Below, piece after piece: positions 1 to 64,000 of a stretch of 64,000 nt of DNA. Position 1 is the first letter of the stretch, and each line of letters begins with the position of its first letter. The position numbers and the translations under genes were made by a program. The notes beneath the pieces were generated by a model. That model had not been told where the DNA came from and searched no databases. It worked only from the letters and a program-made list of their open reading frames with translations. This DNA is from an uncultured Verrucomicrobiae bacterium (lineage in GTDB: Bacteria > Verrucomicrobiota > Verrucomicrobiia > Chthoniobacterales > UBA10450), in assembly GCA_963772365.1 (NCBI GenBank), contig CAVYXA010000003.1, forward strand, positions 1-64,000, in the 5' to 3' direction.

Positions 1-53
1 CCCTGGGCCTTGCCCGCTGGTGGCGGCCCCTGGCCTAGTGTAGGAGTCCGGAC

Positions 54-637
54 ATGGCTGGGAAAAAGAAGGCAAAGAAGGCAAAGCAGGCAAAGCGGGC
101 AACGTCGCCCACGGTCAGAAAACCAGCGGCCAAAAAGCAGGCCCCGGAGCAAGCAGGCTCCGCGCAAGCAGTCGCCCTCTCGGGGCGCCGGCGAGGGGGG
201 CCAGGCGCCGAGCTTCTCATTGCTCATTGAAGATGGGGCGCTCGTCAGCTCGGCTTCGCTCAAGGGCGCGCCCTACGTCCTCTACTTTTACCCCAAGGAC
301 GACACGCCGGGCTGCACCAAGGAGGCGTGCGACTTTCGTGACAGCGCGCGAACCTTCAAAAGGCTCGGCGTGCGCGTGATTGGCGTGAGCCCGGATTTAG
401 GCCAGCCACATCAGGTTTCGCAACAAGCACAAGCTGACCTTCACGCTGCTTTCCGATCCGGACAAGGTGCTGGCCCATGCCTACGGCGTATGGGTCAAGA
501 AAGTGAACTACGGACGCGAGTACATGTGGATCTTGCGCAGTACTTTTTTCGTCGACGCGCGCGGCACGATAAAAAAGGCCTGGCGGGGCGTTCGCGTGCC
601 GGGCCACGTCGACGCCGTCCTATCCGAGGCAGGGTAG
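54..637 (+). CDS. bcp: Peroxiredoxin Bcp/PrxQ with Lys-rich N-terminal extension (frameshifted, probably sequencing error)
   Basis: YFYPKDDTPGCTKEACDFRD motif. TAGGAG RBS before ATG at 54. C-terminus VPGHVDAVL lies in another frame. Confidence 0.85.
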
Positions 638-641
638 TCGG

Positions 642-1487
642 GTGAAGCGGCTCGGTCGCATCGTCGGTTTTGCGCTCTTGGCGCTCGCGCTCATCGGTTG
701 CGAGGCGGCTGCGAAAAAGAGCGTCGCGGCGGGCCTTCGTCACGTCAAGATGCTCGGGGAAGCTGCCGAAGCCGATCTCGGCGAGGTGAGACACGGATTG
801 CCGGAGGGTGCGCGGGTCTTGAGTGGCTGGTCGATTGGTCCACGCCGCTCAAGGACAACGTGCCCAGCGCTCGCGAGGCGCTGGAGAAGGCGCGCGACAA
901 GGTGCAAGACCTGCGCGTCGCCAAGAGCACATTTTTCGCGCTGGTCGACCGGATGGCACCATCATTCGGAACGATCGCGACCAAGATTTGATGGCCGGCA
1001 AGAACCTGTTTGCCGCGTTCCCAGAGGCCAAGGACGCATTGACGCGCGGCTACATCGAGACGCGCGGCTCGATGCCTGAAGCTGCCGGGGTGCGCGGGCG
1101 TCCGGACGCCCAATGGGTCGCGGTGAGCCCCGTCAAAGCGGACTCCCGAACCGTGGCGCTCTATGCGACCGGCTGGTCTTGGTCGGCGTACGCCTACCGA
1201 CTCGAGACGGCGCTTCGCTCGAGCGAGCTCTCAGAGCTCAAGCAGGGTGACAAGATGCCGCTGCTCTACGTTTATGTTTTGGTCGACCAGGCCGCCTACG
1301 GCGCACCGGTTTCGCCCGAGGTCAACGCGAAGGCGATTGCTGAGCGTGACCGCTGAAAAAGCTCGCCGGTGGCCAGCCCTACAGCGAAGAGCTCGAGATC
1401 ACGGGTCGTGGCTTCGGGCTGGTGGCGACTTCGGTCCCAGGGCTCAAGAGACCGGTCGGCATCGCCGTGCTGCGCAGCGAGACCTGA
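642..1487 (+). CDS. Hypothetical lipoprotein, possibly Cache-like (frameshifted)
   Basis: Lipobox-like LIGC after a hydrophobic stretch. Coding-like pieces in ORFs 642, 698 and 823 join to end ...LRSET-stop. Confidence 0.55.
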
Positions 1488-1505
1488 GCGGCTCTCTGCC
1501 CGGGC

Positions 1506-1718
1506 CTAGCGGGTGCGCCTGGCGCGACGCTTGGGCTTCGGGGCCGGCTCGGGCCCCTGACGGCCGAAGCGGTGTAGGCCATACATGAGCGCCAGCAGCC
1601 CGACGACGGCGATCCAGCCGCCAACCCCTGCGCCCCCGTTGCCGTTCAGCGAGAGCGCGATGCCCATGAGCGCCGTGGTGGCCGCCGCGCCAATCAGCTT
1701 CTTTGCGTCTGAAAGCAC
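1506..1718 (-). CDS. Small membrane protein
   Basis: GTG start, two hydrophobic segments and a basic tail. Confidence 0.4.
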   Translation of the reverse strand: MLSDAKKLIGAAATTALMGIALSLNGNGGAGVGGWIAVVGLLALMYGLHRFGRQGPEPAPKPKRRARRTR

Positions 1719-1732
1719 GCTGGGGGCCAGGG

Positions 1733-2247
1733 TCAGGGCCAGCCCTCGGTTTGTGCGCGCACGAGAAAGTACCACGTCGCGGGCGAGCTTGTTCTCCGCC
1801 GTCACCGTCGTCTCTTCGCGTGCGGCGCCGACCTGGTCGTCGTAGAGATAGTCGGTGTCGTAGAGCAGAAGGGCGAAGGCCCCCTCGTCGTCGCCCGAGC
1901 CTCGCACTCCTTGCAATGCATCGGACGCCGATGAATTCTCGGAGGCATGGCATTGCCGAGCGCCGTGCGCTCGCTCTGCGTCGTGTAGGCGACCCCGTAC
2001 TTGTGACCATCGGCACGAACGTCGACCTCGAGCTTGACGCCTGAGCCGAGCTCGATCGGCAGCCCGGGCACGGGTTTTTCGTGCTCGTCGCGAAAGGCCC
2101 CAGCAATGATCTGAATCGCGCGACGCTCGTCGAGCCCCCGCATCCCGCCGGGTTTGCCGTCCGCGGCGGAGGGCTGCCGCAGGCGCTGGTCGCGACGGCA
2201 ATCAGGCAGCAGAGCCCCCACAGGCCGCGGCGAAAATCCGCATGCAC
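1733..2247 (-). CDS. Hypothetical lipoprotein (frameshifted)
   Basis: TSAC lipobox. Pieces LDERRAIQII, YGVAY and LYDDQVG...KLARD...EGWP-stop lie in different frames. Confidence 0.5.
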
Positions 2248-2390
2248 AATCGCCCGATCGCCGGAGGGACGGCCCATCGCACGCAAAAGGTAGCCAACCG
2301 GCCCGGCTTTCGCTAGCTCTCGTGCACTGTGCTGGCGTCGTTTCTGCCGAAATGCCTGACCCTGGGCCCCGCGGCCCTCGGGCTGATTGC

Positions 2391-2963
2391 ATGCTCCCAG
2401 GCGACGATTTCCATCCCCAGAGCGCCGCTCAGCGCTATGCCCAGGCCGTCAAAAGGGCGATGCTCCAGGCGATCTACGCCATGCTGACCAAGAGCTCCCA
2501 GCGTCGCTACGGGCTCGCGGGCACCCAGGCACTGGTGGCAGGCTCTGCGCGTGAGCTCAGGGCTCAGGCCAGCGCCCTGGCCGGCCCCGGGGTGGAGGTC
2601 CAAGCCACCGCCGAGCTCCGGTTCGCCGACGGGGAGAGCGTTGTGCTCGTGCTCGATGAGGGACGCTTCCGCGTCGGCTCGGCCGGGACGCTGCCGGCGC
2701 AGGGAAGCACGGTGCCCGAAGCACTGGCGGCCCTGCGGCGTGCGCTTTCCGAGCGCAGCTACTCGGCGCTTTTACGCCTGCTTTCGGCGCAGACCCGAGC
2801 CGCAATCGAGCGCGACCTCGGCTCTCTGGTCGAGGGTCTGGAGCACCCAGAATCGCTCGAGCTCGAGGAGGATGGCGACGCCGCGAGCGTTTCGGTGCCC
2901 GGGGGTCACATCATCAAGCTCAGGCGCGAGGGCGGCGTCTGGCGTGTCGAGGACTTCGACTGA
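2391..2963 (+). CDS. Hypothetical protein (start uncertain)
   Basis: Open frame ending WRVEDFD; stop overlaps the next ATG. Confidence 0.5.
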   Translation: MLPGDDFHPQSAAQRYAQAVKRAMLQAIYAMLTKSSQRRYGLAGTQALVAGSARELRAQASALAGPGVEVQATAELRFADGESVVLVLDEGRFRVGSAGTLPAQGSTVPEALAALRRALSERSYSALLRLLSAQTRAAIERDLGSLVEGLEHPESLELEEDGDAASVSVPGGHIIKLRREGGVWRVEDFD

Positions 2964-3742
2964 TGCCCCACGCTACTGTTTTCGGTCGCCGCACGGCGCT
3001 CGCGCTTCTGTCCGGGCTCAGTGGAGCGCTCCTGGCGCCCTCGGCGCTCGCGTTCGGTCAAGCGGGCACCTTCAGCGCGCGCCTCCTGTCCACGGGGGGT
3101 CGGCGCCTCGGAGGCGTACGCAAGACGGCGCCGGCCCGTTGGGAATGGGAGCTGGTTCGACGTACCAGCGCACCCGCCCGGCTCGTCACCGTCGAAGTTT
3201 CCGCTGACAAGAGCGAGAATGTCAAGGAGCCCTTCTTGGTCTGGGCCGGGAGCCACGAGGTGCTGCCGCTCACGGCCTCGGAGCGGCGCGGGCTCGGGCA
3301 ATTCTTCGAGCTCGGGGGCATCCTCGTGGTCGACGATTCGGACCCCAAGCAAGGCGTGTTCGGGCGCTCGGCTCGGCGCGAGCTGCGGCGCATCTTGCCC
3401 GAGTCGCCGCTGGTCAGGCTCGATCCCAAGCATGTCGATCTTCAAGAGCTACTACATCATCGAATCGTCCCCGTGGGCCGCGTTGCCGGACCGCGCTACC
3501 TGGAGGGCATTTCGCGCGGGAAGAACGCCCAGGTGATCTTCCTGCAGCACGACCTGCTCGGCGCGCTCTCACGTGCCGACGGCGACAGCTGGGCGCTCGA
3601 GGTCGACGGCGGCAGCCAGGCGCGCGAGATGGCTTTGCGTCTGGCCGTCAATCTAGCCATGTACGTTCTTTGCTCGGATTACAAGGATGACTCCGTGCAC
3701 GCGCCGTGGCTCATGCGCCGGCGCGCGCGCAGCAGCCCCTGA
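2963..3742 (+). CDS. DUF4159 domain protein with Tat-like signal
   Basis: GRR-x-ALAL N-terminus, GGILVVDD and RLAVNLAMYVLCSDYKDD motifs. Confidence 0.75.
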   Translation: MPHATVFGRRTALALLSGLSGALLAPSALAFGQAGTFSARLLSTGGRRLGGVRKTAPARWEWELVRRTSAPARLVTVEVSADKSENVKEPFLVWAGSHEVLPLTASERRGLGQFFELGGILVVDDSDPKQGVFGRSARRELRRILPESPLVRLDPKHVDLQELLHHRIVPVGRVAGPRYLEGISRGKNAQVIFLQHDLLGALSRADGDSWALEVDGGSQAREMALRLAVNLAMYVLCSDYKDDSVHAPWLMRRRARSSP

Positions 3743-3747
3743 GGCGC

Positions 3748-4299
3748 ATGCTCGAGCGCTACTGGGCTGTTTCCGAGGACTTGCCTCGTGCCGCGGTGAT
3801 TGCAACGCTCGCGATCGTGGCGATTTGGCTCGTGTGGCTGCTGTTCGAGCTCGTTCGTCGCGAGGGCCCACGGCTCGCGATCTTGCTCACCGGAATCGCG
3901 GCAGCGCTGTTCGTCGTGCTCGCCGTCCTGCGACCGGTCGAGGTGAAGGCGAGAGGCAGCAAGCTCGGCCCGAAGGTCTTGGTGCTCGTCGATCAGTCGC
4001 GCCGACTCACGGTCAAGGACGGGCCGACCCACGCATCGAACGCGCACGCGAGGTGCTCGGCGCCCTCGAGCGGCACTACGGAGACGCGCGGCTGTCCGTG
4101 TACGGGTTTGCCGATGGGAGCGTCAAGCTGCTCACCCAGGTTGAACGCAAGAAGCTCTCGGCACATGGCGTGGAGAGCGACCTGCTCTCGGCGCTCGACG
4201 CCCTCGGGCGCAGCGAAGAAGAGCGGCCCGGCGCAATCGTTGTCGTGTCGGACGGTCGGCTTTCGCGCCCGGCTTCGGGTCTCGATACCGCGGCGCTCA
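3748..4299 (+). CDS. Membrane-anchored vWA-like protein, N-terminal part truncated at the junction
   Basis: TM helices, AVLRP, VLVDQSR and IVVVSDG (frameshifted), then abrupt change to mfd sequence. Confidence 0.55.
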
Positions 4300-4749
4300 T
4301 ATTTTGTCGCGACCAACGAAGCCGAGTTTGCAACTGTAGGGGAACCTGACAGGTTCCCCACGAGCGCAGCCAAAAGGGAAGCTGTCAGCTTCCCCTATAG
4401 AGTCCCAGCGTTCATCCCCATTTCCTACATCAGCGATTCCGGCTTGCGGATCAAAGCGTATCGCGAGATCGCAGAAATCACGACGCGCGACCAGCTGCAA
4501 CGGCTCCGGAATGACTGGCGGGACCGGTTTGGACGCCCGCCGGAGGCGGTTGACAATTTATGGCTTCTCGGCGAAATCAAGCTTGCCGCAGCCGAGGCCG
4601 GCATCAGCCGCGTGGAAGTCCGCGAGGGAAAGGTGATGCTGACGCGGCGCGGGGATTTTATACTTGTTGGTGGCAAGTTCCCCCGTTTAGTTACCCGAAC
4701 AATTCAGGAGCATCTCGGCGAGCTCCTGGAGACGATTAAGAAATTATGA
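4300..4749 (+). CDS. mfd: Transcription-repair coupling factor, C-terminal TRCF domain only (5' truncated)
   Basis: AFIPISYISDSGLRIKAYREIA...DWRDRFGRPPEAVDNL, upstream of surA-pdxA. Confidence 0.85.
   Translation, partial: YFVATNEAEFATVGEPDRFPTSAAKREAVSFPYRVPAFIPISYISDSGLRIKAYREIAEITTRDQLQRLRNDWRDRFGRPPEAVDNLWLLGEIKLAAAEAGISRVEVREGKVMLTRRGDFILVGGKFPRLVTRTIQEHLGELLETIKKL
4334..4400. repeat. GTAG-class REP doublet inside mfd
   Basis: CTGTAGGGGAACCTGACAGGTTCCC and GGGAAGCTGTCAGCTTCCCCTATAG are inverted, 22/25 match. Confidence 0.75.
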
Positions 4750-5735
4750 AGCGCATGATCTGTCATTTTGGACTTGCCTCTGGCGGCGGTTCTGGGGCTC
4801 GCTTTATCGCCTCTTTGTCACGCTGCTTATGCGGCTGGAACGGAAATTGTCGATGGCATCGCGGCGGTTGTGAACGGGGATGTCATCACCTATTCGCAGG
4901 TGCGCTCTTATCCGAGCCGCGCGAGAAATTACTCCGTTCCCAATACACCGGAGACGAGCTCGTAGCCAAGATCAAGGAGGCCCGCCAGGCTGCGATGCAG
5001 GACCTGATCGACCGGCAACTGATTCTTCAAGCGTTCAAGAAGGAAAATTTTGCAAGTTCCAGATCATTTCGTCGAGCAACACATGCACGACATCATTCGC
5101 GATAATTTGGCGGCGACCGCAACACGTTTATCAAAACGCTCGAAGCGCAGAATTACACCTTGGGCGAATTCAAGCAATTGGAGACCGAACGGATGATCGT
5201 CCAGGCCATGCGAAGCAAGAACGTCAATTCAAATACGGTCGTTTCACCCGCAAAAATCGAGGAATATTACAAGCAGCATGTCGACCATTTTTCGGCGAAG
5301 CAACAAGTGAAACTGCGCATGATCATGATCCCGGGCAAAGCAGACACTGGTAATTCGGCCGCTCAAAAAGCGATGGCCGAAGAAGTTCTGGAGAAACTAA
5401 ACAGCGGCGCGGAATTCGATCGCACGGCTCAAGTCTACTCGGAAGACAGCACTCGCGATCTCGGTGGCGATTGGGGTTGGATCGAGCGAAAGACACTGGC
5501 TGGGCCGCTCGAACAAGTCGCGTTTAGTTTGCCGGTCGGAAAAATCAGTTCGATCATCGAGTTCAGCGGCAATTACTACATCCTCAAAGTCGAAGGCAAA
5601 CGAGGCGGCAGCGTTCGTTCGCTTGCTGAAGTCCGGCCCGAGATCGAAAAGCTGTTGATGCAACAGGAAGCGCAGCACCTCCAGGAACGCTGGCTGGCCA
5701 GTCTGCGGTCGAAGGCTTTCATCAAGACCTTCTGA
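4746..5735 (+). CDS. surA: SurA-like parvulin peptidyl-prolyl isomerase (frameshifted)
   Basis: IVDGIAAVVNGDVIT, LIDRQLILQ and YSEDSTRDLGGDWGW motifs; adjacent to pdxA. Confidence 0.8.
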
Positions 5736-5767
5736 GTCTTGTCGATCAAGATCGACAAACTCCAGTC

Positions 5768-5821
5768 GTGCTCCTTGCTCGTGTTCGTGATCGACACGTA
5801 AATACGATTACGAGCACGAGC
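5768..5821. repeat. Imperfect palindrome of CTCGTG/CACGAG hexamer repeats
   Basis: GCTCGTGTTCGTGATCG...CGATTACGAGCACGAGC immediately before the pdxA ATG. Confidence 0.6.
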
Positions 5822-6730
5822 ATGAACACGAAGATTCGGATCGGCATTACACTCGGTGATTGCGCCGGGATCGGGCCTGAGATTGTCGATCTTGCGCTCA
5901 GGAGCGGACGCCTTCCCGATTCGGCGGAATATCCCGTGATTGGCCGGCAACCGAATTGCAAACCCGGCGAGCCGGGCATTGAGACCGCGCGTGCTGCTGC
6001 TGCGGCCCTCGAAGAGGCGGTGACACTCGCTCGGCGTAGCGAGATTCAAGCAATTGTCACCGGCCCGATTCACAAGGCGCGCATGTCCGAAGCCGGCTTC
6101 AAATTTCCAGGGCAGACGGAATTTTTTGCGGAGCGCTGTGGCGTGAAAAATTTCGCCATGAGTTTGACCGGCGGCAAAATCACCGTCGCGCTCGTTACTA
6201 CACATATTCCGTTGAGCGAAGTGTCCCGCGCGCTCAAGCAAAGCGAGATCGTCAGGATTGGACGTTTACTCTTCGATTTTGTTAAGCGTCGCGGGATTGA
6301 ATCGCCGCGCATCGCGGTTGCAGGTCTGAACCCTCACGCCGGCGAATCGGGTAAAATCGGGCGCGAAGAAATCGAGATCATCGGCCCTGCTATTGCGGAA
6401 CTAGAATCGAAAATCAAAAATCGAAAATCAAAAATTGCCGGCCCGGTTTCCCCAGACACGCTCTTCCATAGACTTGTCGAAGGCGAATTCGACGCTGCGT
6501 TGTGCATGTATCACGATCAGGGATTGATCCCGCTCAAGCTGGACGCGTTTCACCAAGGTGTGAATGTCACGCTTGGCCTTCCATTTCCGCGGACAAGCCC
6601 CGATCACGGCACCGCGTTCGATATTGCAGGCAAGGGAATCGCGCGGCCCGATAGTATGATCGCGGCGATCAATCTCGCGGTGGAATTATCTGAAAAACAG
6701 AAGACAACGAAGGAAACAAAGAAGGATTGA
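5822..6730 (+). CDS. pdxA: 4-hydroxythreonine-4-phosphate dehydrogenase
   Basis: GLNPHAGE, MYHDQGLIP and RTSPDHGTAFDIAG motifs. Confidence 0.95.
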   Translation: MNTKIRIGITLGDCAGIGPEIVDLALRSGRLPDSAEYPVIGRQPNCKPGEPGIETARAAAAALEEAVTLARRSEIQAIVTGPIHKARMSEAGFKFPGQTEFFAERCGVKNFAMSLTGGKITVALVTTHIPLSEVSRALKQSEIVRIGRLLFDFVKRRGIESPRIAVAGLNPHAGESGKIGREEIEIIGPAIAELESKIKNRKSKIAGPVSPDTLFHRLVEGEFDAALCMYHDQGLIPLKLDAFHQGVNVTLGLPFPRTSPDHGTAFDIAGKGIARPDSMIAAINLAVELSEKQKTTKETKKD

Positions 6731-6773
6731 TGCTCGCTCAACAAATCTTCGCTGCCTTCGTTTCCTTTTGTTT

Positions 6774-7586
6774 ATGAATGCCAGGATCGACAAGTACATT
6801 TCGGTCTTCAACATCGGGCTGCAAAACACTTTCGTGTATCGCTGGAATTATTTCCTGCGCGCGCTCTTTGGGTTGATCCCGCTCGCGGGAACGGTTTTTC
6901 TCTGGAGCGCGATTTTCAAGGAACGCGGCGGCGGCCTGCACGGCTACGATTACGGGTCGATGATCTATTATTATTTGCTCACGATTCTGGTGAGCAATCT
7001 CGTCACGCCGACCGAGGACGAATGGCAAATCGCCGCCGACATTCGTGAAGGTCAGATCAACGCGCTCCTGACCAAGCCGATTAGTTATCTGGCCTATCGC
7101 TTCAGCATTTTCCTGAGCGGCCGGCTGGTTTACACGTTCGTCACGCTGCCGCCGATCGCGCTCATCTTCATCTATTTCCGCCATTACATCACGCCGCCGG
7201 AACACGCCACGACCTACCTGGTGGCGACCATCTCGATGGTAATGTCAGCGCTGATTCAATTTTTCATCACCTACTCGCTGGCCATGATGGCGTTCTGGAT
7301 TCTCGAGATTTCGACAATCGTTTTCATCGTTTACTCGTTCGAATATTTTCTCGGCGGCCAGATGTTTCCCATCGACATCATGCCGGCCGGAATCCAGGCG
7401 GTGATGAAATGGCTCCCGTTTTATTACGAGCTCTTCTGTCCAATCGCCATTTTTCTCGAGCGCCTCCGCGGCGCCGCGCTCGTGCAAGCGCTGGCGATTC
7501 AAACCGGCTGGCTTCTGGCCGCGTGGGCCTGGGCACATTTCATGTGGAAACGCGGCCTCGGTCATTATCAAGCCGTAGGCGGATAA
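6774..7586 (+). CDS. ABC-2 family transporter permease
   Basis: Multi-TM protein, IREGQINALLTKPISY, ends YQAVGG. Confidence 0.85.
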   Translation: MNARIDKYISVFNIGLQNTFVYRWNYFLRALFGLIPLAGTVFLWSAIFKERGGGLHGYDYGSMIYYYLLTILVSNLVTPTEDEWQIAADIREGQINALLTKPISYLAYRFSIFLSGRLVYTFVTLPPIALIFIYFRHYITPPEHATTYLVATISMVMSALIQFFITYSLAMMAFWILEISTIVFIVYSFEYFLGGQMFPIDIMPAGIQAVMKWLPFYYELFCPIAIFLERLRGAALVQALAIQTGWLLAAWAWAHFMWKRGLGHYQAVGG

Positions 7587-7619
7587 GCTTGGCGGTATCA
7601 GATCAGATTTGAACCCTGA

Positions 7620-8021
7620 TTACAGACTCGCGCGCAGGGTTTTTACATGCGGGTAAGCAAGAATCAAATCATCCGCCGTGAGTAGCGTCAGCTTTTCCAA
7701 GCGCGCAGTCGCCACTCATACACGATCGGCTGGATCACTGTGGAAGTGACCGGGCAACTGATATGCTTCCCAGGCAATCTCGTGCGTTAGCGTCAATGTA
7801 AGTGCATGAAGATTGCCAAGCGAAAGGTCTTTCCACTGCGGAAATGGATGTTTGAACCGCAAGCGATCTGCCTGCATCATGCGCGCGATCTCAAATGTCG
7901 AAATTGCCGACACGAATCGTTCCTGGGTAAGATCGTTTAACGCGCGCCGGGTCTGGTGTCCAAGTCGCTCTGGAGACTCCTGACTCCAGATCCAGACATG
8001 CGTATCGAGCAAGTACCTCAC
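7620..8021 (-). pseudogene. vapC: VapC/PIN toxin with in-frame TGA at 7716-7718
   Basis: LLDTH...SAISTFE...HSDPADRV-stop-VATARLEKLTLLTADD; the frame continues to TAA at 7620. Confidence 0.8.
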
Positions 8022-8245
8022 TGCTCGATAAAGTCCTTGTCCAGATCGGATCGAATGATGTCGCCTTTGATTTCGATCCACCCCTTCAAACCTCCGAGGA
8101 CGCACTTATCGCTTGGCGCGATCGGTTCGACACGAACCATGGGTTCGCCGCGCAGGGTCACTACAATCGGCCTCTTTGTTTTTTTTACGTCCTTGAGCAT
8201 TTGGATGCACTTGGCCTTAAACTCAGAGATGAGGACTGTCTTCAC
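8018..8245 (-). CDS. Phd/YefM family antitoxin
   Basis: ISEFKAKCIQML...PIVVTLRGEP; overlaps the toxin start (GTGA). Confidence 0.85.
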   Translation of the reverse strand: MKTVLISEFKAKCIQMLKDVKKTKRPIVVTLRGEPMVRVEPIAPSDKCVLGGLKGWIEIKGDIIRSDLDKDFIEQ

Positions 8246-8252
8246 GGCTTAA

Positions 8253-8281
8253 ATTCTAACCTGGTCAACTGACTAGGTCAA
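8253..8281 (-). promoter_or_regulatory. Sigma70 promoter with palindromic operator for the TA operon
   Basis: TTGACC-17 bp-TAGAAT on the minus strand; inverted repeat CCTGGTCA-AC-TGACTAGG at 8260-8277. Confidence 0.7.
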
Positions 8282-8337
8282 CTTGGGCAGTGGCTGAGTC
8301 CGCCGAGATCCAATCCGGTCAATCCTGTTTACTTCGC

Positions 8338-8489
8338 TCTGTCCAATCGCCATTTTCCTCGAACGCCTCAAAGGCGCCGAGCTAATCCAAGCGTTGTTGA
8401 TCCAAACCGGCTGGCTCTTGGCCGCGTGGGCCTGGGCACATTTCATGTGGAAGCGCGGCCTCGGTCATTATCAAGCCGTCGGCGGTTAG
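8338..8489 (+). pseudogene. Diverged duplicate of the 3' 152 bp of the ABC-2 permease (7435-7586)
   Basis: Direct alignment: 19 mismatches in 152 bp, no indels, ends YQAVGG-stop. Confidence 0.9.
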
Positions 8490-9193
8490 AATTGGGGACC
8501 GGGGGCGTATGCTGCACATCCGCTGCTGCAATTGACGGCGCGCCCGTCGAACGGACTGGCGCTGTTTGCACACACCCCAAAATCCAGCAGCGAACCGTCT
8601 CCATCGATTCGGACGAACCACTTACAGCCAGCGCAATTTCCAGTCTTTGGTTCTGACACAGGAGTGCCCCAACGCTGCGCAATTGCATCTGCGCGATCAA
8701 ACATCGCTGCCTCTTCGGCCATCATTCCAGATCCTCTCCCATCCCCGGCATACAATCGGCCGCTCTCACATGACAGCCAACTGTTATTCGGCAACCGAAT
8801 GTTCCACTGAGGATCACCCGAAACCATGACCATCGAGCGCAAACGAAGACCGTTCGAGAAATCGAGGATGAGCTCGGGCACCGCTCCGAAGACAGAAATA
8901 TTTTCTATCTTTGTTCCTCGGAGGCCGCTGACACCCTTTTCGATTTTCGGTCGGCTATTCGAGCTTCCATACAATACTTTCGATGCCTCTTCGACTCTCC
9001 AGTCCCATTCGAAGAAGATGCAAGCTTCCCCGCACTGGTGATGCCGTCCTTCCTTCAACGGAGCAAGCCGACCCAACTCTAGAAAGATCGCTGAGCCGTA
9101 ACCTTTCCATGGAAGTGACACGCAAAGTCCTAACAACGGACGAACAAAATCGTCGAACTGAGCAATCGATATTTCAGTTCGGTGGTTTGTCAC
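8486..9193 (-). CDS. Hypothetical protein with C-terminal DUF3027-like Cys motif
   Basis: CAGCKWF...FGVCANSASPFDG...SGC. Confidence 0.65.
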   Translation of the reverse strand: MTNHRTEISIAQFDDFVRPLLGLCVSLPWKGYGSAIFLELGRLAPLKEGRHHQCGEACIFFEWDWRVEEASKVLYGSSNSRPKIEKGVSGLRGTKIENISVFGAVPELILDFSNGLRLRSMVMVSGDPQWNIRLPNNSWLSCESGRLYAGDGRGSGMMAEEAAMFDRADAIAQRWGTPVSEPKTGNCAGCKWFVRIDGDGSLLDFGVCANSASPFDGRAVNCSSGCAAYAPGPQF

Positions 9194-9515
9194 TTGGTCG
9201 TCGATAAGCTGACTGCTTTCCAGGCTTTGAAGCCGCCGGCCATGGAACGGACGTTCTTGCAGCCCATTTTTTGCAAACTCTCGGCGGCGAGCGCAGAGCG
9301 GCCGCCGCCACCGCGGTGACAGATGATCGTCATCTCGCGATCGGGAAATTTGTCTTCGACCTCCAACTCGAGCATTCCGCGGCTGATGTGGACCGCATCG
9401 GGAATGTGCGATTCATCGAATTCATCTTCGCCGACATCGACAATCATCGCGCCGCTGCTCTTTGCCTTGGCGGCGGCTCGGTCGGCCAAATCACGGTGAT
9501 TTCCTTCTTACGCTG
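9190..9515 (-). pseudogene. Rhodanese-domain gene remnant (5' truncated, active-site Cys replaced by Arg)
   Basis: IVDV, HIPDAVHI, ICHRGGGGRSALAA and MAGGFKAW; no proper start and an N-terminal indel. Confidence 0.75.
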
Positions 9516-9528
9516 ATCAACGGCCGGA

Positions 9529-10827
9529 TTATTTTACGGGCGAGCCGGCTATGGCCCGCAACCCAAGTATCGTGACCTTGTGATGATAGCTGTGTCCATG
9601 ACCGCTGTCATCGTGAAGGACGGAGTGAAGTTTGTAGCTCAATGTCCCGGTAGTGGCATTGACTGGCTTGTCATATTTCAAAGTGTCTATCCAAACGCCA
9701 ATCTCCCTCACATGGTGATCATCGCATGGATAGTGCAGGTCCCAGCCCGTGAGCATTGGTATGGCATAGGTGTAGGGAATATTGTCGATGATAGCCTCTT
9801 CGGTTTTTTCACCCGGCGATTCACCAAGACAGGCTCCAAAAAACCCCGTGTCCTCGACCGGTAGAATTGAAAAAGGCGGCTGTATTACGGCCACATCGGG
9901 GCCACCCATCGCCGAGACCAACTCGCCGAGCCTGTAACCCCTCCTTGCATCATTGTCCTTGAAAATCGCGCACGTATTCCAACTCACAAAACCCGAATCG
10001 ACGCGTCCGGTGGGAGGCGGGCTCGACAAAGGGTCAAGTATGTCTTCGGCTTTTTGGTAAGACTGGTGCTGAACGAATGTCTCGCTGGGCCCCAGATTGT
10101 AAGCGATCTGAAGTAAGTGATGATCGTCTTCCCCCGTCCAATCGAATCCGAATCCTCGCGGGAGGACGGCTACGGACTGATTAGGTTTAAAATTGTCGTT
10201 CTGAAGAAGAGTGGGAAAACAAGTGAGTGCAGTTGAAGTACCCTTGTTAGGGGCAGAAAAGAAATTATCCGAAGCACTGGGAGATCCGCCCCCCTTGCAA
10301 AAGGAATCGGCATCGCCGTGATCAACAAAAGCGCGGAGATTGGCATCGTTCCACGCAACCACGGTGAAGTGGTAGCGCCAGGCGATCGATTTATCGAAAT
10401 GATCGTCCGCCAGGATGCCTGCCGCGTTCCAAGTTAGCTTCCCTTCTCGTCCGGTTCGGTCCAGCTTAATTTTCCCAATCAATGTCGCCACGACTGCAAC
10501 GTGATGGTCTGAGCTATAATTTAGTTTCCAGCCGTTGAGAAACACTGTTGCCTGATTGGCGTACGCGGGAACTGCCACACTTTGCTCCACTTTGATAAAT
10601 GCCTTGTTGTGGATCTCGGCGGAGCCCGAACCCTCCATCACCTTAATGGTTCCCGGATCTTCAAAAACTGTTGTTGGCGGATCGCTCGAGACTGGTGTCA
10701 ACGGCAAACTGTTGATTAGCTGACAAATCTCGTCGTGCGGAGGATGGTACTGGCACCCGCTCGGAAGGATGAGCAAACAGACTGTTGCAACAACGGTAAT
10801 AAGACTTGTGAGTGGCTTTATCTTCAT
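9529..10827 (-). CDS. Hypothetical lipoprotein with three DHH-containing repeats
   Basis: PSGC lipobox-like site; repeated G(W/F)...DHH motifs. Confidence 0.7.
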   Translation of the reverse strand: MKIKPLTSLITVVATVCLLILPSGCQYHPPHDEICQLINSLPLTPVSSDPPTTVFEDPGTIKVMEGSGSAEIHNKAFIKVEQSVAVPAYANQATVFLNGWKLNYSSDHHVAVVATLIGKIKLDRTGREGKLTWNAAGILADDHFDKSIAWRYHFTVVAWNDANLRAFVDHGDADSFCKGGGSPSASDNFFSAPNKGTSTALTCFPTLLQNDNFKPNQSVAVLPRGFGFDWTGEDDHHLLQIAYNLGPSETFVQHQSYQKAEDILDPLSSPPPTGRVDSGFVSWNTCAIFKDNDARRGYRLGELVSAMGGPDVAVIQPPFSILPVEDTGFFGACLGESPGEKTEEAIIDNIPYTYAIPMLTGWDLHYPCDDHHVREIGVWIDTLKYDKPVNATTGTLSYKLHSVLHDDSGHGHSYHHKVTILGLRAIAGSPVK

Positions 10828-10913
10828 CTTCTTGGTCGTCGCGTCGTTAAGGTCCCTTGGATAAATCGATCGGCGGACTCTAAACAAGCCAATAATGCAC
10901 CCAGAGTTCCCCG

Positions 10914-12131
10914 CTATTCGTAGCGCAACGCTTCGATAGGATCGAGCTGCGCTGCTTTACGGGCAGGGTAGAAGCCGAAGAAGACGCCTACGGCTGCGCT
11001 GAATAAAAACGCGATCACGATCGAACTTAGCGAGATCAGGGTTGGCCATTGGGCGTAGATCGACAATATCTTCGATGCGCCGATGCCGCCGATGATTCCG
11101 ATAATTCCGCCGACGGAACTGAGGGTGACCGCTTCGATTAGAAACTGCGTGAGAATGTCGCTTCCGTGGGCGCCGACAGCCATGCGGACGCCGATCTCGC
11201 GCGTCCTCTCGGTTACGCTCACGAGCATGATGTTCATAATCCCGATACCGCCGACTACGAGTGAGACGCCGGCGATCGCGCCGAGCAGCATCGTCATCAC
11301 CCGCGATGTCGCGGTCGCTGTCTCAGCGATTTCCTGTTGCGTTCGCACGGTGAAATCATCATCACGGCCGGGCCGAATGTTATGCCGCTGTCGCAACAAA
11401 GCGGTAATCTGTTGTTGGGCCGCGCTCATCTCACTGGCGCTGGCGACTTGAACATCGATGCCGCGAAGTGTGGTGCCGCCAAGAACGCGTTTCATCGCGC
11501 TCGTGTATGGAATGACGACGATGTCATCCTGATCGACTCCCTGTGGGCTCAAGCCTTTGCTGGTGAGCAGACCGACGATCGTAAATGGCACGTTCTTAAT
11601 GCGCAATGTTTGTCCGATCGGATCTTGATTGCCGTAGATCTGCGCTGCAGTGGTGCGTCCAATCACGCAAACTTTGTTTGCGCTTCGCACATCCTGCGGA
11701 GTGAACGGCACACCTTCGGCCAATGGCCATCCGCGAATCTCAAAGTACTCAGCGGATTCCCCGTAGATACGTGTGAACCAGTTTTGATTTCCGGCTGCTA
11801 CCTGTGTGGTCGAGATCACTTCTTCGCTTACCGCTGTGACGCCCGGGACCTCGCGCTGGATCGCTTCCGCGTCTTCGATCTTCAGCGTGCCGGCGCTACC
11901 CCAGCCAGTGTGGATCCCGCTCGACGTTGTGCTGCCGGAAAAAATGAGAATGACGTTTTCGCCGAGACTGGCGATCTGCGCTTCGACCTGTGCTTTGGCG
12001 CCGTTGCCAATTCCGACCATTGCAATCACTGCGCCGACGCCAATGATAATGCCGAGCGCGGTAAGAACGGAGCGCATCTTGTTACGCCGCAATGCCCGGA
12101 AGGCGACGTTAAATGTGGGCGCAATTCGCAT
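10914..12131 (-). CDS. MacB-family ABC permease
   Basis: RSVLTALGIIIGV, GGIGIMNIMLVSVTERTREIG and LDPIEALRYE motifs. Confidence 0.95.
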   Translation of the reverse strand: MRIAPTFNVAFRALRRNKMRSVLTALGIIIGVGAVIAMVGIGNGAKAQVEAQIASLGENVILIFSGSTTSSGIHTGWGSAGTLKIEDAEAIQREVPGVTAVSEEVISTTQVAAGNQNWFTRIYGESAEYFEIRGWPLAEGVPFTPQDVRSANKVCVIGRTTAAQIYGNQDPIGQTLRIKNVPFTIVGLLTSKGLSPQGVDQDDIVVIPYTSAMKRVLGGTTLRGIDVQVASASEMSAAQQQITALLRQRHNIRPGRDDDFTVRTQQEIAETATATSRVMTMLLGAIAGVSLVVGGIGIMNIMLVSVTERTREIGVRMAVGAHGSDILTQFLIEAVTLSSVGGIIGIIGGIGASKILSIYAQWPTLISLSSIVIAFLFSAAVGVFFGFYPARKAAQLDPIEALRYE

Positions 12132-12164
12132 GAGAAGTCGTTAAACGGTTGAAAGGTTAAATCG

Positions 12165-12902
12165 TTACATGGGTGCGCCGAGTTGGGCTGAGGCATCTAA
12201 TCGCTCAGACACGCTGCGATCGTCGATTATCGCGCCATCGCGCATGATCACATTCCGCTTTGCATAAGTGGCGATGTCGGTTTCATGGGTGACCATGATG
12301 ATGGTGATGCCGCGATTGTTTAGTTCCTGAAAAATCCCCATAATTTCGACACTGGTCCCGGTATCCAGATTTCCAGTCGGTTCGTCGGCCAGGATTATCT
12401 CAGGGGAATTGACCAGAGCGCGGGCAACGGCCACTCGTTGCTGCTGTCCGCCGGAGAGCTGACTGGGACAATGTTCCTCCCGGCCGGCCAGTCCCACCAT
12501 GGCCAGGACCTCATCAGCTTTCTCCTTCAACTGGGCATTCGTTAAGGGCAGGTTCGCGTACAACAATGGCAGCTCGACATTTTCTCGGGCCGACGTACGC
12601 GGCAGCAGATTAAAATTTTGAAAAATGAAACCAATCTTGCGGTTGCGAATATCAGCCAGATGATCGCGATCGAGACCGGAAACATCTGCGCCGGCGAGAA
12701 TGTAGCGGCCAGACGTGGGCCGGTCGAGGCAACCGAGGATGTTCATCAGAGTTGATTTGCCCGAACCGCTCGATCCCATGAGGGCGACAAATTCGCCTCT
12801 CTGGATGTTCAGCGACACGCCTTGGACCGCGCGCACCTCCACATCCCCGGTGCGATATACTTTGTGGATATCGATGAGCTGAACGACCGCGCCATTGTCC
12901 AT
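12165..12902 (-). CDS. MacB/LolD-type ABC ATPase
   Basis: [18 protein letters not shown] and ADEPTGNLD motifs. Confidence 0.95.
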
Positions 12903-12904
12903 AG

Positions 12905-14098
12905 CTACCGAATTCTGCGTGGCGGACCGAATGGATTGGCCGGTCGAGATGTCTTCTCCGATGTCGATGTTAACTCGGCGGTCACCACCTCATCCCCTTC
13001 TTTCAATCCTTCGACCACTTCCGTAACGATTCCATCGCTGATGCCGGTTTTGATCTGAACCGGTCGCGGGCTGCCGTGTTGCAAAACGTAAACTGTGCGT
13101 TCCACCTCATGCGCGCCGCCTTGGTGACCTTTACCTTGCCACCGTCCGCCGCCAGCCTGGGATGAAGCTTTCGGTCCGGCCGGAGTAGCGTCGGCCGGGC
13201 GATAGCGAAGAGCGGCGTTCTTGATCTGAAGCACGTTGTCCTTGTGAGCGACGATGATCGAAACATTCGCGGTCATTCCCGGCTTCAATTTCAATTCCGC
13301 ATTGTTCACGCCGATGACCGTGTCGTAGGTGACGACATTCTGCACCGTAATCGGCGCATTGCGGACCTGGGTCACTTCGCCGTGAAACGTCCTGTTCGGA
13401 AAAGCATCCACGGTAAAATCCACATTCTGCGCGATCGCAACTACACCTACGTCGGCCTCGGCCACGTTGGCGTCGATCTGCATCTTCGTGAGATCATTCG
13501 CGATCGTGAAAATCACCGGCGCCTGCAAACTGGCTGCGACAGTCTGGCCAACATCGACACTTCGGGAAATGACAATCCCATCAATTGGCGAAGTGATGGT
13601 GCAATGTTCGAGATCGGCTTTGGCTCGATTGAGTGCTCCTTGCTTGATCTTCACATTTGCTTCGGCCTGATGAAGCGTAGCCATCGCCTGATCGACATCG
13701 GCCTGTGACGAATTCTTCTTCGTGAATAACTCCTGCACGCGAGTCGCATTTGCGCGGGCCAACTCGAGCGCCGCCTGGGCGCTGGCCAGGTCGCCCTCCG
13801 CCTGGGTGACAGCCGCCTGGAACAAAGTCGGATCAATCTGGGCCACTGTTTGGCCAGCTTTTACTCGCGAATTAAAATCGACGAACAGTTTCGAGATGTT
13901 GCCCGAGACCTGACTTCCAACTTGCACGTTGACCACGGGATTCAAGGTGCCGGTTGCAGTAACCCCTTGCGTCAGTGGACCGCGCGTGACCACTGCGGTT
14001 TGATAATTTGATGCGCCAGCCTGATGGTACTGACGCAGGACAAACAGCAAAATCAGCAACGCGACGACGGCCACGGCGAGTGGGAAAATACGTTTCAT
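12905..14098 (-). CDS. MacA-like periplasmic adaptor (efflux MFP)
   Basis: VQVGSQVSG, ITSPIDG, GQTVAASLQAP and LKPGMTA motifs. Confidence 0.9.
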   Translation of the reverse strand: MKRIFPLAVAVVALLILLFVLRQYHQAGASNYQTAVVTRGPLTQGVTATGTLNPVVNVQVGSQVSGNISKLFVDFNSRVKAGQTVAQIDPTLFQAAVTQAEGDLASAQAALELARANATRVQELFTKKNSSQADVDQAMATLHQAEANVKIKQGALNRAKADLEHCTITSPIDGIVISRSVDVGQTVAASLQAPVIFTIANDLTKMQIDANVAEADVGVVAIAQNVDFTVDAFPNRTFHGEVTQVRNAPITVQNVVTYDTVIGVNNAELKLKPGMTANVSIIVAHKDNVLQIKNAALRYRPADATPAGPKASSQAGGGRWQGKGHQGGAHEVERTVYVLQHGSPRPVQIKTGISDGIVTEVVEGLKEGDEVVTAELTSTSEKTSRPANPFGPPRRIR

Positions 14099-14109
14099 TA
14101 ATCAAAGAT

Positions 14110-14205
14110 TGTCATTCTGAGCGTAGCGAAGAATCTCAAATCATTTGGTTCGAGGAGTTCATCAAGACCAATGATCAGAGATGTTTCGCTTCGCTCAACA
14201 TGACA
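14110..14205. repeat. REP-like inverted pair, GTCATTCTGAGCGAAGCGAAGAATCTC family
   Basis: Arms at 14110-14137 and 14178-14205. Confidence 0.85.
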
Positions 14206-14258
14206 ATGGGTCATTCAAAAATCCGGCGTCATCTCGTGCGAGTTGACTTGTTCATCAT

Positions 14259-14289
14259 TTAAGACAGGAAAACAGGGTGCGGCGTTACA
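14259..14289 (-). promoter_or_regulatory. Possible ECF-sigma-type promoter for the macA-like operon
   Basis: TGTAAC-17 bp-TGTCTTAA on the minus strand upstream of the MFP gene. Confidence 0.3.
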
Positions 14290-14312
14290 TCTGTCTCAAT
14301 TGGTATCGTTTT

Positions 14313-14399
14313 TCACGTTGAGCGAAGCGAAACATCTCTCACTATTTTCTTCGAGAAAGGAACAATAATCTGAGATTCTTCGCTTCGCTCAGAATGACA
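14313..14399. repeat. REP-like inverted pair, same family
   Basis: TCACGTTGAGCGAAGCGAAACATCTC...GAGATTCTTCGCTTCGCTCAGAATGACA. Confidence 0.85.
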
Positions 14400-14429
14400 T
14401 TAGTTGGCAGCTGACATTCGGACCTGAAT

Positions 14430-15224
14430 ATGCGGCGTTACATCGACATTTATTCCATCATGCTGCGCAACTCGCTTATTCGGGAGATGAATTTCAAGGC
14501 GAACTTTCTTCTCTGGATGATCGTGGAGGTGCTCTGGTTTTGCGGTCAGATCGTATTCTTCAGCATCATTTTCGCCAATGTCGACAGAATTGGAGATTGG
14601 ACAAAATGGGAGGTGGTCCTGTTGATCGGAACCCATCAAATGATCGCGCAATTTTTTCAGGCGTTCTTTTTTGTGAATGTGGCGAATATTCCCGAACTCG
14701 TGCGGACAGGAAAATTGGATTCATTGCTAGTCTTGCCGGTCGACAGCCAATTCGCGGTTTCGACAAAGCAGTTTGGGCTCGACAGTATCGTAAACGCTTT
14801 GCTCGGCGGATTCGTGGTCTGTTTCTCGTTATCGAAACTCGGATTTGTTCCGGGTCCAATGTCGATCTTCCTTTATCTCACTGCGCTCGGTTTCGGTGTG
14901 GCCGTGCATTATTCCATCATGCTCAGCCTGGCAGCGGTGAGTTTCTGGATCGTGCGGGCCCAGGGATTGGTTTACGGCTACTTCAATTTCCTCAATATCG
15001 CCCGTTATCCGGACGCCATTTACCCGCGGCTTTTTAAGATAATTTTTGGCTGGTTCATTCCCGTGATCATCGTGGCAAACATCCCGGCGCGACTGCTGAT
15101 CAAGTCTCTGGGTCAACCAGGCTGGCTGATGTTTCACTTGATCGTGGCTTCTTCGATCATCTTCCTGCTGTCACGTGCTTTCTGGCGTTTTGCCCTCAAT
15201 CATTATTCCAGCGCCAGCTCGTGA
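14430..15224 (+). CDS. ABC-2 family transporter permease (second subunit)
   Basis: VRTGKLDSLLVLPVDSQF, ARYP, ends YSSASS. Confidence 0.85.
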   Translation: MRRYIDIYSIMLRNSLIREMNFKANFLLWMIVEVLWFCGQIVFFSIIFANVDRIGDWTKWEVVLLIGTHQMIAQFFQAFFFVNVANIPELVRTGKLDSLLVLPVDSQFAVSTKQFGLDSIVNALLGGFVVCFSLSKLGFVPGPMSIFLYLTALGFGVAVHYSIMLSLAAVSFWIVRAQGLVYGYFNFLNIARYPDAIYPRLFKIIFGWFIPVIIVANIPARLLIKSLGQPGWLMFHLIVASSIIFLLSRAFWRFALNHYSSASS

Positions 15225-15394
15225 ATTTCGCGCCCATTCGGGCCTAACGTGAGAATTGGATTGCCTTTTTTTGATGTTGAATCGGCGTCAAGAGCACGCC
15301 TCGAACTTTTACGCGAATCCGCTTGCGCCCCTGAGGAATTGTTCTTAATTAAGCCTCCGCTTTTCCAGAGAGAGAACGTAACGGCTTTAAACTT

Positions 15395-16075
15395 ATGGCT
15401 AAAACAAAGAAAAAGAAGATTTCGCACAAGAAGCCTGCTGCGCGAAAGGTGTCGAAGCCGGCACGAAAGGCTTCGGCGAAGAAAACGGTGAAGGCGGCGA
15501 GTTCTGCAAAGCGTACGGTTAAGAGTTCCAAATCTCGCAAGGCAGCTTTGGCTTCACCGGAGAAACTGCTTGGGGTAAATCACAACAATAAGAAACCAAA
15601 AAAGCTGGATCCATTTACGCGGAAGCAACAAGAGAAATTGCTTCAGCTCCGCGACGCGATGGTCGATTCCATGGCTGGGGTTGCGCAGGACACGTTGCGT
15701 TCCCGCGCGGAAGGAAGCGAAGCATCGGCTTTCGGCATGCACCAGGCCGATGCCGGGTCGGATGCCTACGATCGCGATTTTGCGCTGAGTCTGCTTTCGC
15801 AGGAACAGGATGCTCTTTACGAAATCGATCAGGCCCTCAAACGGATTGAGCTCGGCACCTACGGAATTTGCGAGATGTCAGGGAAACATATTCCCCGGGC
15901 ACGTCTCGAAGCCATTCCGTTTGCCCGGTTCACGGTTGAATGCCAATCACAGTTGGAAAAGCAGAATAAGGCATCTCGGGTCCGACAATCGGTCACGTCT
16001 TTGTTTGGCTTGACCGACGAGGAAGGCGGCGAGGGAGAAGAGGAAGAAGCCGCTGCGCCAGCCGATAAGGAATAA
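15395..16075 (+). CDS. dksA: DksA/TraR family protein with Lys-rich N-terminal tail
   Basis: HQADAGSD and ALKRIELGTYGICEMSG...RLEAIPFARFTVEC. Confidence 0.85.
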   Translation: MAKTKKKKISHKKPAARKVSKPARKASAKKTVKAASSAKRTVKSSKSRKAALASPEKLLGVNHNNKKPKKLDPFTRKQQEKLLQLRDAMVDSMAGVAQDTLRSRAEGSEASAFGMHQADAGSDAYDRDFALSLLSQEQDALYEIDQALKRIELGTYGICEMSGKHIPRARLEAIPFARFTVECQSQLEKQNKASRVRQSVTSLFGLTDEEGGEGEEEEAAAPADKE

Positions 16076-16078
16076 GTT

Positions 16079-16252
16079 ATGCCACAGGAAATCATCACTC
16101 TCGAATGCACCGAAGCCAAAGCGCTGGGAAAACCAGCATCGCGTTACATGACGACGCGGAATAAGAAGAGCCCGCGCACCCCAAACCGACTCGAGAAAAA
16201 GAAATACAATCCCTTCCTCAAGCGGCACACGCTACACCGGGAAACCAAGTAA
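16079..16252 (+). CDS. rpmG: 50S ribosomal protein L33 (not in the ORF track)
   Basis: [13 protein letters not shown]...RYMTTRNKK...[20 protein letters not shown]. Confidence 0.95.
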
Positions 16253-16260
16253 CTGTCTCA

Positions 16261-16500
16261 ATGCAACCGAAGACCGCAAAACGCCGCTCCGCCTTCCGTC
16301 GGGCCAATCGAACCATGCCGCGACGCAGGATCGACATCGCCATTGAAGCGATCGATTACAAGAATCCTGATCTGCTAAAAAAGTTTGTGACCGAGAGCGG
16401 CAAGATTTTGCCGCGCCGAGTCACCGGCATGCCGGCCCATCTGCATCGCAAGATCACACGGGAGATCAAACGCAGCCGTTCTGTGCTGCTGATGAAATAA
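16261..16500 (+). CDS. rpsR: 30S ribosomal protein S18
   Basis: [26 protein letters not shown]. Confidence 0.95.
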
Positions 16501-16501
16501 T

Positions 16502-16556
16502 TGTAGAGCGTCTGTGTCAGACGCGGCACTGGGCGTTCCCAGAAACTTCCTGCAAA
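16502..16556. repeat. Degenerate GTAG-class REP doublet between convergent genes
   Basis: TGTAGAGCGTCTGTGTCAGACGC with a degenerate partner arm. Confidence 0.45.
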
Positions 16557-16561
16557 GGAAG

Positions 16562-16924
16562 CTACGTTCTCCGAGTCTTCTCGCCTTCTTCGATCAACTT
16601 CCAGAACTCGCGGGTCTGGCCGAGTTGCGCATCTTCTGAAATCGGCAGTTTGCTGCGGAAAAGGAAATCGCGGAATGTGTTTTTGTGCAGGACGCGATGG
16701 ACCGTGATCCCTTCGTCGGTCTTGGCGAAATAAATGCGATAGTCCTTCGCGCGATAGCGATACAGCTTTTTCCCTTCTCGCTGGATCACCCCGAAGTGTG
16801 TCGAGTCAAGTTTGTCGAGGTCCTCCGGTAAAATTTGAAATTGCTCGAGCAGATCGAGCTGCATCTTCTTCGGCAATACGGAAAGCTCCGCTGCGCTGAG
16901 TTCGTTGAAGATGATTTGAAACAT
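16562..16924 (-). CDS. RelE/ParE-like protein
   Basis: LYRYRAKDYRIYF...ITVHRVLHK; ATG lies just downstream of the alr stop. Confidence 0.65.
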   Translation of the reverse strand: MFQIIFNELSAAELSVLPKKMQLDLLEQFQILPEDLDKLDSTHFGVIQREGKKLYRYRAKDYRIYFAKTDEGITVHRVLHKNTFRDFLFRSKLPISEDAQLGQTREFWKLIEEGEKTRRT

Positions 16925-16926
16925 AT

Positions 16927-18105
16927 TCAGGATACGAATACGCGCTTCACCCGAGGACCAATCCGCGTTGTGATGTCCCATGTGATTGTGCCCGCTTTCT
17001 CCGCGAGCTCATGTGCGGAAATTTCCTCGTTTCCCTGTCGCCCCATCAAAACGACTTCGTCGCCAACATCGACATCCTTCAGGTGCGAGATGTCGATTAC
17101 AATTAAATCCATCGTTACGCGTCCTAACAAAGGGCAGCGCCGCCCGCCAACCAGAACCGCGGCATCCCGATTCGAAAGATGCCGCGGATAACCATCGGCA
17201 TAACCACAAGCGAGAGTCGCAACGCGCATTGCCTGCGGGCTGATGAATGTCCGGCCGTAACTGATCGAGTGCCCTTTGGGGACGTTCCGGATCAATCCGA
17301 TCCGAGTTTTCCAGGTCATCACCGGCTTCAGGATTTTTTGAAATTCCTTCAAGGGCGAAATACCGTGAAGAATTATGCCGGCGCGCACGATCTCAAATGT
17401 TGGATCGTTGAATGCGAGCGTGCCGGCGCTTTGCAAAACGTGGGCTTTGTAATTTCCGGGAATTTCTTTGCGGATTTGTTCCACGATTCTGCGAAACCGG
17501 TTCAATTGATCACGAGTGTAATCCGGATCTGTGTCGGAAACCGGCATGTGTGTCGAGATGCTGTTCACCACAATTTTCGGCAAAGCAGCTACTCGTTTGA
17601 AGGTCTCGATCGCTTCATCTTCCACCACGCCCATTCGGCCCATACCGGTGTCGATCTTGAAATTGATCGGCACGCTTCGATCCTCACGGCCTCGCTGAAG
17701 CGAGCGCGGCTCTCCCTGATTAGGGAGAGGCAAACGGCGCATCCGCCGGTGAGGGTCGTCGGCAGTGCGATTGAATTTCTGTGCTTCGTCGAGACTCGAA
17801 ATCGTTGGGATGAATCCGCACTCGATGATTGTCGATCTTTCCTCCGGAACAGCCGGGCCGAGGATGATGATTGGATGCGGAAGAGACGCATCTTGCAGCG
17901 CGATGGCCTCCTCCACATTTGCAACGCCGAAGAGTTGCGCGTCATTCGCGAGCGTTTCCGCCACTCCGAGCAGGCCATGACCGTAGGCATTAGCCTTTAC
18001 CACTGCCAGCATCTCGGCGGAGCCGATTCTCTCTCGAACAATTCCAGCATTATGGCGCAACGCCGTCCGATCGATTTCAGCCCAGCAGCGATAATGTTGT
18101 TTCAT
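16927..18105 (-). CDS. alr: Alanine racemase with in-frame repeat insertion
   Basis: AVVKANAYGHG, KIDTGMGRMG, GYADG and GRVTMD motifs. Confidence 0.95.
   Translation of the reverse strand: MKQHYRCWAEIDRTALRHNAGIVRERIGSAEMLAVVKANAYGHGLLGVAETLANDAQLFGVANVEEAIALQDASLPHPIIILGPAVPEERSTIIECGFIPTISSLDEAQKFNRTADDPHRRMRRLPLPNQGEPRSLQRGREDRSVPINFKIDTGMGRMGVVEDEAIETFKRVAALPKIVVNSISTHMPVSDTDPDYTRDQLNRFRRIVEQIRKEIPGNYKAHVLQSAGTLAFNDPTFEIVRAGIILHGISPLKEFQKILKPVMTWKTRIGLIRNVPKGHSISYGRTFISPQAMRVATLACGYADGYPRHLSNRDAAVLVGGRRCPLLGRVTMDLIVIDISHLKDVDVGDEVVLMGRQGNEEISAHELAEKAGTITWDITTRIGPRVKRVFVS
17679..17757. repeat. CCCTCAC/CTCTCCC-GGGAGAG palindromic element inside alr
   Basis: GATCCTCAC...CTCTCCCTGATTAGGGAGAG...GTGAGGGTC. 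Confidence 0.75.
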
Positions 18106-18144
18106 CTTACTCGAGAAACATGAACCTTCGCACGAAACCTAATC

Positions 18145-18230
18145 TGTCATGTTGAGCGAAGCGAAACATCTCTGACTATTCGTCTCGTAGAGGAAATGAT
18201 TTGAGATCCTTCGCTTCGCTCAGGATGACA
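18145..18230. repeat. REP-like inverted pair overlapping the tsaB stop
   Basis: TGTCATGTTGAGCGAAGCGAAACATCTC...GAGATCCTTCGCTTCGCTCAGGATGACA. Confidence 0.85.
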
Positions 18231-18831
18231 TCGGCTTCGGCTTTGGCATGGTGATGTGCGCCTCGCGCAGATAGATCGGTTCGAGTGGCGGCAAAGAAAA
18301 GCCGCGCTTTGAATCCTGTGCAAGCCGCGCCAGGAGAAGCGCGGATGGATAGCGGATGACGGCGGGCCCAAATTGAGGCAGCGCTTCCGAGCAGAAGATC
18401 GACAATCGCGCATTAATTGTGTCGAGTTTCGCTTTCAATTCGGTTTCCGAGAACAAGATTGGGCCTTCCACGAGTTGGTGAGCACGAACATCAGCGTAGA
18501 AAAAAGAGTTCCGACGGGCATCGCCGATGACGCAATATTCATCTCCTTCCATTGCACAAATCGATGGATAGCCAAGCAGTTGCGCGCCGGAAGAAATTTT
18601 GAGGCCGATTGCAGTCGATATAGCAATTCGCGTCCCGGCGTACGAACCTGGACCCAGGCCGACAATAATCTTCTCCGCCGGTCCAAATTTTTTCGCGACA
18701 ACTTCGATATTTTCGAAGAACGCGCCGGAATTTTTGCGGTCATTCGGCCATTCGCGAAAAAACTCGGTCTCGCCATCGAGCCACGCCAGACTTCCACGCG
18801 CGGTCGAAAGTTCGAATGCGAGAATTTTCAT
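18220..18831 (-). CDS. tsaB: tRNA threonylcarbamoyladenosine biosynthesis protein TsaB
   Basis: GLGPGSYAGTRI, GDARR and LEPIYLR motifs. Confidence 0.9.
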   Translation of the reverse strand: MKILAFELSTARGSLAWLDGETEFFREWPNDRKNSGAFFENIEVVAKKFGPAEKIIVGLGPGSYAGTRIAISTAIGLKISSGAQLLGYPSICAMEGDEYCVIGDARRNSFFYADVRAHQLVEGPILFSETELKAKLDTINARLSIFCSEALPQFGPAVIRYPSALLLARLAQDSKRGFSLPPLEPIYLREAHITMPKPKPMSS

Positions 18832-19241
18832 TTGGTGGTAATTGCGCGGGCACTTTCTGATTTTATCTCGAATTGAATCCAGCGTGCATGCTGCGGGATC
18901 AAATCAGGAAAGCGATCGGCCCATTCCACTACGGAAACTCCATCGCCAGCGAAATAGTCGTCTAAACCGAGTCGGTCGGCTGATTGTCGATCCTCGAGGC
19001 GAAAAAAATCGAAGTGGTAAATTAGCAGGCGTCCGCCGGGATATTCGTGAATGATGGTGAAGGTGGGGCTCGCTACGATGTCATTACTTTGCAAGCCGGC
19101 CACGAGCCCTTTTACAAATTGCGTTTTGCCGGCGCCGAGATCGCCTGTGAGAGCTAACACGTCGCCAGAATTTAGTTTCGTCGCGAAGTCACGGGCGAAT
19201 TTCTCCGTCTCAGCTGGGCTATTCGAAATGAACGTAGCCAC
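18828..19241 (-). CDS. tsaE: t6A biosynthesis ATPase TsaE
   Basis: GDLGAGKT, SPTF, YHFDFFRL and VVEWAD motifs. Confidence 0.95.
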   Translation of the reverse strand: MATFISNSPAETEKFARDFATKLNSGDVLALTGDLGAGKTQFVKGLVAGLQSNDIVASPTFTIIHEYPGGRLLIYHFDFFRLEDRQSADRLGLDDYFAGDGVSVVEWADRFPDLIPQHARWIQFEIKSESARAITTK

Positions 19242-20109
19242 GGGGAAATTTACGATTTACGATTTTGGATTTTCGATTTAGCTGGCCGATGCGGGTCAAC
19301 ACTAGATTCGGGAATTTTCGTTGCCAATTTTTTTCCAAACGGGCGCGTTGACGCGGCGAGATGGCGAAAAGAAGTTCGTAGTCTTCGCCGTCACCAATGG
19401 CATTGTCGATGTTAGCGTTGCGGGCCAGAGGCAGATTTTCGACATCGACCTCAAAACCCACGTTGCTGGCTCGCGCAAGACGCGGAAGATCGGCGCCGAG
19501 ACCGTCGCTGAGATCCATCATCGCGTGAATTGTGAAGTTCTGCGTTAACCAGCGAGATTCAACGATGCGCGGCGTGAATCGTAAATGCTTTCCCTTGATC
19601 GCGCCACCGAGTCGACCGGTGACAAAGAGGTCATCCCCGGGTTTGCCGCCATGCCTCGAGGTCCAACGATTCTTTTCGACAAAGCCACTCACGCTCACAG
19701 AAATAGCAGCTGGTCCTTGAATCGCGCTGGTTTCGCCCCCCACGATGCTTACCCGAAACTGGCGCGCCGCCTCGCGCAAGCCGCGATAAAATTTCGTGAC
19801 CCATTCGCGTTCGGTTTGTTTCCGGACAATGAGTGTGATCAAGGCAAACTGGGGAATGGCGGAAGCGGCGGCGAAATCGCTGAGCGGACGCATCATCGCT
19901 TTCCATCCGATATCCGAGGCATTAGCCCGAGGCAAAAAGTGAATCCCCTCGACCACACAGTCTGTTTTCAGGACCAGTAGATTCTTGCTCGAAGGAAACC
20001 TCACGATTGCGCAATCATCGCCGGGTCCACTTACCATCGAGGAAGCGCGTGGCAGGCGAGATATAAGGTGAGCCAACAGCCGATCTTCGCCCAGATTCGC
20101 TAATCTCAT
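19219..20109 (-). CDS. thiL: Thiamine-phosphate kinase
   Basis: GPGDDCA, VGGET, MDLSDGL and GEDYELLF motifs. Confidence 0.92.
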   Translation of the reverse strand: MRLANLGEDRLLAHLISRLPRASSMVSGPGDDCAIVRFPSSKNLLVLKTDCVVEGIHFLPRANASDIGWKAMMRPLSDFAAASAIPQFALITLIVRKQTEREWVTKFYRGLREAARQFRVSIVGGETSAIQGPAAISVSVSGFVEKNRWTSRHGGKPGDDLFVTGRLGGAIKGKHLRFTPRIVESRWLTQNFTIHAMMDLSDGLGADLPRLARASNVGFEVDVENLPLARNANIDNAIGDGEDYELLFAISPRQRARLEKNWQRKFPNLVLTRIGQLNRKSKIVNRKFPRGYVHFE

Positions 20110-20921
20110 TGCTGAGAGAGCTCGGGAAAAGCGAGCACGATGAGTGAGAGCGAGTTGAAAAGCGAATGCATTGACATCGAGACGAGAATAGAACCGCTCC
20201 ATTCATAAGCGATGGTGAAGCAGATTCCGAGAACCAGAAGGGGCGCAAATGAAGGTAAATGGGTATGAACGGCGGCAAAAAGGATGGCGTTCACAATGAT
20301 GCCGAACGAGCGGCCGAAATAGCGGCGGAGCACGCCATACAGGAAAAACCGAAAGAGAAACTCTTCGGCCACTGGCGCAATGGCAATGGCGAAGACGATG
20401 ATCATGATTCTCTGCCCGATCGTGTGTGAGGCACTGAACAGCTCAACGATGCCTTGTTTGCTCGAGCCGCCCCCGAGGAAACTTTGAGTAACGATCTCGG
20501 CCAGCGACACGATAGGATAAGCAGCCAGGAGGAGAACGATTCCGGTGACGAGCGCGCGAAGAAAACCGATTTTGGAAAACCCGCCTAGCGAATTGATATT
20601 GAAACCGCGGAATTTCAGAACCGCCAGGATCGACAAAACTATCGCAACCTCAACGACCAGGTTCAGAGCAACGATACGCGTATTGAGTTCCATCGCCTTT
20701 CCGGAAGCTGAGCTGACCAGGCCAAGCAAAAGAAAGCAGATCAATATCCAGGCCAGAATCGCTTCAGGCATTCCAAATTGCCTCGCCGACTCTTCCAGTG
20801 GCGATTCGCTGCGGGAACTAATCTGCCGAATCAACGCCAGATAGACGTAAAGCGCGACCAGCAGCAGAACGATGCTCACCAGACCTCCGAGCGCCGCCAT
20901 GAACAGGCTGTCGGCAAACAT
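20106..20921 (-). CDS. CPBP (CAAX/Abi) intramembrane metalloprotease
   Basis: EEFLFR, FAAVH and HSLFN motifs. Confidence 0.9.
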   Translation of the reverse strand: MFADSLFMAALGGLVSIVLLLVALYVYLALIRQISSRSESPLEESARQFGMPEAILAWILICFLLLGLVSSASGKAMELNTRIVALNLVVEVAIVLSILAVLKFRGFNINSLGGFSKIGFLRALVTGIVLLLAAYPIVSLAEIVTQSFLGGGSSKQGIVELFSASHTIGQRIMIIVFAIAIAPVAEEFLFRFFLYGVLRRYFGRSFGIIVNAILFAAVHTHLPSFAPLLVLGICFTIAYEWSGSILVSMSMHSLFNSLSLIVLAFPELSQQ

Positions 20922-20933
20922 GCGGTGGCCCGT

Positions 20934-21932
20934 TTACGGAGCGTAATAGCTCGGCAGAAAATAAGCGCGACCCGATTCGAGCTGGGGAACTAGTTGTCGC
21001 GGGAGCTGGAGTTCGATTTTGGAATCGGCCTGGCTAAACATCCGGAACAGATGCCCGAGACTGAACGGCGCAACATATTTCACGATTTTTGCATCCGGGG
21101 CGTGGCCGAGCTCCTTTGCTTTGGCGTAGGCGTCCTCAATCTGCCCCAGACCGTCGATTAATTTATTATTCAGTGCGTCTCTGCCGGAAAGTATACGACC
21201 ATCGGCAACAGTGTTGCGGAGGAGGTCGGCCGAAAGATTTCGCTCCGAGGCGACAATCCCGAGAAATTTCTCGTACGTTTTCATCACGAAACTCTGCACC
21301 AGCTCGCGTTCTTCCGGAGTGACCGGTCGCGCGCCATTGAGCATGTCCTTGAACTTTCCGCTCTTAAAGATAACCGCGGCCAGCCCGATCTTATTAAACA
21401 ATTGCTCATAATTCAGCGTTTGAATGATAACGCCGATGCTCCCAGTAATGGTCGTGTCGTTTGCCATTAGGTATCTTCCGCCGCAGGAAACATAGTAGCC
21501 TCCCGAAGCGGCCAACGATTCCATGTAAACGACGACGGGCTTTCTCGCCCGCGCCTCAACTACCGCATGATAGATCTGATCGGCAGCAGTCACTTCGCCA
21601 CCGGGTGAGTCGATTTCCAGCACGATCGCCTTGACGCGACGATCATCACGCGCCTGCTGCAATGCCGCACGCATGTCTTCCACCATGTTCTCTCGGGCAT
21701 TGCCAGGAACCGAAGAGCTGATCAGGCCGCGCAGAGTGATTACGACGATTTTGTCAGGACCGCCCCGTTCCAACAGTGCTTCTCTAAACAGCGGGAGCGG
21801 CTCTGCTTCGCGGACCACCGATCCGCTGATGCGTTGAAAGGCTGCGATCAGCAGAATGAAATTGAAGAAGACGCTGGCGCAAAGCGCTACGAACAAAAAG
21901 ATACTAAGACACCCAAGCCTGCGATCCGCCAT
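20934..21932 (-). CDS. sppA: Signal peptide peptidase SppA (S49)
   Basis: IDSPGG, AASGGYY, TGSIGV and KSGKFKD motifs. Confidence 0.92.
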   Translation of the reverse strand: MADRRLGCLSIFLFVALCASVFFNFILLIAAFQRISGSVVREAEPLPLFREALLERGGPDKIVVITLRGLISSSVPGNARENMVEDMRAALQQARDDRRVKAIVLEIDSPGGEVTAADQIYHAVVEARARKPVVVYMESLAASGGYYVSCGGRYLMANDTTITGSIGVIIQTLNYEQLFNKIGLAAVIFKSGKFKDMLNGARPVTPEERELVQSFVMKTYEKFLGIVASERNLSADLLRNTVADGRILSGRDALNNKLIDGLGQIEDAYAKAKELGHAPDAKIVKYVAPFSLGHLFRMFSQADSKIELQLPRQLVPQLESGRAYFLPSYYAP

Positions 21933-22127
21933 AAAACGACAGGAAAGTGCCGGAGAACCTGCTGACGCACAAGCGGTTTCCAATTCACCCGGTATCTTTG
22001 CATTTTTGCCGCGCAAAGTTTTCAGGTCACGAGTTTTGTCTGGTTGTGTTCACCCAAAAAAAGTTCCACACAGAAGATGTAGCGTCAGCGATGGTTTCGT
22101 GTGACTGTCGTCGAAATTCTTGGGGCG

Positions 22128-22421
22128 ATGAAATTGCGGCACTTAAGGGACCGGTATGCTGGCCTGGAAGCTGCTCAAAGAGGACGCACGCAAATTATGA
22201 ACAGCAGCGGCCATTCCTTCTCCGGCGAATCTCCTCCGGGACCCAGCCGGCGACCCAAAGCGAGGCGAGGGAAGCCGCGCGGTCGTCCGAAAAAAGCTGT
22301 TTCGGTTTCCGACCCGAATGGTGATCTAGAGTTGGCCGCTCCCGGCAGTCTAACCAGGACCAAAGCGCTTCTTTTGGCAGCGCTGCGAGTCTGGGAACTC
22401 AAACATCGAATCGGAGATTGA
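22128..22421 (+). CDS. Small hypothetical protein with AT-hook-like motif
   Basis: RGKPRGRPKK; start uncertain (22101 or 22128). Confidence 0.35.
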   Translation: MKLRHLRDRYAGLEAAQRGRTQIMNSSGHSFSGESPPGPSRRPKARRGKPRGRPKKAVSVSDPNGDLELAAPGSLTRTKALLLAALRVWELKHRIGD

Positions 22422-22519
22422 GCGCGGTTCGCGTGCTGCGATTCGCCGATTGTAGAATTCTCGATTCACCAGAGATTGATTTCCACGCATTGTGCGGCGA
22501 CATATTGCCGCGGTCATCT

Positions 22520-22593
22520 GCGCCCGTAGCTCAGCCGGATAGAGCAACGGATTTCTAATCCGTCGGTCGGGTGTTCGAGTCACCCCGGGCGCG
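22520..22593 (+). tRNA. tRNA-Arg(TCT), CCA not encoded
   Basis: Acceptor stem GCGCCCG/CGGGCGC, anticodon arm ACGGA-TTTCTAA-TCCGT, GTTCGAGT T-loop. Confidence 0.93.
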
Positions 22594-22633
22594 CTTCGCT
22601 CTGAACTGGGGTCGACAATCGCAGGCGAGCCGA

Positions 22634-23050
22634 TTAGTAAAGTTGCCCGCTAGCCTGCTTGATCGTGAACATCGATGCAGTCTGCGGACTGTAGCTTTCG
22701 GGATAAACCGGTTCGCAACCGAAGCGGATATCCAGAACAGCTGTCTTGGTAGGCGTGTTCGGAACAGTCCAATAGAAAAATGTCGCCTTCGGGTCCAGTA
22801 ACGGTGTAATCAACATTGGATAGCTTTTACCGCCGTCCAAAGAGAGAAAAACCTCCAGCTCGCACCACGATGGATCGATCGGGTTCGGAATGTTTGCTCG
22901 CCACTCCACTTTGACGCGTTGGCCGGGGACAAGAACTGCTCCGGATTTGGGCGAGATTAGTGTGGCTGAATAGCTGCCGGTGTTCCCTTTTGCGGGAGAG
23001 AAGGCGAATGCCATTAACAGCAACGTGACAATCACTGCAGGGGTCTTCAT
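22634..23050 (-). CDS. Secreted hypothetical protein, Ig-like
   Basis: Signal peptide; SPKSG...VEW, SLDGGKSY and FYWTVP motifs. Confidence 0.7.
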   Translation of the reverse strand: MKTPAVIVTLLLMAFAFSPAKGNTGSYSATLISPKSGAVLVPGQRVKVEWRANIPNPIDPSWCELEVFLSLDGGKSYPMLITPLLDPKATFFYWTVPNTPTKTAVLDIRFGCEPVYPESYSPQTASMFTIKQASGQLY

Positions 23051-23140
23051 GGTTTGGTCCTCCGTTTAATTAGTAAAGAATCGAAGGATCAATCAGGGCC
23101 AAGTCAAGACGTTTGTAAGTAGATTACGGAAATGTAATTG

Positions 23141-23234
23141 TCATCGCGCCGTATTCCCGACCTGTTTTCTTTCGTGTTCGAGCAACCATTTCTTGCGCCA
23201 CAATCCGCCCCCCATATCCGCACAGTGTCCCATC
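23141..23234 (-). pseudogene. Orphan 3' end of an ada/ogt gene
   Basis: DGTLCGYGGGLWRKKWLLEHER-KQVGNTAR-stop, with one extra G in a homopolymer; matches ada 28427-28492. Confidence 0.88.
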
Positions 23235-23406
23235 CCGCAGGGCCGTATTGCGAGCTGCTGTGAGAGATCGTTTGCAACAAAAGGTTTCCGAGGCCATCGA
23301 AGATTGGGATCGTCGCCGACACAGCTGAAAATAGTTGGCGGCATTTGGCATCGACGTCGGTGAGACTTACGCTAGCTCACAAGTGGCTGTGCTTCGACAT
23401 ATCGGC

Positions 23407-26238
23407 TTACTGTAAGGTTACGCGATTAGATTCAGGCGGGATCGCATTTCCCGAGCGTGATTTCACCAGCACCACGTCCGAGGCGCTGATTGCTCCATTG
23501 AGAGTCACATCCTCGCGGAAATTAGTCATATTCACCGATGTGCCCGCCTGCGCTTTGGTTTGGGCAATGTCGGAAGCGTTAACAGTCTTATCCCCTGAGG
23601 TGTCTCCAATCAGCATGTTTATATCCACCGCCTTATCCGGCAATATTTGAGAAAAGCTGTCGGTCACATTGCTCAGGGTAACTGTAATTTTCTGCACATC
23701 CGCAACGTCGGTCAGATTCACAGTCATCGTATTGTCAACGAATACCGGACTTCCCGCGACGCTGCCTATTCCGGTTGTAACGGTTGCGTTGCCGCTCACG
23801 ACGGTGTTGCTAAATGTAAAGACTAACGTGTGATTTCCACCGCTTGATCGGCATTCCACACCCGGTTGACCTGGAATTAGAAGATGAATATCGAACGGTC
23901 CCAATCCACCATGGATCTTGCGTGAAACGCCATCGGTAAGTTGCAGCGCAGGGCCGGCAGCAGCACTCAAGTTTAAGTCAATGTTACCCGCACCATCATA
24001 GCTAAAGGTGCCGGTAAACCCTGCGTTGGTGATAGTCCATGATGCCTCACCACCGGGATCGGCAGCGAGACCCGTAATGATGGCATCATACATACCAGGT
24101 TGCACGCCGGCGTCGAGAAAGGTGAAGCGTTGATTGGGAGCAAAGGTCCAGGTTCCCCCTGTTCGGGCCAAAGTTGAATGCGCGCCGGGAGCACCCAGTA
24201 CAAGCTCGATGATCGAACCGGAATTGAGCGTAAGGTTATTTGCCACATTTAGAGAACCACTTGCGGTGGTCGCATCGCCGCCCAAGAGAGCGGCGCCTGA
24301 GTTGACCGTGACCGGGCCGCCGATCGTGCTGATGCCGCCGAGTACGCTGCCGGTGTTGGTCACCGTTACCGCTCCGCTGCCTGTGCCTGAACCGGTGAAG
24401 TTATTGGCCAGGAGCCTGCCGCCATTAACCATCGTGCCTCCGGTATAGGTATTGGCGCCGGTGAGCCGCAACGTTGCTGTGCCGACCTTCGTAAACGAAC
24501 CTCCTGTGCCTCCGCCAACGCCGCCATCCTGCATTATTCCGGAAAAGATCGTAGTTAGGTTCGTGATGCCTGAGATTAGGTTCCCGCCACCCAGGAAAAT
24601 ATTTCCATTGTCCTCGATCGAGCCGACCGTCACGGCCCCTGAGCCGCTGGTGTCGAAATTGCCGGTGCCGAGAAGTTCGAAGCGCGACGACGCGGTAACT
24701 GGGGCGAAACTACTATACTGAATCGAACCGTCATTAGCGATCAGCGTTCCGCCGGCGATTTGGGTGCCGCTGCCTCCACCATTGAGCTTAACGACCGAGC
24801 CGGCCAGCGCCTGAATCGTGCCATTGGTGTTGGTGATATTGAGGGAACTAAGGTTGAGGGTCGAACCATCGGAAGCTTGCAGTATTCCATTATTGACGAA
24901 GTCACCGACAGCATCCGCTGGTCTAACGGTAGCTCCATTGCTAAGGTTCGCGTTGACCACTCCATTGTTGGTGAAGCGCAGCGATGGCTGCAGGCTAAAG
25001 CTGCCCTCAAGCGTCATGCTGCTGCCGAGCGTGAGCCGTTCGCCGCCGTTCTGGCCAACGATCTGATTCTGCTGCGTGTTTGAAGAAGCAATAACGCCCG
25101 CTCCGGTAATGGTCACATCGTTTTCCATGCGCAGGGTGGTGGTGTTGGGATTGGAGCTCAGCATTAGCACGCCGTTGTTTGTCAACGTCCCCATGAGTTG
25201 CAACGTCGTGAAATTCGGGATATTGAGAAAGCCGGTGTTAGTCAGATCCTGAAGCGTCGCGATGTCGAACGGTTCGATCACGCCGCCGCTGCCCGTCAGG
25301 TCCGCGGTAGTAAGTGTCCCGCCGACGATCATCGGATTATTGCTGAGACTAACGAATGAGCCGGCTAGCGCCTTGATCGTGCCGTTAGTGTTCGTGTAAA
25401 TTATGTTTCCGCCGTTTCCGCTGTTGTGTAACGTGAGTGTGGCGCCATTGGAAGCTTGCAGTGTCCCGTTGTTGATCGATCCGGCGGCGGTGATCGGATC
25501 GAGCGTCATTCCCTGGCTTACGTTCGCGTTAAAAATTCCATTGTTGGTAAAACTCATGTTCCCAAGCGTCAAGCTGCCTTCGATCGTTTGGCTCGCGCCG
25601 ATCGTCAGCCGCTCCGTGCCATTGTCTCCGACGAGGCGGTTGCCTATAACATTCGATCCAGAAAGCGTACCTGACCCGTTGAGTGTTACATCGCCCGTGA
25701 TGTTCAGGTTCGTGACGTTACCAACCTGCGACTGGTTAATCGTGATGGTGCCGTTGTTAGTCAGCGTCGGGGTTTGAATATGAAGAGTGCTGACATGATT
25801 CACCATGATCAGGCTCCCGGAATTATTCGTGATGCTTCCGGCCTGGAGAAGGTTGTTGTCGCCGCTTGGGATCGCGACGGTGCCGCTGTTGGTGAATGCC
25901 CCGCTCGTCGTCATCGAATTAAGACCGGTGAACAAAAGCGTCGCGTTCGGATTATCGATCGTGAAGAAACCGATATTGGGCGAAGCGTTGAGTGTGATCG
26001 TGTAGGTGGCGGCGCCCGGTACCGTGCCCGAATCGCCGGGGTTAAGCGGTACGCCCGTGGGCGACCACTTCGTCCCATCACTGTAATTGCCGCTCGTCCC
26101 AGTGAACCAGGTGTACGCGGTGTCGGGCGCTGCGCTCCACGTCGCGCTGCCGGCAAAGGAGGATATCGTTGCGCCTAAGAAGGCGAGCACGGTGGAAAAA
26201 AGCGCGAGCGCGTTGTTTTTCTTTACTGTTAGTTTCAT
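23407..26238 (-). CDS. Secreted beta-helix/adhesin-like protein with autotransporter-associated beta-strand repeat and C-terminal dockerin-like domain
   Basis: TKVGTATLRLTGANTYTGGT; GDTSGDKTVNASD and DVTLNGAISASD repeats; signal peptide. Confidence 0.85.
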   Translation of the reverse strand: MKLTVKKNNALALFSTVLAFLGATISSFAGSATWSAAPDTAYTWFTGTSGNYSDGTKWSPTGVPLNPGDSGTVPGAATYTITLNASPNIGFFTIDNPNATLLFTGLNSMTTSGAFTNSGTVAIPSGDNNLLQAGSITNNSGSLIMVNHVSTLHIQTPTLTNNGTITINQSQVGNVTNLNITGDVTLNGSGTLSGSNVIGNRLVGDNGTERLTIGASQTIEGSLTLGNMSFTNNGIFNANVSQGMTLDPITAAGSINNGTLQASNGATLTLHNSGNGGNIIYTNTNGTIKALAGSFVSLSNNPMIVGGTLTTADLTGSGGVIEPFDIATLQDLTNTGFLNIPNFTTLQLMGTLTNNGVLMLSSNPNTTTLRMENDVTITGAGVIASSNTQQNQIVGQNGGERLTLGSSMTLEGSFSLQPSLRFTNNGVVNANLSNGATVRPADAVGDFVNNGILQASDGSTLNLSSLNITNTNGTIQALAGSVVKLNGGGSGTQIAGGTLIANDGSIQYSSFAPVTASSRFELLGTGNFDTSGSGAVTVGSIEDNGNIFLGGGNLISGITNLTTIFSGIMQDGGVGGGTGGSFTKVGTATLRLTGANTYTGGTMVNGGRLLANNFTGSGTGSGAVTVTNTGSVLGGISTIGGPVTVNSGAALLGGDATTASGSLNVANNLTLNSGSIIELVLGAPGAHSTLARTGGTWTFAPNQRFTFLDAGVQPGMYDAIITGLAADPGGEASWTITNAGFTGTFSYDGAGNIDLNLSAAAGPALQLTDGVSRKIHGGLGPFDIHLLIPGQPGVECRSSGGNHTLVFTFSNTVVSGNATVTTGIGSVAGSPVFVDNTMTVNLTDVADVQKITVTLSNVTDSFSQILPDKAVDINMLIGDTSGDKTVNASDIAQTKAQAGTSVNMTNFREDVTLNGAISASDVVLVKSRSGNAIPPESNRVTLQ

Positions 26239-26375
26239 GGGGTTTTTTGTTTTATCTTCGATTAAGGGGTTTATAATTCGCATCATTACAGCGAGAAGCT
26301 TATTACAAACGTGGCGCGGAATCTGGTCGTTTAGCGGAAATTGCGCGCCAATTTGGCGGAAATGTCTTGCGGCAG

Positions 26376-28310
26376 ATGGGAAAAGCAGCTGACAAAAGTT
26401 TTGTTTTTGCCGAGTTCAATCTCCACGCCGAACTGCGAACGCTTCAACGCAAGGGCGCGCCCATTCACCTCGCGAAACGACCGTTTGATGTTCTACTTTT
26501 CCTGATTCAAAATCGTGAGCGAGTAGTCAGCCGCGAGGAATTGCTCAATCGGTTTTGGGGCGGACACCAGGTTTATGACGACGCTTTGAGAAAATGCGTC
26601 GGCACGATTCGGACGGCGTTGGGCGATTTGGGAAAATCGCCGCGCTTTATCGAAACCCGTCGCGGAAGCGGTTTTCGTTTTATCGGCTCGGTATCGGAAG
26701 CGCCTGCCTTTGTGGAGAGGTTAACTCCGAGTCAATTATTAGTTAGCAATTACAAAGTAGAAAACCAAGAACCACGAACAAAGAACAATGGAAATGAGCG
26801 AGAAAAACAAACCTCAGAATTCTCGCTTAAGAATCGCAAACTTCCTTTCGTTGTCGTTACCGCCGTTTTAATCTCGCTCACGGCTCTTGGTTTTTTCGCG
26901 TATCGCCGCCAGGTAACATCTGTCGAACCGAAGACCTTAGCTGAAGCGGTTTCGGCCAGGCGTTCGATTGCGATTTTGCCGCTTAAGAATCTAACCGGCG
27001 CCGCCGCAAATGATTATCTTTCCGACGGCATAACGGAAAGTTTGATCAACGAACTTTCGCGTATCGGATCGCTCAAAGTCATCTCGCGCAGTTCCGTTTT
27101 TCAATTCAAAAATAAAGAGGCGCCGCCCCGGGAGATCGGAGAAAAACTTGGCGTGGAAACGATTCTCGAAGGTGGTCTGCGTGAGAGCGGCGATCAGGTT
27201 CGCGTCGAGGTGCGGCTGGTCAACACAAAGGACGGGAGTGTGAGGTGGGCGAGCGATTCCGAGCAGAAAAAACTGGCCGATATTTTTGCAATTCAAGACC
27301 GCATCACTTGTCAAATCGTCACCGAATTGAAAGTAAAACTCTGCGGCGACACCGTACCAACCTCGCGCTCCACCCAGAACATCAAAGCCTATCAACTTTA
27401 TCTGCAAGGATTGTATCAGCGCAATCAACTCACGAAAGAGAATCTGCAAAAAGCTATCGAATTTTATGAAGAAGCCCTGCGCGTCGAACCGAATTACGCC
27501 TTGGCGCATGATGGTCTGGCAGAGGTCTACATGGTGATGGAATTCAATTCGCTCGTTCCGCCCGGAACAGCCGCGCCAAAAGCCGACTTTCATGCGCAGA
27601 AAGCTCTGGAATTGGATAGTTCGCTCGCTGGTCCGTACATCGTTTTGGGGGCGGTCCGGACGATGCAGAATTACGATTTGAAGACGCGTGAAAGTTATTA
27701 CCGCCAAGCGTTGCTCAAAAATCCGAACCACCGAACGGCGCATCTTTGGCTGGCAAATAATCTTACGGTACAGGGAAAATTCGAGGAAGCCGAAAGGGAG
27801 ATTCTTCGCGTGCAGGAGCTCGACCCGCTTTCCTTCGGCGTGAGAATGCACTTATCGGAACTTTATTATTATTGGCGCAAGCCCGACCAATCAATCGAGC
27901 AAGCCGAACTGATGCTCGCCGCCAACCCGGAAAATAAAGGCACATACAGTTTTCTGGCCAAGGCTTACGCGCAAAAGGGCGAATTCGATAAAGCCTTTGC
28001 CGCACTGGAAAAAAATCCAACCGACGATATTAATCGCGTTTACATTCTGGCCTTAGCCGGACGCACGGCCGAAGCGCGAAACATCACCGAAGCCGTTGCC
28101 AAATCGGAGGCCGGAAGCAAGAACCCGTATTGTGTCGGCGCGATGTATGCCGCGATCGGCGAACGCGAAAAGGCGTTGGCGTGGCTCGAAAAATCTTACG
28201 TGATGCGCCAAGCCGATCTAGTTTCAATGAAAATTGATCCGCCGCTCGATAACTTGCGGGATGATGAACATTTTCGAGATCTGCTGCGGCGGGTTCATTT
28301 GACGGAATAA
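26376..28310 (+). CDS. CadC/OmpR-type winged-helix regulator with TM, TolB-like and TPR domains
   Basis: FIETRRGSGFRFIG, SIAILPLKNL, YLSDGITESLI and TPR repeats. Confidence 0.88.
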   Translation: MGKAADKSFVFAEFNLHAELRTLQRKGAPIHLAKRPFDVLLFLIQNRERVVSREELLNRFWGGHQVYDDALRKCVGTIRTALGDLGKSPRFIETRRGSGFRFIGSVSEAPAFVERLTPSQLLVSNYKVENQEPRTKNNGNEREKQTSEFSLKNRKLPFVVVTAVLISLTALGFFAYRRQVTSVEPKTLAEAVSARRSIAILPLKNLTGAAANDYLSDGITESLINELSRIGSLKVISRSSVFQFKNKEAPPREIGEKLGVETILEGGLRESGDQVRVEVRLVNTKDGSVRWASDSEQKKLADIFAIQDRITCQIVTELKVKLCGDTVPTSRSTQNIKAYQLYLQGLYQRNQLTKENLQKAIEFYEEALRVEPNYALAHDGLAEVYMVMEFNSLVPPGTAAPKADFHAQKALELDSSLAGPYIVLGAVRTMQNYDLKTRESYYRQALLKNPNHRTAHLWLANNLTVQGKFEEAEREILRVQELDPLSFGVRMHLSELYYYWRKPDQSIEQAELMLAANPENKGTYSFLAKAYAQKGEFDKAFAALEKNPTDDINRVYILALAGRTAEARNITEAVAKSEAGSKNPYCVGAMYAAIGEREKALAWLEKSYVMRQADLVSMKIDPPLDNLRDDEHFRDLLRRVHLTE

Positions 28311-28311
28311 A

Positions 28312-28336
28312 CTGTCACGCCGTCGGCTGTGACAGC
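28312..28336. terminator. Hairpin between convergent genes
   Basis: CTGTCAC...GTGACAG inverted repeat right after the regulator stop. Confidence 0.35.
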
Positions 28337-28411
28337 TCCCGTCATCGTGAGGCGCCAATATTAAGACCACGAATGCCGTTGAGAAGACCTCGACTACGCT
28401 GCGCACCAACT

Positions 28412-29470
28412 TCAGTTTCTGAATCTTCGCTCGTGTTCGAGCAGCCATTTTTTGCGCCACAAACCGCCGCCATAACCGCACAAGGTTCCATCGGCACGAA
28501 TGACGCGATGGCAGGGGATGACGATGCAGATCATATTCTGACCATTTGCCCGGCCCGCGGCTCGCCGCATCTCGGCATCGCCTAACTGTTTCGCCATCCA
28601 CGAATACGAGCGCGTTTCGCCCACTGGAATCGAGCGCAAAATTTTCCACGCCCGGAGTTGAAATGGCGAGCCGACCGGCGCTAGCGGAACATCAAACTCG
28701 AAACTTTTTCCGGAGAAATAATCGGCGAGTTGCGAGCGCAACGTGTCGAGATGTCGATGTTCGCCCGGCACGATGTTCGTTCGCAATCGTGCCCGCAAGA
28801 TCGACAGTTCACTCTCAGTCGCGCGCCGATCGATGAACTCGAGCAAGCGCACCCCCTCATCATCCGACACCGCGATCATCGGCCCAAGCGGCGTTTCAAT
28901 CCGCTGCGCAAACAAACCGGTTTGCGCCTTCGCCACGGAAGGTGCTTCGCCAAACATTTTCGTGAACGCCTCGCGAAATCCGCTTTCGGAGCCGAATCCG
29001 CTGCCGTTTCTAGCTTGATCGACCCGGCTACCTCGACGGACTTCCCGCAACGCGAGCCCAAGTCGGCGGGCGCGATGATAAGCCTGAAAGGTCATTCCAT
29101 AGTGGCGCTTAAACTGTCGCCGCGCAGTAGACGGATCGATCGACATCGACAGGAGTTCCTTATCGGTTAATCGTCCGCCCGGTGCGCGTTCCACTTCGGC
29201 GCGCAGTCGTTCGATCAGCAGCGGGGGCGGCGCGGTCGGATCTAGTGGGTGACAGCGCAAGCAAGGGCGATATCCCGCGTCCAGCGCTTCGCTCGGCGAA
29301 GCAAAGAAATCGACATTTTCCCGCGCGGGTTTTTTGGCTGAACACGTTGGCCGACAAAAGGTTCCAGTCGTCCGGACGCCCACGCAGAAGATTCCTTCAA
29401 AACTGGTGTCCCGCTTGACTAGCGCGCGATACATCGTTTCCGGCGGCGGAAGAAGATCGAGAGTTTTCAT
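28412..29470 (-). CDS. ada: Bifunctional Ada regulator / O6-methylguanine-DNA methyltransferase
   Basis: FCRPTC...CLRC Ada Zn site, AraC-like HTH, IPCHRV active site. Confidence 0.93.
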   Translation of the reverse strand: MKTLDLLPPPETMYRALVKRDTSFEGIFCVGVRTTGTFCRPTCSAKKPARENVDFFASPSEALDAGYRPCLRCHPLDPTAPPPLLIERLRAEVERAPGGRLTDKELLSMSIDPSTARRQFKRHYGMTFQAYHRARRLGLALREVRRGSRVDQARNGSGFGSESGFREAFTKMFGEAPSVAKAQTGLFAQRIETPLGPMIAVSDDEGVRLLEFIDRRATESELSILRARLRTNIVPGEHRHLDTLRSQLADYFSGKSFEFDVPLAPVGSPFQLRAWKILRSIPVGETRSYSWMAKQLGDAEMRRAAGRANGQNMICIVIPCHRVIRADGTLCGYGGGLWRKKWLLEHERRFRN

Positions 29471-29934
29471 ACGCTTTCAATCCGGAATGTGTAGCAACCG
29501 CGGGTTGCACTGCGCGCATCGACGAAAGCAGCCTTTGGATTTTGCAGGAGCTTTTCAATCACAGCTTCCGGTTCGCTGCCATTGACGATTTCCGCATCGA
29601 TCATGTTGTAATCTGCATCATAAGCGCGAAAGGCGCGACCTTCGCGAAAGTCCCCGGGATATTCGCGCTCCGCTTCATAACGCGCGCATTGCGTAGCGTG
29701 GACAAAGATCGGCCCCGTCTCCGAATAAGGATGGCCGCCGGGGATTGATTCGTAGGGGAAGAGGATCATCTGTTCACCAGGCTTTGCCCAGCGGAGACAA
29801 TGCCGGCAAGGGAACGAGTTCGGCGAATCTGTGATGACCAGAGTATGATCTCGCGCTCCCACAGCCGCCTTCTGTCGGGCTTCCGCTGCGACTCCCGTGC
29901 GCAGCGGGATGATCTTGAATTGCCAAATTTTCAT
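29467..29934 (-). CDS. DUF1203 family protein
   Basis: PCRHCL, PYSETGPIFVH and RGCYTF motifs. Confidence 0.85.
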   Translation of the reverse strand: MKIWQFKIIPLRTGVAAEARQKAAVGARDHTLVITDSPNSFPCRHCLRWAKPGEQMILFPYESIPGGHPYSETGPIFVHATQCARYEAEREYPGDFREGRAFRAYDADYNMIDAEIVNGSEPEAVIEKLLQNPKAAFVDARSATRGCYTFRIESV

Positions 29935-30015
29935 GTGCGTAACTAAACGCACCTTGATCCGTTGCGCATCGTCGGAATTCGGGCACCGAATTCGTCTTCG
30001 CAAACGCTGGCCAAC

Positions 30016-30348
30016 TTACTCCCGCCTTTGCTTCTCTACGAGATGGCGCAGTTGACGCTCCATGGTTTTGAAAGCGTCGTGAACAACTTTTTTTAGCGGT
30101 TCGTGTGAACCGTTGTCCTTTTGCTGTTCGTCGGCTACGAGTTCGTGCCTCGGTCTGACCGTGACGTCGATGCGACAGCGGTACGGATTACCCTTCTGGT
30201 GAGTGTGGTTAGTGAGTTCGATTGCCACGTCGCATCGATTAATGTGATCGCAAAATTTTTCCAGACGTGCGGCATAATCGAGAACCATGTTGTCGATAGC
30301 GTCGGATTTCTCGACACCGCGATAGGTGATGTTTACAGGGAGTTCCAT
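30016..30348 (-). CDS. HPF/RaiA family ribosome-associated protein
   Basis: ITYRGVEKSDAI, CDVAIE, YRCRIDVTV and DAFKTMERQL motifs. Confidence 0.85.
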   Translation of the reverse strand: MELPVNITYRGVEKSDAIDNMVLDYAARLEKFCDHINRCDVAIELTNHTHQKGNPYRCRIDVTVRPRHELVADEQQKDNGSHEPLKKVVHDAFKTMERQLRHLVEKQRRE

Positions 30349-30413
30349 ACTGAGGAACACTACCCCATTAGTCGGAGACCGTGCGAATAAAAAAACGCGG
30401 CGCTTCCCCGCGG

Positions 30414-30878
30414 TTAGATCTGCCTCAACGAGCGAAAATGTGAAACCAATTTGGCCGGTTCGGTTTTGACCAGGTCGGATTTCACATGCTCGACAATTCG
30501 GTTGCGTACCGGCGGAGACAGAAGATCGACAATCGCACCGTGGATTTCCGGCGGTGCCGCAAACGACCAGCCTTCTTTTCCGGAATCGGCGACAATTTTT
30601 TCAATTTGATCGGCCAGCTGCTTGTGAATGCGGCGATCGGTTTCCGTTTCCCATTGGGTGCGTTCGGCGATGGAATTTGCGTGGCGCCCACCCGCGCCAT
30701 CGCTTACGGGAAATCGACCCGCCAGGTCTGTAACTTTATCCGCAAGCCGGCCGTGAGCGTCGGTCAAGTTGAGCGACTGAACAAGTTGCAGGCTGGGACC
30801 GCGAGTCGGCGTTTCGTTTACTCGATAAGCTTTCAGGCTGCCGCGATCTGCCACGATAACGAGTGAACTTGGTGTCAT
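30414..30878 (-). CDS. Host attachment family protein (AtsE/baeRF-like)
   Basis: IVADRG, TDLAGRF, FAAPP and KSDLVK motifs. Confidence 0.75.
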   Translation of the reverse strand: MTPSSLVIVADRGSLKAYRVNETPTRGPSLQLVQSLNLTDAHGRLADKVTDLAGRFPVSDGAGGRHANSIAERTQWETETDRRIHKQLADQIEKIVADSGKEGWSFAAPPEIHGAIVDLLSPPVRNRIVEHVKSDLVKTEPAKLVSHFRSLRQI

Positions 30879-31013
30879 AAAAACATTAAAACAATTTGGA
30901 TTTTCTCTCTGCCGCGAGACCGCCGTTCGGACAATCTGAACGTGAAAACATTTCTAACATAAAATCGTTTTCGGAGGCGCATTCGCGTCCATCAGTCGGC
31001 TTTCAGCCTTAGT

Positions 31014-33240
31014 TTAATCAGCATTTTCGTTTTGAGCGTTTTCTGCCTGGTGCGGAAGCTCCACATGCCGCTTCTTCCATGATTCTCGCCTGGCTTGTTC
31101 CTGCCGGCCGCCGATCAGTTTCAATAGACAAGCCGCCCGTGGCCCAACATCGACGTCGTCACCGGAGGCGCATTTTCGGGGTTGGACAAAACCAGCCGGA
31201 TCCATGGTGTCGAGGATCAGTTCCCATTCCAAATGCTCTTCGCCCGGAAGCACAAAGGGAATCGGTTCGTGATGCGCATTCACCAGAAATAAAAACGTTT
31301 CATCCCGAATCGGCTGCCGTTCAAAGTCGACGACGTCTTCCGTATCTCCGCTGAGGAGTATGCCTAGAGAACGCACAAGTGGCGATACCCATTCTTCGTC
31401 GCTCATTTCTTCGCCGCCGGGATTGAACCACATCACATCCTTGATCTCGGAGCCGCGCACTCTTCGCCCGCGGAAGAATTTCGGCCGGCGGAAAACGGGA
31501 TGTTCGTAACGGAGGCGAATTAATTTTTTCGTAAACTCAAGGAGCCGGCCCTGCCTTTCATCGCGTTGCCAGTTGATCCAACTAATTTCGTTGTCCTGGC
31601 AATAGGCGTTGTTGTTTCCATTTTGCGTTCGCCCTAATTCGTCGCCGCCGCAGAGCATTGGCACACCTTGCGAAAGAAACAGCGTAGTCAGAAAATTTCG
31701 CTGTTGGCGTTCGCGCAAGGCATTGATCTCGGGATCATCGGTGGGGCCTTCCGCGCCGCAATTCCAGGAATGGTTGTTGTTATCTCCATCTCGATTTTCT
31801 TCGCCGTTGGCCTCGTTGTGTTTTTCGTTGTAGCTGACCAGATCGTTCAACGTGAACCCATCGTGAACAGAAACGAAATTGATGCTGGCTGCTGGCTGCC
31901 GCCCATCGTGTTCGTAAAGATCCGGGCTGCCGGTAAATCGATAGGCCAGTTTTCCAATACGGCCCTCATCGCCCCGCCAGAAACGACGGATCGTGTCCCG
32001 ATATTTCCCGTTCCATTCCGACCATGGCGCGGGAAAATTCCCGACCTGATAACCTCCGTCTCCCACATCCCACGGTTCTGCGATTAGTTTCACTTGCGAT
32101 AAGATCGGGTCCTGCCGGATCACTTTAAAGAAACCATGGAACTTGTTTACGCCCGTGCCGTCGCGTGCGAGTGCCGGAGCCAGATCAAACCGGAACCCAT
32201 CGACACGCATTTCGTTCACCCAATAGCGCAGGCTATCCATTACCATTTGCAAGGTGCGGGAATGCAGCGTGTCGAGGGTGTTGCCCGTACCGGTGAAATC
32301 GAGATAGAATCGCGGATTGTCTGACAGCAATCGATAATAAGAAACATTGTCGATCCCACGGAAACAAAGAGTCGGCCCGAGCCGGTTGCCTTCCGCGGTA
32401 TGATTGTAAACGACGTCGAGAATCACCTCGAGCTCGGCAGCGTGCAACGCGCGCACCATGGATTTAAACTCCATCACTTGCTGGCCTAATTGCCCGCTGC
32501 TGGAATAATCGCCCTGCGGCGCAAAAAAACCGATCGTGTTGTATCCCCAATAATTTGTCAGGCCACGGTCAATCAGCGCTTTGTCATTTATGTGCGCGTG
32601 CACTGGCAAAAGTTCCACTGCCGTGGCGCCGAGATTCTTGAAATAAGCAATTGCAGCATCGCTGCCCAGCCCGGCGTAAGTACCGCGTAACTGTTCCGGA
32701 ACGTCGGGCCAAAGTTTCGTAAATCCTTTGACGTGGATCTCGTAAATGACCGATTGATTCAGCGGCGTGCCGGGTTTTCGATCATCGCCCCAGTCGAATG
32801 CATTATCGATTACGACGGATTTCGGCATTCCGCCGGCGTCATCTCGTAAATCGGCCGCCAAATCCTCCTTTTCGTTCCCGACGACGTAGGCAAACATTTC
32901 GTCGCCCCAATGGACGTTTCCGGTGATTGCTTTGGCGTACAGGATCGATCAGCAATTTCGCATTATTGAAACGCATTCCATGTTCAGGATCGTACGGTCC
33001 GGAAATGCGATATCCATATAGCTGACCTGGCCGGGCCTCGGGCAGAAAAACATGCCAGACGTGATCGCTGCTTTCGGTGATGGGTATTCGCACGATCTCC
33101 TGAGAGGCGTCCGGTCGATCAAACAAACAAAGATCGACAGTCGCAGCATGTTCGGAAAACAACGCGAAGTTGACGCCATTGCCCATCCACGTCGCGCCAA
33201 GCGGATAGGGATGCCCGAGCCAGGTTCTCACCGAAGTCAT
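31014..33240 (-). CDS. glgX: Glycogen debranching enzyme (frameshift near 32935)
   Basis: GHPYPLGA, NYWGYNT, DGFRFDLA, IAEPWD and NAYCQDNEISW motifs. Confidence 0.93.
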
Positions 33241-33427
33241 AAACGCGCGCAATCCTATGCACGCGCGAGTGCGCGTTAGCAAGGGCATGAGCAGAATTCG
33301 AAAGATTCTGCACTTTGAACAGCAAACGATTTGATTAATTACGCCTCGCGCTTCCTCTGTCGCTTTCAGCTTGTGGAGCGAGCGCTTGAGCCACACATTT
33401 CTACGGATTCTTGATCCTGTTTCTGAT

Positions 33428-33991
33428 ATGCGATTTCTCGATCCATTTTGGCTGGGTATCATTTACGGTTTATCCGAGCTGTATCTTGCCTTCACCCGGC
33501 GCTCTCGCTCCAATGTTCCGTCGCGAGACCGGCGCTCGCTAATTGTGCTCTGGGTTGTGATTGTAATAAGCATCTTCGTAGCGATTCAAATGGTCTGGCT
33601 CGTGCGGGGCGCTGCTCTGCCGGCTCCCGGAGGTTTTTATATTTTTGGGTTTATTCTGTTTCTCGGCGGGCTGATTTTGCGTTGGTACTCGATCGGTTAT
33701 CTCGGCCGCTATTTCACTGTTAACGTGGCCATCGATCCGGAACATGAGGTGATCGATTCCGGCCCCTATCGCCATGTCCGCCATCCTTCCTACACCGGAG
33801 CGCTCCTGGCCTTTATCGGATTCGGTTTTTGCCTTGGCAATTGGTTGTCGATCCTGTTTCTCACTGTCCCGGTCGTCGCCGCCTTTCTGTGGCGGATTCG
33901 AATCGAGGAAAGCGCGTTGCTCGAAGCGCTCGGCCAGGATTACCGCGACTATATGCGGCGCACGAAACGTTTGATTCCGTTGGTTTATTAG
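33428..33991 (+). CDS. Isoprenylcysteine carboxylmethyltransferase family protein
   Basis: GPYRHVRHPSYTG and RIRIEE motifs. Confidence 0.88.
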   Translation: MRFLDPFWLGIIYGLSELYLAFTRRSRSNVPSRDRRSLIVLWVVIVISIFVAIQMVWLVRGAALPAPGGFYIFGFILFLGGLILRWYSIGYLGRYFTVNVAIDPEHEVIDSGPYRHVRHPSYTGALLAFIGFGFCLGNWLSILFLTVPVVAAFLWRIRIEESALLEALGQDYRDYMRRTKRLIPLVY

Positions 33992-34009
33992 GGGCCGGGC
34001 TCGAAATCG

Positions 34010-34546
34010 TTAACGAACGCCTGCCAGTTCCTGCTCGTGTGGAAGCGGAGGCTTGGTCTTGTCCCGTTTGAGGACAAGGTACAAAAACCAAACGATAAAG
34101 CAGTTCACGAAGAGAATTACCGCTCCGGCGATTCCTGGCCTGTGCCACAAGTGACGTACTTCGAGCGGGATCAACGCGGCCGTGGCAAAAATCATCAGGA
34201 ACTCGGCCCAGCGTTTCTGCATGTAAACACCGATTCCTTCGGTAAAGAGCACGCCGGAATAAAACAGAGCCAGGGAAGCTGTCGCGACCAGCGCACCACC
34301 CGCCAGCATCGCTTGAACTTTATTGAGTAGAAAGATAACCGCTCTGCTGTGCTCGAGCAGGATTTCGTCACCCGCCCAATTGGAAATTGCATCCAGCCAC
34401 CGTGTTCGGCTATTCAGGAATAGTAGCGAAAATCCAAGCACCAGCAGCAGGATCGCTTTACCGATTTTAAACAGCGCGATCAGCTTGAGATAGCGAACCC
34501 GGCGTGCGCCTTCCAGAATAGCAAGCTCGTGCGCGCGTTGGCTCAT
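34010..34546 (-). CDS. DUF2127 membrane protein
   Basis: IALFKIGKA, EGIGVY..KRWAE and IPLEV motifs. Confidence 0.8.
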   Translation of the reverse strand: MSQRAHELAILEGARRVRYLKLIALFKIGKAILLLVLGFSLLFLNSRTRWLDAISNWAGDEILLEHSRAVIFLLNKVQAMLAGGALVATASLALFYSGVLFTEGIGVYMQKRWAEFLMIFATAALIPLEVRHLWHRPGIAGAVILFVNCFIVWFLYLVLKRDKTKPPLPHEQELAGVR

Positions 34547-34569
34547 TATCCATTCTTTGCCGAAGTGGA

Positions 34570-34974
34570 CTATTCCGCAATCACTGGATTTTCGCGGCAG
34601 CAGATTTCCAGCTTGTTGCCGTCCGGGTCCTCGAAGAAGCAAGCGTAATATCCGCGACTGTAGGCACGACAGAGCTCCGGGCCCTCAAGATTCTGGCCGC
34701 CGATTTTCTTGACCAATTTGGCAATGCGATCCACACCAGCGCGCGTGTCCGCCCAGAATGCAATGCGCGTCCCATTCGGTTGATGTTGTCGATCCTGGGT
34801 AAAACCGAAAAATTCCAAAGGCTTATCGGATCCGACGGAATAAAACGTGGCCCATTTTCCCGCGGAACGGTTGCAGGTGAAGCCGAGAGCCGGCAGAAGC
34901 TTTTCGTAAAATTTCATCGCCTGCCGAAAATCTTTTACTCGCAAATCAATGTGATCGAAGCGTCGCGTTTTCAT
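34570..34974 (-). CDS. VOC/glyoxalase family protein
   Basis: FDHIDLRV and YYACFFEDPDGNKLE motifs. Confidence 0.9.
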   Translation of the reverse strand: MKTRRFDHIDLRVKDFRQAMKFYEKLLPALGFTCNRSAGKWATFYSVGSDKPLEFFGFTQDRQHQPNGTRIAFWADTRAGVDRIAKLVKKIGGQNLEGPELCRAYSRGYYACFFEDPDGNKLEICCRENPVIAE

Positions 34975-35381
34975 TTATCTCTTGTTCGATTTTCTCGCCG
35001 AATCATCAATTTCAATCCTGACCAGGTCTCATCGACAGCGCACACCTTTACATCCACGAATCCCAGCGGCAGCGCAACCGCGCGGATTACGTCCTCGGTT
35101 ACATCGGTCGGAACGCGGGACGATTTTTTCGGCCAGGAAACCCAGACCACTCCACTCTCGGCAATCATAGCGCGCAAATTTTTCAGTTCCTGTGCCAGCT
35201 CTACGCGACGGCTCGTGAAGAAATGAACGAAATCGGCGCCATCTTTCGGCCTTGAAAGAAACGTGATTTCTCTTGCGGCGCGGCCAAGCAATTTTCGATA
35301 GTCAGGCGGTTCGTTGATGACAACCACCTTTTCCTTGATCCCAAGCTTTTTCGCGAGCGGTGTACCCGAGTAACCGGCCAT
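34971..35381 (-). CDS. DUF3052 family protein
   Basis: GYSGTPLAKKLGIK, WVSWPKK and VDVKVCAVDETWSGLK motifs. Confidence 0.85.
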   Translation of the reverse strand: MAGYSGTPLAKKLGIKEKVVVINEPPDYRKLLGRAAREITFLSRPKDGADFVHFFTSRRVELAQELKNLRAMIAESGVVWVSWPKKSSRVPTDVTEDVIRAVALPLGFVDVKVCAVDETWSGLKLMIRRENRTRDK

Positions 35382-35440
35382 GCCGAACTGCTTACCGGCT
35401 GGGTCGGTATTTGCAACAATGCCTGGGCGATGCGACTGCG

Positions 35441-36304
35441 ATGAAATTGCCTGTGCGAATTAGGATCGACATCTTCTCGTGCGTTGCGCTCCTGTTTCTT
35501 TTTTGTTCCGGATGCCGCCACCGGGACAATGCCGTCTCAGGGACCATTGAAATGGATGAGGTCCACGTCGGTCCGCGAGTCGGCGGACGTGTAGAAAAAA
35601 TTTTCGCATGGGAAGGAACTCATTTGCGGAAGGGAGAGCCGATCGTCGAGCTGGAAGCATCCGAGCTAAGAGCACGGCGTGATTTGGCGGAGGCGCAAAT
35701 CAACACCGCCATTCAGGATTCTCAGGCGACCGCCGCTCAACTCGATTTCCTGCGCGATGAAGCCAAGCGTCAACAGGATTTGCTCAAACGAAAAGTAGTT
35801 TCGCCGAGCGACGCTCAGCGGGCGGAAATGAGCGCGAAAGCGGAAGAAAAAAATCTCGAGGCGGCCCAGATGCGGATTACGCAGGCGCGGGCGCAGTTGG
35901 CCGATATCGATGCCCAACTGGCTGAGATGCAGATCGTGGCGCCAGCCGATTCCATTCTGGAAGTGTTGAGCGTCCGGGTCGGCGATGTGATTCCGGCGAA
36001 TCGAGAAGTCGCGACGCTTCTCCTGCCGCAACATCTTTGGGTCCGGGTTTATGTTCCCGAACCATGGCTGGGCCGGATTCGGATCGGCGAACATGTCCGC
36101 GTGCGCGTCGATTCTTTTCGCGGTGTGGATTTCGATGGCGTGGTCGAGCAAATAAATCGTCAGGCCGAATTCACGCCGCGCAACGTACAAACGGTCTCAG
36201 ACCGGATTCGTCAGGTCTTCGGAGTGAAAATTCGTTTACCGAGCAACGATCCACGTCTCCGCGCGGGCATGGCGGCCGACGCATATTTTCCAAACGTGGA
36301 ATGA
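35441..36304 (+). CDS. HlyD-family periplasmic adaptor (YbhG-like)
   Basis: SGTIE and AEFTPRNVQT motifs. Confidence 0.88.
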   Translation: MKLPVRIRIDIFSCVALLFLFCSGCRHRDNAVSGTIEMDEVHVGPRVGGRVEKIFAWEGTHLRKGEPIVELEASELRARRDLAEAQINTAIQDSQATAAQLDFLRDEAKRQQDLLKRKVVSPSDAQRAEMSAKAEEKNLEAAQMRITQARAQLADIDAQLAEMQIVAPADSILEVLSVRVGDVIPANREVATLLLPQHLWVRVYVPEPWLGRIRIGEHVRVRVDSFRGVDFDGVVEQINRQAEFTPRNVQTVSDRIRQVFGVKIRLPSNDPRLRAGMAADAYFPNVE

Positions 36305-36305
36305 C

Positions 36306-37268
36306 ATGGAACCGATGATCGAATGCGACGGACTGACGAAACGTTTCGGGACGTTTACCGCTGTCGATCATGTGTCGTTTTCCGTCGGCAAGGGATCGAT
36401 CTTCGGATTTCTTGGGCCGAATGGCTCGGGCAAATCGACCGTGATTCGGATGTTGTGCGGAATTTTGGAGCCGAGCGAAGGCACGGCGCGAATCGGTGGC
36501 CACGATATCGTCCGCGAGATCGAACCGATCAAGGAAATGATCGGCTATATGTCGCAGCAATTTTCTCTCTATGACGAGCTCACTACTAATGAGAACCTGA
36601 TCTTTGCCGGAAAACTTTATGGGCTAAGTGGTCGCAAGCTCACAGAACGCCGCGATGAAATGATCGCTACCACGCATCTCGAACCGTACATCAACAGGCG
36701 GGCCGGCTTACTCTCCGGAGGATGGCGCCAGCGTCTGGCCATGGCCTGTTCGCTCATGCATCACCCAACGGTTCTTTTTCTGGACGAACCGACTGCCGGG
36801 ATCGACCCGGTCGCGCGACGCGAGCTTTGGGATTTGCTTTTCAAATTTGCCGGCGAAGGCATGACCCTTTTCGTTACCACTCATTACATGGATGAAGCCG
36901 AACGCTGCGATCACGTCGGCTACATTTACATGTCGAAGCTAATCGTCTGCGGCGAACCGGATGAATTGAAAAGCATGCCGGAAGTTACGCCATCGGGAAC
37001 GCGACGTCTCGATGTGACATGCGATCATGTGACAACTGCCTTGCGCGCCATGCAGGAGCTCGATGGTGTTCGCAGTGCCACAGTTTTCGGTCAATCCATG
37101 CACCTTCTGGTCGACGAAAGCGTGTCTCGCGCGCAGATCGATGAGAAATTGCACAGCGTGGGCATCTCACAAGCCGAGATTCACGAGATCGGTCCGTCGC
37201 TGGAAGATGTATTCGTTACCTTGAGCGCGAAATATGCCGGCGAGAAGACCGGACAGAAAGCAGCCTGA
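36306..37268 (+). CDS. ABC transporter ATP-binding protein (YbhF-like)
   Basis: GPNGSGKST, LSGGWRQR, DEPTAGIDP and TTHYMDEAE motifs. Confidence 0.92.
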   Translation: MEPMIECDGLTKRFGTFTAVDHVSFSVGKGSIFGFLGPNGSGKSTVIRMLCGILEPSEGTARIGGHDIVREIEPIKEMIGYMSQQFSLYDELTTNENLIFAGKLYGLSGRKLTERRDEMIATTHLEPYINRRAGLLSGGWRQRLAMACSLMHHPTVLFLDEPTAGIDPVARRELWDLLFKFAGEGMTLFVTTHYMDEAERCDHVGYIYMSKLIVCGEPDELKSMPEVTPSGTRRLDVTCDHVTTALRAMQELDGVRSATVFGQSMHLLVDESVSRAQIDEKLHSVGISQAEIHEIGPSLEDVFVTLSAKYAGEKTGQKAA

Positions 37269-37295
37269 AGGCGTCGATTACGCAGCCCTCGCATT

Positions 37296-37407
37296 CCGCC
37301 TCTCCTCCTTGTAGCAAGGAGAGAGGATTGAGGTGAGGGTTCTTAAAGATAGAAAAATCAAAGTCATCAACCCTTACCTACCTTCTCCCTTGGGAAGGGA
37401 GAGGCGA
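37296..37407. repeat. Intergenic CTCTCCC/GGGAGAGG palindromic doublet (same family as the alr insert)
   Basis: CGCCTCTCCTCCTT...GAGGTGAGGGT and CCCTTACC...TCTCCCTTGGGAAGGGAGAGGCG. Confidence 0.7.
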
Positions 37408-37457
37408 AGCACGATGAATCCATTACACTAGCTGGCGAAGCGCTCTCCCAGGTAGCA

Positions 37458-38795
37458 TCACCAGCTCAAAAAACGCAGGGCTAAGTCGCGCCTGCTGATT
37501 TTTCCGCGCTCGTTCGTGGGGATTTGATCGACAATGAAAATCCGTTTTGGCGTTTGCCAGCCGCTCAAACTGGTCCGGCAAAATTCGATTAGATCATTCT
37601 CGCGAACGTCAACATCCGTCACTACACAGGCGACGACTTCTTCGTTTCGCAACGCCGATTGCCTCCCAAAGACGATTGCCTGACGCACGCCCCCGAAAAG
37701 GAGTAAATGCTCTTCTATTTCAGCCGGATTCACTTTCTTGCCGGCTACATTGATCATATCCGAAATCCGGCCAACGATTCGGAATCCGGTTGCGTCACAC
37801 GCGAGCAAATCATCCGGAACAAAAATCCCGTTGCCTAATTTCTCTTCATCCGGCTCGGGAAAATAGCCGTCACCGACAGCCGCACTGCGGACACGAACCT
37901 GACTGGAGGACGCAGTAGTATCGACAATTTCAAGATCGACGGTTTTCATTCGCTGACCGACAAATCCTTCGATGTCACTGATTCCCTCGCGGTCGTAACA
38001 AATTCCGCCGCATTCCGACGCACCGTAGAACGAGTGGATCGACAATCCGAATTTCTCCCGGAATTTTTTGGCAACTGCAACCGAAAGCGGAGCGCCCGCG
38101 GAAATACAGAGGCGGAGTTTTGGCAATGCCGGAACCTGGGTCATTTCGCAAAGCGCCTGGTAAAACAGCGGCATTCCGGGAAAAACCGTCGCGCCGGTCC
38201 GGGCGAGATCGACAAGGACGGCTCGCGGTGTTCGGTCCTGGCTAACGACCATCGGCACGCCGCGGGCGATTAGCGGCGTAAGCAGGTTGCTGAACCCGTA
38301 GGAATGTGAAATGGGGATCACCCCGAAATTAAGATCGACATCGGAAATTCCCATGGTGTCACAGATTTGCTCGCAATCGGCCAGGAGTTGTTCGCTGCGA
38401 AATCGAACAAGACGCGGTGTTCCCGTTGTGCCGGAGGTCAATTTAAACAGGACCGGCGGTTTATCTTTCCAATCGAAGACGGCGCTTTTTGCGGCGACCG
38501 AAACCGCCGCATCGGCCTGGTGCTCGCTGATAGATTGATCAATAGGAAGGACAACCTGCTGTTTGCGCAGGGAGGCCAGGAACAGTGATGGCCAGTCTTC
38601 ATGATTCCCGATTCGAATTGCATTTACGTTATGCGGCTTCAGCGCCGGCATTCTTGCTTCTACATCGCGTGCGTGTTTTTCAATTCCACGGAACGTCCGC
38701 AAAACCTCGCCGGCAGTATTGAAAATCGCCGGCGCATCACCTTTTCGGGCGAGCGTTTTTTCCCAGGCCACAAGCAATGCGTCCTGCGATTTCAT
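37458..38795 (-). CDS. AMP-binding acyl-CoA ligase-like protein
   Basis: LTSGTTGTP, FYGASE, GRISDMINVAG and GKISR motifs. Confidence 0.88.
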   Translation of the reverse strand: MKSQDALLVAWEKTLARKGDAPAIFNTAGEVLRTFRGIEKHARDVEARMPALKPHNVNAIRIGNHEDWPSLFLASLRKQQVVLPIDQSISEHQADAAVSVAAKSAVFDWKDKPPVLFKLTSGTTGTPRLVRFRSEQLLADCEQICDTMGISDVDLNFGVIPISHSYGFSNLLTPLIARGVPMVVSQDRTPRAVLVDLARTGATVFPGMPLFYQALCEMTQVPALPKLRLCISAGAPLSVAVAKKFREKFGLSIHSFYGASECGGICYDREGISDIEGFVGQRMKTVDLEIVDTTASSSQVRVRSAAVGDGYFPEPDEEKLGNGIFVPDDLLACDATGFRIVGRISDMINVAGKKVNPAEIEEHLLLFGGVRQAIVFGRQSALRNEEVVACVVTDVDVRENDLIEFCRTSLSGWQTPKRIFIVDQIPTNERGKISRRDLALRFLSW

Positions 38796-38845
38796 GGCTT
38801 GCAACCGTGCGTGGATGCGAGTAAGTTCCGCGCTCCTTTTCGAAC

Positions 38846-39073
38846 ATGAAAACGGGTATCCATCCAGAGTATCACGAGACCGATATCATTTGTGCGTGCG
38901 GGACGGTGTATCATACCCGTTCCACGCGGCGGGATATTAAGATCGGTATTTGTGCCGCTTGTCATCCGTTTTTCACTGGCGAACAAAAGTTCGTCGATAC
39001 CGCCGGGCGCGTCGAGAAATTCGCCAAGCGATACGGCAGCATCAAAGCCGCGCGCGCTAGCAAGAAAGCTTAG
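38846..39073 (+). CDS. rpmE: 50S ribosomal protein L31 (Zn-binding form)
   Basis: IHPEY, CACG and CAACHPFFTG motifs. Confidence 0.96.
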   Translation: MKTGIHPEYHETDIICACGTVYHTRSTRRDIKIGICAACHPFFTGEQKFVDTAGRVEKFAKRYGSIKAARASKKA

Positions 39074-39130
39074 CTGATTCGTCTTCCGGGATGCTGACCT
39101 AAAAGCATTTAGGCCCGGCATTTTTTGTCC

Positions 39131-40234
39131 ATGGACTTCAATTCTCTGATCGAACGGAAACGCGAGCGATTCGACCAACTGGAACGCGAGATCGCCGATC
39201 CGACGCTGTTTTCGAACCGAAAAAGGGCGAGCGAGCTGATGCGGGAGCATGCCAACATCAAACAGTTGCTAGGGAAGTGGGACGAACTGCAGGCTGCTCG
39301 GCGACAGCTGGATGACAATCGCGAGCTGGCCATGTCGCGCGATGTCGAGATTGCGGCCATGGCGGACGATGAAATCCCGGACTTGGAAAAGCGCGTGGCC
39401 GACCTCGAGCGCGATGTTCAGATCGCATTGCTGCCGCCGGATGAGAACGAAGAGCGCGATGCCATTGTGGAAATCCGCGCCGGCACGGGCGGGAGCGAAG
39501 CTGCCATTTTCGCTGCTGATCTTTACCGGATGTATCATCGTTACGCCGAAGCGAACGGATTGAAAACGGAAGACCTCGAACTGAGTCCATCCGAGCTCGG
39601 CGGATTGAAGGAAACGATTTTTCGAGTTTCTGGCGAATCGGTATTTCGGAAGCTGCGTTATGAAAGCGGGGTGCACCGCGTTCAACGCGTCCCGGCCACG
39701 GAAGCGCAGGGGCGCATTCACACATCCACGGCGACGGTAGCGGTTTTGCCGGAAGCGGAAGATGTCGATGTGGAATTGAAGCCCGAAGATTTGCGCATTG
39801 AAGTTTCACGCGCCGGCGGCCCTGGCGGGCAGGGCGTCAATACAACCGATTCCGCCGTGCAGGTTCTGCACATTCCGACGAACACTATTGTTCGTTGTCA
39901 GGATGGCCGCAGTCAGTTGAAAAATAAAGAGCGCGCGTTATCGATCCTGCGGGCCCGATTACTGGAGCGAAAGCAGAATGAGGAAGCCGAGAAATATAGT
40001 GCGCAACGGCGTGGGCAAATCGGAACCGGCGGGCGCGAAGAGAAGATCCGCACCTACAATTTCCCGCAGAATCGAATCACCGATCATCGAATCGGACTCA
40101 CGCTTTATAACCTCGATCGCGTGATCGACGGCAACCTTGGTGAATTGATCCAGTCCCTGCAAGCAGCAGATTTGGCCGAGCGACTGAAGGAATCTGCAAC
40201 ACAAGTAACACCAGTTTCCCAACCGGCGACGTGA
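39131..40234 (+). CDS. prfA: Peptide chain release factor 1
   Basis: GGQ motif, PAT specificity loop and RTYNFPQNR. Confidence 0.96.
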   Translation: MDFNSLIERKRERFDQLEREIADPTLFSNRKRASELMREHANIKQLLGKWDELQAARRQLDDNRELAMSRDVEIAAMADDEIPDLEKRVADLERDVQIALLPPDENEERDAIVEIRAGTGGSEAAIFAADLYRMYHRYAEANGLKTEDLELSPSELGGLKETIFRVSGESVFRKLRYESGVHRVQRVPATEAQGRIHTSTATVAVLPEAEDVDVELKPEDLRIEVSRAGGPGGQGVNTTDSAVQVLHIPTNTIVRCQDGRSQLKNKERALSILRARLLERKQNEEAEKYSAQRRGQIGTGGREEKIRTYNFPQNRITDHRIGLTLYNLDRVIDGNLGELIQSLQAADLAERLKESATQVTPVSQPAT

Positions 40235-40317
40235 AGGGGACGGCTGGAAGTCGTCAGGCGTTTGGGTCGCGTTCAAAACACCATTGCGTGCGGCGGGTTG
40301 ATTTGTTACAACGCGAC

Positions 40318-40959
40318 ATGGATTCCCAATCCCTGACTATTTTGGTGGGAGCATTCCAGCGTATCCTTGGCATCCTGATCGGCGGGATGTTGGTTTATTT
40401 CGGGTATCGCCTTTTTCTCAGTCTCCCCGGCAAGCGTGGACGCGAGGGCGGCAGCGGTGAGTTTTCCCTTGGCGGTGCAACGAAGGTGAAATTGAGCAAA
40501 GTGGGACCGGGTATATTCTTCGCGATTTTTGGCGCTGGACTGATTGCGTATTCGTTTGCCAGGCCGATGAAGGTAAATATTCCCGCATCCCAAACCCAGC
40601 CCAGCGCCACAAATGCTCCAAGCGCTCAAACTACTCCCGCTGCGGCCAATGGAGTGATCGCTACATCTGGATTTAGCTACGTAGGATTCGGTTCCGCTCC
40701 GGAAACGGACGAAGATCGTGTGCGGATGCGAACCGAAACTCAGGAAGACATCGTCGTCCTAAACCGAGCGCTGGATAGCGCAGATGCGTCCGAGCGGCCA
40801 AAGCTCGAGCGTGCGGTGGTGAAAGCGAAGATCGCGCTGATGGAACCGTTATGGGCCGATGATTGGGGCGAACTGAAGGATTTTCGCGATTGGCTCGCGA
40901 AAGGCGGCACCCCATCCGGTAGCACCAAGGCCGCTGTCGATTACTTTCAGCAGAAGTAG
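40318..40959 (+). CDS. Hypothetical 2-TM membrane protein
   Basis: GYRLF and GPGIFFAIFG hydrophobic segments. Confidence 0.7.
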   Translation: MDSQSLTILVGAFQRILGILIGGMLVYFGYRLFLSLPGKRGREGGSGEFSLGGATKVKLSKVGPGIFFAIFGAGLIAYSFARPMKVNIPASQTQPSATNAPSAQTTPAAANGVIATSGFSYVGFGSAPETDEDRVRMRTETQEDIVVLNRALDSADASERPKLERAVVKAKIALMEPLWADDWGELKDFRDWLAKGGTPSGSTKAAVDYFQQK

Positions 40960-40965
40960 GCTGCC

Positions 40966-42298
40966 GTGCAGAGAGTACTTCTCTATCGGTCTTGCAATCA
41001 CGGCGTGCACTGTCACCACTCTATTCGGGCAGAATCTTTCGCGGCTCTATCCAGAGAAAAAGTTGCAAGCCGATGCCGCCCGATGGACCGAACAAATCCG
41101 GGCCGAGTATCACGAAACCGTTCTGCCGCAGCTGACCGACGAGGAGCGCAGCGCGCTTAGCGGGGTAAAGATTGAGGTGCCGCTGGCTGGGCCTAACGGA
41201 GATCCGTTCTCCTTCTACATGGACAATAAAAACACGATTCACCTGCCTGCGCTTTCACTGCGCTTCTTTTCGGATCTGTGCGTGGCCAACGCTTGGCTCA
41301 ATGCTCATGGATACGACGGCACGACCGTCCGCGATTACGTCGGTCTGCTCTTTCGCGAAGCAACAGCTTCCCCCAGTGCTCCGCTTCCGTCGATTTTCCG
41401 CACTCTCGGTGTTCCGGATAATGCGCGGGAAGAACCAGCCGTGGCCAATCGAGCAGACAGGAATTTTGGAAACACGATTGTCTTTCTCCTGGCGCATGAG
41501 CTAGGGCATGCGCTGAAACAACATCGAACCGATTTGAGCGACCCCGTGGAAAAGCGGAAACAGGAAATCGAGGCGGACGCATTTGCAATCGAAATCATGC
41601 GGCGTATCGCGCAGGTGCCCACCGGTGTTGAGTTTTGGTTTGACATGGAGCACAGCGGACACGTTGCGCCGCGTAAATTTGCTACCGAAGCCCTATGGCA
41701 GAAATACCTTACTGGCTTGGATCACCCGGTCACTCCACATCGATTAGAAGCTCTCGCAGCGGGTATCGAAAAAGCTCCGGATTCATTCGCCCGCAATCAG
41801 ACAAATCAGGCGCTTTGGACGCAACGTTCGAAGATTTTGGCGCAATACTTTCGCATTAGCGCGCCGCAGTGGACAACCAATCCGGTGGCACACCGGGCTG
41901 AGTATGAACGGGTGGACGGCTTGCACAAAACAGATCTGAATCCGCGCAAAGCGGTCTTTACGATCCCGGGTAGTGAGCACGAACCTGATTTTAATGGCTT
42001 GTTCGCGGTCCGCAGAACGGCCGCCGACGGCAGCCAGGACAAAGTAGACCTTCTATTAATGCGTACGGGCGATGAAGTGATGGGGGGTTATTCGAACGGC
42101 AAAAGCGATGGCTTCATCGAAGGCAAAGTTGTTGGTGGGGTGATGCATTTCACCTGGCGCGAGGGAAACACGAACGGTAACGGCGTCGCGCAAGTGCAAG
42201 GCGATTCATTTAGCGGCACCTGGGGAATAGGCGAGTCGGACCAGGGTGGAGGCAAACTTAGCGGGATTCGGCAAAAGCCAAACAAGTCTGGACGATGA
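40966..42298 (+). CDS. Secreted HExxH metallopeptidase-like protein (probable 5' frameshift near 40980)
   Basis: LAHELGH and EIEADAFA; a signal peptide can be reconstructed from GTG 40966. Confidence 0.7.
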
Positions 42299-42360
42299 AC
42301 CGTTTCTAGACGGACACGCCTCGAACAAGCAATCCTCATTGTTTTCGGTTAATTAAGGGC

Positions 42361-43198
42361 ATGATCGTGCTCGAAGTCTTGCAAGCGACAACGGCATATT
42401 TCAAGAAACGGAACATCGACAGCCCGCGTCTGAACGCGGAGCACCTGCTGGCGTATGTGTTAGGGCGAAAACGGATCGAGCTTTATCTGGAGTTCGAACG
42501 AGATCTGACAGAAACGGAACTCGCGCCTTTGCGCGAAATGGTGCGACGCCGGGGCGAAGGCGAGCCGCTTCAGCATTTACTGGGGACTGTGGAATTTTGC
42601 GGGCTGGAATTCATTTGCGATAAACGCGCACTAGTTCCACGACCGGAGACGGAGGAATTGGTCGAGATGGTTCACTCGAAAATCGAAAATCCGAAACCGA
42701 AAATTGTCGATGTTGGGACCGGTTCCGGCGTGATTGCGCTCAGTTTGGCGAAGAAATTTCCCGAGGCGCAGATTTTCGCGGTCGATGTTTCAGAAGAAGC
42801 CCTTTCCTTGGCCAAGGAAAATGCCGCGAAACTGGGCTTGCTCGAGAGAGTCCGGTTCGAGAAAAGTGATCTTTTTCAAAGTTTGAATGAAAGATTTGAT
42901 GTGATCGTAGCGAATCTTCCTTACGTTGCCATGGAAGATCGACAATCGCTTTCCCGGGAAGTCCTGCACGATCCCGAGATAGCACTGTTTTCCGGTGGCA
43001 AGGCTGAGGAATTGATCCGGAGACTTATCGCGCGAGGCGCCCACGCACCTCCAATCAGGCGGTTTGCTTGCGCTTGAGATTGGGATTGGGCAGACCGAGG
43101 GGCTCAAGGAGTTTCTTGCTCAAAAAAATTGGCGCGACATTGAGGCGAAAACCGATTATTCAAGTGTAACGCGTTATTTGTTTGCCAGGTATGGATAA
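42361..43198 (+). CDS. prmC: Release factor glutamine methyltransferase (frameshift near 43035)
   Basis: LVPRPETE, DVGTGSG and NLPY; C-terminus GGLLALEIG...FARYG lies in another frame. Confidence 0.92.
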
Positions 43199-44485
43199 GC
43201 TTCGAATTCACGGGGGACGTGCGCTTTGCGGATCGATCAAGATCAGCGGCTCGAAGAATTCTGCCCTGCCGATCCTGGCCGCGACGCTGCTCACGCGCGA
43301 GCCGTGCATTATTCGACGCGTGCCGGACCTAAGCGACACGAACTACATGCTCCAAATCCTGACATACCTGGGCGCACAAGTGGAACGGGCCAGCGGGACC
43401 GTGAACGTCACCGCAGAAAATGTGAAATCGGTCGCGCCATACGATGTCGTGCGCAAAATGCGGGCATCGGTTTGTGTGATCGGACCGCTTTTGGGTCGAT
43501 GCAAAGAAGCCACCGTGTCGATGCCGGGCGGCTGCGTGATCGGCGATCGCCCGATTGATTTGCACCTGAAAGGCTTTGAAGCGCTTGGCGCGGCCGTTCG
43601 GGTGGAAGGTGGCAACGTGAAAGTGTTCGCGCCGAAGTTGAGCGGAGCGATTATCAATCTGCGAGGAAAATTCGGTCCAACCGTTCTCGGAACCGACAAC
43701 GTGATGATGGCAGCAGTTTTGGCCGAGGGAACGACCTTGATCGAAGACGCGGCCTGCGAACCGGAGGTTGTCGATCTTGCCAATTTCTTGAACAAAATGG
43801 GCGCGAAGATCGAAGGCGCCGGCACTTCTCGAATGATCATTGAAGGCGTGTCCGAGCTCCATGGCGCTGAGCATGAAATCATTCCCGATCGGATCGAGGC
43901 AGGAACATTTCTCGTGGCTGGCGCGGTGTGCGGGAAAGGCGATCACGCTCAACCGGGTCGAGCCTGCCCATTTGACCGCTGTCAGACCGCGTTGAGACGC
44001 TGCTGGTTATACCAATAACACCGGGCGATCAGACAATTTCGATATCGCCAAATGGAGCGGCCAAGTCCTTGCAGCTCGTTACAGAGCCGTATCCCGGTTT
44101 TCCGACCGATATGCAGGCCCAAATGTGCGCGCTCCTTTCCACCACGAATGGCGTTAGCTCGATCACCGAGAATATTTTTCCGCAGCGCTACATGCATGTG
44201 GCGGAGTTGAAACGAATGGGCGCGCGGGTCGAATTGGAAGGACCGACCGCGGCGATCAATGGGGTCGAGCAACTTTACGGCGCGCCGGTCATGGCGAGCG
44301 ATCTTCGTGCCTCGGCTGCATTGGTGCTTGCCGGATTAAAAGCGGATGGAATCACTGAAGTGGGCCGGGTTTATCATATCGATCGCGGCTACGAACATCT
44401 CGATGATAAATTGAGCGAGCTCGGCGCTCACATCGAACGCGTGAAGGCGCGACGAATTTCGCAATTAGACAATCTGCTTCAATGA
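43191..44485 (+). CDS. murA: UDP-N-acetylglucosamine 1-carboxyvinyltransferase (frameshifts at about 43940-44070)
   Basis: [36 protein letters not shown] and IDRGYE motifs. Confidence 0.95.
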
Positions 44486-44499
44486 TTGAAAATTGATCC

Positions 44500-44883
44500 A
44501 TGGACGAGAACGCGACTCCGCCGCCTGTGCCTGTAACACGACATCCTCCGACGCTCGCACCTGGTGTGTGCTTTGTCATGCTGCCGCATTGCTCGGATTG
44601 TTTTTCCATTTCCTCGGGCCATCTTCTCGGCCCGCTGGTGGTCTGGCTGGCGAAGCGGGCGGATTCGCCGGAAATCGACGCCCACGGAAAGGAATCGCTC
44701 AATTTTCAACTATCGATGCTGATTTACGATGCGATCGCGGTGATTCTGTGCTTCGTCTTCGTCGGCATTCCGATTTTGGTCGTGCTCTGGATCATGAACA
44801 CGGTTCTTGTGATCGTCGCTTCGATTCAGGCCAGCGAAGGGAAACTTTATCGTTATCCGTTCGCCATTCGGCTGATCAACTGA
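44500..44883 (+). CDS. DUF4870 membrane protein
   Basis: HGKESLNFQLS and YRYPFAIRLI motifs. Confidence 0.85.
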   Translation: MDENATPPPVPVTRHPPTLAPGVCFVMLPHCSDCFSISSGHLLGPLVVWLAKRADSPEIDAHGKESLNFQLSMLIYDAIAVILCFVFVGIPILVVLWIMNTVLVIVASIQASEGKLYRYPFAIRLIN

Positions 44884-44889
44884 TCCGGT

Positions 44890-44970
44890 TGTCATCCTGA
44901 GCGAAGCGAAAGATCTCGAACTATTGGCCTTTGCGGAAGAAATATCAAGATCTCGTTTCGCTCAGGATGA
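44890..44970. repeat. REP-like inverted pair overlapping the nfo stop
   Basis: TGTCATCCTGAGCGAAGCGAAAGATCTC...AGATCTCGTTTCGCTCAGGATGA. Confidence 0.8.
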
Positions 44971-45835
44971 TAGGGCCGGCGTTTCACCCAGAGCGCGCAA
45001 CGTTTTAAGGTTCATCACATCCTCCCGCAACTCCTTGCCTTTCGGCGTTTCCAGAACCTTGGGGATTTTGCGGAAACGAGGGTTGCGCATGATGAACCGA
45101 AAGCCGTCGAGCCCAATTTTGCCTTTGCCAATGTGCTCATGTCGATCGACCCGCGAGCCACGGGGCGTTTTGTGAATCGTTGATGTGAATGGCGACGAGG
45201 CGATCGAGCCCAATAATCCGATCGAACTCGCGAAATATTTTGTGCATCGCCGATTCGCTGGAGATATCGTAACCGGCGGCAAAAACATGAGCGGTATCAG
45301 GCAAACACAAAGCCGCTCCGGCTCGCGAACATTGCTCGATGATGAAGCCGAGATGCTCGAATTTCTCGCCCAGACATGATCCTTGTCCCGCAGTGGTTTC
45401 CAGCGCGATCTTTGTTTTACTTTAGGAGGCGGCAAACACCCGGTCAATTGAATCGACAATTTTTTCCAGACCCGCTTCTTCTCCGGCGCCAAGATGTGCG
45501 CCCGGATGAAGGACAAGAAACGGAAGCTCCAGTTGATCGGCTCGGATGAGTTCTTCGCCTCACCGCCCGCAACGAATTCGCATGAAACTGCGGATTAATC
45601 GCGGCGAGATTGATGAGATAATTCGCATGGGCAAACATCGACAGAAGCTCGCCGCGCTGGACGTGATTCAGAAAGCCCCGAATTTTTTCGCGAGCCAGCG
45701 GATGGGCAAACCATTGCATGTTGTTCTTCACGAACATCTGGATCGCCGTGCATTTGATCGAGCAGCCGCGCTCGATGGCCGTATGAACCCCGCCACCAAT
45801 CGACATGTGAGCGCCGAGGAGAATTGGTTCGCCAT
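44962..45835 (-). CDS. nfo: Endonuclease IV (multiple frameshifts)
   Basis: LLGAHMSIGGG, HANYLINL, DRHEHIG and VLETPK motifs. Confidence 0.9.
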
Positions 45836-45919
45836 AGGTGATTTGTAGATTCGGATGGAGAGTGTGATATCGCTGCGCCTGTTCCGCTTCTGATCGGTAG
45901 CAATTCGCAATTTGAAAAT

Positions 45920-48352
45920 CTAAAATCTTTTGGGGTGCCAATCCGGCTTCTTCAAGCTGCCTTCGCCTACGTATTCGAAAAGCTTATATACTGGCTTGAG
46001 CAAAATCCCGGCGGCGCCGTGCATATCGAGGCGCACCTCGAAATCTAGTTTATCATCGAAAAAGTGAATGTCGCCTTGTCCCAGCATCCCGAAGAGTTTG
46101 CCGGCTACCTCGAAATCGTCGGTGTGGATCGTTCCATCTTTGATGGCAAACGTGGCCGTCGCCTTGTGGGCAATGCTGTAACCTGCGCCGGGCAGAATGC
46201 TGTTCAAAATTCCCGAAAGCGGTCCAAAGACTGGAATGGCGAAGACATCGCCGTTAGTCACTTCAATTTTCCCATTTCCCTGCATTTTGCGCGGCTCGGC
46301 GCCCGGCCCGGTGAACTCGTAGGAGCCATGCAACTGCCCGTGGGCGGTTTTGTATTGGTAATAGAGATCGGTCAGCCGCGGAAAATCGATGTCGCTGACC
46401 ACGATATTCGCCTGGTAATGGGGATCGTTGTGGGCCAGCGAAATATCGGCATTGCCACGAACGGAGCCCGGCGAAAAGCCCCGCTTTAAGATCGACAATC
46501 TGCAAGCGATTGTTGGTGAAAAGCGAGGCGCGCGCCGACGCGGTCGAACGGCAAAGCTTTGCCTAGAAAAACGTAATCCATTCCCTGCGAAGCATCGACG
46601 TCGATATCGAGATGCGTCTTTTTGCCGCCAGCGAATTGATAGACGCCATTGACCGTAAGATTGGGCGCTTGATGGAATTTGTAAGGGACAATGGTTTTCC
46701 AAAGATCCGGATCGACCCAAAAAATCACCTCGGCGGGTCGTAGCGACGTTTTGATATTTGCGATCCGCACTTCGTGATTTTTGAAATCGTAAGTAAACGA
46801 GCCCGTGCCGACGCCTTCATCCCGAACAACGCGAATGTTCTCGTAAGCTCACTGCGCCGTCGCCAAACCGGATGTTGGCGCTTCCGCTGTTTGCCCAGGC
46901 TCCACGGAATCGCGTGTCCGTTCCAGCGCGACAGTTCCTTCGCCGTGCCAGTTGGCCGGTTGTCGATCTTCCCCGCGAATCGCGAGGTGGACGGCTGGCG
47001 AGCCGCTGCCATTCCCAATCGCCGAAGAAATTGAGTTCATCTCCCGCGAGACCAATCCCGAGATCATCGGTGAAACGCCCCGGGTTAATTGTGCTGTCGA
47101 TGTTCAATCGGAAATTGCCTGGCTCTTCGAAGCAGCTCGGCCGTGAGCAAGCCGGTTTGATGCCGGAGGCGAAGATCGCGCACGAAAGTCCGTTCCCCAT
47201 CCCAGGAGAAATTAGCGCTTAGATCCGAGAACGGAACCGACTTGTAAGCGAAACTACTGGCGGCGACCTGGCCAATCAATTTCAACTCCGGCCGCTCCTT
47301 TCCAAAATTTGCCGAGCCGGAAATTTCAATAAATGGCGGCGCGTTGAAATCGCTGCGTCGGCCAGCCAATCGCCCAAATCAAAAGCATGAAAAAGCGTTT
47401 TTAGATCCAGACTGCTGCGCAGTTGAAAATTGGCGGCACCAGTTTCCCGGCTCCAACCGGCGCGTGCGGCGAAGATTTCCCTGGCCGTCGATCCATTCGC
47501 AATGAGTAAGGCTTAAGATGTCTGCTCGGCCCATTCGGCGGCGAGCGGAGAAATTTTGGATCTTGTAATGCGCCGCGCTCAATGCTGTCGCCTCGTAGTG
47601 TGGCTTCCACTCTGGCATTCTCGAACTCGGCCAGATCGCCAGCTGAATTTTACCTGCAACACAGGCGGCCCTGCAGTGAATTTCCAATTTTCCCAACTCG
47701 GCCACGAGTACGTTGTAACATCGACATCCTGCTTTGCCACTCTTCTGCCGATGCGGCCGGTCGACGGCTGATAATTTTCCCGCTTGATCAACTGCCCAGT
47801 CGCCGAAATCCGCACTCCGCAAAAAATTCCCTCGGCCTGGCTCACGTAAATTTGCTCGGGTGGAAAATAGACGTGAGCCCGGAAATTCTTGAGCTGTGCC
47901 TCTGACTATCTTCCGTCCGGACCCTTTGAGAGGCAATTTGATCCGGGCGTTTCGCACATCCAGGGCGTTGAGAAACGGCTGACGATGAATGAAGGCGCAT
48001 AATTGATGTCGAGCGAAATTTCGCTCACTACGGCTAGGGGATTGCCGCGTCTTTTGTTCCGTGTAATCAAAAATGCGGACATCCCGGGCGATTAAACCGC
48101 GGAAAGGATCAAGCGTGAGCCGGCGAACTGGAGGCTTCGACCCCGCGCTGATGCAATTCCTCCGTCATGCGGGCGCGCCATTGCTCGACCGAAACCTTTC
48201 CGGGCCAGGTAATAACCGCCGCCGATCAGCGCCGCGAGCGCGACAGATCAGAAAAACACGAAAGATCGAAAATCGACAGGACGACGCGCGAAGGAGGATT
48301 GTCGATCCTGTGCGGTGCTCAACTTTTCCTCTGGTTCGAGGATGGCGGGCAT
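45920..48352 (-). CDS. AsmA-like protein (heavily frameshifted)
   Basis: Beta-rich fragments; C-terminus LFEYVGEGSLKKPDW; N-terminal TM. Confidence 0.65.
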
Positions 48353-48426
48353 GTGGAGGGTTAGATGGTTACAAGGTTAAAGCGTTGAAGGGCGAAAGCG
48401 TTAATGCGGCGAGCACTTTCATACCT

Positions 48427-48568
48427 TGTCATTCTGAGCCCTTCGGCTTCGCTCAGGACAGGCTCCGCGAAGAATCTCTGATCATTCTTCATGTTTTAAA
48501 CGAAAATAGCGGATGTTTCCAGCCTTCGCACAAAGCTTCGGCTTTCGTGCGTTCCGCTCAACATGACA
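48427..48568. repeat. Nested REP-like inverted pair
   Basis: TGTCATTCTGAGCCCTTCGGCTTCGCTCAGG...CGAAGAATCTC and ...CGCTCAACATGACA. Confidence 0.75.
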
Positions 48569-48614
48569 TAAGATAACGCTCCAACGGCTCACCCATCAAC
48601 GCTTCAACATTCAC

Positions 48615-49059
48615 GTGATTTCCATCTCCGACTTCCCGCGATTAACGCCATGTTCAATTCGATCAGCACCATCTTCATCTGCCTGGGCTGGTTCTGGATC
48701 AGGCGCAATATCTGGCAACGTCATGTCCCTGCATGATCGCAGCCATCATTTCATCCACCTGTTTTCTTGCCGGTTACATCGTCTATCATGCCCAGGTAGG
48801 CGAAAAATCATCCGGCTACAGCGGATGGATCGCAGCCATTTACTTCCCGATATTCGTTTCTCATGTTTTGCTCGCGTTTGTAACTCTGCCCCTTGTAATC
48901 GTGACGCTGATTCCGGTGTTCCAGCGCCGTTGGGACCGGCATCGCCGTCTCGGCCGGTGGACCATGCCCATCTGGCTCTATGTTTCCGTGACAGGCGTTC
49001 TTGTTTATCTCATTCTCTACAAATGGTTCCCACCTCCGAATGTTGCACTCGGTCATTAA
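48615..49059 (+). CDS. DUF420 membrane protein (frameshifted)
   Basis: FLAGYIVYH, SHVLLA and HRRLGRWTMPIWLYVSVTG motifs. Confidence 0.85.
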
Positions 49060-49102
49060 TTGATGTTTCATCAGAAGCCGCCCAGCAAAAGCCAAAAAGA
49101 TT

Positions 49103-49554
49103 ATGGTGACAATTGCGACCTTGAACGAGCCGGCCAAAGGCAAAGGAGCTGAAAGTCGCGATTTCAACAGGTCGGTGTCCGCGCCGATGTCCATAATGAG
49201 GCGCCTTTGCAAACTGTCGGTTTCATGTCGAAGCCGCAGGCTAACGTCAAGGTTCTCGTGGACGACAAGGATTTTGAACGTGCCCAGGGGCTGATGATCG
49301 AATGGGAGGCGAGCGATCCAGTCATCGCCGAGGCTCTCGTGCGTTGTCCCCAATGCGGGTCGTCGCGAATCGAGTATCCGCAGATGACCCGCAAATTTCT
49401 TACCCCGGCACTGGTGATCGTTCTCTGTGCAATCAAAATTATTCCGAAGGAATTTTATTGCCAGGATTGCCATTATACATGGAGCAACCAGGAAGAGCGC
49501 ACCATCGGCAAATTTTGGCACCGGTTTTTCCCTGGTGATTCGGAGGCGGGCTGA
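49103..49554 (+). CDS. Hypothetical protein with Zn-ribbon (frameshifted)
   Basis: MVTIATLN, CPQCGS and CQDCHYTW motifs. Confidence 0.65.
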
Positions 49555-49614
49555 GGCGCCGGAACGACCAATTGCTTGCTCCGATTCTCGCCGGGGCGCA
49601 CACTTCTCAGCAGC

Positions 49615-50462
49615 ATGATCAAATGGCTCTTTGTCGTCGCTTTGGCGGTGGCAATTTTTGGTGGCGCCTACTGGTTCAGCCGCGACATTTTATTCAAACA
49701 AGAACTCGAAGTTCGCAAAGAGCAGCGAGGCGAAATCACGCCAGTCCCGACACCCGATATCAGCCTGCCTGAATTTCAAGCGGCGGCGAAATTACGTCAG
49801 GACGGCAAGATGGCTGAGGCGCGCGATGCCCTCATGACGTTCATGCAAAAATATCCCACCAGGCCGCATGTCGAGTCCGCCAAGGAAATGTTGGGCGAGA
49901 TTAACATCGACATTCTTCTCTCCACTTATCCGTCCCCGGAAAAAGAGGAATACATCGTCAAGTCCGGCGACGTCCTGGCCAAAATCGCGCATAAAACAAA
50001 ATCAAGTCCAGAGCTGATCATGCGCATGAATAATCTCAGCAGCACCATGCTTCGCATCGGTCAGCGCCTGTTGATTTCGCATCCGAATTTTTCCATCGTT
50101 ATTCAGCCGAAATCCAATGCTCTCGTTTTGCTCAATAACGGCGCGTTTTTTAAACAGTATCCATTCGTGAAGAGAAATTACCCGACGAAAAAGCCAGCAA
50201 AAATCACGACGAAAGTCTCCGAAACAATGGCGTGGAGCGACGGGAAACGGGTTGGATTTGGCACAAAGCGAATACGCCAGCAGCACACGATGGATTCGAT
50301 TGGGCAATCCCACCTATACAATTTATTCCGTGCCCGATGCGACTCATCCGAACGTGGAAGAAGCGCCTGCCCAGGGCATCGGGTCTGGATGCCTCCGATG
50401 TCGAAGAATTGAGCGGGTTCGTCAATAATAAGACGCTGGTCACGATCATGGAGTCAGCGTAA
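49615..50462 (+). CDS. LysM domain protein (3' frameshifts)
   Basis: YIVKSGDVLAKIA...LRIGQRL; N-terminal TM. Confidence 0.8.
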
Positions 50463-50541
50463 GCAAAGGGTTACAAGAGCTACAATGATTTCAATCTGGA
50501 GCCGCTTTAACTCTTTTAAGATTTGTAACCTTGTAAGCTCG

Positions 50542-51528
50542 ATGGAAATCCAACCGCTCGATTTTGAGAAGCCGATTGGCGAATTGGAACGCCGCTTGCA
50601 AGATTTGAAAACGCATTCCAACACGCACGATGTCGATCTCGCATCGACCATCGAGGAAATCGAAACGAAGATTCGAGACATGCGCCGCCGGATTTACGGA
50701 AACCTGACTGCATGGCAGCGCGTGCAAATCTCCCGCCACGTCCAACGCCCCTTTGCCCTCGATTACATCGACCGCTGTTTTAACAACTGGATCGAGTTCC
50801 ATGGCGATCGGCATTTTGCTGATGATAAAGCCATGCCCGGCGGAGTGGCCATGCTCGGCACTGATCGCTGCGTCGTGATAGCCCATCAGAAAGGCCGCAA
50901 CACGAAGGAGAATGTGCTGCGCAACTTTGGTTGTGCGCATCCCGAAGGTTATCGCAAAGCCTTACGTCTGATGCGACTGGCGGAGAAATTCGGTATGGCG
51001 GTGATTTCGTTGATCGACACGCCCGGAGCATTTCCGGGAATCGGTTCCGAAGAACGTCACATCTCGGAGGCGATTGCGGTCAACCTTCGTGAGATGATGA
51101 ATCTGCGGGTCCCAATCATCGCGGCTGTCATCGGCGAAGGAGGATCGGGTGGCGCACTCGGCATCGGCGTGGCCGACCGGGTATTGATAATGGAAAATGC
51201 TTACTACTCGGTAATCAGCCCCGAGGCGTGCTCGGCCATTCTCTGGCGAGATCGACGTCATGCTGCGGAGGCTGCGGAAGCATTGAAACTGACTGCTCAG
51301 GATTTGTTAAGGCTCGACGTAGTGGACGAAATCGTATCGGAACCGGAGGGCGGTGCCCACCGCGATTATGATGCCGCGACGGCAAATCTCGGAGCAGCCC
51401 TGCGCCAAAACCTGGCCAGCCTCCGCGAGCTCTCGATCGATGATCTCTTGACAAAGCGCTATGAAAAATTTCGTCGGCTGGGCAGTTTCGCCGAAGCAAA
51501 AACCACAGCTTCAAAGAATCGCTCGTGA
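50542..51528 (+). CDS. accA: Acetyl-CoA carboxylase carboxyltransferase alpha
   Basis: PEGYRKALR, DTPGAFPG, GEGGSGGAL and YSVISPE motifs. Confidence 0.96.
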   Translation: MEIQPLDFEKPIGELERRLQDLKTHSNTHDVDLASTIEEIETKIRDMRRRIYGNLTAWQRVQISRHVQRPFALDYIDRCFNNWIEFHGDRHFADDKAMPGGVAMLGTDRCVVIAHQKGRNTKENVLRNFGCAHPEGYRKALRLMRLAEKFGMAVISLIDTPGAFPGIGSEERHISEAIAVNLREMMNLRVPIIAAVIGEGGSGGALGIGVADRVLIMENAYYSVISPEACSAILWRDRRHAAEAAEALKLTAQDLLRLDVVDEIVSEPEGGAHRDYDAATANLGAALRQNLASLRELSIDDLLTKRYEKFRRLGSFAEAKTTASKNRS

Positions 51529-51529
51529 G

Positions 51530-52330
51530 ATGATTTTGCGCAGCCGGCGAGTTTGGACGGGCTCGCTCCTTTTTTTGTTGTTGGTGGAGTTCGGGGCGGG
51601 CAAGACAGATGGCGCGCCGTTCAATTTTGATCACGATACATTCGCGTTTAAGAACGCAACGATTCTAAAATACAAACATGGCCATCCGATTCTGCGGCGG
51701 CAGTTAGCAGCCGATCCAACAAACAAGTACACCCGTCGTTGCTTTGTGATGAGCAGAGCGGCCATCCAGTTTCGAAAATTCGCCCGGTTCATTCCTGACC
51801 GTCCCCCTCTCGATGACAAAGAGTTGGCTGCCAGGATTCGGGCAGTAACTCGCCTCGCGCCTCGGAAACAAGCTTTGCCCGAAAATGAACGGATTGTTTT
51901 TCCGGGTTACCGAAACTTGCGCGACATCAGCAAGGCCCGAACAAAAGTGTTCGAGAAAAATCTCGGCAGCGGTTTTCTCACCTATTTCCGGCCAGCCAAT
52001 GCACGCATGGTTTTTTTGCAGAGCCGCGGCTATCAGGAAAAAACGCATGCGGCTCTGGATGCTACACTGGATCGGGGCGATCTATTCGTGGCTTACCTGA
52101 GCACGTTTCCCCAAATGAATATCAATCATGCGGTGTTGGTTTATGGGCGAAAGCCGGGTCGCGCGACAGATGGTCGTATTCATTATCTGGTTTACGATCC
52201 GAACCATCCCGATGGGCCACGAGAAATAACCTGGTCGCCGCGCGATCGCGCCTTTGCATTTCAGAAGGACGTCGACTTCGTGGGCGGGTTTGTGCGGATC
52301 TACCAATGCTACGGAAAACCGCTACAGTAA
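51530..52330 (+). CDS. Secreted hypothetical protein with papain-like C/H/D motifs
   Basis: RRCFVMS, NHAVLVY and VYDPN motifs. Confidence 0.65.
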   Translation: MILRSRRVWTGSLLFLLLVEFGAGKTDGAPFNFDHDTFAFKNATILKYKHGHPILRRQLAADPTNKYTRRCFVMSRAAIQFRKFARFIPDRPPLDDKELAARIRAVTRLAPRKQALPENERIVFPGYRNLRDISKARTKVFEKNLGSGFLTYFRPANARMVFLQSRGYQEKTHAALDATLDRGDLFVAYLSTFPQMNINHAVLVYGRKPGRATDGRIHYLVYDPNHPDGPREITWSPRDRAFAFQKDVDFVGGFVRIYQCYGKPLQ

Positions 52331-52337
52331 TCGTCGT

Positions 52338-52451
52338 ATGCCAAACCCAGTTCCGACCCCGCAGCCGATGCCGCCCACTCCCGGGCCGAAACCGGTTCGA
52401 CGCCCCGAACCGTTGCCGCCGAATCCGCCCGAGCCGCCCGCGGGAAGATAA
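52338..52451 (+). CDS. Small proline-rich peptide (37 aa)
   Basis: MPNPVPTPQPMPPTPGPKPVRRPEPLPPNPPEPPAGR fills the intergenic gap. Confidence 0.35.
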   Translation: MPNPVPTPQPMPPTPGPKPVRRPEPLPPNPPEPPAGR

Positions 52452-52453
52452 AA

Positions 52454-53257
52454 TTAGAAGGCTGCCGGAAACAAAAATCGAAGGGCGGGCTCTACTCGTG
52501 CGGCCCAGGCCGCTTCGCTGTGATCCGCGCCTTCTGCTTCCAAGTAGCGAAGGTCGCGACGCGGCTTCCATCCTTTTTCAATCAAACGATCGCGTAGTTC
52601 GCGCGCGTTCTCCCAGCCCGGCTCGGCTGTGCCGGTATCCAACCAGATTTTCAAGGGCGGTTTCTGTTCTATCGAATCTACCAGGCGGTAAATGGCAAAA
52701 TCATCCCACCAAACCGATGGAGACATCGCTATGAGTCGCGAGAACGCGTTGGGAAATAAGATCCCAATCGCCAGCGTAACCAGTCCGCCCAGCGACGATC
52801 CACCGAGCCCTGTAAATTCGGGCTCGCGTCGTGTCCGGTATTTCCTGTCGATGTACGGTTTGAGTTCCGACATCAGGAACTCAGCGTAGAGACGGGCAAT
52901 TCCGCGGCTACGTTTTTTTCGCCTTGTCCGTGAATCAATTACGCCACGTGTCGGTGCATATTCGTGGATCCGATCTTCGCCCATATTCGCCGCCGCCACG
53001 ATGATGAGTGGCTCGATTAGTCCATTCCGAATCAAACGCTCAGCGGTTTCATCGACACCCCATTCCACGCCGGCGAACGCGGTCGCCGCGTCGAAAACGT
53101 TTTGACCGTCGTGCAAGTACAAGACTGGATAATTCCGTCTCGAAAAGCAACGATAGCCGGGCGGCAAGTAAACCAGCACGTCACGCCGATTGCCGAGGAT
53201 CCTCGACGGGAATGCCCGGTGGCGTTTGATGTTTCCGGTCAGGGTGTGTTTTGGCAT
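52454..53257 (-). CDS. Putative esterase (alpha/beta hydrolase)
   Basis: YLHDGQN, GGSSLGG, DTGTAE and HSEAAW motifs. Confidence 0.88.
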   Translation of the reverse strand: MPKHTLTGNIKRHRAFPSRILGNRRDVLVYLPPGYRCFSRRNYPVLYLHDGQNVFDAATAFAGVEWGVDETAERLIRNGLIEPLIIVAAANMGEDRIHEYAPTRGVIDSRTRRKKRSRGIARLYAEFLMSELKPYIDRKYRTRREPEFTGLGGSSLGGLVTLAIGILFPNAFSRLIAMSPSVWWDDFAIYRLVDSIEQKPPLKIWLDTGTAEPGWENARELRDRLIEKGWKPRRDLRYLEAEGADHSEAAWAARVEPALRFLFPAAF

Positions 53258-53389
53258 GACAAAGCGTGATGCATCGCTGACGATGTCGACCTTGTCCAGA
53301 TCAAGGGTAAACAGAGCGAGGGAAAGTCGTTTGCTCGCTGGGATTCCTAGGCTACGCTTCGCTCCGCTCGCAATGACCCGTAAAGAAGT

Positions 53390-54352
53390 ATGAAAAAAAT
53401 CGGAATCCTTTTCGGCCAGGAGCACAGCTTTCCGCCTGCGTTTGTCGAGCGGGTCAATCAGAAAACGGGGGGCAAAGATATCGCGGCGGAATTCGTCAAA
53501 ATCGACAAGGTGGTCCAGGGCGAGCCGTGCGGTTACGATGTCGTCATCGATCGCATCTCGCAGGATGTGCCGTTCTATCGCGCCTGGCTCAAGAATGCTG
53601 CGCTTACCGGGACTGCCGTAGTGAACAATCCGTTTTGGTGGAGCGCTGACGAAAAATTTTTCAACAATGCGTTGGCCACGAAAATCGGCGTGGCTGTACC
53701 GCGCACAGTCTTGTTGCCGTCAAATCAGCATCCGACCGATACGAACGACAAATCGTTTCGTAACCTCGGTTATCCTCTCGATTGGGAAGGCATCTTCAAT
53801 TACGTCGGCTGGCCGGCATTCTTTAAACCATTCGCCGGCGGAGGATGGAAGAATGTGTATCGCCTGCATAATTCCGAGGAATTTTATCGCGCCTATAACG
53901 AGACCGGGCAGCTCGTCATGATGTTGCAGGAGGAAGTGAAGTTCGACATGTACTTCCGCTGCTACTCGATTGATCAACGTTACGTTCGCATCATGCCCTA
54001 CGAACCGCGGCACCCTTTCCATCTGCGGTATCAAACAGAATGGCACGCACCAGATGAAATCCTGGAGAAGGTGCGCGATGGAGTTCTGCGGCTGAATCAA
54101 TATCTCGGCTACGATCTGAACACGGTCGAGTTTGCGATTCGCGATGGCGTTCCGGTCGCGATTGATTTTTGCAATCCGGCCCCCGATTGCGAAGCGGCCT
54201 GGATCGGTCAGTCCAATTTCGAGTGGGTTGTCGAGGCAATTTCTGATATGGCCATCCGCAAAGCCCAGGAACACAAGCCCGGTCAGGACAACTTAAGCTG
54301 GGGCAAGTTTGTGCAGTATGCGGTGGGCAAGAGGCAACTCGAACAGCTCTAG
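53390..54352 (+). CDS. ATP-grasp (RimK/glutathione synthetase-like) ligase
   Basis: DRISQ, NNPFWWSADEKFF, KPFAGGGW, MLQE and IDFCNPAPD motifs. Confidence 0.82.
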   Translation: MKKIGILFGQEHSFPPAFVERVNQKTGGKDIAAEFVKIDKVVQGEPCGYDVVIDRISQDVPFYRAWLKNAALTGTAVVNNPFWWSADEKFFNNALATKIGVAVPRTVLLPSNQHPTDTNDKSFRNLGYPLDWEGIFNYVGWPAFFKPFAGGGWKNVYRLHNSEEFYRAYNETGQLVMMLQEEVKFDMYFRCYSIDQRYVRIMPYEPRHPFHLRYQTEWHAPDEILEKVRDGVLRLNQYLGYDLNTVEFAIRDGVPVAIDFCNPAPDCEAAWIGQSNFEWVVEAISDMAIRKAQEHKPGQDNLSWGKFVQYAVGKRQLEQL

Positions 54353-54441
54353 GTGGAATGCGTTGTCCGCAACGCGTTGCCAATTGAGGCGGCGAAGCCG
54401 CACTTTGTTTACCATCGTCTTTCGGAGAAGCCGATCCACCT
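54350..54441. repeat. GTGG-class REP-like doublet
   Basis: AGGTGGAATGCGTTGTCCGCAACGCG...TCCACCT with inverted ends. Confidence 0.5.
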
Positions 54442-54479
54442 GACAATCATCAGTTTTTAGCGCACATTCGGGCCCCGCC

Positions 54480-55598
54480 ATGAACGCCAAGCCCCACAGG
54501 TTCACCCTCGGGATCGAGGAGGAGTTCGCCATTGTCGATCCTGTTACGCGTGAGTTGCGGTCGCACATTCAGGAAATTCTCGAGGGCGGCAAAGTGATGC
54601 TGAAGGAGCAGATCAAACCGGAGATGCATCAATCGGTGGTCGAACTCGGCACCGAAGTCTGCGATTCGATCGAACATGCGCGTGAACACGTGATCGAGTT
54701 GCGGAGCCAGCTGGCCGCCTTGGCTGGCCGGGCCGGTTTAAAGATCGCTTCGACGGGGACCCATCCATTTTCGCACTGGCGCGATCAACACATCACCGAG
54801 GGCGAACGTTACAAACAGATTATTGAAGACATGCAATTGCTGGCGCGCGCCAATCTAATCTTCGGCCTCCATGTTCATGTTGGTATCCCTAATCGGGAGA
54901 GTGCCATCCATGTGATGAATCAGGTTCGCTATTTTTTGCCGCACATCTATGCGCTCTCGGTAAACTCGCCGTTCTGGGTCGGGCAGGACACCGGCTTGAA
55001 AGGTTATCGCCTGAAAGTATTCGAGCGGTTTCCACGCACCGGTATTCCCGATTCATTCGAGTCGCTTTCCGAATACGACGATTACTGCAAACTGCTGGTG
55101 AAAACCGGTTGCATCGATAATCCCAAAAAAATCTGGTGGGACATTCGATTACATCCATTCTTTGACACGTTGGAAGTGCGAGTGTGCGACGCGCAAACCC
55201 GCGTGGATGATACGCTGGCCATTGCCGCGCTGATTCAGGCCATCGTCTCCAAGCTTTACAAATTGCTCTGGCAAAATACGACGTTTCGCATTTATCGACG
55301 CAGGCTTCTCGATGAAAATCGATGGCGGGCATCGCGTTACGGAATCAACGGTAAGCTGATTGATTTCGGCCGCGAAACGGAGGTCGAGACGCGCAGCCTT
55401 GTCGACGAGTTGCTTCAGTTTGTCTCGACAGAGGTTAACGAATTCGGGAGCGCGCGAGAAATGGCTCACATCGAGCGCATTTGCCTCCAAGGCACTGGCG
55501 CGGATCGGCAACTGGCGGTTTGGGAGCGCACGCAGGACATGAAAGCCGTGGTTGATCAAATCGTCAGCGAAACCTACGAGGGATTAACGCTCTCGTAG
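54480..55598 (+). CDS. Carboxylate-amine ligase (YbdK/GCS2)
   Basis: TLGIEEEF, GLHVHVG, NSPFW, WWDIR and EVRVCD motifs. Confidence 0.9.
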   Translation: MNAKPHRFTLGIEEEFAIVDPVTRELRSHIQEILEGGKVMLKEQIKPEMHQSVVELGTEVCDSIEHAREHVIELRSQLAALAGRAGLKIASTGTHPFSHWRDQHITEGERYKQIIEDMQLLARANLIFGLHVHVGIPNRESAIHVMNQVRYFLPHIYALSVNSPFWVGQDTGLKGYRLKVFERFPRTGIPDSFESLSEYDDYCKLLVKTGCIDNPKKIWWDIRLHPFFDTLEVRVCDAQTRVDDTLAIAALIQAIVSKLYKLLWQNTTFRIYRRRLLDENRWRASRYGINGKLIDFGRETEVETRSLVDELLQFVSTEVNEFGSAREMAHIERICLQGTGADRQLAVWERTQDMKAVVDQIVSETYEGLTLS

Positions 55599-55666
55599 GA
55601 AGCTTAACTTCGTCCGTCTCGGTCTTACGAGTGGGTGATGTCGAGACACGATGGAAACTAGTGAGA

Positions 55667-56380
55667 TCACTCCGGAAAAAGCTGACGATGTGAACGTATT
55701 CGGTGGGTTCGTCGCACCAGAATTAACTGGGGCAGGTAATAAACGAGAGCGACGCAAAGAAGCGATGCGGCGAAAACCAGGGTGGCATAAAGGTATTCCG
55801 AATGCTGGCCAATCCAGTCGCTTTCACCCGAGGCTACTTTCAATCCAACATCGACATCTCGCCAGGTGTAGTCGGTCCCGTAAATCCATTTCGCAATTCG
55901 CAGGTTGGGATCGACAAAAACAACTAGATTCGGATGCGCGAATTCCCTCCCGGCCCTGCCGTATTGAAAGCCAATCGATTCCAACAACGCATCGATGTTC
56001 GTCTGCGATGCAGTTCCGATCGACCACGACAGGGGAATTTTTTCGCGGGAACGATATTGGGTCAGGATCGACGGAGTATCGGTGCTATCGAATGTGAACA
56101 ACAAAACGCGAAACTGATTTGGATCAGTGGACGAATTGCCCAACGCCTTTTTCAATTGCGCGACATTTTCCACGCAGGCGGTCTGACAGCGCGTGTAAAT
56201 CGGCAACAGAATCATCGGGAACCCTTCAAAATCGGATAGCTTTCGGCTGCGTCCGGTTTCATCGGTCCAGCTGATTTGTGCTACGGGACGTCCGCGCTTT
56301 GGAGAAACATCTTCGACAATTCCGCCAAAAAGATTTGTCGAACAGGCGACCGCCAATACCAGACATAGGAACCGGATCAT
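55667..56380 (-). CDS. SCO family copper chaperone
   Basis: YTRCQTAC and FAHP motifs; C-terminal TM. Confidence 0.85.
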   Translation of the reverse strand: MIRFLCLVLAVACSTNLFGGIVEDVSPKRGRPVAQISWTDETGRSRKLSDFEGFPMILLPIYTRCQTACVENVAQLKKALGNSSTDPNQFRVLLFTFDSTDTPSILTQYRSREKIPLSWSIGTASQTNIDALLESIGFQYGRAGREFAHPNLVVFVDPNLRIAKWIYGTDYTWRDVDVGLKVASGESDWIGQHSEYLYATLVFAASLLCVALVYYLPQLILVRRTHRIRSHRQLFPE

Positions 56381-58083
56381 GGCGTTCGCATCGCTCCGAG
56401 CGGCTTGGGATTATCTGGTGAATATGCCGGTGCGCCCGGGAAATTGCTGCGAATGGTCTGGGTAATCGGAGGTGCGTAGGCGATTACGAGTAGGAGGGCA
56501 GTGCCGATTAACCATGGAGTGAAAGTCTGGACAGCAGGGACGTATTCGTCGTGATACGGCTCGGAGGTGATCAGATCGAGAGCTCCCTCTCTGGCTTGTT
56601 TCGAGAAAAGCGTCGCAAAGAAAACAACAAAGAAAATCAATGCCGCAATGGCCATGATCGTTCCGCCCATGCTGCCGAGAATTTTCGCAACCTGCCAATC
56701 CGGATGATAAAGGCGGGATGCGGGATTGGTGTAAGTCATCCCCATGTTCGTCCGGCGCGGCTCGCCGCCGGCGCCTCCAATGAACAGGCCGGTGGAAAAA
56801 ATCATGATGCCGAGTGTCCAAATGTACGGCACCCAGACGTTCCATTTGGGCAATTTGATCGACTTACCGGTGAGCTTGGCGACCAGAAACAGGCTCATCC
56901 CGATGTAAGCGAGAAACACGGGACCCGCTACGGTTTGATGGAAATGCGCGGGTAACCAGGTGGTGTTGTGAACGACGGTGTCGAGGTTGTAAGAAGCGTT
57001 GATGATACCGGTGATTCCGCCGAAAATAAAAATTACCAATCCGGCAAAGAAATAGGAGAACAGCCAGCGATCTGTATCGAGGTAGGGAAGTTTGGCCCAC
57101 CAACCCAGTAATCCCCGGCCGCCGCGCAAACGCGCACCGTGCTCCATGGAAGCAGCCATAGTGAAAGCGGTGGCAAAACTGGGTACGGCTACCAGCATGG
57201 TGAAGAAGGCATGCACAAATTTCCAGGTGCTGCTGATCCCGGGTTCCGTGAACTGGTGATGAATCCCAACTGGAGCGGAGTAGAGCACGAGCCAAAGAAA
57301 AGTCAGGCGTCCGGCAAAATCGGAATAAAGTTTTCCGCCGGAGAGTTTGGGCAGCATTGTATAATACATGACGTAGGCCGGCATCAACCAGAAGTACACG
57401 AGCGGATGTCCGAAAAACCAGAACAGCATTCGGGAAAGCGGGACGTTCACGGTCGCGACCCAGCCCATCGACCACGGAATGAGCAGAAAGACGATCTCGA
57501 TTGCCACCGGCGTAGTGGCGATTAGCCAGACGATAAACGTGGCGAAAATGCCAACCACCCCGAGCGGCACTTTCTGTCCCGGGTGCTCGCGTTTCCAGGC
57601 GAAGTAAGGAGGCAGCCAATTGAAGAATGCGACCCATGAGCCGATCACGACCAGCGCGAGGCCGATGTAGAAGGCCGGGTGCGCGCGAAGCGGCGGATAA
57701 AACGTGTAAAGCACAGTCGCTTTGCCGGAGAGAATTGCCGCCGCGGCAAGCAAAGTTCCAACGACCATTATCCAAAATGAAAGCCAGGCGACTTTCATAT
57801 TGAATGGCCGGCCCAAATAATATCGAACTACGGCGTAGCCGAACGCGACTGCGAAAAACGTAGTGAACACAATCGCGTTCACGACGCCGTGAAGTGTCAA
57901 TCCTTGAAAATATTCCAATCCGAGGAACCGCGCTTGATGGAGGAATCCGGCCCGATAGAGCACCTGCATCAGGCCGTGATAAATTCCGAGAATCAAGAGC
58001 GCGATCGGGAAAATGATCTCGATCAGGATCATTCGCCTGAGTCCCGGTTCGATGTCGATGGTGCGTTCGGCTGAGAGTTCCAT
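56377..58083 (-). CDS. cbaA: B-family (ba3-type) heme-copper oxidase subunit I
   Basis: TLHG, FGHPLVY, GIHHQF and AHFH motifs. Confidence 0.9.
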   Translation of the reverse strand: MELSAERTIDIEPGLRRMILIEIIFPIALLILGIYHGLMQVLYRAGFLHQARFLGLEYFQGLTLHGVVNAIVFTTFFAVAFGYAVVRYYLGRPFNMKVAWLSFWIMVVGTLLAAAAILSGKATVLYTFYPPLRAHPAFYIGLALVVIGSWVAFFNWLPPYFAWKREHPGQKVPLGVVGIFATFIVWLIATTPVAIEIVFLLIPWSMGWVATVNVPLSRMLFWFFGHPLVYFWLMPAYVMYYTMLPKLSGGKLYSDFAGRLTFLWLVLYSAPVGIHHQFTEPGISSTWKFVHAFFTMLVAVPSFATAFTMAASMEHGARLRGGRGLLGWWAKLPYLDTDRWLFSYFFAGLVIFIFGGITGIINASYNLDTVVHNTTWLPAHFHQTVAGPVFLAYIGMSLFLVAKLTGKSIKLPKWNVWVPYIWTLGIMIFSTGLFIGGAGGEPRRTNMGMTYTNPASRLYHPDWQVAKILGSMGGTIMAIAALIFFVVFFATLFSKQAREGALDLITSEPYHDEYVPAVQTFTPWLIGTALLLVIAYAPPITQTIRSNFPGAPAYSPDNPKPLGAMRTP

Positions 58084-58086
58084 GTC

Positions 58087-58857
58087 TTACTTTAATTGTT
58101 TGAGATAACGGATGATCTCTTCCACTTCTTCATTCGTGAGGACAGGCTCCGGCATCACGTCGTCGTAACCGAACACGATCTTCGCGCTCGGTTTTAAAAT
58201 GGCTTCTCGAAGATACCCGTCATCGGCGGTAACCACCGATCCGTCAGTCATTTTTTCCGGTCGTCCATAAATTCCTTTGAAGGTAGGTCCAATGCTCTCC
58301 TCACCGTTGATGGAATGGCAGGTAAGACAGTCCTTTGCATCCAGAAGATGGTAAGCAGGGTTAATCGGCTGCGTTGGCGCCGGCCTGGATGGCTGAGCGC
58401 TGAAACTTTTTCGGTCCAGCACACGCAACGCGGCGGCCATGCGATCATGACCAGTTCCGCAAAATTCGTGGCAGAGAAGTTGATAAACGCGCGGCTGATC
58501 GAACCTCACTCGCGCATAATTCACGACTCCGGGAACGGCCATGAGATTTAGATTCGTGCCCAGCAAAATCATGCCGTGGGTCACATCAGCCGCGCTGAGG
58601 TAAACATCGACTGTCGATCCTGCGGGGATGGTCACGTTTTCCGGCTCGAACTTCCACATGCGTGCCACGTAATGAATTTCGTAATGGTTCGGCGAGTGCG
58701 TGATGACTTCGCCTTTTTGGAACGGCTTGATATCAGTGAGACAGGTCGGCAAACCAACGTGAAATAGATTGATCGCCAGAGCGGCGAGACCCAGAAGAAC
58801 CAGAGCGAACGCCGCCGAGATCCAGATGATCCGCTTTTCCAGTTTGGTAGCTGCCAT
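58087..58857 (-). CDS. cbaB: ba3-type oxidase subunit II with fused cytochrome c
   Basis: HG...CHEFCGTGHDRM CuA site, CLTCH heme motif, single N-terminal TM. Confidence 0.88.
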   Translation of the reverse strand: MAATKLEKRIIWISAAFALVLLGLAALAINLFHVGLPTCLTDIKPFQKGEVITHSPNHYEIHYVARMWKFEPENVTIPAGSTVDVYLSAADVTHGMILLGTNLNLMAVPGVVNYARVRFDQPRVYQLLCHEFCGTGHDRMAAALRVLDRKSFSAQPSRPAPTQPINPAYHLLDAKDCLTCHSINGEESIGPTFKGIYGRPEKMTDGSVVTADDGYLREAILKPSAKIVFGYDDVMPEPVLTNEEVEEIIRYLKQLK

Positions 58858-58861
58858 CGCG

Positions 58862-58993
58862 TTAGCTTCGCGCAATCATGACTAAATAAATGACAAGCCA
58901 GAGTGCTGCATAAAAGAAGAGCAAAAGCACAAAGAAGAAAATTGCGCCGCCGGGGAAGAATGGCTTCTCATTCTGTCGGTCGCTCGGTTCCAT
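58862..58993 (-). CDS. ba3-type oxidase subunit IIa-like (43 aa; not in the ORF track)
   Basis: MEPSDRQNEKPFFPGGAIFFFVLLLFFYAALWLVIYLVMIARS, single TM directly upstream of subunit II. Confidence 0.75.
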   Translation of the reverse strand: MEPSDRQNEKPFFPGGAIFFFVLLLFFYAALWLVIYLVMIARS

Positions 58994-58997
58994 CACA

Positions 58998-60536
58998 TCA
59001 TTTTTCCAGCTGTCGAAGTTTGAGATAAATCGCAAGCATAAGAAGGCCGATCAACGCGATACTAACGGCCAGCCCGATCTGTCGATATTTGTATTCATCG
59101 CGGGCCTTTTCGACCAGGACGGCGGCGCGCGTAGCTGCTTCTTCGGCGGGAGCGGCGACCTGTTGGAACGTGTTCCGGCTAAACGAATGGACGTAAGTAC
59201 GCGATTTCTTCAGGCCATCTGTGAGATCGGTTAACTGGTTATTGATCGGCTCGATGTCCAAGCCTTTGGCCGCAAGTTTGTCGGAAACTTCGGTGAGATG
59301 GTTTCGTGCTTCGTCCATGCGAGTAATTGTCTCTCGAAAGTAATCTGCGGTGGCAATGCATTCGGGATTGTGCTTGGCGAATTGCCGGTGGCAATCGCCG
59401 CATAATGACCCGGATTTTGTCGCCAGCATGGAATCATGCGTCTTCATAATGGCGTGATTACCGTGACATTTGCTGCATTCAGGCCAGTTATGCTGATCGA
59501 ATGCCTGTTTGTGCTTGCTGCCGTCGAACAAACTCGCGTTAGCCGAATGACAGAGGCTGCAACTGCGACTCACCGACGCCACGCCCGGAGGAATGGCTGC
59601 GTGGTTTCCGTGACAATCATTGCAGGCCGGCGCGCCCAGATCGCCGCGTTCGAGCAAGGCGCGCCCGTGGACGCTTGTTTTGTATTCGGCCAACTGATTG
59701 ATGGGAAGGGGCGAACCATCCGGAAGAGCAAACCCGGCCATTATTGTATGGTTAGAATGACACGCGCCGCACGTTTCCGGCACTCGTTGTGGATATACCT
59801 TCGACAACGGATCCTTGGCCGGACGAATCCCGTGAACACCATGGCAACTTACGCACGTTGGCGCCCGATCGTCATGTTTTACCAAAAGCAGTTGGCCATG
59901 GGGGCTGTCTTGAAACTTTGCCAGCTGATCCGTTGGCAACGATTGATCGAACTCGTGCATCAAAGCCGGATCGGAATGGCATCGTGCGCAAAACTGGACA
60001 ACCCAGGCGCGATTTTTCTGACGGTCCTTCTCCGGCCACTCCTTTACGAAAGCGTGACCGAACGCGGCGGTGGAATCGCCGCCGTGACATCCAGCGCAAG
60101 AGATCCCGCGGCGAAAATGAACATCTTCGACGACCTCTTTCAGGTTCATGAAGGCGGGCGAATGTTGTGACTCTGGCGTCGCGGAAAAGAGGTCTTCCGG
60201 CGACTGGACTTCCGAATCGCTGTGGCAAAGAACGCAATTGTTTTGCAGGAGCAGTTCCATCTTTTGTGGACGCAGTTGCAACGCCAGCAGCATCGACAAA
60301 TGCTCCGGTCGCGTAACGACATCGTTCTGCACGGCCTGGCCGAGCAGCTCTTTCAGATGATCGTTGAGTCCGTCGAAATAAGCGCGTTGCTCCTGAGTGA
60401 TAATCGGTTTGCCCTTGGCATTTTTCGCAGCAAACAGCGCCGCCAGTTTGGACGGCATTGCAGCTGATATTTTTTCTACGGGAAGAGCCGTAGTGGAGAT
60501 CAACAACAGGCCGACCAAGATCGAGATCGTCTTCAT
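58998..60536 (-). CDS. Nonaheme cytochrome c with C-terminal coiled coil and TM anchor
   Basis: Nine CxxCH motifs; signal peptide; ATGA overlap with cytochrome b. Confidence 0.88.
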   Translation of the reverse strand: MKTISILVGLLLISTTALPVEKISAAMPSKLAALFAAKNAKGKPIITQEQRAYFDGLNDHLKELLGQAVQNDVVTRPEHLSMLLALQLRPQKMELLLQNNCVLCHSDSEVQSPEDLFSATPESQHSPAFMNLKEVVEDVHFRRGISCAGCHGGDSTAAFGHAFVKEWPEKDRQKNRAWVVQFCARCHSDPALMHEFDQSLPTDQLAKFQDSPHGQLLLVKHDDRAPTCVSCHGVHGIRPAKDPLSKVYPQRVPETCGACHSNHTIMAGFALPDGSPLPINQLAEYKTSVHGRALLERGDLGAPACNDCHGNHAAIPPGVASVSRSCSLCHSANASLFDGSKHKQAFDQHNWPECSKCHGNHAIMKTHDSMLATKSGSLCGDCHRQFAKHNPECIATADYFRETITRMDEARNHLTEVSDKLAAKGLDIEPINNQLTDLTDGLKKSRTYVHSFSRNTFQQVAAPAEEAATRAAVLVEKARDEYKYRQIGLAVSIALIGLLMLAIYLKLRQLEK

Positions 60537-61920
60537 GTCGGATTGGTCCGATTGCGCTCGGAGCTCACGAAATGCGAAACTAAAATGGCAAAGGCCGCTA
60601 TGGCGATTGAGATAACGCCGGCGACGAGATAGGAAAGGCCGATAAAGCCGTGCAGAATGACCTGCAACAGCGCCGCTCCAGTTAAAACGAACCAGTGCTG
60701 TTGGAAACGCCAGTAGCGGATTACAATTACCACGATGCCTGCCGCCAGTGTCCATGACGCGCAGACAACTGCGATCTTGTGCATCGAACCCAATTCATCG
60801 GCAGCACTTCCGGAGGCGCCGATGTCCCAGCCCATTAACGTTAGGTAAGTTAGAAACAAGATCGCAGCCCAAGCCAGATCGCTGAATGCGGGGGACCGTT
60901 TATCGTGATAAGCGCGTCGGTCCAGCCATGGAATAATGGCCCAGATGCCAAAGAGAATTCCGATCAGGAATAGGCAAACCTGCGGACCTTCGAGACCAAA
61001 AAGGTGGGGCGGAAATTCCTTCAGTAGTTGATACTCCCAAAGGAAATACCATTCCGGCTTTATGCCCGGATAAGCCGGCGCAAAAGGATCCGCTTTTTGG
61101 CCCATCTCCCAATCCATTCCCGGGATTCCTGGTCCGTAGGGAAGGAAAACGGCCAGGCCCGCGAGAATCATCAGGCAAGCCAACCACAGCAGGACATCGC
61201 GCAAGGCGAAGCTGGGAAAGAATTTCATCCCGCGTGGAGCATCTTTTTCGCCGAGTGGCGGAGCCATTCCCTGCCGTTGAATCAGAAGCAAGTGAAGTCC
61301 GATGAACGCAACAAAAGCAAGTGGCAAGATCACCACGTGGGCCGCGAAAAACCGATACAGCGTGTTGATAGTAACGTCTTGCCCACCGCGCAGAACTTGC
61401 AGGAGCCAATTTCCGAGGAATGGCACCGAGCGTACGATGTTCGTCCCGACGGTTGTCGCGAAATAGGCGAGCTTGTTCCAAGGCAACAGATACCCGGAAA
61501 AGCCGAATCCCATCGTCAGTAAAAAAAGAAAATAACCGGAAACCCAGGTGACTTCCCGCGGCGGCCGGTAAGCTTTCAGCATCATGGTGCTGAACATGTG
61601 AAGCACCAGCGAGATGATCATCAGGTGCGCGCTCCAACTGTGGATGGAACGAATCAGCCAGCCGAACGGCACCTTGGTCGTTAGGAAACGAATGCTCTCA
61701 TAAGCAGTCGCTTCGCCGGGCTGATAGTACATCAGCAGCAGCACACCAGTGATCACCTGGACCACGAAGAAGAACATGGTGATCCCGCCCAGATAGTACC
61801 AGCCCATCCAATGCGAGCCGATTGGCACTTCCTTGTGACGCAGGAATTCGAACAACGGCGTTAGTTGATACCGCCGATCGAGCCAGCCGCGTAGCCCGCG
61901 AACGTTCTCGAAGTTCGTAG
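60533..61920 (-). CDS. Cytochrome b of a Rieske/cytb complex (start unclear)
   Basis: GWLIRSIH, GYLLPW, four heme-ligand His and PEWY. Confidence 0.88.
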
Positions 61921-61922
61921 CT

Positions 61923-62390
61923 TTAGGCTCTTTCTTCAGAAATGACGATTCCACCGTCTGGTTGTTTTTGGACTGCGTACTTGGGCAAAGAGCGAGGCGG
62001 CGGCCCGGACAGGACACGGCCGCTCAAATCGAAGCGCCCATCGTGACACGGGCACCAAATGACAGACTGCGCCGGTTGAAACGTGACCGTGCAACCTTCA
62101 TGCGTGCACTTGGCGCTGAAAGCGTGCAGTTGGTCACCGGCCTGTAAAACGATTACGCGCTGCCCGCTCACCGGAACGATCACATATTTGTTTTGCTCGA
62201 GCTTCGAAGCCTCATCGCGGTTCAAGCGCGTCGGTCCGGTCGGACCCGTTTGCGGCAGCGGTTTGAGATAGCGAATGATTGGATATGCAATGCTGGCGAG
62301 CCATCCGAGAACGCTGGCACCGAGCAGAACATCGAGAAAATGACGACGCGAAGTTATCGGAGCCGAGTTCGTCGTCGCTGAATCCTCCAT
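61923..62390 (-). CDS. Rieske 2Fe-2S subunit
   Basis: SRRHFL Tat motif, CTHEGC, CPCHDG and GPPPRSL. Confidence 0.92.
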   Translation of the reverse strand: MEDSATTNSAPITSRRHFLDVLLGASVLGWLASIAYPIIRYLKPLPQTGPTGPTRLNRDEASKLEQNKYVIVPVSGQRVIVLQAGDQLHAFSAKCTHEGCTVTFQPAQSVIWCPCHDGRFDLSGRVLSGPPPRSLPKYAVQKQPDGGIVISEERA

Positions 62391-62544
62391 GTCAGATTCT
62401 CCGAATCGAACTAGCGGAGTTCGTCATCGCTTCGCATCATGAACAGTTTCGTATAAAACGACTCCGCATTTTTTCGGAAAAATTCCACCGTCTTCTGAGT
62501 AAAAGGCAGAGGATAGATTGCAATCGGGATCGGGAGCTTTCGCG

Positions 62545-62786
62545 TCAATTCGCCTGTTCTTTTGACAAATATCTGTGGATACCAGCAGCGGTTTTGCGGC
62601 TGTCGCGAACTGCGCGCACAACCAAGTCGGGTCCGCGCACCAGATCGCCTCCTGCAAAACGCCGGGCACACTGGTCATTTGGTTTTCATCGACAATGACG
62701 CCGCCCCACTTGTTGCCTTCGATGTTATCGGAATTGCCGGCCGCGAAGATTGGAACGGCATCGAATCCGTAAGCAATCAGGACGTC
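62545..62786 (-). pseudogene. Orphan 3' end of a GltD/SudA-like oxidoreductase
   Basis: DVLIAYGF...VDENQMTSVPGV(frameshift)FAGGDLVRGPDLVVRAVRDSRKTAAGIHRYL; no N-terminus. Confidence 0.8.
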
Positions 62787-63864
62787 AGGAGCTAAACTGA
62801 ATCGAGCGGACAAAATCGAAGAATTTCGGTTTTTCTTTTCCGACCGCGGCATTGGACCCGGTCATTTTGAAAAACCAGACGCGGCCATCGCGGCGTGTCC
62901 AGGCAGCGACCGTGCGGTTTTCCGGGCCGGCAATATCCGTGGTTGAAAAATCTGTCTCTTCTGTTTTCAGCGGATTGATTTCGGAAGTTACAGCGTTTTC
63001 ATCAGCCGGCGCCAGACCGATCTGTCGTCGCCAACGATTAATGTTATCGACGTCGCTTCCGCCGTCTCCGGGAAAAGTAACAACAGAAATGTCGATCTTA
63101 CCGCCATTCTCGCCCGCGGTGCTGAAGGTAGCGTAGCGCATGGTGGAGGGCGGAACCTGCGTCCAATCTTTCGGAGTTTGCCATTTGATCTGTGGCGGGG
63201 CCGAACTCTCCGGCATGGCTGCCATTTCCGGCGATTTATTTTCTGTTTGTGCGTTGCAGACGGCTGCGACCCATTTAATGAAATCCGGCTTTTGCTCCTC
63301 GGTCAGCTCTGAATTGCCACGGATTTTGAAGAAAAGTGTCGCGCTATTCGTGGGCGCGATGCCGGCAATGATCCGGCCATCTTTGGCCGGGTCGCCTTTT
63401 TTGGGTAGCCCGGTAAGATCGACAATGGTTACCGGACCGATTGATGTCGTAAGCTGTTGCGTGATCTCGTTGAGTTTTTGCTCGTTGATCGGTGGTTGAT
63501 CGAGTTGATTAAGCCAGCGATTCACATTCTCGAGCACATTGGCCGCAGCCTGTCCGAGACTTACGAGTGAAATGTCTGCGGCTGTGCCATGCTCGCCTTT
63601 GACGAGAAAACTGGCCTGCCGCATCTCCGAAAGCGGCTGTGGTTGCCACTTTGGCGGTGTGCTTACAGAATTCGAAGAGACCGGCGCGGCCATCTCTCCC
63701 GAAAGCGATGGGGAGGGACCATTGGTCGGCATCGCATTTTGCTGCTCCGGCCCCGAATCTTCCAATGGGGCTTTGGAAACACGGTAAACTTTTATTTCCG
63801 ACTTCTGATCGCAGCTCGCGAGGAGCAGTGCGAACGACGCCAGCCAAACCAAATCCCTTTTCAT
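62785..63864 (-). CDS. Lipoprotein with two tandem homologous domains
   Basis: LLASC lipobox; repeated P..W......MR.A.F, N.NRW..Q and FFK..G motifs. Confidence 0.75.
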   Translation of the reverse strand: MKRDLVWLASFALLLASCDQKSEIKVYRVSKAPLEDSGPEQQNAMPTNGPSPSLSGEMAAPVSSNSVSTPPKWQPQPLSEMRQASFLVKGEHGTAADISLVSLGQAAANVLENVNRWLNQLDQPPINEQKLNEITQQLTTSIGPVTIVDLTGLPKKGDPAKDGRIIAGIAPTNSATLFFKIRGNSELTEEQKPDFIKWVAAVCNAQTENKSPEMAAMPESSAPPQIKWQTPKDWTQVPPSTMRYATFSTAGENGGKIDISVVTFPGDGGSDVDNINRWRRQIGLAPADENAVTSEINPLKTEETDFSTTDIAGPENRTVAAWTRRDGRVWFFKMTGSNAAVGKEKPKFFDFVRSIQFSS

Positions 63865-64000
63865 CCAACTATTTTTGAATCCCGCCTGTGTGGCACTCCG
63901 CGCATGAAAACTCGGAGTATGGGGCATCAATATGCACAAAATCGAACCCCTGGGCATTTATTTGATTCATTGCGGCCGCGCCGCTGCCTTGGGCGAGAAT

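Follow-up and report, generated by a model that had tools for sequence, protein, structure and literature searches.

Displaced gene ends behind housekeeping genes of a soil Verrucomicrobiota bacterium as possible scars of one-sided homologous integration

We wanted to know how gene fragments consisting of a 3' end and a stop codon come to lie at the edge of accessory genes in the genome of an uncultured Verrucomicrobiae bacterium (G000; GCA_963772365.1). The window analyzed here is the stretch of 64,000 nucleotides at positions 1 to 64,000 of contig CAVYXA010000003.1, in which a preliminary description had listed four such stand-alone gene tails, from an ABC-2 permease gene (gene A), a rhodanese gene, ada, and a gltD-like gene. 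All four proved to be real fragments (Table 1), but only those of gene A and ada are displaced tails, the rhodanese and gltD-like fragments being what is left of the 3' parts of broken genes that lack an intact twin.

Two displaced tails and two gene remnants in the window

Table 1. Features of the window that bear on the gene fragments and their cargo
Position	Strand	Feature	Remarks
6774..7586	+	Gene A (ABC-2 permease), anchor and intact parent	Pfam ABC2_membrane_6
7435..7586	+	Left copy of direct repeat, the 3' 152 nt of gene A	88% to 8338-8488
7620..8015	-	Cargo PIN (VapC-type) toxin gene, interrupted by in-frame TGA	Pfam PIN
8018..8245	-	Cargo Phd/YefM antitoxin gene	Pfam PhdYeFM_antitox
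8338..8489	+	Orphan 3' tail of gene A	Codons 221-270 plus TAG
8486..9193	-	Accessory ORF, weak DUF3027 match	Pfam E 3e-8; overlaps rhodanese stop
9190..~9510	-	Resident rhodanese gene	5'-truncated and frameshifted
9529..10827	-	Insert between macB and rhodanese, accessory gene of 432 aa	No Pfam hit
10914..12131	-	macB-like permease	Pfam MacB_PCD/FtsX
22520..22594	+	tRNA-Arg(TCT)	Faces ada tail
23141..23234	-	Orphan 3' tail of ada	1-nt frameshift
23407..26238	-	ada cargo: 943-aa secreted protein	Pfam PATR and dockerin-like matches
26376..28310	+	ada cargo: 644-aa winged-helix/TPR regulator	Pfam Trans_reg_C, TPR
28412..29470	-	ada, intact parent	
62545..62786	-	gltD-like 3' remnant, frameshifted	Spans about codons 419-496 (gene of 499 aa)
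62783..64000	-	One copy of a 1397-bp duplication (runs to C3:64179)	Cytochrome c tail plus 279-aa gene

The two displaced tails share an anatomy that the preliminary description had reported correctly, in that each has its intact parent upstream on the same strand with cargo in between, and differs from it chiefly at synonymous sites. At gene A, the tail (8338-8488) matches its parent (7435-7585) with 88% identity over 151 nt, the TAG stop codon occupies 8487-8489, and the differences comprise 12 synonymous and 6 non-synonymous ones; the Phd and PIN genes lie between the copies, and the match to the PIN toxin gene over C3:7668-8015 contains one TGA. The position of gene A behind pdxA is kept across the related loci of the family, and homologues of the Phd/YefM antitoxin sit behind gene A in three of them (L086, L113, and L118). 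The accessory ORF beyond the tail had no match at the 100 related loci searched. At ada, positions 23172-23234 match 28431-28492 (86% over 63 nt) and the frame reads through to a TGA at 23143-23141; all 8 differences are synonymous (0 non-synonymous). The cargo separating ada from its tail measures 5.2 kb, and the downstream neighbours of ada are different in G001, G017, G021, and G137. A tRNA-att origin of the ada cargo was rejected, the 3' end of the tRNA-Arg being present once in the window, and Rfam returned the tRNA alone.

The rhodanese gene is a conserved single gene at the equivalent locus of relatives, where the macB-like permease gene adjoins it. In the window, roughly its first 13 codons are gone where it adjoins the 432-aa insert, which has no match at the corresponding place in relatives, and the source genome holds neither an intact nor a close twin (best blastx 30%). 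The macB-like permease gene is likely to have been the anchor of this insertion. The source genome likewise lacks an intact gltD-like gene, of which just two parts exist, a head piece at C3:331683-332054 and the tail in the window; this remnant abuts one copy of a 1397-bp duplication, the second copy of which lies at C3:339404-340800 (97.8%).

Displaced tails across the source genome

Genome-wide, we found 12 clean tail loci, with tails of 68-182 nt and cargo of 258-7372 nt that often consists of toxin-antitoxin genes, which corresponds to a scar density of about four per megabase. The repeats are 82-95% alike (73% in the related genome G141) and end at the stop codon, and the anchors are 12 unrelated housekeeping genes, including ispH, pfkA, thrS, glf, ald, and ada. 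The bracketed segments cover about 1% of the genome and contain 4 of its 5 HicA matches and 3 of its 13 PIN matches; the cargo of the 12 loci also includes one methylase, and integrase families are absent from the cargo genes scanned. Of the 15 tail genes in the initial set, C3:781398 (a tandem REP-like repeat) and DDAH (part of the pfkA event) were removed, leaving 13 for the synonymous count, after which the ECF sigma tail (a tandem repeat beside a Y1 transposase, with 1 difference) was also removed to give 12; thiC, which has two fragments downstream, was excluded from the tail count.

Tails and parents differ synonymously at 94 of 132 positions of difference, versus 23% expected (13 loci), and 5' heads and their parents at 34 of 57. 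Because the differences are mostly synonymous, the tails appear to be alleles from other lineages, and the codon comparison indicates that tail and parent diverged as such in different lineages. Local duplication followed by decay, or misassembly through the mixing of strains, is scarcely credible as a source of these repeats. Some short repeats are indeed tandem copies beside REP-like repeats (C1:1171237 and C3:781294), and frameshifts are numerous in the G000 assembly, which also has foreign tips of high GC; however, a duplicate decaying neutrally is excluded by the synonymous bias, independent assemblies show equal anatomy, and copies that are 73-95% alike would be poor substrates for a mis-join.

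Among single-copy parents, the fragments comprise 13 tails downstream, 5 heads upstream, 2 tails upstream, 3 heads downstream, and 3 internal pieces (this count keeps C3:781398 and DDAH and omits ald, thiC, and ECF as multi-copy). A sensitive genome scan returned no opposite-strand match, and therefore the same-strand pattern exceeds chance. The idea that 3' ends in particular serve as landing pads is not supported, since 5' heads occur upstream as well and the 3' bias is moderate (13 tails versus 5 heads, p=0.096). The excess of tails is probably due to promoters being left intact when DNA is inserted behind a stop codon. Scar density differs among genomes, with 3 in 0.8 Mb of G001 and none in the 1.2 Mb sampled of the 3.5 Mb of G137 (one 24-nt borderline match; P about 0.008 at the G000 rate). 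A uniform density throughout the family was rejected on the empty 1.2 Mb of G137, and a repair defect behind the high density was rejected on the presence of recJ and mutS in all five genomes. The mutS gene of G000 is split, like many genes of the assembly.

With regard to machinery, the preliminary description had stated that the window contains no integrase or transposase, and Pfam indeed found no such family among the 78 window ORFs scanned. It had also suggested a search of the genome for competence genes and orphan recombinases. G000 carries comEC, dprA, comM, and YraN, together with two Ku genes and ligD; the competence genes attest capacity, not use. Matches to recombinases exist as well, but none of the 8 tyrosine-recombinase and 9 Y1-transposase matches falls inside the window.

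Junctions at gene A in related genomes

Tails of gene A occur in 7 of 146 related loci and start 37, 45, 69, 100, 135, 152, and 363 nt before the stop codon. This count leaves out G092, G119, and G154, in which the tail is on another contig or far away, and G125 (98%), whose tail is probably a strain variant. As anticipated, cargo at this locus is variable, with empty sites and differing cargo among relatives. The variation in tail starts speaks against a fixed att site, and the likeness to protein-gene att sites suggested in the preliminary description is therefore not supported. Integrase-driven islands also target and restore protein genes, with a displaced 3' fragment marking the island end, and PMC4383910 presents a regenerated target with a displaced fragment as their hallmark. 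An integrase acting in trans or since lost might be sought among the 8 tyrosine-recombinase matches of G000, but we consider this origin highly improbable: gene A alone has seven start points and no fixed crossover point, the 12 unrelated targets revealed no shared junction motif when checked by eye, the scanned cargo is free of integrase families, and the tRNA-Arg end is unrepeated.

The polarity of the event can be read in G141, where three sources meet. Its flanks (mostly 82-96%) and orphan (90-92%) resemble one clade, the body of its intact gene A resembles a second clade (92-94%), and the intact tail plus cargo resemble a third source (92-100%). The foreign tail starts at about -395, and the orphan begins downstream of this point, at -363. 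This comparison indicates that the orphan is the old resident end, that the intact gene was imported, and that the crossover occurred upstream of the orphan start; the switch from background to foreign DNA inside gene A is that of a one-sided homologous crossover. The earlier proposal that a foreign gene tail with cargo restores the resident gene thus holds for G141, but does not extend to the rhodanese and gltD-like genes, which are not restored. About 30 or 340 nt were replaced in G141, and tail loci retain the resident end without an insert-sized deletion in the recipient; the rhodanese case, unlike the tail loci, does delete recipient DNA.

In L109, an 11-nt segment in which donor-type downstream DNA matches gene A position -100 at 10/11 bases lies exactly at the join, although chance alone also produces 10/11 matches elsewhere between the same sequences (0-5 in each comparison of 300 x 400 nt). 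In L052, the DNA past the orphan is that found directly behind intact gene A in close relatives (95-97%), and the gene looks mosaic, with a switch from intact-like to orphan-like near -60 when compared with its nearest relative L057, but an ambiguous pattern against L054. Close pairs with different downstream DNA are more diverged in the last 120 nt (0.867/0.905 versus 0.922/0.940; 43 and 27 pairs). G141 is the one locus that provides polarity, and L109 the one that provides microhomology at the join.

Such mosaicism would be expected of a Campbell-type event, in which a linear donor tail plus cargo is circularised (by Ku/LigD) or excised between repeats and enters by one crossover in the shared tail, leaving both copies mosaic. 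The L052 switch relative to L057 fits a circle equally well, G000 has two Ku genes and ligD, passages of PMC2935791 use a circular intermediate in a model for rhs loci, and passages of PMC3240628 report that 56 of 60 E. coli clones obtained with one-sided-homology DNA formed by this route, with 109-950 bp duplications. We nevertheless regard this route as unlikely, since the orphan of G141 has resident-type sequence right from its start and the foreign part of the intact gene begins upstream of the repeat, and since the L052 pattern is ambiguous against L054.

At gene A of the window, relatives (the nearest 85-87% identical) agree with the intact gene at 8 codons and with the orphan at 3 codons, and are too distant for polarity. 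In 5 of 6 hosts, the distance to relatives is slightly greater for the orphan than for the intact tail, as would follow from a mirror event in which a donor anchored in the far-side gene brings its own copy of the tail. Such a copy would not be long enough for a second crossover, and the orphan would then be imported and the bracketed cargo older. The resulting anatomy would be identical, the short tails would be accounted for, and G154 does carry a gene A tail with cargo 367 kb from its intact gene. However, decay of an orphan likewise lowers its identity to relatives, and the mirror event is excluded for G141; we consider it very doubtful as a general account.

A proposed route and its known counterparts

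Overall, the anatomy of the loci and their junctions suggests that the tails are probably scars left when DNA from related bacteria was integrated through homology on one side, by homology-facilitated illegitimate recombination (HFIR) with the join inside the anchor gene. Donor DNA, presumably taken up by natural transformation, would cross over by homology into the resident gene, in a step that may be RecA-dependent, and would supply a new gene end plus whatever lies behind it in the donor. The far donor end would then be attached, by way of a few matching bases, at a site that also lies within the resident gene, perhaps by D-loop processing or Ku/LigD, and the old gene end would thus be left behind the cargo. 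A join past the anchor stop codon would leave no repeat and might cut the next gene, as is likely for rhodanese, and homology at both ends would allow tail and cargo to be exchanged without a scar. Most tails are under 200 nt, which the HFIR reading leaves unexplained.

The process had been presented as possibly undescribed, but it has been described, as HFIR, long target duplication, and rhs/T6SS displacement. According to passages of PMC3240628, HFIR in S. pneumoniae, A. baylyi, and P. stutzeri combines a homologous crossover at one end with 3-10 bp of microhomology at the other and is rare in the laboratory. The loci described here resemble it in lacking a recombinase and, in G141, in the homologous crossover on one side, and HFIR hosts are competent; classical HFIR products, however, usually delete about 1 kb, whereas here a join inside the anchor gene leaves a repeat, as read from genome sequences rather than experiments. 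For rhs loci (PMC2935791) and T6SS effector-immunity arrays (PMC5361080), passages of the two papers describe C-terminal displacement, with HFIR or a circle proposed; as here, an incoming piece pushes the old 3' end downstream, fragment length varies, and no integrase is involved. Their tips are dissimilar and confined to toxin loci in those passages, whereas here the anchors are housekeeping genes, the new tail is an allele equivalent to the old one, and the cargo follows the stop codon, unlike an rhs/CDI-type polymorphic toxin with non-homologous tips.

Long target duplication at restriction-modification genes, as given in passages of PMC2853133, places selfish cargo between unique direct repeats of about 45-420 bp without a mobile element, mostly in competent species. 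The G000 loci likewise have unique direct repeats >30 bp, an insert <20 kb, and no mobile element, but restriction-modification cargo is limited to one methylase among the 12. In rows of the table in that paper, the repeats are 93-100% alike and are read as target duplications, whereas those described here are 82-95% alike, show a synonymous bias, and end at a stop codon. Small toxin-antitoxin islets without mobile elements are treated in passages of PMC13617665 as TA-only intervals, and core genes on either side are proposed to be where homologous recombination spreads them. That route is a two-sided replacement, and the term 'direct repeat' occurs 0 times in the main text, the passages concerned reporting no gene-tail repeats. 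The literature searched, which covered few subscription papers, contained no fitting genome-wide account of such tails.

We think it likely that these loci show HFIR acting throughout the genome and not a machine dedicated to capture. A dedicated and efficient pathway for one-ended integration in these soil Verrucomicrobiota, in which for example ComM-YraN cuts the displaced strand close to where homology ends or Ku/LigD seals the product of a one-sided invasion, would make any conserved gene end a landing pad and would be the main route by which toxin-antitoxin genes spread without mobile elements, but this is quite unlikely. On the HFIR reading, a recombination route that is rare in the laboratory would have left scars at ordinary housekeeping genes of a wild soil bacterium, providing a concrete way for small genes, toxin-antitoxin pairs among them, to enter chromosomes with neither an integrase nor a transposase. 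Donor, recipient, and junction could be read from the pairs of old and new gene ends, making the mechanism of integrase-free gene gain testable on population genomes, and gene 3' ends that hitch-hike with the adjoining cargo may mislead gene trees.

Orphan gene ends in the window

The preliminary description had read four C-terminal gene fragments in the window as displaced gene ends; half of the examples (ABC-2 and ada) fit, and rhodanese and gltD, which have no intact twin or parent, do not. The ABC-2 fragment is a diverged copy of the last 152 nt of the intact upstream gene on the same strand (gene A), separated from it by 752 nt of cargo containing a Phd/PIN pair with an internal TGA in the toxin gene, and the ada fragment is a diverged copy of the last ~81 nt of its intact upstream gene, also on the same strand, with 5178 nt of cargo in between. 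In relatives, rhodanese is a single gene located between gene A and macB; the copy in the source genome (G000) has lost ~13 codons and has no twin in the genome, and a 432-aa gene lies behind macB. At locus L104 of a relative, macB behind rhodanese is reduced to its last 44 codons, with the macAB operon lost; like the rhodanese case in G000, this is a remnant of the deletion type.

G000 has no intact gltD parent: codons 24-149 lie at C3:332 kb and codons about 419-496 in the window. The gene is found at high identity in the relative G021 and also in 3 out of 18 further genomes of the family. The window piece adjoins a 1397-bp duplication (97.8% identity; cytochrome c tail, 100%, and a 279-aa gene), the second copy of which lies 9 kb away from the head piece. 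Only behind this distant copy do resB-ccsA, a HigB pair, and the gltD head follow, in that order. We infer that a block was duplicated or moved with reciprocal loss, or that this is a misassembly, the context of the duplication suggesting a moved 9-kb block or misassembly. Genes for Rieske, cytochrome b, multiheme cytochrome c, COX2/COX1-like, and SCO proteins also lie together in the window and apparently form an accessory respiratory module.

In line with the preliminary description, no integrase or transposase family matched any of the 78 window ORFs scanned. A REP-like repeat family has dozens of copies in G000, and nine Y1/RAYT-type transposase matches in this genome all lie outside the window.

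Coordinates of features in G000 (window positions unless a contig is named) and in relatives
Feature	Position	Strand	Remark
Gene A, intact ABC-2 permease	6774..7586	+
ABC-2 fragment	8338-8489
Rhodanese fragment	9190-9515
ada fragment	23141-23234
gltD-like fragment	62545-62786
REP-like repeat members	14104-14210, 14310-14400, 18143-18233, 44898-44973, 54350-54439		dispersed ~95-bp family
Respiratory gene cluster	55667-63624
1397-bp duplication	62783-64000		partner within C3:331683-340800
High-GC contig ends	1 to ~4750; C1:1-60000; C3 last ~55 kb
Phd/PIN pair at cas4-cas1	C1:94092-96761
pfkA event	C1:384963-394239
thiC locus	C1:709200-716431
Methylase paralogue	C3:742588
L037, double gene A tail	G036:C5:108100-108530
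L162, gene A tail plus cargo	G154:C3:428770-429005

Tails and heads across the genome

The G000 assembly (3.35 Mb in 6 contigs, 55% GC), in which the window forms the beginning of contig C3, is from what we take to be a Udaeobacter-like soil verrucomicrobium. The high-GC contig ends (67-73% vs 54-55% elsewhere) look foreign and are likely chimeric joins with another organism. Many genes contain frameshifts, and gene starts are approximate because genes were called with a hexamer model of our own.

All G000 genes of at least 300 nt were compared with the genome, and partial copies were kept if they were unique, lay outside coding sequence, and were no more than 20 kb away. Same-strand 3' parts lying downstream accounted for 16 matches in 15 genes; a further 2 had the 3' part upstream, and 6 and 5 had the 5' part upstream and downstream, respectively; 10 internal pieces were on the same strand and 3 on the opposite strand (2 of them in a foreign tip). 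When 2183 genes were scanned again with a seed-based method, the same classes, taken in the same order and ending with the internal one, contained 16, 6, 9, 11, and 3 genes, and no piece was on the opposite strand. In the union of both scans, single-copy parents had 13 tails (orphan 3' ends) downstream and 2 upstream, 5 heads (orphan 5' ends) upstream and 3 downstream, and 3 internal pieces; therefore, the geometry of displacement, with a tail behind its gene or a head ahead of it, predominates in G000. As for a 3' bias, tails do not significantly outnumber heads (13 vs 5; p=0.096).

Setting aside one case that depended on another and two that were tandem repeats leaves 12 clean tail loci (ispH, pfkA, UDP-galactopyranose mutase, heptosyltransferase, transglutaminase-like, aldehyde dehydrogenase, isocitrate/isopropylmalate dehydrogenase, ABC-2, ada, thrS, DUF885, and an MFS gene). 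The bracketed-tail feature is real and genome-wide. In the mostly open-access literature searched, we found no genome-wide census of housekeeping-gene tails. In the congener G001, 0.8 Mb contained 3 clear tails and 1 head, and 1.2 Mb of the relative G137 contained none (one 24-nt borderline match in the second scan); therefore, the density of such scars is lineage-dependent.

Tail and parent differ mainly at synonymous sites, as first noted for two of the fragments. Because 94 of 132 differences over 13 loci are synonymous (23% expected) and only 3 indels occur, the two copies must have diverged under selection as working alleles rather than as a decaying local duplicate.

A HicA or PIN match occurs in 5 of the 12 clean-locus cargos, and, across the whole genome, brackets formed by a tail or a head enclose 4 of 5 HicA and 3 of 13 PIN matches. 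The thiC locus is stacked: behind the gene come two successive fragments of thiC itself, one of ~370 nt (81%) and one of ~150 nt (73%), and PIN/DUF433, HNH, and EcoO109I-like genes are interspersed with them. In the pfkA event, the pfkA tail, spacer, and next gene were displaced, the last surviving as head and tail remnants; its cargo includes a methylase with a paralogue beside another HicA pair. At a distance of 1 kb from the ispH/HicAB tail locus there is a further Phd/PIN pair, flanked by cas4-cas1 on one side and by an orphan copy of the cas4-cas1 5' head on the other.

Gene A in relatives and the direction of events

Cargo had been expected to vary among relatives, and it does: the DNA behind the gene A stop differs among the listed genomes of 20 family genomes, and the distance to rhodanese ranges from 4 to about 3700 nt. 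The survey covered 146 loci where gene A is complete, representing 138 distinct sequences; downstream DNA of at least 1 kb was available for 120 of them and of at least 5 kb for 63. Its own tail lies downstream in seven (start in nt before the gene A stop): G000 (152), G002 (37), G036 (69; two tails), L052 (135), L109 (100), L115 (45), and G141 (363). By eye, the L115 cargo reads as a putative ParE/Phd-type pair. The two G036 tails belong to a tandem unit of 198 bp that carries a palindromic repeat, and could reflect either a genuine second round or a slip in the assembly.

Among close gene A pairs (92-99.5% alike in the gene body; not independent), divergence over the last 120 nt is greater where the downstream DNA differs than where it is the same. 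G015 and L059 are 98% identical in the body and 84% in the tail, with unrelated downstream DNA and no orphan; clean tail-plus-cargo swaps are common and orphans a minority outcome.

The G141 orphan, the DNA that follows it, and the upstream flank all match a single clade, and the intact gene body matches a second. For the last ~395 nt of the intact gene, nothing in the comparison set exceeds 78%; a tail-plus-cargo block in G154, however, is 92-100% identical to the final 240 nt together with 2.5 kb of cargo. That near-identical block (L162), with Lnb_N-domain cargo, adjoins fumC, 367 kb from the intact G154 gene A. Because the orphan is resident-type from its first bases at -363 and the foreign intact-gene end spans ~395 nt, the old gene end was displaced, with the crossover upstream of the repeat. 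Simple one-crossover integration of a circle does not produce this arrangement.

At L109, 58 nt of cargo equal the start of the DNA behind gene A in another clade, and, at the return point to gene A (-100), donor-type DNA and gene A match at 10 of 11 bases. At L052, close relatives have the empty site, and the repeat looks mosaic against one neighbor and not against another. For the window gene A, distant relatives lean slightly against displaced-old-end polarity (8 vs 3 codons).

A likely mechanism and its known counterparts

The displacement most likely reflects a duplication-leaving form of homology-facilitated illegitimate recombination (HFIR). HFIR has one homologous and one microhomology end, deletion being usual, and re-circularized linear DNA integrates in E. 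coli via one crossover, duplicating 109-950 bp (PMC3240628). Restriction-modification genes are described as selfish cargo that is flanked by long unique repeats and involves no mobile element (PMC2853133; supplements may hold diverged repeats), and TA islets are thought to spread via recombination at flanking core genes (PMC13617665). Old 3' ends are known to be displaced at rhs loci (PMC2935791) and in T6SS arrays, HFIR having been proposed for the latter (PMC5361080).

The competence genes sought are present in G000 (comEC, dprA, comM, and YraN), together with two Ku genes, ligD, recJ, and mutS; this set shows capacity rather than use. Set against these known processes, the analysis adds a census, evidence that the copies are alleles, the polarity of one event, and the junction of another.
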